Program-made: the position numbers and the translations under genes
Part shown: positions 1 to 34,242 of the stretch, one piece after another
How the letters are laid out: every line of letters starts with the position of its first letter
How positions within the stretch are numbered: position 1 is the stretch's first letter
Notes under the pieces: model-generated
The model's input: only the letters and a program-made list of their open reading frames with translations
What the model was told of the DNA's origin: nothing
Database searches by the model: none
Source of the DNA: a virus
Taxonomy: Duplodnaviria; Caudoviricetes
Strand: one strand, 5' to 3'
DNA length: 34,242 bases
IMG/VR virus record: IMGVR_UViG_3300010398_000024
Location: 1 to 34,242 of that record

Positions 1-2
1 CG

Positions 3-623
3 ATGCAGGATGCGCTCGACAAGGAGCTTGGTTCGTGTGCGGATGAACGCTTCTGGACCGCAACCATCGCGGTGATCCTGCAAGGTGCCAAATACGCCAA
101 GGAGCTTTCGCTCTGCGATATACCGCTGGAGCCGCTCAAGGGCTTTCTCATCACGACGCTCAAGGACATGCGCATTCACGTCGGAGACAATCCGACCGAT
201 ATGGCATCGATCGACAGCGTGTCGAACGTGCTCGCCCAGTACCTGAACGACATGGCCGGGGAGCACACGTTGACGACCAACATCATCAACAGCCAGCTCG
301 TCAGGGCCAACCACGCGGTGGCGGGGCGGCCGCCGACGGCAGCAATCAAGATCGCCACCGACACCACCAAGCTCGGCGGGATCTACGTGCAGGTTGCAAC
401 CGACGACAAGGTGATCCGCCTGAGCACGACCCATCTGGAGCGCTGGCTGGCGCAGAACCGCTACCCCATCAAGACGTTCATCTCGAGCTTGAAATCCGAC
501 CTCGGCGCCGTCAGTTGCAAGGCACGGCTGGGTTCGGGCGTGACGGGCCGGATCATCGTGCAGGAGCGCGTGCTCGACATCGACCTGACACACAGCAAGG
601 CACAGGGCCTTATAGGCACATGA
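3..623 (+). CDS. C-terminal part of a probable phage primase/helicase (DUF927-type); 5' truncated by the window edge
   Basis: Open frame from the edge with an ERFW motif and C-terminal layout I recall from DUF927 phage replication proteins; stop overlaps the next ATG (ATGA). Confidence 0.5.
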   Translation: MQDALDKELGSCADERFWTATIAVILQGAKYAKELSLCDIPLEPLKGFLITTLKDMRIHVGDNPTDMASIDSVSNVLAQYLNDMAGEHTLTTNIINSQLVRANHAVAGRPPTAAIKIATDTTKLGGIYVQVATDDKVIRLSTTHLERWLAQNRYPIKTFISSLKSDLGAVSCKARLGSGVTGRIIVQERVLDIDLTHSKAQGLIGT

Positions 624-889
624 CCGATACCATCCGACGAATGATCGCGCTTGCCGAAGAGTGCGGCCTCAAATACGTGGGCACGCTCGACGGCAAGGCG
701 CATTTCCGGCTCGTGTTCGAGAACGCGCTCGGACAGCGTTTCATCAAACTCGCACCGCATGGCAACGGCGCTGGGAGCAGTGGTCGCAAGATGGCGAACA
801 GCCGCTCCCAGTTTCGACGATTCGCGCGTGGGGAAACCCACGGCCTCTACGTCTTACCCGCGCGGGTAACTACTTCCGGGACCGATTAG
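620..889 (+). CDS. HicA-like small protein (89 aa)
   Basis: ATG at 620 overlaps the upstream TGA. MTDTIRRM...DGKAHFRLVF...SSGRKMANSRSQFRRF resembles the G-x-x-H / S..R...N.R.Q.RR pattern of phage HicA-like proteins. Confidence 0.5.
   Translation: MTDTIRRMIALAEECGLKYVGTLDGKAHFRLVFENALGQRFIKLAPHGNGAGSSGRKMANSRSQFRRFARGETHGLYVLPARVTTSGTD
854..869. promoter_or_regulatory. TTACC-N6-GGTAA palindrome
   Basis: TTACCcgcgcgGGTAA, next to the HNH stop codon. Confidence 0.75.
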
Positions 890-1097
890 CGGTCTTCGAT
901 TCGACCCGCAAATTGGAGCGGGCGTTCGTCCCCCCGGAATCGATCGCCCGCTTGTGATGAACGTCTTTGCCATCACCCTTCTTCACGGTGCCTTCCTTCA
1001 GAAGCTTGGCACGCGCCGCGTTGCGCTGCGCCCGCTGCTTGATGCGCTCGGGCTTGCCGTGAAAAAGCTTGTACTCACGCTTGTAGTCGCGTGCCAT
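870..1097 (-). CDS. Small HNH endonuclease
   Basis: DGKDVHHK...GGTN..SNLRV...ANR HNH signature in a basic 75-aa protein; last gene of the minus-strand operon. Confidence 0.85.
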   Translation of the reverse strand: MARDYKREYKLFHGKPERIKQRAQRNAARAKLLKEGTVKKGDGKDVHHKRAIDSGGTNARSNLRVESKTANRSRK

Positions 1098-1574
1098 TCA
1101 GTGCCCCGGCTGAGCATGCGGCTTCGCTGCCGTATGGGTCGGTGGCGGTGTCGTTGGCGTATCGGCTGCACCAGCCTTGTCGTCGGCCTTCTTGGTCCCC
1201 GGTGCCGGGCCCTGACCTTCGACCACTGCCGTGCGCACGTTGAACATGTCCTTCTCGTCCGAGGTCGCCGTCAAGGAATGCACGGTCTTGAGCGCAACGT
1301 TGCCGCCGTGATTGGCGTCGTCGGCCGAAACCGACATCACCACCGCCGGTACGTTCACGAGATCGCCCACGCTCACATCGGCGCCATTGGCGTCCTTGTA
1401 GGTGGGCGGCGGTGCCGCGGCCGGTTCGGGTGCGGCCTTGGGTGTCGCTGCCGGTTTCGCCTTGGCCTCGGCTGCGGCTTCTTCCTGCGGTCCTGCTGTA
1501 CCAGCAGCCGGCTTGGCTGCGGTTGCCGGGTCGGGTGCTTTGTGAGATGTCGTTTCGGGATGTTGAACAGACAT
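1098..1574 (-). CDS. Hypothetical Ala/Pro-rich protein with a small central beta domain
   Basis: GGAG RBS upstream; abuts the HNH gene; core DANGADVSVGDLVNV flanked by low-complexity arms. Confidence 0.75.
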   Translation of the reverse strand: MSVQHPETTSHKAPDPATAAKPAAGTAGPQEEAAAEAKAKPAATPKAAPEPAAAPPPTYKDANGADVSVGDLVNVPAVVMSVSADDANHGGNVALKTVHSLTATSDEKDMFNVRTAVVEGQGPAPGTKKADDKAGAADTPTTPPPTHTAAKPHAQPGH

Positions 1575-1603
1575 AGCAAGCTCCTTCGTTTAAAGGGTGG
1601 TGA

Positions 1604-4600
1604 TCAGTAATACGACGCGGCCTGCTCGGCCAGTCCCTTGGTCTCCTTGTTGACCTTCACGCCCGCGACGTTCTGGGCCTTCTTCGATGCCGCCAGCGCC
1701 TTCATCAAGGTGCCGCGATCGATCCGGCTCGACGACGGGTTGTGGGAATTGAACTCCTGAATGCGCTCCCACTGCGCCTCGCGGCTCTCGGGCGACGACC
1801 CGACCCATTTCGCAATCAGGCTGCGGCGCTGGGTGTTGTAGCCGCTGACGGCACGATGCACTGCCTGCTCTTGGCTGCGGGCCTCGGCCTCGGCGGCCGG
1901 GGTGAACCCGACCACCCGCTTGATCCGGTCGACCGCGCCGGGAGTATAGCCGTCGGGCTTGGCCCCGCCGAAAATCGCTTCCTTGGTGTCGCGCAGCGCC
2001 TGCGCCGGCATCATCTGCATGCCGCCGTCGATCACGTCGTTGTAGTCGTTGGCGGTGATCATCTTCTTGATCCCGTGCACCGCATCGGCAGCAAGCGAGC
2101 CCGGCGCTCCCATCGCGGTGGTCGCCAAGAACTCCCACGTCGAGGCGTCGTCGTTCTTCTCAGGGAGCCCGTAGGTCCAGAAGCTGTCGAGGCCGAGGCG
2201 ATGGTGCACGTCGACGCCAAACGCAGTCGCGCCCATGCCGTTCAGCACGACGCTGGAAGCGTCCTTGCCGATCGCGTTCGACAAATTCTTCCTGACGCTG
2301 TCCTCGACGTCGTTCCAGTCGCCAGACGTCAGCCCGATCCCCTTGGCGATCCACGCCAGCGCTTTCAACGGCTCGAGCGGCAGGCCCTGTAGCGCGCCCG
2401 CCATCATCATGTGCGCGCCCAACAGCATGCCCAAGGATTTCATCGCTTCGATGCGCTCGTCTTTGGGCACGCCCGGACCAAACGACTTGACCGCCAGCTT
2501 GGCGATCAGGTGGTACATCATCTGCGGGAACTGCTTGAATTGCAGGAACGGGCGAAGATATTTGTTCTTGAACAGCGGCGCGGTGTTGCTCGGCGAGAAC
2601 TTGCCCTGCGTGTCCTCGATGATCTGCCGGGCGTAATTGACCGCACCCTCGTGCGCTTCTGCCGACGACTTACCCGCACGGGTAAGCTTGTCGTACTCGA
2701 GCCGGTAAGCGGTCGACGCACCGACGAACCTATTGATGGCCTCGGTCGCATTGGTGAGATGGCGATACACCGTGTCGACACGCTGCACCGCGCGGTCCAT
2801 CACACCCGACGTTTCATGCGGCAGGTACTTCGAGAATTCATAGCCCGCCTGTGGATGGATCAGGCCCTCCTTGACGAGCTGGCGGAAAAGCTTGGCGAGC
2901 CGCGCCCCGTCGGGCGAGTCTTTGACGGCATCGGCAAACAGGTGCTCGTAATTGGTACCCTTGTGCAGCGCGTCGGCCAGCGACGCCACGAAGTCCTTGC
3001 CGCCCGCTTTGTAGGCGCCACCCAAGTCACGCCACGTCCGCGTCAGCATCGCATAGGTCTTGAGCGCACCGTGCCGACCGGCGATCACCGGCGCGGTTAT
3101 CATCGGCAGATGCGTCTGGCGCAGGATGAGATGGCTGGCGCGGACCATGCGCGCCACATACGAGTACATCATCAGCTTGCGGGTGAATTTCGTGAAGGCG
3201 CCCGACGTCTGGTCGGGGTCGCGCATGGTGAGCCGGCGGTGGATCTCGTTGGCGACTTCGCGACGACGGGCATTGTCCTTGTCGTTGCGATTGGCCTGAA
3301 TGTGCCGCTCCATGTCCTCGGTCAGCTTGTCGAGCTTGGGCGCATAGGCGAGGCGAGCGCGATAATTCGCCTGACCGACATTGTAGGTGTCGAGCACCCG
3401 CGTCACGTCTTCGCTTGCACCGCGCACGTTGCGCCTGACGAGCCTCCTGTGCTGGATGCGGTTGCCCGACTGGTTCCTGATCGACGTCTCGATGATGGTC
3501 TGGCGCATCAGCGCCTTCTGGCCTTCGGTCGCCTTCTGGTAGCCCTCGGTCTGCTCGAGGCGCTTCAAGAGCTGCTTGGTTGCGGCGTTGGTGAACTGCT
3601 CCGACGTGCGCAGATCAGAGCGCTGCTCCTCGGCCCGCAGCTCGTCGAACAGATTGTTGTTGTGCTCCTTCAGATCGCTGACGCGCTGGCGCGCCTGCTC
3701 GGCGGTATCGAACTTCTCGAAATGCTCGCGGTGGACCTGCACCGCATAGCGCTGCTCGGGCTCGGTGCCGTCCTTGGCAACGTCATCCTTGGTCGTCTGC
3801 TTGCCGGTCTTCGGATCGTAGTAGCGGATCTCGGTCTCGGTATGGAGATCGCCGTTTTTCTTGACAGCAAACTCGTGCGCGTCCTTGCGATTTTTGAACT
3901 CCCAAGTGTCATCGCCGATCTTTCGTATCGCATTACCCGGCTCGGTAACTTTGTACTTGCCAACCACGGCGTGATCGCCAAACCGGTCCATCGGAATGTA
4001 GGGGCCCTTGCGCACGATGAGCCGCCCGACGCCCAGCTCGTCCGCTGCCTTCTTGCCCAGCGTCGCCTCGACGCGGGCCCGGTGCTCGCTGTCCATCCCC
4101 GCCTGAATGGCTTCGGTGGCCTTGAAGGCACGCTCCTGAATGCCGGCAAACTCGGGTGCCGCACCGACGATATCCTTGTAGGTGTCCGATAGCTCGGGAT
4201 GCTTCTCGCGCGCCTTCCACTGATTGATCGAGTTCTCGTGGTCGACGTCCTTGGCGCCCTTGGCGAGCTTGGCCTCCATCTCCTTGGACGTGGTGATGTG
4301 CGCATTGCGTCCGACGCCCAGCGGCTGCGAAGCGTCGACGCCGTAGCGCGACTGGTCCATCAACAGCTTGTTGGCTTTCTCCTGAAGCTCGGGATGGGCG
4401 TTGTAGAACTGAGTCAACTCGGCATTGACGTCGTTGAGCGGCTCCATCAGCTCCTTGGCATGCACCGCCTGCTCGTCGTTGACGCGCGAGATCTCGGGCG
4501 CCATCGGCAAGATGTCTTTGTGCCAGTCCGCGACTTGGGCGAAGGTCGAGAGGTTCGACAGTATCCAGCGACTGACGTCGCCCGCTTGCCGTCCCCGTGC

Positions 4601-7600
4601 TGCCGCGGTCGAGATCGCTTTCGACGCCATCGCCGCCGGATTTGTGGCGGCATGGATCATGTCCTTCATGCCCGCCTTGGTGCCGTCCGCGATGTGCTCG
4701 GCAATCGTGCGCATCGTCACCGCTTCGGACGGCTGTGGCGACTGGGCTTCGACCAGCCGGGCCAGCGCCATGCGCTCGCTCCTCTTGGGCGGCAGAGCTT
4801 CGCTCCACAGCGGTTCGTTGCCCTCGGTCTTACCCATGTGGGTAAAGCTGCGGCGGAACGGTGTTTCCTCGCTCAGGTCCTTGGCGAGCGGGCTGATGAA
4901 TTTCTTGGTCTCGGCTTCTGCCGGGGCGCCGATGAACTGACCGACGAAGTCGGGCATGCCGCGCCAGCGTATCTCGGGACGGTAGATGTTGTGCTCGGCC
5001 AGCGCGTCGAACGCTTCTTCGTTGAGGCGGAAGATGCCTTCCATCATCGACGACATTTCGGCAGGCTTGTAGTCGCCGAGCTTTATGTACTTGCGCAGCG
5101 CCGCCATCATGCCGCGGAACAGCGACTTGAACTGTCCGCCATAGGAGAAACCGATCTCCTTGGCGAGCGCATCCGACATCTGGTACTTCGCCAGCATCTC
5201 CTGAAGCCGCGGGTTGGCGAACGCCTCGGCAATGAACTCGCGCACATTGGTGAAGCCGTACTGGCTGCGCGCAATGTCCTCCATCGTCTTGAAGCCGGAT
5301 TCGGGATCGGCCAGCAGCGCCGCCTGCAACTCGCCGGCAATCTTGCCGTAGGCTTCCGCCAGCTTGGGATGGCGATAGGTCAGGTACACCGTCGCCGCGT
5401 GCATCGCTTCGTGCATCACGGTGTGGCGGATCTCGTCGGGCGTATCTTCGTAGCCGATGATGATGGCGTCTTTGATGAGCCCCGGTATCCCGGCCAGCTC
5501 GGGATCGCCCCTGATGTTGAAAGCGACGCCGTTGTAGAACCCGGCGACGCGACCTTCATCGCCGCCCCGGTTATTGGTCAGTGCGCGCATCTCTTCGTTG
5601 CTGACGAAGTAGACCGGCAGATTGCCGATGATCCTCGTCAGCCGGTCGCGCATCACGCCCTCAAACAGGCGCAGGATCGGGTATTGCTTGCTGGCGGCTA
5701 CCAGCTTGGGCAGCACGTCGGCGAGCTTCTGCGGCTTCTTGTCTGCCAGAAGCCGCGCGTAACGCTTGTTGTCGTCGATGAAATCTTCGTGGGTGTATTC
5801 GTGGCTCTCTTCGGCCGGATCGACCTTCGGCACGCGCCGATAGGCCGGCCCGTCGGGCGTTGGCGGCCCGCGCCGTTTCTTTTTGGTCTCGACCATAAAA
5901 GAACCGGTCGAGTCCTTGCCGAGAGTGACTTCGTCGCCCTTTAGCTTGGTGGGTTCGCGCTCGCGGCCTCCACCTTCGACCGCTGCTTCTTCTTCATCGC
6001 TTGCCGCTTCGCTGGCTTCGCGCTCTTGCTTTGCCGAGAGCCGCTCTTCCGGGCTTTCTTCTGTGGGCGCCGCTGCTTTTTCGCCCGGCTTGCCTGCGCT
6101 TTCTTCTGCTTCTTCGCTGCCACCTTTTGCCTCCGCTTTCTTTGCGAGTTCAGCCTCGATCGTTCGCGCCTCGATGATGCGATCGACGTCGGCACGATTG
6201 CCCCTGCGAAGTGCGGCTTCGCGCGAGAGATACTCGTCGAGGTATTTGACTTTCTCGCCCAGCGACTTGTTGGTCAGGCCGCCGCCCTTCTCACGGAATA
6301 AGCGCACAAGTCGACGGGCTTCGGCAAGCATCACCGTCGAGCCGTTATAGGCGTAGCCGGGGTCCATCGCCCTCTTGATCGAGCCGGGCCACTTGTAGCC
6401 GTGGTCCTCGGCCATCTTCACCATCGCCCGCGCACGCTCGATGATGGCGGCACGCGCTTTCTGACCGGACTCGCCGGGAGCGCGATAACGCTTCTCGATA
6501 TCGCTTTCGGGATGGGCGTCGACGATCACCTTTGCCGAGTTGTTGGTGTCGGCACGTTCGGCTTTCTCGGCGAGGGTGCCCTTGTGGCCCTTGCCCTTCA
6601 TCAAGTCGGCCTTGACCGCCTCGACGTCCTTGCCTTCTTCCTTCGCCTTGTCGAGCGCCGCCTGATGCGCTTCGCGCTCGGCTTCGGCCTTGGCACGCTT
6701 GCCGGTGGTCGCTTTCTCCGCCTTGAGCATTTCCTGCCGTGCCCGCTCGGCTTCCTCGTACTTGGCTTTGACCGCGGGATCGGTGACGCGGATCACGGTG
6801 CCGGACTTACCTTCGCGGGTAACACCGGTCTCAGCGGGCTTCTCGGCAGGCGCTTCCTTCTTCGCCTTGGCCTTCTTCTTGAGCTTCTCGCCCACCGTCT
6901 CTTTTGCAGCCGGTGCCGCTTCGGCGGGCTTCTCAGCAGGTGCTGCTTCGGCAGCGGGTGCTACTTCAGCGGGCTTGGCTTCAGCAGCAGGTTCAGCCTT
7001 GGCGCCCGGCTCTTCGGCGGCTCGCGCGTCCTCGCGCGCTTTTAGCGTCTCGGCGGGGTGCTCGACGCTTACGGTAAGGTTCGGATCGCGGCCGATTTCC
7101 GCCGCCTGCTCAGGCACAGTCGAGGGCGTGCCGATCGCAGACTTGACTTCGTTGCCTGCCTGATCGCGCCCGACGACGCCCACAGCTGGCTCGCCAGCCT
7201 GAATCTTTTCTGCGATGTCGGCCTTGTTATACGGGCCGATGCCGATGATTTCATTGATGCGGCCTTCCTGCACCGCCTTGCGCACATCTGCATGCGTAAG
7301 GCCGCTCTTGGGATCGAAATAAACCGCGGCGACGCCTTTCATCCCGCCGCTCGCCCTGAGCATGCCCGCGGGCTGGGGCGGCATGTCGGCCGCCTTGGTA
7401 CCTTTCGGGAACACGACCGCGGCGCGCTGCCCGTTCACAAGCTGTTCTACCTGCGCCTGAAACGCCGACCGGCTCTCGGGCACCGTCGTGCCCTCGGCGG
7501 TTGCGGCGGCTGCGGCAGGCAGTGCCTGCTCGGCGGCAGCGCCAGCAGCCTCTGCGGGCTTCACAGCGACCGTCGGTCCCGCCGTGACATCTGCTCCGGG

Positions 7601-8704
7601 CTTCTTCGCCGCGGGCTCCTGCGCCATCGACGCGGCCTGTGCGCCCGCGTTTCCCGACCGGGGTGGCGTGCCTTGCGACGCCACGTCCCCGGTCTCAGGC
7701 GTGCCGCCGGTCTCCGGTACCGTCGGCGTCTCGGGCGGCGCTACCGGAACCTTCGTGCCGGGAGCTTTCTCCTCGACACCGGGTACCTTGTGCGGCAGGA
7801 CGCCGAACGCGCCACCCATCTCGACGCCGCCGACCACGCCGCTCAGAGCGGCGGTGGCAACCGCGGTGGGATCGAACTGCTTGGACGGATCAAGCACCGA
7901 CTGGGCGTACTGGGTGCCGTATTCGAGCGCGCCCGACTGCACGCCCAAGCCCAAGCCGGTCTCGGCTGCGCCCTCGAGCACCCGGCGCCCGAGCTTCGCG
8001 CCCGCGGTGCCCAATGGGATGCCGAACATCTTGCCGACCGGACCCAGCGTCGTCGCTGCCGCACCGGTGGCGAAATTGATCAGCGGCGAGATCCCCGCCA
8101 TCTTGTCGGCGAGTTCTTGGCGCGCCTCGAACTCCGATGCGCCGTGCTGCCGCGCCGTCTTGTAGATGACGTTGTTCATCAAGTCGGCGTCGGACTTGTC
8201 GTCGAGCATCTTGTAGATGTCGTCCATACCGAAACCGACATTGAGACCGCCGCCGCCCGCAGCGCCCAGCGCAGCACCGATCGCAGTGCCCGCGAGTTCT
8301 TCCGGCGCGGCGTAAGCCGCAGCCGCGGCACCCGCCATCATGGGTGCCATCGACAGACCGCCTAAAAGCGTCGCCCGGATCGGGTGACGCCACCAATCGG
8401 CATCCGTCATGTTCTCCTGAAGCGCGCGGCGGCCTTCGGGCGATACGCCCGTCGCCTGCTCCTGCTCTTCGTAGGTGAAGAACTTCCGCCAAGCGTCGGC
8501 GTTCTGCGCCAGCTCGGGGTCGCTTCGCCCCATGTACTGGATTGCGCTCGCGACCGAGCCGCCCGCCTGCGCGCCGTATTCGGCAAGCGCCTCCGGGTAG
8601 TCCGCCAAGTTACCCAAGAAGGTAGAAGCGTCCTGATCGAGCGTCGGCGCTTGCTGTTCGCCGTAGGCTAGACCGGGTGCGCCTTCGACATAGTCGTCTG
8701 CCAT
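1604..8704 (-). CDS. Giant (2366 aa) internal virion/ejection protein with zincin-like HExxH and PLxRFG-like motifs
   Basis: HTVMHEAMH...EFIAEAF (about 5225-5420) and GPYIPMDRFG (about 3977-4006); N-terminal Gly/Ala hydrophobic segments; last of three ejection-type genes. Confidence 0.8.
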   Translation of the reverse strand: MADDYVEGAPGLAYGEQQAPTLDQDASTFLGNLADYPEALAEYGAQAGGSVASAIQYMGRSDPELAQNADAWRKFFTYEEQEQATGVSPEGRRALQENMTDADWWRHPIRATLLGGLSMAPMMAGAAAAAYAAPEELAGTAIGAALGAAGGGGLNVGFGMDDIYKMLDDKSDADLMNNVIYKTARQHGASEFEARQELADKMAGISPLINFATGAAATTLGPVGKMFGIPLGTAGAKLGRRVLEGAAETGLGLGVQSGALEYGTQYAQSVLDPSKQFDPTAVATAALSGVVGGVEMGGAFGVLPHKVPGVEEKAPGTKVPVAPPETPTVPETGGTPETGDVASQGTPPRSGNAGAQAASMAQEPAAKKPGADVTAGPTVAVKPAEAAGAAAEQALPAAAAATAEGTTVPESRSAFQAQVEQLVNGQRAAVVFPKGTKAADMPPQPAGMLRASGGMKGVAAVYFDPKSGLTHADVRKAVQEGRINEIIGIGPYNKADIAEKIQAGEPAVGVVGRDQAGNEVKSAIGTPSTVPEQAAEIGRDPNLTVSVEHPAETLKAREDARAAEEPGAKAEPAAEAKPAEVAPAAEAAPAEKPAEAAPAAKETVGEKLKKKAKAKKEAPAEKPAETGVTREGKSGTVIRVTDPAVKAKYEEAERARQEMLKAEKATTGKRAKAEAEREAHQAALDKAKEEGKDVEAVKADLMKGKGHKGTLAEKAERADTNNSAKVIVDAHPESDIEKRYRAPGESGQKARAAIIERARAMVKMAEDHGYKWPGSIKRAMDPGYAYNGSTVMLAEARRLVRLFREKGGGLTNKSLGEKVKYLDEYLSREAALRRGNRADVDRIIEARTIEAELAKKAEAKGGSEEAEESAGKPGEKAAAPTEESPEERLSAKQEREASEAASDEEEAAVEGGGREREPTKLKGDEVTLGKDSTGSFMVETKKKRRGPPTPDGPAYRRVPKVDPAEESHEYTHEDFIDDNKRYARLLADKKPQKLADVLPKLVAASKQYPILRLFEGVMRDRLTRIIGNLPVYFVSNEEMRALTNNRGGDEGRVAGFYNGVAFNIRGDPELAGIPGLIKDAIIIGYEDTPDEIRHTVMHEAMHAATVYLTYRHPKLAEAYGKIAGELQAALLADPESGFKTMEDIARSQYGFTNVREFIAEAFANPRLQEMLAKYQMSDALAKEIGFSYGGQFKSLFRGMMAALRKYIKLGDYKPAEMSSMMEGIFRLNEEAFDALAEHNIYRPEIRWRGMPDFVGQFIGAPAEAETKKFISPLAKDLSEETPFRRSFTHMGKTEGNEPLWSEALPPKRSERMALARLVEAQSPQPSEAVTMRTIAEHIADGTKAGMKDMIHAATNPAAMASKAISTAAARGRQAGDVSRWILSNLSTFAQVADWHKDILPMAPEISRVNDEQAVHAKELMEPLNDVNAELTQFYNAHPELQEKANKLLMDQSRYGVDASQPLGVGRNAHITTSKEMEAKLAKGAKDVDHENSINQWKAREKHPELSDTYKDIVGAAPEFAGIQERAFKATEAIQAGMDSEHRARVEATLGKKAADELGVGRLIVRKGPYIPMDRFGDHAVVGKYKVTEPGNAIRKIGDDTWEFKNRKDAHEFAVKKNGDLHTETEIRYYDPKTGKQTTKDDVAKDGTEPEQRYAVQVHREHFEKFDTAEQARQRVSDLKEHNNNLFDELRAEEQRSDLRTSEQFTNAATKQLLKRLEQTEGYQKATEGQKALMRQTIIETSIRNQSGNRIQHRRLVRRNVRGASEDVTRVLDTYNVGQANYRARLAYAPKLDKLTEDMERHIQANRNDKDNARRREVANEIHRRLTMRDPDQTSGAFTKFTRKLMMYSYVARMVRASHLILRQTHLPMITAPVIAGRHGALKTYAMLTRTWRDLGGAYKAGGKDFVASLADALHKGTNYEHLFADAVKDSPDGARLAKLFRQLVKEGLIHPQAGYEFSKYLPHETSGVMDRAVQRVDTVYRHLTNATEAINRFVGASTAYRLEYDKLTRAGKSSAEAHEGAVNYARQIIEDTQGKFSPSNTAPLFKNKYLRPFLQFKQFPQMMYHLIAKLAVKSFGPGVPKDERIEAMKSLGMLLGAHMMMAGALQGLPLEPLKALAWIAKGIGLTSGDWNDVEDSVRKNLSNAIGKDASSVVLNGMGATAFGVDVHHRLGLDSFWTYGLPEKNDDASTWEFLATTAMGAPGSLAADAVHGIKKMITANDYNDVIDGGMQMMPAQALRDTKEAIFGGAKPDGYTPGAVDRIKRVVGFTPAAEAEARSQEQAVHRAVSGYNTQRRSLIAKWVGSSPESREAQWERIQEFNSHNPSSSRIDRGTLMKALAASKKAQNVAGVKVNKETKGLAEQAASYY
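2670..2685. promoter_or_regulatory. TTACC-N6-GGTAA palindrome
   Basis: TTACCcgcacgGGTAA. Confidence 0.75.
3933..3948. promoter_or_regulatory. TTACC-N6-GGTAA palindrome
   Basis: TTACCcggctcGGTAA. Confidence 0.75.
4830..4845. promoter_or_regulatory. TTACC-N6-GGTAA palindrome
   Basis: TTACCcatgtgGGTAA. Confidence 0.75.
6807..6822. promoter_or_regulatory. TTACC-N6-GGTAA palindrome
   Basis: TTACCttcgcgGGTAA. Confidence 0.75.
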
Positions 8705-8705
8705 G

Positions 8706-11700
8706 TCACCCGCTCGGTGGTGTCATCAAGCCCGATGCCTCACTGCCGGTCGGCAATGCGCCGCCCATCGACTCGATGCCGCGGGCCAACTGCCCGACCT
8801 TGTGCGTGAGATAGGCGCCGGTGCCATACGCTGCACCGCGTAGCAGCTTGCCGCCAACGCTTTCACCGCTGCCCTCGAGCGCCTGCTTGGCGCGGTAGTT
8901 CTCGCGGCTCACGCCCGAGCCACGGATCGCAGCGATCTGCCCGAGCATGCCGCGGCCAACGACGAACGTCTCGCCAGTTGCGTTCGAGCGGATGCGATAG
9001 GCGCTGCCGTCCGGCGTCGCGTGGATCGTGTAGCGCTGGTAGTCGCTCGCGCCACCGACGTTCATCAGCAGGTTCGCGTACTCGGCAGACTTGCGCACGC
9101 TCAACCCGTTACGCAGCATCAGATCGCTCATCACGTCCTTGACGCCGTTTTTCTCGCTCAGGCTCAACTCGTGCCAGTTGTCCTTGAGCGTCTTGCCGTC
9201 GGGCCCGGCCACCTGCCACGCCGAACGGAAAGCTGCGTTCGGATTTTGCGGATCGCCCATAAAGTCGTTGACCTTGCCTTCGATATCGCCGGCCTGCTGG
9301 TAGTTGGGCTTCTTCGGACCCAAGCCGCCGTTCTCTTTCCAGTTCTTCAGGTCGAGCAAATAGCCCTGACGCTTGGCGTTGTACTGCTTGATCTCCTCGT
9401 CGTTCATCGCCTTGACCTGCGAGAGCACCGCCTGCCGCTGGCGCGGATCGGTGATGCTCTGCGTCGACGGCGGCACGGTGTAGACCTTGGGTTGGTCGGG
9501 CGGCTTCGGTGCCGTCGCGAGATCTTCCGGCGACACGCCGCGCACATTGAAGCCGCGTTCGAGTGCAGTCGCGCCCTGAAGCGGCTGATCCCACGGACCG
9601 GTCTGCCCGCGCTGCGGTGGCGGCTTGGCCGGTGTTGGTGCCGCTGCCGCTGCGGGCTTACCCGCAGGGGTAACTGGCGCTGCCGCTTGCGGCGCCTTAC
9701 CGACCGGGTTGTCCGATCCACCGTAGTAATTCTTGATCCGGGTCAGCGCCTGCTGGGCGGTGATCTTGTCCGGGTCCATGTTGAGATTGTTCTTGATTGC
9801 GGCGTAGGGCACGCCAGCATCCGTCGCCAGCTGGTTCGGGTTGTCGCGCGCCGCCTTGTAGAGCCGCATAAAGACTCCGACGCCCTGCTGGTGCGCCGCC
9901 GTCAACTCGGCTTCCGTCGGCGGGCGCCGGAGCGCCTTGGTGAGATCACGCTCGTTCTGCTGCAACAGCTTCAGATAATTCTGCGTGTTGGCGAGCGCGT
10001 TGACGCGCGGATCTTTGTCGGTGCCACGATCCTCGATCGGGATCTGCTTGCCGCCGTTGAGCTTGGCCCATGTGTTGTTTTCGATCTGGAACAGGCCACC
10101 CGACACGATGCCGCCATTCTTGCCGCGGCCCATCGCCTTGGGATCGAGATTGCTGCCCTCGCCATAAAGGATCGCCATCGTCACCGCGCGATATTTTGCC
10201 GGGATGATCTTCAGCGCGTCGCGAACCTCCTGCGGCGTATCCGCCGGCAACTGGGTCGGCACCGTCGTCGGCTTGGCGTAATTCGGATCGCGCTGCCCGC
10301 CGGTCCAAAGCAACTGCCCCTTGCTGTTCTTGGTGCGCGGCTTGTTCGACAGCGGGAATTCCTCGTTGTCGTTGCCGTATGAACCGGGAGGCGGCTGCTT
10401 CGCTGGCGGTGCAGCCGGTTTGGCTGGCGCTGCTGCGGCAGCAGGCGGCGTCGGTTTCTGATCTGGTGATCCCACCGTGGTGAGCGACGCGGGCTTCGGC
10501 GATACCGGAGCCGGTGGCGGCGCAGCCGCAGTCGTCGGCGGTGTCGTCGTATCCGTCGGCACCGCTTCCGCGGGCTTACCTCCGGGGGTAACTGGCGCGG
10601 CCGCGCCTGCGGGCGGCGGAGTTGCCCCAGCGGCGGGTGGCGTTGCGGCGGGTGGCGTTGCGGCGGGCGGCGTTGCACCTGCGGCAGGTGCGCTTGGCGG
10701 CGGTGCGGCTGCGGCCCCCGGACCCTGTCCGACATCGGCACCCGGACCTTGATATCCCTGATCGCCCGCGCGCGGACCAGCGTCTGCCGGGATCGCTTGC
10801 GTCGGCGCTGCACCGGGCTTGGCACCGAGCTGGTTCGCCTGCTGCTGGCGGCGAAGATCATCGATGGCATCCTGCGTTGCCTGCGGCAACGGAACATCGG
10901 CGCCTTTCACATTCGAGGCGGCACGCAGCATGCGGTCCCATGCCAGCGACTTGTTCTTGAAGCCGATCGCTGCCGCATAGAGGTCCTGCGGCGATAGCGT
11001 GTGGGTGCCCACATAACGCCCGGTCTCACTGTTGTGCTCATCGACCGTGACCGAGCCGTCTTTGTTGACGCGCGGATTTTCTGCATGCGTGCCCGTCGGC
11101 AGCGGAGCAGCGGCTTTCACCAGTGACTGCGCTGCGGCCTGCGTATCGCCCGTGTTCAAATAGTCGAGCGCGTCCTGACCGTACTGCTCGGCAACACCCG
11201 CCGTGTACTGGATGAGCTGCGCCGCATAGGCGTTGGCTTTCGCCTGATCGCCCTGCGTCATGTAGTAGTCGTAGCCCGCCTTGAACGTCTTGATCATCCG
11301 CATCGCATGCGGCAGTTCGTGCTTGGGATCGACTACATCCATCGCGGCATGCACCGACGCGGGGTCAGCGGCCAAGTGCCCGGAGAGCAGCGCGGCGCGG
11401 CCCTGATCGTTTGATTGGCCTGCCGGTACGGCTTGATCAAAGCCGAACAGCTTGCTCAGGTACTTGATACCGCCATCGAGCACGCGGTGAAGGCTGGTGC
11501 TGCCATCATCGTCGACATCGTCGTCGCCAGCATCAGGCAGAAAACTGGCATCGGGATAGCCGCGCGGATCGCGGCTCGGCGGATAATCGCTGTCGTCACT
11601 GTCGTCCGCCGCGGCAGGCGCGGGCTGTGCTGGCGCGGGCTGCGCTGGCGCGGGTGCTGGCGCGGGCGTGGGCGGCGCAGCATCGGCAGCAGCTTCATTC

Positions 11701-12374
11701 GGCGTCTGGTCGGGATCGGTATTGTCGTCGGTTGCGCCGCCTTCCTGAAATGTCGGCACGACATTCGAGATTGCACCACCGTCTTGAAAGCCATAACCGC
11801 GCGCAATGTTACCCGCAGGGGTAACTGCCATGCCCGTGCCCATGCGGTTGACCGGCAATGCCAGACGAGGCCGCGCCGGTGGCAATGCTGTCGGCGGACG
11901 CGCTGCCGGCATCGGGCGCATATACGGAGGGATCTGCCGCACCGCGCCGCCAGCCTGATATGAAATCGGAAGCGCCTGCATCGGCGGGCGGCGCATGACG
12001 GGTCCGCCCGACTGCATGCCTTGGGTGTTCAGCGACGGCGTCGTTGGCTGAATAGTTGACGCAACATTCGCTGGCGGCGCCACAGTACCGGGACTGATGG
12101 CCGTCTGCACGGTTGGCGGCGCAACCTTGGGCGCTGTAACAGCAGGCGTGATGGCACCATTGCTATCGCCGCTCGTGTCAGTGTCAGTGTTGGTGGTGTC
12201 ACCAGTGGTGGAATCGCCGGGGCCTTCCGTCTGCTTCGCATAAAGCTTGTCCCAAATATTGCCGGCGCCCTTGCGCTTGGCACGGTACGCCCGCGCTTCC
12301 TCGAGCTTGGCATAGCTGTCGAGGCCCGAGTTGAAGGCATTCGAGAAGTCGCGGACTTCTGCGCCAAACGACAT
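8706..12374 (-). CDS. Internal virion protein with lytic transglycosylase/lysozyme-like domain
   Basis: YGEGSN (candidate catalytic Glu), GLFQI...TW and AHQQG motifs (about 9880-10170); long Pro/Ala linkers. Confidence 0.8.
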   Translation of the reverse strand: MSFGAEVRDFSNAFNSGLDSYAKLEEARAYRAKRKGAGNIWDKLYAKQTEGPGDSTTGDTTNTDTDTSGDSNGAITPAVTAPKVAPPTVQTAISPGTVAPPANVASTIQPTTPSLNTQGMQSGGPVMRRPPMQALPISYQAGGAVRQIPPYMRPMPAARPPTALPPARPRLALPVNRMGTGMAVTPAGNIARGYGFQDGGAISNVVPTFQEGGATDDNTDPDQTPNEAAADAAPPTPAPAPAPAQPAPAQPAPAAADDSDDSDYPPSRDPRGYPDASFLPDAGDDDVDDDGSTSLHRVLDGGIKYLSKLFGFDQAVPAGQSNDQGRAALLSGHLAADPASVHAAMDVVDPKHELPHAMRMIKTFKAGYDYYMTQGDQAKANAYAAQLIQYTAGVAEQYGQDALDYLNTGDTQAAAQSLVKAAAPLPTGTHAENPRVNKDGSVTVDEHNSETGRYVGTHTLSPQDLYAAAIGFKNKSLAWDRMLRAASNVKGADVPLPQATQDAIDDLRRQQQANQLGAKPGAAPTQAIPADAGPRAGDQGYQGPGADVGQGPGAAAAPPPSAPAAGATPPAATPPAATPPAAGATPPPAGAAAPVTPGGKPAEAVPTDTTTPPTTAAAPPPAPVSPKPASLTTVGSPDQKPTPPAAAAAPAKPAAPPAKQPPPGSYGNDNEEFPLSNKPRTKNSKGQLLWTGGQRDPNYAKPTTVPTQLPADTPQEVRDALKIIPAKYRAVTMAILYGEGSNLDPKAMGRGKNGGIVSGGLFQIENNTWAKLNGGKQIPIEDRGTDKDPRVNALANTQNYLKLLQQNERDLTKALRRPPTEAELTAAHQQGVGVFMRLYKAARDNPNQLATDAGVPYAAIKNNLNMDPDKITAQQALTRIKNYYGGSDNPVGKAPQAAAPVTPAGKPAAAAAPTPAKPPPQRGQTGPWDQPLQGATALERGFNVRGVSPEDLATAPKPPDQPKVYTVPPSTQSITDPRQRQAVLSQVKAMNDEEIKQYNAKRQGYLLDLKNWKENGGLGPKKPNYQQAGDIEGKVNDFMGDPQNPNAAFRSAWQVAGPDGKTLKDNWHELSLSEKNGVKDVMSDLMLRNGLSVRKSAEYANLLMNVGGASDYQRYTIHATPDGSAYRIRSNATGETFVVGRGMLGQIAAIRGSGVSRENYRAKQALEGSGESVGGKLLRGAAYGTGAYLTHKVGQLARGIESMGGALPTGSEASGLMTPPSG
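9658..9673. promoter_or_regulatory. TTACC-N6-GGTAA palindrome
   Basis: TTACCcgcaggGGTAA. Confidence 0.75.
10576..10591. promoter_or_regulatory. TTACC-N6-GGTAA palindrome
   Basis: TTACCtccgggGGTAA. Confidence 0.75.
10626..10676. repeat. Coding tandem repeat (15-bp GGCGGGTGGCGTTGC-type units; ATPPA peptide)
   Basis: About three units read directly in the Pro/Ala linker of 8706..12374. Confidence 0.7.
11809..11824. promoter_or_regulatory. TTACC-N6-GGTAA palindrome
   Basis: TTACCcgcaggGGTAA. Confidence 0.75.
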
Positions 12375-12377
12375 GGC

Positions 12378-12524
12378 TCAGCCCTTGACACGCTTCAGCT
12401 TCGGGTTCGCCCGCTTTGCTGCCGGTGAGGCGCGCCGGGTTGCGGCAGCAAGGATGGCACCCGCGCGCTTCTTCGGGATGCCCTGCTTCTTGGCGATTTT
12501 CGCCTGTTCGGACTTGAAGCTCAT
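12378..12524 (-). CDS. Small highly basic protein (48 aa), absent from the ORF track
   Basis: MSFKSEQAKIAKKQGIPKKRAGAILAAATRRASPAAKRANPKLKRVKG*; GGAGG RBS upstream; fills the gap between two virion genes. Confidence 0.8.
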   Translation of the reverse strand: MSFKSEQAKIAKKQGIPKKRAGAILAAATRRASPAAKRANPKLKRVKG

Positions 12525-12533
12525 TGAACCCTC

Positions 12534-13664
12534 CTACGCCGCGCGAAGCGGAAGAGCCTGCTGCTGTCCGGGGCGCGACATGAACCGGGTTGGACCAGTA
12601 GGCTGCGGGCGCTGCTGGGGCCGCGCTTGCGAATTTTGCATGCGGTCCTGCCGCGCCTTCTGGATGTGCTTCTGGTAAAACTCCTCGCCCTTCCACGAAC
12701 GAACATCTGCCGGGATGACGAACTCGCCAGCGGTGAGCTTGGCGTCGACGTCGTCGGGGATCGCACCGCGTGACGGGCTGGCACCGCGTGGCACCGTACC
12801 GCCGCGGGTCGCCGCATCGTTGGCCGCCATCGGGATCGCGCCGCCTTGTGCCCATCCAGTTGCCACGGCCAGCGAACCCGCGGTGCCGAGCAGCGAGCCA
12901 ATGCCCGACGATGCGTTCTGGTTGGCCTGAAATCCTGCGAGCTGGTTCTGGTAGCCCTGCGAGAGCGTGTTGCCCCAGATGCCGACGGCCTGATTGCCGA
13001 GCCCCATGTACTGGGGCGCCGTGCCCATCGTCTGCGCCCCCGACGCCGTGGTCGCGAGGTTCGAGTTGACCGCCTGATTTCCCGCCTGAAGTGCGGTGCC
13101 GTACTGACCCGCAATCTGGCCGGGATAACCGCGGCCGACGTTGATCGCTTCGCTTTCGAGCGACTGACCGGTTGCGGTCGTCGCCTGATACGCCTGATTG
13201 GCCGCGGCGGCTGCGGCTGCGGCCTGCGTTGCGCGTTGCCCAATGTCCAGCGCAGCATATCGGGTCGACGACGGATCGACACCGAAACCTTCGAGGTTCT
13301 GAAGCGCTGCGTTGCGCTGGGCGTTGAACTGGTCGTTCACGTTCGCCGCGGCGCGGCCCATCTCCAGCGAGTATCGATCCGGCGAAGCGTAGTCGCGCGC
13401 CTGCTGCACGAGCGTGTCTTCGAGCGGCTGGTAGACCTGCTGGTATCGCGCTCGATCCGCTGCCGCGGTCGCTGCGTTCTGGTTCTGGGTGTCGATCGCC
13501 GACTGCACCACCTTGTCGGTGATCGCGCGGTCAGATGCGTATTGCTGCTTTGCCCATGCAAGCTGGTCTTCGCCGAGCTGGTACGCCTGTTGTGCGTTCT
13601 GCTGCGACGCCGCCGCGATGCCCGAATAATCAGGCGCTGGCGGTGCCTTCTGCTTGCTCCCCAT
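12534..13664 (-). CDS. Putative DNA ejection/pilot protein
   Basis: N-terminus MGSKQKAPPAPDY, Gln/Ala-rich helical body and DDVDAKLTAGEFVIPADV motif; lies directly after the GNAT gene as in podovirus ejection modules. Confidence 0.7.
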   Translation of the reverse strand: MGSKQKAPPAPDYSGIAAASQQNAQQAYQLGEDQLAWAKQQYASDRAITDKVVQSAIDTQNQNAATAAADRARYQQVYQPLEDTLVQQARDYASPDRYSLEMGRAAANVNDQFNAQRNAALQNLEGFGVDPSSTRYAALDIGQRATQAAAAAAAANQAYQATTATGQSLESEAINVGRGYPGQIAGQYGTALQAGNQAVNSNLATTASGAQTMGTAPQYMGLGNQAVGIWGNTLSQGYQNQLAGFQANQNASSGIGSLLGTAGSLAVATGWAQGGAIPMAANDAATRGGTVPRGASPSRGAIPDDVDAKLTAGEFVIPADVRSWKGEEFYQKHIQKARQDRMQNSQARPQQRPQPTGPTRFMSRPGQQQALPLRAA

Positions 13665-14121
13665 TATGTCCCGACTTCAACCCGCTTGGTCTCAGGTTCA
13701 AGTATCGGCAGTCGGCTCGCTCGAGCACAAAAACCAGAAGGGCGCCGCCGCCGGGAAATATCCCTTCGATTTTGTGAAGCTCCTTAAAGCCGTTTTTCAG
13801 GCAAAAGACAATGGATCGGCCATTGTCGGCCGGGACTTGGGCGACGACACGGGCCACGCCGAGCTGGTTGAACATGTAGTCGTAGGTGACCCAGAGAAGC
13901 GTGCGGCTCAGCCAAGCAGTCCGAGTGCCCGCAAGATGGATACCGCAAGAACCGCCGCGACCTGTATAGCCACTAATAATAGAACCACCAAAAAGGGCCG
14001 GCCCTTGAATACGTCGAACATACTCCGTCCGCGATATGCAGCGGTCTGTTCGTCGATTGAAGGAGGTGTTCGCCAGTCGCGCGATCGCATCGGCATGTCC
14101 CCAATCATCGAAGTGGATCAA
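13630..14121 (-). CDS. GNAT-family acetyltransferase-like protein
   Basis: YMFNQLGVARV...VPADNGRSIVFCLKNGFKE GNAT motif; TTG start with GGGGG RBS. Confidence 0.8.
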   Translation of the reverse strand: MIHFDDWGHADAIARLANTSFNRRTDRCISRTEYVRRIQGPALFGGSIISGYTGRGGSCGIHLAGTRTAWLSRTLLWVTYDYMFNQLGVARVVAQVPADNGRSIVFCLKNGFKELHKIEGIFPGGGALLVFVLERADCRYLNLRPSGLKSGHNGEQAEGTASA

Positions 14122-14122
14122 G

Positions 14123-14138
14123 TTACCCCCGTAGGTAA
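14123..14138. promoter_or_regulatory. TTACC-N6-GGTAA palindrome (intergenic)
   Basis: TTACCcccgtaGGTAA fills the 18-bp gap between two genes. Confidence 0.8.
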
Positions 14139-14139
14139 G

Positions 14140-14436
14140 TCACACGATCTTTTGGAAAACATGAGCATTCGAGTCCCAATACCACAGATGCGCTTGCGTG
14201 GCATTCGAGGTGTCGATCCAGAGATCGCCTTTGCGCAACCATGCCGGCGCGTTACCCTTGAACTCGTCGAGGTAGATCGGATTGAGCGACATCACGAACA
14301 CGCGCGGCCAGCACATCACAATGCCGGGCCGGGCACCGTCGATCTGCTCAAGCGCCAGCTTGACCTCGCGCAGCGCGGTGCCGTGCGTTCTCGGATCGTC
14401 CTGAACGTCGTGAACCGTCGGCAGGATCGGTTGCAT
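14140..14436 (-). CDS. Hypothetical virion-module protein (98 aa)
   Basis: TGATG coupling to the upstream gene; KGDLWIDTS motif common in tail-associated proteins. Confidence 0.65.
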   Translation of the reverse strand: MQPILPTVHDVQDDPRTHGTALREVKLALEQIDGARPGIVMCWPRVFVMSLNPIYLDEFKGNAPAWLRKGDLWIDTSNATQAHLWYWDSNAHVFQKIV

Positions 14437-16211
14437 CAGACCGTCCCCAGCTCCTTGACGTTGGTCGCCGCCTCAAAGTTGTAGACCGGCACCCGCGCCT
14501 CGATCTCGAATTGCCAGAAGCCGGCCTTGTAGCCTGAAGGCTCGCGCAACAGCTCGCCGTCCTTGCGGATCTCCCGGCACAGGATGAGGAGGTCGTCGGC
14601 GTAGACCCGCAGGATGCCATATTGCCCGTCATCGAGCGTCTGGATCACGTCGGTGTTGCGGATTGCGTTCTGCGGCGGCGTCGTATCGGGCACCGTGAAC
14701 CACACCCGGATCGCGCCGAAGTTCATCAGCTTGGTGGTCTGGAACACCTTCGAGCGCCACAGATACGGCTGGTCGCGCTGGGTCGACGAGATGTTGAACC
14801 AGTAGATCCCGCCGTTGATGCACAGCAAAATCTCGCCCGACCAGAAATCCGTCATCACCGAGCTGATCGGCTCGTCGTTCGCCAACGTCGTCCAGCCCAG
14901 ACGCATGTCGAGCAGGCTTATCAGCGCGCCCGTGAGCGCGCCGGTATAGTCAGTCTGCTCAAAGCTCGAGGTATCGAACGAGCCCGGATCGTAGCAACCC
15001 GGCGTCACCGAGCCCCAGCAGTAATACGACTGGCCCAACTGCGCCGCACGCAGCGAGTCGACATGCAGCATGTTGTTCCAGCGGTCGCGGCTGATCAGGT
15101 TCAGCGATGCGTTCTGTACCACCCCATAAGCTGCAATCGTAAGGCCGTTCGGGGAAGCGTACAGAACACCTTGCGCCGTTGAAACAATCGACGCACGCGA
15201 AAGGCACGGCTCGTGAGTGCCGATCTTCGCCAGCGCCATGCTGGATGGATGAATGCCTGATGCGGCATAGGGAAATCCTTCTGTGAGGACCACCAGCGTC
15301 TGGCCGACAACGCCGAGGCCAACGATCTCGAAGTCCACCGACAGCGTGTAGGCTGGCGGCCATGCATGCGGATAATACGGTTCGCAGAACCAGATCTGAT
15401 TTTCGCACCACCCCACGATCATGCCGTTGGGCATCGACACCCAACCCTTGAGATCGCTGGGCGGCCCGATGAAGCCCGTCGAGATCAACGGATTGCCCGC
15501 CGACACCGTGGCGCTGTCGCGCGTGTCGGTGTAGCTCAGCGTCGTGATCGGTACGTCTGCGACCCAGAAATAGTTCACCCCGCCCGACGCCGTCGTCACC
15601 GTGCGGTAAATCCGCGTCGTCATGAGATCGCGATTGGCTGTGTCGGCTGGCGTCGGCGCGGTGAACGTCAAATTCCAGTTTGCGCTGGGCTGTGCCGTGA
15701 ACGTCGTCGGCGGCGACGGCGGTCCTTCTTCGCCAAAGCCGCTCACCCATGTGTAGACATACGAACGCGCTTCAAGGACCGAGCCGCTACCACCGGTCGT
15801 CGAGACGCCGGGTGCCGTCGCGGGCGCAGGAATTCCCAACACGTAAGGCGGCGCACCTGACGCAATGCGTGCTTTGGTGTTGTACCAAGGTCCCATCGAT
15901 GGTGACGTCGCATAGTAGCGGTCGAAGGCATCGCCTGAGACCGGCGAGCGAACGACGTCCGTGTCCGGGTCTTGGAAGAACCACCACGTCGCATCTTCGA
16001 GATGATCGGCATCCGGCTCGCCGTTAGGGATGCGAAACGCCTTGCTCGTACCCGCCGGGCCGTCGACCAGATGCACGAACGACCGGAAGCCCTGAAGCGA
16101 GCCGGCCGTCAGCCAGATGTTCTGGGCCAGCGCCGCCTGCTGTTCGGGCAGGAGCCGGTCGTCTTGCAGGGGGATCTGGCCCCCGAACGACATGAGCTTG
16201 GATGCAACCAT
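14436..16211 (-). CDS. Putative tail nozzle/head-stabilisation protein (591 aa); start revised to ATG 16211
   Basis: TGATG coupling at 16211; MVASKLMSFGGQIP..DRLLP N-terminus; beta-rich, with WFCEPYYPHAWP; size and position of podovirus nozzle genes. Confidence 0.65.
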   Translation of the reverse strand: MVASKLMSFGGQIPLQDDRLLPEQQAALAQNIWLTAGSLQGFRSFVHLVDGPAGTSKAFRIPNGEPDADHLEDATWWFFQDPDTDVVRSPVSGDAFDRYYATSPSMGPWYNTKARIASGAPPYVLGIPAPATAPGVSTTGGSGSVLEARSYVYTWVSGFGEEGPPSPPTTFTAQPSANWNLTFTAPTPADTANRDLMTTRIYRTVTTASGGVNYFWVADVPITTLSYTDTRDSATVSAGNPLISTGFIGPPSDLKGWVSMPNGMIVGWCENQIWFCEPYYPHAWPPAYTLSVDFEIVGLGVVGQTLVVLTEGFPYAASGIHPSSMALAKIGTHEPCLSRASIVSTAQGVLYASPNGLTIAAYGVVQNASLNLISRDRWNNMLHVDSLRAAQLGQSYYCWGSVTPGCYDPGSFDTSSFEQTDYTGALTGALISLLDMRLGWTTLANDEPISSVMTDFWSGEILLCINGGIYWFNISSTQRDQPYLWRSKVFQTTKLMNFGAIRVWFTVPDTTPPQNAIRNTDVIQTLDDGQYGILRVYADDLLILCREIRKDGELLREPSGYKAGFWQFEIEARVPVYNFEAATNVKELGTV

Positions 16212-16549
16212 CAGCGCGTCATCGATGTCGGGCGGGTCGCCGGTAGCGGCGGGTTTTTCAGCGTCGATTGCGGCTGCGCCTGAAAGCGCGGATCGCTTCT
16301 TTGCAGCACGAGGTTCTTGGGCTGCTTCTCGATCTCGGCAGCTTCCGCGCGCTCGCGCGCTAGAGCTTTCTCGTTGTTCTCCTTGAGCCACTTCCGGCCC
16401 ATAATGATTTCCGCCTGCGTGATTTCGGAGAGAAGTTCTTCTCCGGGTTTAAGGAGCGCACGGTCGTCATCCGGCGGCGCGTCGGGGGTGGGTTGAACCT
16501 TCTTGCCAGCAGCCTTAGCCATCTGATCCATCGCTTCATTGTCCGGCAT
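16211..16549 (-). CDS. Hypothetical protein (112 aa)
   Basis: GGAG RBS; coupled to the downstream gene. Confidence 0.7.
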   Translation of the reverse strand: MPDNEAMDQMAKAAGKKVQPTPDAPPDDDRALLKPGEELLSEITQAEIIMGRKWLKENNEKALARERAEAAEIEKQPKNLVLQRSDPRFQAQPQSTLKNPPLPATRPTSMTR

Positions 16550-16763
16550 TGGGGTCTCCTTGATTGACCTTCGGAAACGCTTGACCGGGCACGATGCCGG
16601 ACACCGAACCCGACGTCACGGCCTCCTCGGCGCCGCGTCCAGCACGATGACCCGAGCCGCCGACCGAACGAACCGGCTGGGTCGGCGTCTTACCCACGCG
16701 GGTAATGTCGTGCATGGTCGGAAACCGACCGGTCATGCCTGTGAAAGGGCGTCGCTTTGCCAT
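16536..16763 (-). CDS. Hypothetical protein (75 aa); start revised to ATG 16763
   Basis: TGATG coupling with the upstream stop; MAKRRPFTGMTGRFP... Confidence 0.6.
   Translation of the reverse strand: MAKRRPFTGMTGRFPTMHDITRVGKTPTQPVRSVGGSGHRAGRGAEEAVTSGSVSGIVPGQAFPKVNQGDPNAGQ
16690..16705. promoter_or_regulatory. TTACC-N6-GGTAA palindrome
   Basis: TTACCcacgcgGGTAA. Confidence 0.75.
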
Positions 16764-17065
16764 CAGGGCGGCGGGTCCACGCAGTTGAACAGGATCGAAT
16801 CTTCTTTCCGCTGGCCCATATTCGTCTGCATGCGGACGTCGATGACGTAATCTGTGCCGCCGATGCCGCCCGAGACGTAGATCTGAACCAGCAAACCGCC
16901 GCTCATGATCTGCCATGTGTCGACCTGCACCGGGTTGTCATCGATCACGTCGGTCGAGAAGTTGACCCCTTGCACCTGCTCGAGGTCGTCCAGCCAATCC
17001 GTGTAGTCGATGGTGTAGCGCTTGCGCTCCCACGGCTCCTTGACGAACTTGCCAATCTTGCCCAT
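16763..17065 (-). CDS. Putative tail-fibre adaptor-like small beta protein
   Basis: FVKEP...RYTIDYTDWL motif typical of small phage tail-associated proteins; lies in the tail module. Confidence 0.55.
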   Translation of the reverse strand: MGKIGKFVKEPWERKRYTIDYTDWLDDLEQVQGVNFSTDVIDDNPVQVDTWQIMSGGLLVQIYVSGGIGGTDYVIDVRMQTNMGQRKEDSILFNCVDPPP

Positions 17066-17074
17066 GCCAACCCC

Positions 17075-17578
17075 CTACGGGTAGCCGACCCTTGCCGGCG
17101 CAATAAGCATATCCCGAATTTCCTCGAGTATCTCGATCCCCCGCTCCTCTTCCTCCTCAACGACGATGATTCGGTCGTCGGTATCCTTGAAAAACAGCGA
17201 GTAATACAGCTCGACCGGCTGGGTGGTTTCACTGATGACCTCGCCACCGACAGCAAAGTTGTAGACCAGCTTTTGGATCTGGATGCTGCCCTGCCGCGCC
17301 TGAAGCGACAACAGGTTGGGCATATTGAAGCCTTGATAACGCGCGGGGGTGCCGCGCTGAACAACGAGCCCCTGCCCGACCAGCCGCTCGAGATCTTGGA
17401 AATCCGCGAAATAGTCCTGATATGCGTTGACCTGCTGGCCGGTGAGAAAGAACGGATATGTGGGTGCTATCGCACCGCGCGCAACTGTGATCTGCCGGCC
17501 AACAAGCGTGTAGGTGACCGGAGCCGATTCGCCGGCGTTGATCGCATTGCCAGAAATCGCATTGCTACCGCCCAGCAT
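17075..17578 (-). CDS. Hypothetical tail-module protein, paralog of 17813..18301
   Basis: Shares LLSLQARQG.IQ.QKLVY and an MLG...SG N-terminus with 17813..18301. Confidence 0.75.
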   Translation of the reverse strand: MLGGSNAISGNAINAGESAPVTYTLVGRQITVARGAIAPTYPFFLTGQQVNAYQDYFADFQDLERLVGQGLVVQRGTPARYQGFNMPNLLSLQARQGSIQIQKLVYNFAVGGEVISETTQPVELYYSLFFKDTDDRIIVVEEEEERGIEILEEIRDMLIAPARVGYP

Positions 17579-17816
17579 TCGGCACCGGCCACGTCTTCAG
17601 CTTTTCATTGGCCTCAGCGGTCAGTTCTTGGATATCGATCATCGTCAACGGATATGGCCGATTGCCACGCGCCAACCGCAACATGCCCTCGCCCTTGTAC
17701 GGACGGTATTTCAGACCCAGTTCAAGATCAGTTTTTGGGTCAATGATCTTCTTCGTCAGTTTCGACGCGAGATCGTAGATCGCAGCCACCTGCACGGATA
17801 CCAGTCGCTCGGTCAA
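17565..17816 (-). CDS. Hypothetical protein (83 aa); start revised to TTG 17816
   Basis: TTGA overlap with the upstream stop; GAGGA upstream. Confidence 0.6.
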   Translation of the reverse strand: MTERLVSVQVAAIYDLASKLTKKIIDPKTDLELGLKYRPYKGEGMLRLARGNRPYPLTMIDIQELTAEANEKLKTWPVPNAGR

Positions 17817-18301
17817 AACGTGAATTCCTCTTCCTCGATGTGCATCCACGCCTGCGTGTCTTCGTAGACGTAAATCGTGCCACGGATTGTTTCCGGGCCG
17901 AACTCCGAAATGTAAAGCTCGACGTCCTCCGACCACGCGATCCCATACTGATTGGCCGGGCCATTCGCGATCAGCCAGTAGACCAGCTTCTGAAACTGGA
18001 TATTGCCTTGGCGCGCTTGCAACGATAGCAAGCCCGGCAGCGAGAACCCCCGGTAAAACGCGAGCGCCGCCGCTCGCTGCGCATGCAGTGCTGGCTGTGC
18101 CGCGATGTAATATGTCGCCGCAAAATAGCTGAACGGTGCCTGCGATGCCGTCAGCCGGAACCCCGGCAGGACGATCTCTTCGATGTCCCCAATGATGCCC
18201 TTGAACGCGTTGAGCACCTTACCCGTGAGGGTAAGTGTCAGATTGTAGTTCGCCGGGTAGTCCGAAACGGTACTACCGCTGACCGGCTCAACGCCCAGCA
18301 T
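17813..18301 (-). CDS. Hypothetical tail-module protein, paralog of 17075..17578
   Basis: Shared LLSLQARQGNIQFQKLVY block and acidic C-terminus. Confidence 0.75.
   Translation of the reverse strand: MLGVEPVSGSTVSDYPANYNLTLTLTGKVLNAFKGIIGDIEEIVLPGFRLTASQAPFSYFAATYYIAAQPALHAQRAAALAFYRGFSLPGLLSLQARQGNIQFQKLVYWLIANGPANQYGIAWSEDVELYISEFGPETIRGTIYVYEDTQAWMHIEEEEFTF
18219..18234. promoter_or_regulatory. TTACC-N6-GGTAA palindrome
   Basis: TTACCcgtgagGGTAA. Confidence 0.75.
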
Positions 18302-18302
18302 G

Positions 18303-18548
18303 TCACTCAGCTACTCCTGTCGGCTTTGCGGCCGGCGCCAGCTTGTTGACCATGTCCTCAAGGTGCTTGACCTTGCGCTTCAGCGCGGCGTTCTCGCCGG
18401 CGAGCACCGCAGAGCGCTGAATGGAGTTCGCGATCTGCATCTGCATCTCAGCTGTATACGCATCGAAATCGACTTCGACCCGCGGCTGGTTCGGATTGAG
18501 ATTGGGATCAGGCTGGGGCGGCTGAGGCGGTGGTGTCATCTGGTTCAA
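18303..18548 (-). CDS. Small coiled-coil protein, possible tail-fibre assembly factor
   Basis: Overlaps the fibre stop; heptad-like LAGENAALKRKVKHLE. Confidence 0.6.
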   Translation of the reverse strand: MNQMTPPPQPPQPDPNLNPNQPRVEVDFDAYTAEMQMQIANSIQRSAVLAGENAALKRKVKHLEDMVNKLAPAAKPTGVAE

Positions 18549-20638
18549 TGGCGTGTCTCCTGTTTTGCCATACGCTGGCGCAGCGATTTAATTTCCGCAA
18601 GTAACAACGGCACCAGCTTGGAATGGTCAATCATCCACGGCGCTGCCATAAGCTCATCATCGTCATCCCGCCCTTGCATCACGGCGTTCGGATAATGTGC
18701 ATGAAGCTTCTGCGCCACGATGCCAAACGACTCGTGCCCGCCACCTTCAGCAAGCCAGTCAAACTGATCGACCTCGATCGCATCGATCAGCTTGCCGCTG
18801 TCGCCCGCCGGCTTAACATTTTTCTTCAGGCGCAAATCTGATGACGTTAAGTAGGCCGTCGCTGACGCGTTTGTCGTAATCTGACCAACCACTCCGTTTG
18901 GGTTGTTAAAATAATGGTGAGCTTGCGACGACGTAGCTTGCACCACGGTTTGAAGCGGTACCCCAGTCGAGCTTGCCGCTTGATCAACACGCAAACCATA
19001 ATTGCTACCGTTGGTCGTGAAATATAGGCGCGAATTGCCAGTAGACGGAGCAGGACCGCCAAACGCTGCGTTACCCGCCGAGTCCATCTGAAAACATGTG
19101 ATCGCGTTCAATACGATTTGGAAATAGTGGTTCGCACTATCGGCTGTGAGATGCCACGTCCCGATCCCCTGACGAGACAAATCAACTGTCGGCCACGCAC
19201 CACTACGCCATACGCAGACACCCGTAGCGTTTGCATAGATCTGAAATGGAAGCGTGTTGCCGTTGTCAGTTGAAAAATTGATGTTGCCGCCACTGGTATT
19301 GTAAATGTCGATGTCGTTCTGAACATCGCGATTAATCAGCGAGCTTGCCTGCGTCGCAACACCCATGCGCAATTGCGCAGTCGTACCACCGGCACTGTTC
19401 TTTAACAGAAAGCCCATTAAATTTGACTGCTGGGCATCCCACTGGAAGTAACCGCCGGGACCGGCGTAGACCAGCTGGCCCATGATGGTGCCATTCAAAC
19501 CAAACTTGATCGGTGTACCTGCTTGCGTGGCAATAACTATGCCATTCGCAGCACTGCCATCTATAATGAACACCTGATCGGGAGATATCAGGGCAGTCGC
19601 CGTATAGCCTGTCCCCGTGATCCCCATTTGAAGTTGATGCGGACCGTTGTCAGCGTTGTAACTGGCAAACGCAGCATTGCCCGTGTTCTTGTTGCTGAAC
19701 CGCGTAACCAGACCAGAATTTTGATTGCGCGCCATCCCCAATATCGTCGATGGCTGAGGGATGATTGTCGGATCGTCACCAATAGCGACCGGACCACTAT
19801 GATACGTGGGTGTTGACCCAGACGTATAAATTGCCCAGATGTTGCCCGCCGAACCACGCGTCAGCGTGTTAACATAGATACCAATATTGCCACCAACAGT
19901 GCCGAGTGAACCACTGTCGTCACCGATGAAAAGACCGTAGCGATTTGTAATTGTAGCGCCGGCATTCTTCACCGAGTAAGTGCTGTAGAAGCCATAAACA
20001 TTCGAGATCGCACCACTTGGTTGGCTAACATTAACGATTGACTCAAACGTCAACAGGTTACCAACCGGGCCAGCGACAACAGTCGGAGTCGCAAAAAACG
20101 ACGTATATTGAGTACCGTTGGAATTTGCTGAATATGTCGACGAGTCGCCAACCCCAACCATGTTGGGTTGAACAGAATTATCGCCGGCACGCGTAAGCAA
20201 AATGCCCAGCTGCGAATTGGTGAAAATATTAGGACTGACACCGCTAATTATGACGGTCGGCGTAAAGGTCTTGTTTGCCAACGTCTGCGTCAGGTTCACG
20301 CCAACGATATTGTCGTTGCTTGGCATGATCGAAAGAAGCTTCGAGAGCAGCGCCGCAGGCGCATCGATCCAGATTGTCGGCGCCGTGGTGAAGCCGGCGT
20401 AACCCGGTGAAGACGCCAGCACCGTGTTCACGGTGACCAAATTACCTGCGAGGGTAAAAGTGCCGAGGAACACCACCCACGTCGACGCGTTGTCGGTCGC
20501 TGCGAAATACGCTTGATCGCCATCCGCCAACGCTGACGCAGCTGTCTGGAAGCCTGCCACCGCACCGTTCATGTGGAACGGGCCAGTGCCCGTGGTGTTG
20601 GAATTCTCCTTGATCCGGTCAGCGAGCTTGAGCGCCAT
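18545..20638 (-). CDS. Tail fibre/spike with C-terminal peptidase S74 intramolecular chaperone
   Basis: LADRIKE.SNTTGTG anchor; Gly/Asn/Thr-rich beta body; TSSDLRLKKNV...GIVAQ...IDHSKLVPLLLAEIKSL. Confidence 0.9.
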   Translation of the reverse strand: MALKLADRIKENSNTTGTGPFHMNGAVAGFQTAASALADGDQAYFAATDNASTWVVFLGTFTLAGNLVTVNTVLASSPGYAGFTTAPTIWIDAPAALLSKLLSIMPSNDNIVGVNLTQTLANKTFTPTVIISGVSPNIFTNSQLGILLTRAGDNSVQPNMVGVGDSSTYSANSNGTQYTSFFATPTVVAGPVGNLLTFESIVNVSQPSGAISNVYGFYSTYSVKNAGATITNRYGLFIGDDSGSLGTVGGNIGIYVNTLTRGSAGNIWAIYTSGSTPTYHSGPVAIGDDPTIIPQPSTILGMARNQNSGLVTRFSNKNTGNAAFASYNADNGPHQLQMGITGTGYTATALISPDQVFIIDGSAANGIVIATQAGTPIKFGLNGTIMGQLVYAGPGGYFQWDAQQSNLMGFLLKNSAGGTTAQLRMGVATQASSLINRDVQNDIDIYNTSGGNINFSTDNGNTLPFQIYANATGVCVWRSGAWPTVDLSRQGIGTWHLTADSANHYFQIVLNAITCFQMDSAGNAAFGGPAPSTGNSRLYFTTNGSNYGLRVDQAASSTGVPLQTVVQATSSQAHHYFNNPNGVVGQITTNASATAYLTSSDLRLKKNVKPAGDSGKLIDAIEVDQFDWLAEGGGHESFGIVAQKLHAHYPNAVMQGRDDDDELMAAPWMIDHSKLVPLLLAEIKSLRQRMAKQETRH
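20442..20457. promoter_or_regulatory. TTACC-N6-GGTAA palindrome
   Basis: TTACCtgcgagGGTAA. Confidence 0.75.
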
Positions 20639-22563
20639 TAGTGCAACGTCCTTCCCTCGAGGGCTTCAAGCCGCTTCGTCAATTCTTGGATCGCAGCGAT
20701 GAGATGCGGCGCCCCAAGCTGGCCGAAGTCAATCATCTGATGGTCAGGAACATCGTGGTCAGGCAGGTCAGCGACGCCGTCGATAATAGGGCCAAGCCTT
20801 GGCCTGCGCATTGCGTCTTTTTTGCCAGTCACAACGTGTGGAAAAACTTCCTGCACTTCATGCGCCAACACATGAGCACGATAGGTGTCATCACCCTCGG
20901 TCTTGAACTTGGCGTTATATATCTTAATCGCATTGACGTTCACCAATGCTTCTGTCGTATCTACAGGTCCCGCAATATCCTTCAATCGATAATCAGATGA
21001 CGTGGCATAAGTTGTGGTCGAACCTGTCGTAGAAATCCCACCAACCGTGCCATTGGGGTTTCCCCAGAAAAAATGCCACATGAACGCCGTCGAGCTGCCG
21101 AGGCATTCGCAGGCTCCATTCGCCGTATCAAAACGTGCGGTAAGACCGCCACTTGGTGCATTGCTGACCCACAATTTTGCCACGCCAGTCCAACTAAATG
21201 TACTTGGATCAATTTGTAAGCAGCTATCCGAAGCAAAGCGCGCGACCCGAGCGTTGCCAGTACCAAAATAAAGGTGGTACCCAGCAGTTTGCACTATAAC
21301 CAACAGATCGCGCCCCGCACCGAGATATGTCGTGTCTGCGAGATAAGGTGCAACACCGCCATACCCCGGACATAGAATGCCAAAAATTGCAGACGTATTA
21401 TTCTGCGCGACGACAAATCCAACCTGTGCAGCCGCCCCAGTCGTATTGCCATTAGCAATGTAGCACCGAGTGACATCGTTTAAATCCCGGCGCATCGCAA
21501 TGATTGAGTTATTAGGATGCCCTAAATTACCACTGCCATTCCAAAATTCGAAAACCTGATTGGTCGTCAACGTTATCAGGCCAGTACCGTTGACGCCGAA
21601 GTTAAGGTTCTGAGCACCGATGGTGCCAAGGTTCAAACCACCAGCACCCGCCGACATGAGATAAGCGCCATCAGGACGATTGTAGAAACCGGCTTGCACG
21701 GCTCCGGTCCCTTGCATCCACATCGAAAAATTATTTCCCGATGAGTTATTCAGTTGCAGCACCGCTGCACCGCTTGCGCCTGTGCTTTGGTTTTGGATGT
21801 GAATGCCGCTTGATCCGTTTAGATCGTTGCGAACGTCGAGCAAGAAACCGGCAATCGCTGTCGTCTGCCCAATCGCCAATGCGCCACCGGGTGTGAGACG
21901 CATCTTCTCCACGCACACTGCGCCAAGACCAAAACGGATCGCTGCATTATCCTGCTGCACGACAATCGACATGCCATTGGCTGTACCGGCCGAAACCATC
22001 AGCGTGTCAGGACCAAACAACGCACCGGCAGTGCCAGTCACCCCCGACCCATAAATCCAAAATTGTCCTAAATGATTGAGATCGTTGGTGACCGATACAA
22101 ACGCAACAGCAGCGTTGCCATTGTTAGTATTCTTCACCGTCAGGCCGTCAGCACCATTAAAATCGTGCTCAACCACCACCGGCGACACGAACGACTTATT
22201 CGACAGCGTCTGCGTCAGGTTCACGCCAACAACGTTGTCGTTGGTTGGCATCACCGGCAGGATCTTGGCAAGCAGCGTCGCCGGGCTGTCGATCCAAACC
22301 GTAGGCGCGGTCGCGAAGCCGGCGTAACCGGGCGACGACGACAAGACAGTGTTCACCGTGACGGTGTTCGCCGCGGCATTGTAAGTGCCGAGAAAAATCA
22401 CCCACGTCCCGGCACCGTCGAACGCGCCGAAATAACTTTGATCGCCGTCATTCAGCGCCGACGCCGCCGACTTATAGCCAACGGTCGCGCCGGTCAGATG
22501 GAACGGCCCTGTCCCGGTGGTATTCGACAGCTCCTTGACGCGGTCTGCGATCGCCAGCGCCAT
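20638..22563 (-). CDS. Second tail fibre/spike with peptidase S74 chaperone
   Basis: IADRVKELSNTTGTG anchor; TSSDYRLKDI...LAHEVQEVFPHVVTG...LIAAIQEL. Confidence 0.9.
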   Translation of the reverse strand: MALAIADRVKELSNTTGTGPFHLTGATVGYKSAASALNDGDQSYFGAFDGAGTWVIFLGTYNAAANTVTVNTVLSSSPGYAGFATAPTVWIDSPATLLAKILPVMPTNDNVVGVNLTQTLSNKSFVSPVVVEHDFNGADGLTVKNTNNGNAAVAFVSVTNDLNHLGQFWIYGSGVTGTAGALFGPDTLMVSAGTANGMSIVVQQDNAAIRFGLGAVCVEKMRLTPGGALAIGQTTAIAGFLLDVRNDLNGSSGIHIQNQSTGASGAAVLQLNNSSGNNFSMWMQGTGAVQAGFYNRPDGAYLMSAGAGGLNLGTIGAQNLNFGVNGTGLITLTTNQVFEFWNGSGNLGHPNNSIIAMRRDLNDVTRCYIANGNTTGAAAQVGFVVAQNNTSAIFGILCPGYGGVAPYLADTTYLGAGRDLLVIVQTAGYHLYFGTGNARVARFASDSCLQIDPSTFSWTGVAKLWVSNAPSGGLTARFDTANGACECLGSSTAFMWHFFWGNPNGTVGGISTTGSTTTYATSSDYRLKDIAGPVDTTEALVNVNAIKIYNAKFKTEGDDTYRAHVLAHEVQEVFPHVVTGKKDAMRRPRLGPIIDGVADLPDHDVPDHQMIDFGQLGAPHLIAAIQELTKRLEALEGRTLH

Positions 22564-22571
22564 AGCTCACC

Positions 22572-23021
22572 TCAAGCAATACGGATCAACGAAGTGCCAG
22601 CCCCGCTCGGTGGCATCGCGATCACAAACGTCGCGCCGGAAATCGACTGTGTCCCGCCGAAGTCCCACATCGCGATCATGCGTCCAGCCTTGCTCTGGTT
22701 GTAGAGAAAGGCAGCGGTGGCTGAGAACGTCGCTGCCGCCCAGCTCACATTGTTAAAATCGGCAATGCCGGTGGTTCCCGACAAGGACACACCGGCACTC
22801 ACCGCTGGGGCCCCGCCGACGGTGTAGCCGCCACCGGCGGGCAGCTCATCCGACGGCGCTGCCTGCACCACCGAAATGTTCTGCGTGGTCTGGTCGTAGT
22901 TGCGTCCCGGAGCCACTTTCTGAAGCGCCATCATCAGCGTGTCGCCACCAAGGTCCATATTATGGACCGCGCGCATCAGCTCGGGCTTGAACGACTGCGC
23001 AATAGAAGTCGTGACGGTCAT
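22572..23021 (-). CDS. Putative tail structural protein (149 aa); start revised to ATG 23021
   Basis: ATGA coupling; SFKPELM..H...GGGYTVGG...DF..VSW...LYN pattern; distant paralog of 25086..25514. Confidence 0.7.
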   Translation of the reverse strand: MTVTTSIAQSFKPELMRAVHNMDLGGDTLMMALQKVAPGRNYDQTTQNISVVQAAPSDELPAGGGYTVGGAPAVSAGVSLSGTTGIADFNNVSWAAATFSATAAFLYNQSKAGRMIAMWDFGGTQSISGATFVIAMPPSGAGTSLIRIA

Positions 23022-23323
23022 TTGCAATCTCCCCTGATCTCGGCCGCGAGATCATCGTAGCCAACTTTCGCCGCCAAATAGGCGTCGCGTGCCCGACGCT
23101 CTTCAACGGCAGCATTGATGTTGTGCACGATGACGCGAAAAATCTGCTGCTGAAACATTTTCGCCTGCTCCCGTATGGGCTGCGGCGCATCCTCGCTGAT
23201 CATGATGATCCGCGCTGCGGCTTCTCTCGCCCAGAACGCTGGCGTCATCACCTGATCAGGCTTGCTCACATAGAGCTTGATGTCGCCTGCCTGAAGTCCT
23301 GCTTCGTGTCCCGGTACTGACAT
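23018..23323 (-). CDS. Hypothetical protein (101 aa)
   Basis: GAGGG RBS; coupled to the downstream gene. Confidence 0.75.
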   Translation of the reverse strand: MSVPGHEAGLQAGDIKLYVSKPDQVMTPAFWAREAAARIIMISEDAPQPIREQAKMFQQQIFRVIVHNINAAVEERRARDAYLAAKVGYDDLAAEIRGDCK

Positions 23324-23324
23324 A

Positions 23325-23340
23325 TTACCCTCTTAGGTAA
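23325..23340. promoter_or_regulatory. TTACC-N6-GGTAA palindrome (gene junction)
   Basis: TTACCctcttaGGTAA spans a stop codon and the next RBS. Confidence 0.8.
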
Positions 23341-24046
23341 AAACGAGCTTCGACTTAGCCCGTGTTGTCGTTGGTGGTGGTCCGCCACCACCAGATGGCG
23401 GCGGTGCTGGTTGCTCGAACAAACACAGCGTATGGCAAATTAAATTCGTCCCGACGCTTTGGCTACCATTCGGCACGCCAGTGTGCCCGGCGCCAGCCTG
23501 AATTTTCCAGAAACAATTCACCCCACGGCTCGCATCACGCGCAGTCCCAAGATGGGTGTAGCCCGCCACCGCATCGGTATCGAGCGCCGCCAGCACTGAC
23601 GAACAGCAACCGAGCAGCAGCACCGCATCGTTCGCCGCTGTCGAGATCGCATCGGGAAACTGCATGATGTGGGCGCTGGGCGATTGAACATTGGAATACC
23701 CATCCGCCTGCGAAGATCGCGCGCCGCGAAACGTCATCAAGATGAATGGGCCGTTGACCGCGAAAAACTTATCCTGCGACGGCACGTCAGCAAAAGAATA
23801 GACCTGAAGCGTGCTCTCACTGCCATCGATTATGCGGATGTAGAGCGCATCGCACAGCGTGCCCATCTGCTCGGCGTCGATCGTCTGAAGCGGTACTCCC
23901 AGCATGTCCTGAATGCCGAAGCCGCGGTTCGCCGCCATGTAGATGACGACGATATCACCCGCTTGCAGCGGCCCCGGATAATTGATCGTCGGTTGTACGC
24001 CGCTGACATAGCCAAAATTAATTGCAGGTGGAGCGGTAATGGTCAC
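23333..24046 (-). CDS. Hypothetical beta-rich tail-associated protein; start probably GTG 24046
   Basis: GTGA overlap with the upstream stop; P...QAGD.VVI motif seen in phage tail/surface proteins. Confidence 0.65.
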   Translation of the reverse strand: MTITAPPAINFGYVSGVQPTINYPGPLQAGDIVVIYMAANRGFGIQDMLGVPLQTIDAEQMGTLCDALYIRIIDGSESTLQVYSFADVPSQDKFFAVNGPFILMTFRGARSSQADGYSNVQSPSAHIMQFPDAISTAANDAVLLLGCCSSVLAALDTDAVAGYTHLGTARDASRGVNCFWKIQAGAGHTGVPNGSQSVGTNLICHTLCLFEQPAPPPSGGGGPPPTTTRAKSKLVFT

Positions 24047-25086
24047 ACATGCCACCCTGTCAGCGCGAGAGTTACCCGCTGGGTAACACCAGACCCGGAC
24101 GACACGGCGACACGAATGACATCACCGCCACCGAAATAGGTTCGCGTCCAACCCGTCATGCCGCCCTGTCCTTTGGCAGCGCTCGACGTGTTTGGATAAT
24201 AGCCGCCGACAATGCTGTCGCCGCCGGCAGGATGCGATGTACCGCCATCAAACTGGGCGTAGGTGCAATACTGAACGTCGAGATAGATCGTGCTCGAACG
24301 ATCCGCCAAAACCGTCCAGCCAATGCAACTAAAATTGTACGGCACGAGGAAGTCGACGGCGGCGCCATTTGCTAACGCCGCACCACCGCCATCCAACGTG
24401 ATCTCGAGCGTGGCAAACTGTCGGATCGCCTGTCCGTCGAAGCGCGTCATATCTTCGAGGATGACGCGATTACCGGGATATCCCCGCAGCGTGATGCAGT
24501 CGTTCGACCGGCATGGTAGATCGACTTGGCCGGGTAAAATGTTGGTGGCGTTGTACTGAAGGGTGAAGCCGTCCTGCACGTAGAGCACACGCTTCGCGCC
24601 ATTGGCGAGCTGGACTGCTGTCACCGTTACTGAACCCGTAATGAGCGCGAACTCAGAGGTCACCGCGTCGAGATTGAGGTTTGCCGCAGTAGCGACCACG
24701 GTCTGCGGTTGCTGGGTAAAATTTGGACCATTGGCCCACGCCGTACCGGTCCAAAACTCGACGAGCCCGCTGTCGCTGTTGAAACGGATCTCACCTGCCA
24801 CCGGCGCCGGATCGCGTTGCGCCGTAGTGCCCGCTGGCAAACCAAAACCAGCATTGCCAACCAGCTTGGGATTTCCCACGAGGGTGAGATTGCCACCGAC
24901 GAAAACAAAGTTTGAACCGAGCCCGATTTCCTCGACATTGCCCACGCCTGTGCTTGCGCGCCCGAGCAGAACGTTCGTATCCGACGTCAGAACATGTTCG
25001 TGGTTCCACGCCGACGGCTGCACCAACGTCGGATCAGGACCATCCGCTTTGGGTGAGACGAAGAAGTGCTTGACTGACAGACCCAT
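24043..25086 (-). CDS. Tail fibre-like structural protein (347 aa)
   Basis: SVKH.FVS.K.DG.D..LVQPS.WN..H N-terminus and LPAGTTAQR.....GEIRFN...FW.GTAW fibre motif. Confidence 0.7.
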   Translation of the reverse strand: MGLSVKHFFVSPKADGPDPTLVQPSAWNHEHVLTSDTNVLLGRASTGVGNVEEIGLGSNFVFVGGNLTLVGNPKLVGNAGFGLPAGTTAQRDPAPVAGEIRFNSDSGLVEFWTGTAWANGPNFTQQPQTVVATAANLNLDAVTSEFALITGSVTVTAVQLANGAKRVLYVQDGFTLQYNATNILPGQVDLPCRSNDCITLRGYPGNRVILEDMTRFDGQAIRQFATLEITLDGGGAALANGAAVDFLVPYNFSCIGWTVLADRSSTIYLDVQYCTYAQFDGGTSHPAGGDSIVGGYYPNTSSAAKGQGGMTGWTRTYFGGGDVIRVAVSSGSGVTQRVTLALTGWHV

Positions 25087-25514
25087 CAGCTTGTCCTCTC
25101 GAGTTCAAACAGGCCAAGCGACGGATTGGTCACCACCGTGAAGGCTTCAGTCGAGTTAAGCACCAGCGTGCCGCCATAGTCCCACCAGCCGATCAATGCC
25201 CCGCTGGGCGATGATGCGTTGTAGAGAATGGGATACTGGAACGGACCGATCTGGCCGCCTTGTGCGGTGAACTGGACGTTGCGTCCGAACACCGTGACCA
25301 CGCCCCCGATGTCCGTCTTGGACATCAGCATCTGCAAACCGCCAGCGACATAACCAAATCCCGCCGAGACCTCTGCAATCTGCGATTTTGTTTTCTGCGA
25401 ACGCTGCGGCTGCTGGTTCGACAGGAAGACCATGAACTGGTGAGCACCAAAGTTGTGCACCGCGTTCGTCAGGTCATCCAGAAAACAGTCGAACTGGTAG
25501 AAGAGTGCGCTCAC
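25086..25514 (-). CDS. Putative tail structural protein (142 aa); start revised to GTG 25514
   Basis: GTGA coupling; VHNF...GFGYVAGG...LYN...LIGWWDYGG matches 22572..23021. Confidence 0.7.
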   Translation of the reverse strand: MSALFYQFDCFLDDLTNAVHNFGAHQFMVFLSNQQPQRSQKTKSQIAEVSAGFGYVAGGLQMLMSKTDIGGVVTVFGRNVQFTAQGGQIGPFQYPILYNASSPSGALIGWWDYGGTLVLNSTEAFTVVTNPSLGLFELERTS

Positions 25515-26125
25515 CGTTGCCCCCGAAATCGCGTTGCGAAATTCTGCGGGTAACGCCACGGCTGACCGCGGTAGAGATTTTGCTGCGCAGCTTCGCCCTT
25601 CGCGCGCCCGCGCGCGGACGCTGCCGCCTGCGCGTGGAAAATCGCGAGCTTGTCGGAGGTGTAGGGCTTCGCAGGCTGCGAATAAAGCCGCGCCAAGATC
25701 CCATCGATCATGCCTTGGTAATACTTGTTGACGATCCATGCCGGCACGACCGGATAACCCTCGCGCGTCGTCGGATCATCGCAGGTGATCGCCACCTGCG
25801 CCGTCCACGTATCGTCTTGGCTCGGGATGTCGACGAACTCGAGCAGACCCTCTTCCGGCATCGTCATGCGTTGCGGGATCAGGTTCGAGTTGTGCACCCA
25901 CTGGAGCTGGAAGATGCGCCCGGCTTCCGGCTCGACAATCGTCTGCTCGCCGACCTTGGTGCCGTAAAACACCGGAAAGTCGATCTTCTCTGTCCACAAT
26001 ATGGAGCTGGTGAGAAACGCATCGATCGCATTGAACATCTCCAGCTGGATCATGCTGTCTAGCACGCCCGGCACCCGGACCCGGATGTTGTCCATCATTC
26101 GCTTCAAATCGGCTTTCGCGATCAT
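25511..26125 (-). CDS. Putative head-tail adaptor/tail tubular protein
   Basis: Second gene after the capsid gene; helical N-terminus and G.LARL..QP.KPY motif. Confidence 0.6.
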   Translation of the reverse strand: MIAKADLKRMMDNIRVRVPGVLDSMIQLEMFNAIDAFLTSSILWTEKIDFPVFYGTKVGEQTIVEPEAGRIFQLQWVHNSNLIPQRMTMPEEGLLEFVDIPSQDDTWTAQVAITCDDPTTREGYPVVPAWIVNKYYQGMIDGILARLYSQPAKPYTSDKLAIFHAQAAASARGRAKGEAAQQNLYRGQPWRYPQNFATRFRGQR

Positions 26126-26493
26126 GCGGTCACCGTTTGCAGGATCTGCGTCCAGCGCTGCATGAACGCCATGCCGCGCTGATCGTCGACGTTCTCGTTG
26201 TTCTGGAGCTGGGTGTAGCCGACCAGATGGTAGACCAGCGCCATGCGATACATCGGCTCGAAGTCGACCATCGCAGTCATGTCCGACGACACATAGAACG
26301 GCAGCGCCGTCTTCGAGTAGGGCGTCGTCATGTACTGGTAGAAAAGATCGGGACGAATGCGGCGCGTATCGAGGATCGCCGCATTCAAATTCCCGACCAG
26401 CTCATCGTCTGAAAAACGATAAGGGGACACCAAGTCCTGCAACATCGTGCGCGACTTGGTGACGTAGTCTTGGACCGTATCAAGCTCAGCCAC
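26122..26493 (-). CDS. Putative head-to-tail adaptor (123 aa); start revised to GTG 26493
   Basis: GGAGG RBS at 26498-26502; LQD....RFSDDEL...LN.A......RPD motif of phage adaptors. Confidence 0.65.
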   Translation of the reverse strand: MAELDTVQDYVTKSRTMLQDLVSPYRFSDDELVGNLNAAILDTRRIRPDLFYQYMTTPYSKTALPFYVSSDMTAMVDFEPMYRMALVYHLVGYTQLQNNENVDDQRGMAFMQRWTQILQTVTA

Positions 26494-26504
26494 GACACCT
26501 CCTC

Positions 26505-26520
26505 TTACCCGTGTGGGTAA
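26505..26520. promoter_or_regulatory. TTACC-N6-GGTAA palindrome (intergenic, after capsid gene)
   Basis: TCTTACCCgtgtGGGTAAGA, with 8-bp perfect arms. Confidence 0.8.
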
Positions 26521-26524
26521 GATT

Positions 26525-27511
26525 TTAGTGCGTGACGATCGCCTGCGAAATCGCGATGCCGTCGAGCACCTTGTAGCCGTAGACCTGAAGTCCACGGAGG
26601 ATGGTGCCGAACGTCATCTCGGAACGCAGTGTCTCGACCTTCGAGATCTGGCTGGCAAACGTGAGGCCATGCGCATGACCGGCATAAATAACGCCTTCCG
26701 CCGCTGCCAGTCCCGCCGACGTGCCCTTAGGCAGCAGGTTGGACGTGTAGAGCGTGAAGCGGTCGATCATGCCGAGCCGCCCGTTACGCAGGACGGACAC
26801 GCTGTCACCGGTCAAGTATGCCTGACGCAGATCGGAGAACTTGAGCATCGCAGCCGCCCATGCCGGGATAACCACCCAGCGCCCCTGTTCGGGGATGTTC
26901 TGCTCGTCGAGCGCCTGACCCAGACGCAGGATGAGGTCGAGGATTTCGACCTGACCCGCCGTGGGTGAACGGGCCACGATCGTGAGCGGTGTGCCAGTGA
27001 CGCCAAGATTGATGGTGCCTGAGATCTTGCCCGCGGTCGTCCCCATGTTCGAGGCATTGGCCTGATTGAGGATGCCAAGGAGCACCGCCGTGTCGACGGT
27101 GATCTTGAGCTGCTCGCTCGCGTCGTCGGACCAGATGTTGAGGTTGTTGAGGTCGGACTGCACGTCCATCACATCGTCAAGGATCGTGTTGAAATACTTG
27201 CCTTGATCGATATACAGCTCGACGTTGTTGCCCGACGGGCGCTCGAGAGCGAGCAAGCCGTCAGCCAAGTAGTCGCGGATGGTGATGGTCGGCTTCGTGC
27301 GGATCTTGACGCGATCGCCCTGATTCTTGATCTCGCCCTCGTAATCGGTGTTCGAGATCGCGGCCAGCACCGTCGAGGCGTAGAACTTCTCGATCAGTTT
27401 GCCGGACCAGATTTCAGGGATGAAGCCGGAAGCCTGAAGTGTGTTGCCTGCACCACCGGTCGGGTAAATGGGAGGGGTGGTTGCGGCGCCAGCAATGCCA
27501 AAAGCTGCCAT
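26525..27511 (-). CDS. Major capsid protein
   Basis: FIPEIWSGKL...NTDYEGEI...GDRVKI, LDEQNIPEQGRW and RGLQVYGYKV; follows the scaffold gene. Confidence 0.9.
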   Translation of the reverse strand: MAAFGIAGAATTPPIYPTGGAGNTLQASGFIPEIWSGKLIEKFYASTVLAAISNTDYEGEIKNQGDRVKIRTKPTITIRDYLADGLLALERPSGNNVELYIDQGKYFNTILDDVMDVQSDLNNLNIWSDDASEQLKITVDTAVLLGILNQANASNMGTTAGKISGTINLGVTGTPLTIVARSPTAGQVEILDLILRLGQALDEQNIPEQGRWVVIPAWAAAMLKFSDLRQAYLTGDSVSVLRNGRLGMIDRFTLYTSNLLPKGTSAGLAAAEGVIYAGHAHGLTFASQISKVETLRSEMTFGTILRGLQVYGYKVLDGIAISQAIVTH

Positions 27512-27536
27512 AGGTCGTTACCCCCTTCGGGTTCGG

Positions 27537-28595
27537 TTAGCGGATACGGCCCTCCCTCTGCGCCTCGAAAATCTGTGCTTCGAGTGCGATACGATCGGCA
27601 TCCCGACCATTGTACCGGCCTCGACGGCAGTCATCGTAGAACTGGGAGATTTGGGCCGCGGTGATGACCGGCTTCTCGGGCGGTGCGCCCTGCGATGCCG
27701 GCGATGTTCGCGCCCGGCCGGGTGCGGCTAGATCTTCGAGACGGACCGCCGGAGCTGGCTGCGGCGATTGTGTCGAAGCTGGCGGCGTGACGGCCTGCTT
27801 CTCGGCGTTGAAGCCGTTGAAGAAGGCAAGGACTCGAGCGACGTCAGATCGGTCGAATGCCTGCCTTAATAGGTCCATACGCCTAGCACCGGAATAAACA
27901 TCTGGCAACTCCAACCACGCCAAAAACTCCGGGTCTTGGTTCTGCGTGCGCCACGTCGTGAGCCGCTGGTCGAGTGTCGCGAGCAGGCGCCCGCGCGCGT
28001 CATTCGCCACCACGGTATTGACGTTGCCGACCTGCTGGCGGAGCTGCGTGATCTCGGCTTCCTGATTGGCAGTGACCTGCGTCGCGTAACCCTTGGCGAC
28101 GCGCTCGATCAGATCGATCAGCTCGGGCCCGTACTCCTCGCGGTCCTTGTCGGTCGTGAACATCTGCTCGCGCAACGGGACGTTCGGATCGAGATTGGCA
28201 GGCACCTGCGGCTCCGGTTGGCGCGTCGAGACGTCGGCGAGCAGCTGCTCGAGATGGCTAAGGCGGTTCTCCTGATCGGTGACGCGGCGCTGACCCTGAT
28301 CGAAGCGACCCTTCATCGCCCAATATCTCGACTCCCACGAGCCCGGCTCGATGTGTTCGGAGCGCGGCGGCTCTTCCGGCGTTACCGGCGGTGCCGCGCT
28401 CGCCGGAGCCGGCGCGGGCGCGGCAGGCGGTGGCTGCGGTTGGTCGCCGTCCTGCCCGTTCGCGGGCGGAGCATCTTCGACCGTCGTGCCATAAGCCTGT
28501 TGGTGAACCTGTGTCGCCCGCTCCGATGCGCGGCGAACAGCATCCGGCATGCGCACGTTCTCATCGATCGGCGCAGTGTTTCGAGGACCGCTCAT
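27537..28595 (-). CDS. Capsid scaffolding protein
   Basis: Coiled-coil, acidic/Pro-rich protein directly upstream of the capsid gene; C-terminal IFEAQREGRIR; GGAG RBS. Confidence 0.7.
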   Translation of the reverse strand: MSGPRNTAPIDENVRMPDAVRRASERATQVHQQAYGTTVEDAPPANGQDGDQPQPPPAAPAPAPASAAPPVTPEEPPRSEHIEPGSWESRYWAMKGRFDQGQRRVTDQENRLSHLEQLLADVSTRQPEPQVPANLDPNVPLREQMFTTDKDREEYGPELIDLIERVAKGYATQVTANQEAEITQLRQQVGNVNTVVANDARGRLLATLDQRLTTWRTQNQDPEFLAWLELPDVYSGARRMDLLRQAFDRSDVARVLAFFNGFNAEKQAVTPPASTQSPQPAPAVRLEDLAAPGRARTSPASQGAPPEKPVITAAQISQFYDDCRRGRYNGRDADRIALEAQIFEAQREGRIR

Positions 28596-28658
28596 GTAAT
28601 CTCCTGCGCAAGGCGCGCTCCTTGAGGGCGCGTTGGCGCTGGAGCGGGATAATGCCGC

Positions 28659-28907
28659 TTATTTGCTGCGCGCTTCAAGCTTTTGCGCCAGCTCGTCACA
28701 GTTACCCATGAGGGTAAGAAAATCGGCTGCATGCTTGGCGCGGCCCTGTACCGAGAGCACAACCTCGGGCGCACATCTGACGACATCGTCGCGCATCCGC
28801 TCCGTATGGAGCACCAGCGCCGTCATGAAATTATCCCACTCGCGCGGCGCCGTATGACGAAGCCGCGCAGCGGAACGAATCAGGTCGTCGTCCGGGCCGT
28901 CCTTCAC
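28659..28907 (-). CDS. Hypothetical head-module protein (82 aa); start revised to GTG 28907
   Basis: GTGA coupling; ...QGRA... motif common in small genes between portal and scaffold. Confidence 0.65.
   Translation of the reverse strand: MKDGPDDDLIRSAARLRHTAPREWDNFMTALVLHTERMRDDVVRCAPEVVLSVQGRAKHAADFLTLMGNCDELAQKLEARSK
28702..28717. promoter_or_regulatory. TTACC-N6-GGTAA palindrome
   Basis: TTACCcatgagGGTAA. Confidence 0.75.
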
Positions 28908-29317
28908 GCAGGCTTGGCGGGCATCGACGGGCGGAATGGATGCATATGGTTGTTCGCACCCTTGCCACCGTCCACTCCCCACGGCTTGCCCTTGAAGGCG
29001 CCACCCGCGGCCGACTGGCCCGGTGTCTGCTCGCCGGCGTGCATCTTGGGGAACATGTGACCTCGACCAACCGACAGGTTGTCTTTGGTCTTCACCTTGA
29101 GCCCACCGGCGGCAGACTGACCCGGCTCTTGCGGGCCGGCGTGGTTTTGGCCGGACATGTGATTGCTCGAGCCTTTGCTCAAGATCTCACGGTCTTTGTC
29201 CGTTTTCTCCTTGCCCATCGGCGGCGTGCCCTTCTTGCCTGTATTCTTGTAGTTCTTCAAGGTTCCAGCCCTCGAGCTTGCATCGTACTGGTCCGGTCGT
29301 TGGTGGCCGCTTGTCAT
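28904..29317 (-). CDS. Basic Gly/Lys/His-rich protein with internal repeats
   Basis: ATGA coupling; repeats HM....HAG.Q.PGQSAAGG. Confidence 0.65.
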   Translation of the reverse strand: MTSGHQRPDQYDASSRAGTLKNYKNTGKKGTPPMGKEKTDKDREILSKGSSNHMSGQNHAGPQEPGQSAAGGLKVKTKDNLSVGRGHMFPKMHAGEQTPGQSAAGGAFKGKPWGVDGGKGANNHMHPFRPSMPAKPA

Positions 29318-29673
29318 TGCAGCCCTCCCGAGCCTGCGTCCTGTGACGTCATCCCGATCGGACGCGATGCCGGGATAAGATCACGCCGCATTGGCGTAAT
29401 GCGAGGATTGATCTGCTTCGTCGATGGCGGGCGGTTGGCCGCAATGGGACCAGCCTTCCCGAAGGTCGGCTGGCCCAAGCCACCGGCGGAAGAGAATTTC
29501 GGCATTGTCACGGCCGGGCCCTTGGGTGCGGACACGCGCGGTGCCGCCACCTTCTTCGCCGTTACCGCGGGCATCTTGATCGGCTTCTCGGCGTAGTGGG
29601 TGATCGCTGCGAGCGGACCCCCGCCACCGCTGCTGAAGCGCCCCAAGCTCGGGGCCCTGAGCTGTGCCATCAT
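29314..29673 (-). CDS. Basic Pro/Lys-rich hypothetical protein
   Basis: ATGA overlap with the portal stop; GGAGG upstream. Confidence 0.65.
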   Translation of the reverse strand: MMAQLRAPSLGRFSSGGGGPLAAITHYAEKPIKMPAVTAKKVAAPRVSAPKGPAVTMPKFSSAGGLGQPTFGKAGPIAANRPPSTKQINPRITPMRRDLIPASRPIGMTSQDAGSGGLQ

Positions 29674-31808
29674 GGACCTCCACCAATTGCGACCGGCGGA
29701 TTGGGCTGCTGTTGCTGCAAATTCGTCCGCGGTCCCATGTCGCCGGTGACCTGCGGCCCCGGTGTAGTCCCTTGCGCCGTCGGCTGTCCATTGGGTGGAC
29801 CGCCAGCATTGTCGGGCGGTTGCTGCATGTGACCGGGTGCGCCAGCCGCCTGTGCCTGCTCCGCCGCGGCTTTCTGCTGCGCCTGAAGCTGGTCGTCCGA
29901 CGGCACGATGTCTTCGCCCGGAAGCCCGATCGTCGTCGACACGGCGCGCAACACGTTGGCGCGGCCGCGCGGTCCGATGATCTGCATGTCGACCGGGTTC
30001 GCGGTGATCTGCAAGAACTCGAGTTGGCGCGAGCGCTCGGTCTCTTTTTGAAGCGCGACGTTGACGCCGAGCACTTGGACTTTCTCCTCGCCCGACAAGA
30101 GCCCGGTCTGGTCGGTGAGCATGATCAGATCGAAGAGATTTCCGAGCAGCGGATTGTAAATATCGCGATCGATATTCGCGGCGACGGTCTGGAGCACCTT
30201 GCTCGCATTGCCCATCAGCATTGCGAGGCCCGATGCCGTTCGACCGGCGCCGCCAGCGCCCGAGCCTGCAAGGTATTTCGGTATCGCCGAAAGATCGTCA
30301 GCCATCTGGGAGAAGGCTTGGTAGACCGCAAGCAGTTCTTGCGCGTTCGAGTTGGGCTGAAAAAACGTGACCGGTGCGACGGACGATGCCTGCCCCAATG
30401 GGTCCGATGTCATATGCCACCGTTTCCACGGGTACAGGTCATCGCCGTCCTCACCGGGAGACAGGCGGTCCTCCAAGACGACCACCTGCGGCCCCGACGA
30501 GATCGAGAGGTTATTGACGAGCGAACGAAGGGTTGCGTTCGATACGTCTTGGATGTCGGCGAGGATATCAGGTAAGCCGTTGCCGACAGGGGTCCCCGGA
30601 ACCTTCTCGAATGACGTGATGTAGTACGGGTGCCGGCGCCGTGGTGACGGCGAGAACTGCACCTTGATGACGTATTGGCCGAGCAGCTGCGCTTCGACGT
30701 AGTAGTCGCGGTTCTCGTCGGGGATGTTCTTCATCCCCCAGCCCTGAAGCAGCTTGCCCTGACAATTACCTGTGTAGGTAAGCATCGAGAGCATGAACGA
30801 ACGATTGTAGTGTGGGTTCTCGCGGCTCTCCATGACGGCGCGTTCGGCGTCGGTCGTATCCCAGTCCATGTTGATGCCACCCGAACCATAGTCGCGCAGC
30901 ACACTCTGAATCGCGTCCTTGTTGTAGCCGGGCAAATCCAGACAGTCGTTGAGTTCAGCGCGCGTGATGCGCGAACGCTCAATCACCGCCGCGTCCTCGA
31001 TGTCGGCGACGCCGGGCGTGAACCAGATGTCGAACGGGCTTATGCGCTGCCAGCACAACTTGGGCAGCTGCACCGTCGTCGCTTTGCCGTTGTTCCACTT
31101 GACGTCGGGCAGGATTCTGACGATGGGTCCCTTGATGCAGCCAAATGGAAAGATCGGCAGATCGACCAGAAACTCCGCGACGGCTTTGTAGAAGCCACCC
31201 TCTTTCAGAAGCTCGTCGATCTTGTCCTCGGCGATGTTCGCCTGATTCTGCGCTTTACGTTTGGCGGCATCGCGCGCCGCCTCGATCAAATTCATCGTGC
31301 GATCGCGGATCTGGTCGGGCGTCACCTGCGCCCCTGCCTGCTGCATCGTGCCGATCTCGGTCTGGATCAGCTGCATGATCGACTGTTTTATGTTCGGCGG
31401 AATTTCGGGATCGTCCGGCGCCGCTATGCCCCACGCCCGGTCGGGACTGAGATAGACGTCGCGCAGCAAGCTCGTGGCGCCCCGGCACTTCATCGCGATC
31501 AGCCGGGCATAAACCCGCGACCCGCCGAACTTGTCGATCTCCGCCAGCTTGACGGCGTCGTACTCCCCTTTGAACGTCCGCATCGCGGCGAGAAGCCGGT
31601 CCGACCAGCCCGCATTTCCTGAATTGCGATGCCGCTGCATCATGTGGAATTCGGAGCGGATGAAGCCGGCGAGCGACGCCTCGACTTGGTCCTGCACCTG
31701 AAGCGCACGGTCTTCGGCCTGTGCCTTCTGGGTCGCAATGTCGCTGAGCTGCTGGTTCATCGACGCGGGGCCGACGACCCGCAAGACTGCGCTGCCCGGT
31801 GCGCTCAC
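29670..31808 (-). CDS. Portal protein
   Basis: 712 aa, first gene of the virion operon; PFDIWF, PGTPVGNGLPDIL.DIQ...N, RTASGLAMLMGNA and Gln/Pro-rich tail. Confidence 0.85.
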   Translation of the reverse strand: MSAPGSAVLRVVGPASMNQQLSDIATQKAQAEDRALQVQDQVEASLAGFIRSEFHMMQRHRNSGNAGWSDRLLAAMRTFKGEYDAVKLAEIDKFGGSRVYARLIAMKCRGATSLLRDVYLSPDRAWGIAAPDDPEIPPNIKQSIMQLIQTEIGTMQQAGAQVTPDQIRDRTMNLIEAARDAAKRKAQNQANIAEDKIDELLKEGGFYKAVAEFLVDLPIFPFGCIKGPIVRILPDVKWNNGKATTVQLPKLCWQRISPFDIWFTPGVADIEDAAVIERSRITRAELNDCLDLPGYNKDAIQSVLRDYGSGGINMDWDTTDAERAVMESRENPHYNRSFMLSMLTYTGNCQGKLLQGWGMKNIPDENRDYYVEAQLLGQYVIKVQFSPSPRRRHPYYITSFEKVPGTPVGNGLPDILADIQDVSNATLRSLVNNLSISSGPQVVVLEDRLSPGEDGDDLYPWKRWHMTSDPLGQASSVAPVTFFQPNSNAQELLAVYQAFSQMADDLSAIPKYLAGSGAGGAGRTASGLAMLMGNASKVLQTVAANIDRDIYNPLLGNLFDLIMLTDQTGLLSGEEKVQVLGVNVALQKETERSRQLEFLQITANPVDMQIIGPRGRANVLRAVSTTIGLPGEDIVPSDDQLQAQQKAAAEQAQAAGAPGHMQQPPDNAGGPPNGQPTAQGTTPGPQVTGDMGPRTNLQQQQPNPPVAIGGGP
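30766..30781. promoter_or_regulatory. TTACC-N6-GGTAA palindrome
   Basis: TTACCtgtgtaGGTAA. Confidence 0.75.
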
Positions 31809-31866
31809 TTGAAGTCAACCCCCTGAACGGATTAGTTGGGTTCGCACCAATACCGCGGCGCGCCGG

Positions 31867-32340
31867 ATGAACACAATGCCGCTCTCGCCCTTCCCGCCGG
31901 AAGACGGCCCGATGCTGAGCCTCGCCCGCTCGGTGGCGATGGACCTGCAAGAGCTGGACGACATCCTCAAGGCCCACCAGCTCAGCTACGAACAATGGGC
32001 GGAAATCGCGGCAAATCCCCGCTTCCAAGCCTTCCTGAAGTCGGCGGTGGAAGACTGGAACAAGCCGATGAACACGCCGGAGCGCATCAAGCTCAAGGCG
32101 CTCGCGATGGTCGAACTCGGGCTCGAGGAAATGTGGAAGCAGCTGCACAGCGATAAGGAGCCGCTGACCGCCCGCGTCGAGCTTTTCAAGACCATAGCCA
32201 AGATGGGGGCAGTCGACGTCGAGAAGCGCGTCGATGAGGGCGGCGAGAAATTCTCTGTCGTAATAAATCTCGGCTCCGATCAACTTCGGGTCACCGCACC
32301 CGCCTTACCCGCGAAGGTAATCGATCTGGACGACCACTGA
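31867..32340 (+). CDS. Probable terminase small subunit
   Basis: 157-aa helical protein coupled (TGATG) to the large terminase; C-terminal FSVVINLG strand. Confidence 0.65.
   Translation: MNTMPLSPFPPEDGPMLSLARSVAMDLQELDDILKAHQLSYEQWAEIAANPRFQAFLKSAVEDWNKPMNTPERIKLKALAMVELGLEEMWKQLHSDKEPLTARVELFKTIAKMGAVDVEKRVDEGGEKFSVVINLGSDQLRVTAPALPAKVIDLDDH
32305..32320. promoter_or_regulatory. TTACC-N6-GGTAA palindrome
   Basis: TTACCcgcgaaGGTAA. Confidence 0.75.
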
Positions 32341-33788
32341 TGCAGACGATCACTTATGACGCGCCGCCAACCGTGGCGCGCTTCATGAAATCGGAGAGCT
32401 TCTTCCGGTTGATTGCCGGCCCGGTGGGATCGGGCAAGACCACGGGATGTATTTTCGAGATCCTGCGCCGAGCTTGCGAGCAGCCACCGGGCTCGGACGG
32501 GCTCAGACACACCCGCTTCGCGATCGTGCGGCAGACGCTGAAGCAGATCAAGGACACGATCCTCAAGGACATCATGAGCTGGCTCGGCCACGTCGCCGAC
32601 CACAAGGTCTCCGAGAACACGGTGTATATTACGTTCGGCGACGTGCGCAGCGAGTGGCTGCTCATCCCGCTGGAAGACATCGAAGACCAGCGTCGGCTCC
32701 TGTCCTCTCAGCTGACCGGTGCTTGGATGTCGGAAGCGATCGAGATGGACGTCGAACTCGTGGCCGCCATCGCCGGCCGCTGCGGGCGTTACCCGTCAGG
32801 CGCCCGCGGCGTGCCCCACTGGTTCGGCGTCATCGCCGACACCAACTTCCCCTCAATCGGAAGCGCTTGGCACACTGTGATGGAAATTTCTGTCCCAGCG
32901 GACTGGCAGGTCTTCCAGCAACCCGGCGGGCTCGAGCCCGATGCCGAGAACCTGAACTGGCTCACCCAGACCGAACAGACGCTCAAGCTCGCCCTCGACC
33001 ACCCGGCACGCATCGCGCAGGGACGCCTCTACTACGAGCGGCTCGCACGCAGTAATAACGTGGACTGGGTGCGCCGCTATGTGCACGCGAAATACGGCGA
33101 AGACCCCTCCGGCACGGCAGTCTTTCGCGAGTCGTTCAAGCACTCGTTCCACGTCGCCGCCGAAGGTATCGAACCGGTACATGGTCACCCGCTCGTCGTG
33201 GGGCAGGATTTTGGACGAGACCCGTGCTCGCTCATTTGCCAGTGCGATCACCGCGGCAGACTTCTCGTCCTTGCTGAAGTCGTCGCGATGGACATGGGGC
33301 TCGAGAACCAGCTCAAGCTGAACCTGCTCCCCGAACTCCGCACCGAGCGCTACATGGCGAAGCCGGTGCTCGTCGTGGGCGACCCCGCGGGCGCTGCCAA
33401 GTCGACCCACTACGAGGAGACCTCGTTCGACCTGATCAAGCGTTGCGGGCTCAACTGCATGCCGGCGCCGACCAACGATCTCGATCCCAGACTCAGAAGT
33501 GTCGAGGCGCTTCTCGGTCAGCAGATCAACGGAGGCGCCGCCCTCGTCATCGACGGGCAAAGATGCCCCATGCTCGTGCGCGCCCTCGACGGGGCATATC
33601 GTTATGGCAAGACCCGTGACGGCAAGCGCCGCCCCGTGCCCGACAAGACCCACCCCTTCAGCGATCTGGCGGATGCTCTTCAGTACGTATGCTTGGCGGT
33701 GCACGGCGGCCTCGTGATCAAGTTCTCCGGCTCGATGCTACGCCCGACCCGCACCCCGAAAGTAATCCCCGTCGGCGCTTGGACTTAA
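32340..33788 (+). CDS. terL: Terminase large subunit
   Basis: Walker A GPVGSGKT, Walker B-like AWMSE, DTN coupling motif, nuclease acidic residues GQDFG, GDPAG and SDLADALQY. Confidence 0.93.
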   Translation: MQTITYDAPPTVARFMKSESFFRLIAGPVGSGKTTGCIFEILRRACEQPPGSDGLRHTRFAIVRQTLKQIKDTILKDIMSWLGHVADHKVSENTVYITFGDVRSEWLLIPLEDIEDQRRLLSSQLTGAWMSEAIEMDVELVAAIAGRCGRYPSGARGVPHWFGVIADTNFPSIGSAWHTVMEISVPADWQVFQQPGGLEPDAENLNWLTQTEQTLKLALDHPARIAQGRLYYERLARSNNVDWVRRYVHAKYGEDPSGTAVFRESFKHSFHVAAEGIEPVHGHPLVVGQDFGRDPCSLICQCDHRGRLLVLAEVVAMDMGLENQLKLNLLPELRTERYMAKPVLVVGDPAGAAKSTHYEETSFDLIKRCGLNCMPAPTNDLDPRLRSVEALLGQQINGGAALVIDGQRCPMLVRALDGAYRYGKTRDGKRRPVPDKTHPFSDLADALQYVCLAVHGGLVIKFSGSMLRPTRTPKVIPVGAWT

Positions 33789-33840
33789 TGTTCCAATCGC
33801 TTAAGAGAAAGGAAATCATTGGGGTTTTAGGTTTACTTAG

Positions 33841-34029
33841 TTACGAGTCGGGGGTTACCCACAATCTTGTTTTTGGCTTGTTTTCGGCTTGTTTTTTGCC
33901 CGAAAGGCGCCGGCGAAATCCACGACGCCGGCGCCCGCTCGTATGAGGGGAATGCTTTGCTTTACCGGGCCTCCTTCTTTGGGGCGCGGGCGGAATTACC
34001 CGCAACGGTAAGCTTAAGCCCGCGATCAC
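33841..34029 (-). CDS. Possible small basic ORF (uncertain)
   Basis: GTGA overlap with the J-domain gene stop, but atypical composition running into the AT-rich patch. Confidence 0.3.
   Translation of the reverse strand: MIAGLSLPLRVIPPAPQRRRPGKAKHSPHTSGRRRRGFRRRLSGKKQAENKPKTRLWVTPDS
33866..33897. repeat. Three CTTGTTTT direct repeats with an exact 11-bp period
   Basis: Copies start at 33866, 33877 and 33888. Confidence 0.8.
33996..34011. promoter_or_regulatory. TTACC-N6-GGTAA palindrome
   Basis: TTACCcgcaacGGTAA. Confidence 0.75.
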
Positions 34030-34241
34030 ACCAACACCAGTTTCCTTGCACGCTCCCGCGCGTTGTAGAGCCGTATCACCAGATTGTTGGTGCCGCCTTG
34101 ATCGGGATGCGCCATCTTGACCAGCGCCCGGAACGCCTTGTCGATCTCCTGTCGGTTGGTCGGCATGGTGAGCCCGAGCTGCTTAAGGCACTGCGGTGTC
34201 TCAGTCTGGCGCGGGCCCTGCGCATAGCGAATAAGCAGATC
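34026..34241 (-). CDS. J-domain (DnaJ-like) protein, 5' part outside the window; absent from the ORF track
   Basis: My translation: ...CLKQLGLTMPTNRQEIDKAFRALVKMAHPDQGGTNNLVIRLYNARERARKLVLV*; canonical HPD motif. Confidence 0.85.
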   Translation of the reverse strand, partial: DLLIRYAQGPRQTETPQCLKQLGLTMPTNRQEIDKAFRALVKMAHPDQGGTNNLVIRLYNARERARKLVLV

Positions 34242-34242
34242 C

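Follow-up and report, generated by a model that had tools for sequence, protein, structure and literature searches.

An evenly spaced palindrome array in RHph_TM29-type soil podophages and gp28 as its candidate reader

Dispersed site arrays in phages

Cluster A mycobacteriophages carry 20–30 repressor sites genome-wide, most of them away from promoters, and in the parts of the literature drawn on here these stoperators are asymmetric, run in the direction of transcription, sit mainly in short gaps between genes and are recognised by a helix-turn-helix (HTH) monomer (PMC6550527, PMC9283540). For phage L5, a plain steric block has been argued against (PMC9283540). Cluster O mycobacteriophages have more than 30 interrupted palindromes genome-wide, many within genes, most off promoters and denser at one end; these are 17-bp dyads with 7-bp arms and a 3-bp spacer, predicted to be bound by a dimer, for which the sections consulted name no reader (PMC4351075). 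The start-associated sequences of Cluster K mycobacteriophages are described as non-palindromic, as lying nearly all 3–7 bp before a start codon and as confined to non-structural genes (PMC3203893). Salmonella phage epsilon15 (GenBank AY150271.2) has seven annotated repressor sites with arms TTACC...GGTAA and an N5 spacer, and we found 12 N5 and no N6 matches in it, none intragenic and clustered at control regions. We treat SPC32H Rep, on the basis of a secondary account (bioRxiv 2021.09.07.459249), together with epsilon15 as one same-arm system.

The array analysed here runs through a 34,242-nucleotide stretch of viral DNA (the window). This stretch corresponds to the virion arm of a podophage with a genome of ~61 kb, a relative of Rhizobium phage RHph_TM29. 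As in Cluster A, members of the RHph_TM29 family carry sites genome-wide (19–56 relaxed sites per near-complete genome), the 234 intragenic ones analysed show no −35 peak, the candidate repressor gene in the early arm is preceded by a site, and two arms converge with an integrase or par cassette between them (PMC6550527). Unlike the Cluster A sites as described, those here are palindromic, evenly spaced and built on N5 or N6, and 14/18 in the window are intragenic. Relatives of the window phage resemble Cluster O in having at least 30 dyad repeats over the genome, both intergenic and intragenic, but sequence, host phylum and virion type differ, and even spacing and protein recoding go unmentioned in the parts of that account drawn on here. 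Many junction sites overlap ribosome-binding sites, as in Cluster K, although ours are palindromic. With epsilon15 the window shares the arms and their dispersal over a temperate podophage, whereas its spacers are 18 N6 to 1 N5 and its sites mostly intragenic. The epsilon15 and SPC32H reader is an XRE-type repressor that has no homologue in the RHph_TM29 family (tblastn best E 0.79, 14 sequence sets). We conclude that the window array belongs to neither the L5 nor the epsilon15 system and that the word shared with epsilon15 is likely convergent; the earlier note matched the motif to none of the known analogies that it named, but the annotated epsilon15 sites are a precedent for it. Among titles and abstract openings, neither motif nor family is described; the RHph_TM29 isolation and SPC32H papers, outside that scope, could be relevant to lifestyle and novelty. 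PMC8631192 concerns a different phage family, and an acquired repressor in a phage is reported in PMC12700041. Genome-wide phage palindrome arrays such as the Cluster O repeats have so far had no known reader or function, and what is new here is a named candidate reader, gp28.

The array in the window and its relatives

All 18 exact copies of TTACC-N6-GGTAA listed in the earlier note are present, as are its two near copies, one with a single mismatch and one with an N5 spacer (Table 1). When spacer lengths of 0–20 were tried, the arms occurred only as N6 (18) and N5 (1), so that no other spacer was comparably abundant, and TTACC-N6 was the top spaced palindrome of the window. The spacer begins with a pyrimidine in 18/18 copies and ends with a purine in 16/18, as had been claimed; the by-eye GC content of ~63% needed correcting to a measured 61.2%. 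No match arose in 100 dinucleotide shuffles, and 1,000 synonymous-codon shuffles gave a mean of 0.17 sites and a maximum of 3. Gaps range from 897 to 3,180 bp (mean 1,950, coefficient of variation 0.35), in line with the earlier estimate, and none of 20,000 uniform placements was as regular. The description of the array as mostly intragenic also stands, with 14 of the 18 exact sites inside coding sequence by a 33-ORF gene list drawn up for the window. No site lies in the divergent portal/terminase promoter region, and no RNA holders are listed for the window. Logan contigs from one soil run, possibly its source, match it with 0–3 differences over long pieces, and we therefore conclude that the window is not a repeat-caused assembly artefact.

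Table 1. Palindrome sites and principal genes of the window
Feature	Position	Strand	Context
Primase/helicase C-terminus	3..623	+	End of early arm
Site	854..869		3′ end of 82-aa ORF (641–889, +), peptide L-P-A-R-V; adjoins stop of ORF 870–1097 (−), convergence point of two transcription arms
2366-aa virion protein	1604..8704	−	C-terminal match to DarB-like PHROG
Site	2670..2685		2366-aa virion gene (L-T-R-A-G-K)
Site	3933..3948		2366-aa virion gene (V-T-E-P-G-N)
Site	4830..4845		2366-aa virion gene (F-T-H-M-G-K)
Site	6807..6822		2366-aa virion gene (V-T-R-E-G-K)
One-mismatch copy	8610..8625		Codon 27 of 2366-aa gene
Site	9658..9673		1222-aa gene (transglycosylase-like match)
Site	10576..10591		1222-aa gene
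Site	11809..11824		1222-aa gene
Junction site	14123..14138		Between stop codon and acetyltransferase gene start
Site	16690..16705		Small ORF 16536–16763 (−) (I-T-R-V-G-K)
Site	18219..18234		ORF 17813–18301 (−)
Site	20442..20457		Tail-fibre gene (18545–20638)
Junction site	23325..23340		Spacer holds upstream stop codon and next gene's ribosome-binding site
N5 copy	24072..24086		3′ end of ORF 24043–25086 (−)
Junction site	26505..26520		Directly after major capsid stop; site also here in 6/12 relatives
Major capsid protein	26525..27511	−	74% identity to RHph_TM29
Site	28702..28717		Conserved ORF 28659–28982 (−) (L-T-L-M-G-N)
Site	30766..30781		Portal gene
Site	32305..32320		3′ end of ORF 31867–32340 (+), putative small terminase by position; 20 bp before TerL start; column occupied in 5/12 genomes
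Terminase large subunit (TerL)	32340..33788	+	53% identity to RHph_TM29
Intergenic site	33996..34011		Between TerL end and DnaJ-like ORF end

The array leaves an imprint on the proteins that it crosses. Where 1.3 occurrences of the peptide [FLIV]-T-x-x-G-[KN] are expected there are 13, compared with one against 2.1 expected in G013, a relative with no sites, and 14 of the 15 protein spots able to encode the site actually do so. We conclude that TTACC-N6-GGTAA is selected at the DNA level, not the protein level. If gp28 reads the array, virion proteins would here have been clearly rewritten by selection acting on the DNA.

The window is a fragment of its genome, so that the earlier term genome-wide goes beyond it, but complete relatives do carry sites along their whole length. 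The N6 palindrome likewise holds for the window, while the family accepts both N5 and N6. Positions turn over between relatives (31 sites at 25 columns of the giant virion gene in 11 genomes), and regular spacing is kept, with P < 0.05 in 7/10 virion arms and short gaps (below 0.3 of the mean) in 6/114 cases against 26% expected. Site density falls from the early small genes (0.7–2.1 per kb) to the virion arm (0.03–0.6 per kb) in 7/7 genomes. The highest counts of relaxed sites belong to the three complete genomes in which no integrase was found (RHph_TM29, 51; G010, 56; G011, 53), which would be unexpected if lysogeny were their sole use; provirus G012 has 24 sites, just 1 of them in its 30-kb virion arm. 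A motif-first search returned 125 loci, and the 13 with at least three sites comprised 7 of the RHph_TM29-type family and 6 unrelated AT-rich contigs (30–43% GC). The CCGG-N5 and GGACC-N4 'palindromes' of G013 and other loci were set aside as probable period-9 collagen-like coding repeats.

The arms do not covary in 229 pooled N6 sites, where the inner pair (C-A 50, T-A 74, C-G 39, T-G 33) fits independence; on this ground an RNA or single-stranded DNA hairpin model was rejected, and mixed or mismatched arms are common in prophages. The absence of stem-like covariation and the under-dispersed spacing support the proposal that the palindrome is the site of a dimeric DNA-binding protein. Beyond the phage, host DNA contains few sites, 3 across one stretch of 8.7 Mb and 3 across another of 7.9 Mb, the same level as spacers of 7–8, and we rejected both a host regulon and host avoidance of the motif. 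Because the motif is at background in host chromosomes, the evidence supports a phage-encoded reader rather than a host factor. The sites parS, matS, SBS and NBS are host chromosome-organising sites read by host proteins; of the analogies offered earlier, the one with stoperators is supported, but the one with these sites fails since the motif is not enriched in host chromosomes.

gp28 as candidate reader

The candidate is gp28 of RHph_TM29 (EVB31_028, QIG67038.1), an all-helical protein of about 245 residues with a conserved basic helix and a C-terminal helical hairpin that could oligomerise. Its gene sits at the head of the early arm, of which the window has the terminal primase/helicase end; the rest, including the place of gp28 in relatives, lies outside the window. 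Homologues occur in 8/8 near-complete motif-rich genomes (RHph_TM29, G001, G005, G006, G007, G010, G011 and G012) and in prophages G002–G004; we found none in G013 or in 18 genomes with more distant capsids, which have 0–1 sites per locus. Shared descent confounds this pattern, which the AAA ATPase, VWA-peptidase and gp55-like genes match equally well. The link between the gene and the sites is tight: among loci seeded on the conserved helix and partly redundant, 65/69 contain a site and 43/46 have one within 350 bp upstream of gp28. These upstream sites often overlie a σ70-like promoter, and in 11/54 a TTG lies exactly 17 bases before the site, which places a −10-like hexamer within it; no such peak was seen at the 234 intragenic or at 150 other junction sites. 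The earlier view that the sites are not ordinary operators is right for most of them, but a subset, upstream of gp28 and over its promoter, is operator-like. A promoter scan of the RHph_TM29 early region performed no better than shuffles.

L5-type repressors have an N-terminal HTH and a Stoperator domain in the descriptions drawn on here. gp28, which may belong to a family unlisted in such collections, gave no match to Pfam, PHROG or PDB sequences, and none by fold with Foldseek; the best VIA Z scores were 7.0 (hairpin) and 6.6 (N-domain). BFVD returned family members only and the ESM Atlas unnamed viral clusters only, with DUF3102 (0.85 and 0.82) as a weak lead. Excisionase-like genes and the RHph_TM29 HTH genes gp44 and gp56 were rejected as readers, being patchy among motif-rich genomes.

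Stand-alone copies of gp28 (139–141 residues) are surrounded by transporter and reductase genes, and no further gene of the phage family accompanies them. Three of them (L413, L417 and L420) have one perfect site each, 37, 48 and 85 bp upstream, in upstream regions that are mutually unalignable, and the background at these loci is one match across 14 other spacers in 43.9 kb. [quoted passage not shown] A captured gp28 fragment would carry its upstream site along even without binding. Three samplings of 401 genomes of Xanthobacteraceae or Rhizobiales yielded no stand-alone copies, and neither did IMG/VR or plasmids. Taken with the promoter-overlapping sites, these loci suggest that gp28 probably uses its conserved basic helix to bind the palindrome.

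Possible functions of the array

Integrases are present in G002, G003, G012 and G014, G006 carries ParA, RHH and HTH_36, and G002 has a 17-bp repeat at both junctions; a scan of the first 175 residues of an integrase-like ORF in G001 gave no confirmation. No Cro/CI domain exceeded the cut-off in five genomes, nor in the 61/88 RHph_TM29 proteins scanned. Several relatives are thus prophages, either integrated or plasmid-like, that lack a CI-type repressor, and gp28 is therefore likely the repressor and the array stoperator-like. In the reading that we favour, to which we give close to an even chance, a gp28 dimer would bind the palindromes and act as a repressor of non-canonical type, switching off its own promoter and blocking transcription genome-wide from sites every 1–2 kb. 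Each subunit would contact one half-site, with 5 or 6 bases tolerated between them, and autoregulation would come from the upstream site that covers the −10 element before gp28. If gp28 does bind, the other sites would on balance be roadblocks that silence the prophage or an incoming phage, and even spacing could arise since a new site brings the greatest benefit where no other is close by. Such a protein would be a new DNA-binding fold and the repressor of a common CI-less soil phage family, and the stand-alone copies would possibly be a host-captured mini-repressor.

It is possible, if rather doubtful, that gp28 reads the sites mainly during lytic growth, coating, looping or compacting the incoming genome or marking it as self against host or phage nucleases, and regulates only its own promoter. 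Even spacing, free positions and several sites per gene would suit such a role, as would the abundance of sites in genomes where no integrase was found, the density gradient, the place of gp28 at the head of the early arm and its potentially oligomerising hairpin; Cluster O dyad repeats, too, are reported from phages without lysogeny in the parts of that paper drawn on here (PMC4351075). The prophages, however, must have a repressor and no alternative to gp28 turned up, the site over the gp28 promoter is placed like an operator, the gradient may merely track the number of gene junctions, and gp28 showed no structural resemblance to nucleoid or partition proteins already known. A bolder version, which we regard as speculative, is that gp28 represents a sequence-specific DNA-binding protein with a new fold, covers the entire phage chromosome at a selected spacing, in effect as chromatin written in coding sequence, and that soil bacteria captured its DNA-binding domain with its operator as a defence that jams these phages.

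We consider it unlikely that another phage protein is the reader, be it part of the AAA ATPase/VWA-peptidase module, the product of the gp55-like gene that precedes DNA polymerase, or a virion protein that is ejected. The first two are distributed like gp28 in complete genomes, the 2366-aa protein has its DarB-like match, and G022 encodes a divergent gp28 (E 9e-9, altered helix) with no sites, and no alternative palindrome, in 24.8 kb. Yet gp28 alone retains a site when isolated among bacterial genes, the promoter-overlapping site is unique to it, and each of the gp61 (wHTH), gp49, gp53 and gp62 families, rejected as readers, is lacking in one or more of the motif-rich genomes.

The spacing of the array is of Okazaki-fragment order. 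This spacing, the symmetry that would serve both strands and a site before TerL in 6/12 genomes could point to replication or packaging signals, either primase-helicase priming hairpins every 1–3 kb or terminase sites, but we judge this very improbable: mismatches between the arms occur often and without covariation, motif-free G013 also has primase and small terminase, and the density gradient and stand-alone gp28 copies would go unexplained. For the ejection or packaging role proposed earlier we found no evidence. A reader that is a host regulator, or an XRE repressor of the epsilon15 type, is scarcely credible despite the arms shared with epsilon15, given background counts in host chromosomes, the negative homologue search, no HTH_3 (PF01381) over cut-off in 5/5 genomes, and epsilon15 matches that are 12/12 intergenic and never N6.

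With a cultured phage, RHph_TM29 of Rhizobium phaseoli, relatives in sequenced Bradyrhizobium and one named gene, the gp28 reading is directly testable. The RHph_TM29-type family is a common soil phage family, with 731 clusters at 50% identity.

Selection on the site array in the window

We scanned the window for TTACC-N6-GGTAA and recovered all 18 exact positions listed in the earlier note. Among spacers of 0–20, N6 gave 18 sites, N5 one and the rest none; one copy with a single mismatch was present, and 100 dinucleotide shuffles of the window held no match. The spread, described earlier as even, was indeed regular, with a CV of the gaps (0.35) below every one of 20,000 uniform placements. 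Against a list of 33 ORFs, four of the 18 sites fall at gene junctions and the other 14 are intragenic. Synonymous shuffles averaged 0.17 sites compared with the 14 intragenic sites found, 14 of the 15 protein spots capable of encoding the site do carry it, and the peptide from its commonest reading frame was seen 13 times against 1.3 expected, a tenfold excess; this peptide was not over-represented in a motif-free relative. We therefore conclude that proteins of the window were altered so as to hold a DNA word. The array is real and strongly selected, and is of the genome-wide operator type, now with a testable candidate reader.

The motif across the phage family

PHROG and Pfam matches (capsid, portal, terminase, tail fibres, large internal virion proteins and the primase/helicase end) identify the window, by gene content, as the virion arm of a podophage. 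Among isolates, the closest are the Rhizobium phages RHph_TM3_14A, TM27A, TM27B and TM29; TM29 measures 60.9 kb, and its capsid and terminase are 74% and 53% identical to those of the window. The ten listed runs matching the window are soil metagenomes, one with all window words and most with small shares. A capsid–portal–terminase tree of 22 sequences placed the window in the motif-bearing clade against the relatives G013 and G028 with support of 100, which applies to membership and not to branching inside the clade.

In TM29, exact N6 sites number 25, and 46 sites fit TTACY-N5/6-RGTAA. Relaxing the motif to T[TA]AC[CT]-N5/6-[AG]GT[TA]A gave 19–56 sites in near-complete relatives versus 1–6 for seven other spacers summed. 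In 80 capsid-seeded viral loci, N5/6 sites totalled 256, versus 45 at seven other spacers; among the 41 such loci of at least 10 kb, 24 have at least three sites and eight have none. In the proposed scan of relatives and candidate hosts, G013 and G022 had no relaxed sites and G028 had one. Host DNA outside phage is at background level, which points to a reader that is likely phage-encoded. Intragenic positions differ from relative to relative. Density falls from small early genes through replication genes to the virion arm, where spacing is regular in seven of ten genomes; capsid and terminase genes had no sites in 12 genomes. Covariation is absent at the inner base pair, and arms of mixed type are frequent; the unit is therefore a half-site on double-stranded DNA and not a hairpin.

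More distant capsid relatives (L098, L100, L096, L061, L076 and G028) carry other enriched spaced palindromes (TTGCT-N6, ACTAC-N1, TTAAC-N4, TATTC-N3, TGTCA-N9 and TTGAC-N4) at 3–10 copies per locus. Three AT-rich viral contigs outside the family (L256, L268 and L302) have four relaxed sites in 5–6 kb.

gp28 as candidate reader

The family of gp28, which leads the early arm, is common to motif-rich genomes and absent from G013. We found it in all eight near-complete motif-rich genomes and in three prophages. It was not recovered from G014 or G024, two partial records with contigs ending short of its region, or from several other fragments. A high-confidence prediction (pLDDT 93 and 94) makes gp28 all-helical, with a basic helix that is conserved in the N-terminal domain and a hairpin at the C-terminus; the structure matched no known fold.

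Three lines of sequence evidence link gp28 with the site. First, the site is present in 65 of the 69 loci that surround gp28. Second, it lies within 350 bp upstream in 43 of the 46 gp28 loci left after removal of duplicates; TTG stands exactly 17 bases before the site in 11 of 54 sites upstream of gp28, placing a −10-like hexamer inside the site, and other sites show no such peak. Third, stand-alone copies of 139–141 amino acids comprise the N-terminal domain only and their divergence is concentrated in third codon positions. Across three unalignable upstream regions they retain a single perfect site, 37–85 bp ahead of the gene; four copies truncated at the 5′ end have no site. The contigs of these short genes, 1.5–6.5 kb long, hold no further gene of the family. 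Their neighbours are bacterial genes for transport and housekeeping (ABC-transporter, TctC, SelR and glyoxalase), and the short genes may represent a phage regulator captured by hosts.

Coordinates of features in the window and its relatives
Feature	Coordinates	Remark
Stand-alone truncated gp28 gene, one perfect upstream site	L413:1476-1951	
Stand-alone truncated gp28 gene, one perfect upstream site	L417:405-894	
Stand-alone truncated gp28 gene, one perfect upstream site	L420:483-1016	Second site spans its stop codon
Divergent gp28 of G022	G022:C1:137-763 (L356)	Basic helix altered
ParA, RHH and HTH_36 of G006	G006:C320:194-1984 (L198)	At relatives' integrase place
17-bp attachment repeat of G002	C111:25003, C166:25141	Spans ribosome-binding site and start of host gene; includes one half-site
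Annotated 'putative integrase' of TM29	MN988463.1:42227-45310; L082:11227-14310	Actually DUF927 primase/helicase
Roughly twelve paralogous early genes of TM29, all small	MN988463.1:15862-37713	Common A-M-A-M-L-L-G-like peptide; similar sets in G001 and G012
Two neighbouring tail-fibre genes	window 18545-22563	N-termini alike, both with Peptidase_S74 domains; low GC (52–57%)
Stretch of low coverage	window 18955-20284	Mostly uncovered in four runs

Proposed silencing and lifestyle

As the most likely mechanism, we propose that gp28 would be produced first, bind the site as a dimer, repress its own promoter and, at junction and intragenic sites, stall host RNA polymerase genome-wide as a roadblock, so that a prophage or superinfecting phage would stay silent. 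New sites would appear at the cheapest places, such as flexible codons or a stop codon together with a ribosome-binding site, and be retained where no neighbouring site is close.

Several relatives are prophages or carry integration genes. The integrated G002 carries a serine recombinase, and its two junctions, ~61 kb from one another, share a 17-bp repeat. G003, flanked by host genes, encodes a tyrosine integrase; PF00589 occurs in G012 and G014; and G006 is likely a plasmid-type prophage. TM29, G010 and G011 yielded no integrase, and the attL and attR features of the TM29 record (MN988463.1) fall inside other genes. In the window, the interval from the primase to the virion arm contains no integrase; the alternative place, past TerL, falls outside the window. 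The highest numbers of sites occur in genomes that yielded no integrase, and the virion arm of provirus G012 is nearly site-free; a function in the lytic cycle, for instance coating the genome or marking it, is therefore a less likely alternative to silencing. That another phage protein reads the sites is improbable, with some room left for it because genes for an AAA ATPase, a VWA-peptidase and a gp55-like protein co-occur with the motif as well as gp28 does, and because G022, in which we found no replacement motif, has a divergent gp28 yet no sites.

We take the array, read as gp28-mediated silencing, to work like Cluster A stoperators, but it lacks the asymmetry that defines them in the available sections of the reports (PMC6550527, PMC9283540). 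Cluster O dyad repeats look closest, and the accessible part of their description assigns no reader or function (PMC4351075). Annotated epsilon15 repressor sites have the same arms, but an N5 spacer and wholly intergenic positions; the repressor also differs, with no homologue in the family and no Cro/CI domain above cut-off in five genomes. A literature search that covered part of the relevant papers returned no description of the motif in this phage family. One MAG contig (G004:C4) holds two phage copies in tandem, ~61.9 kb apart, reflecting duplication or an assembly effect.
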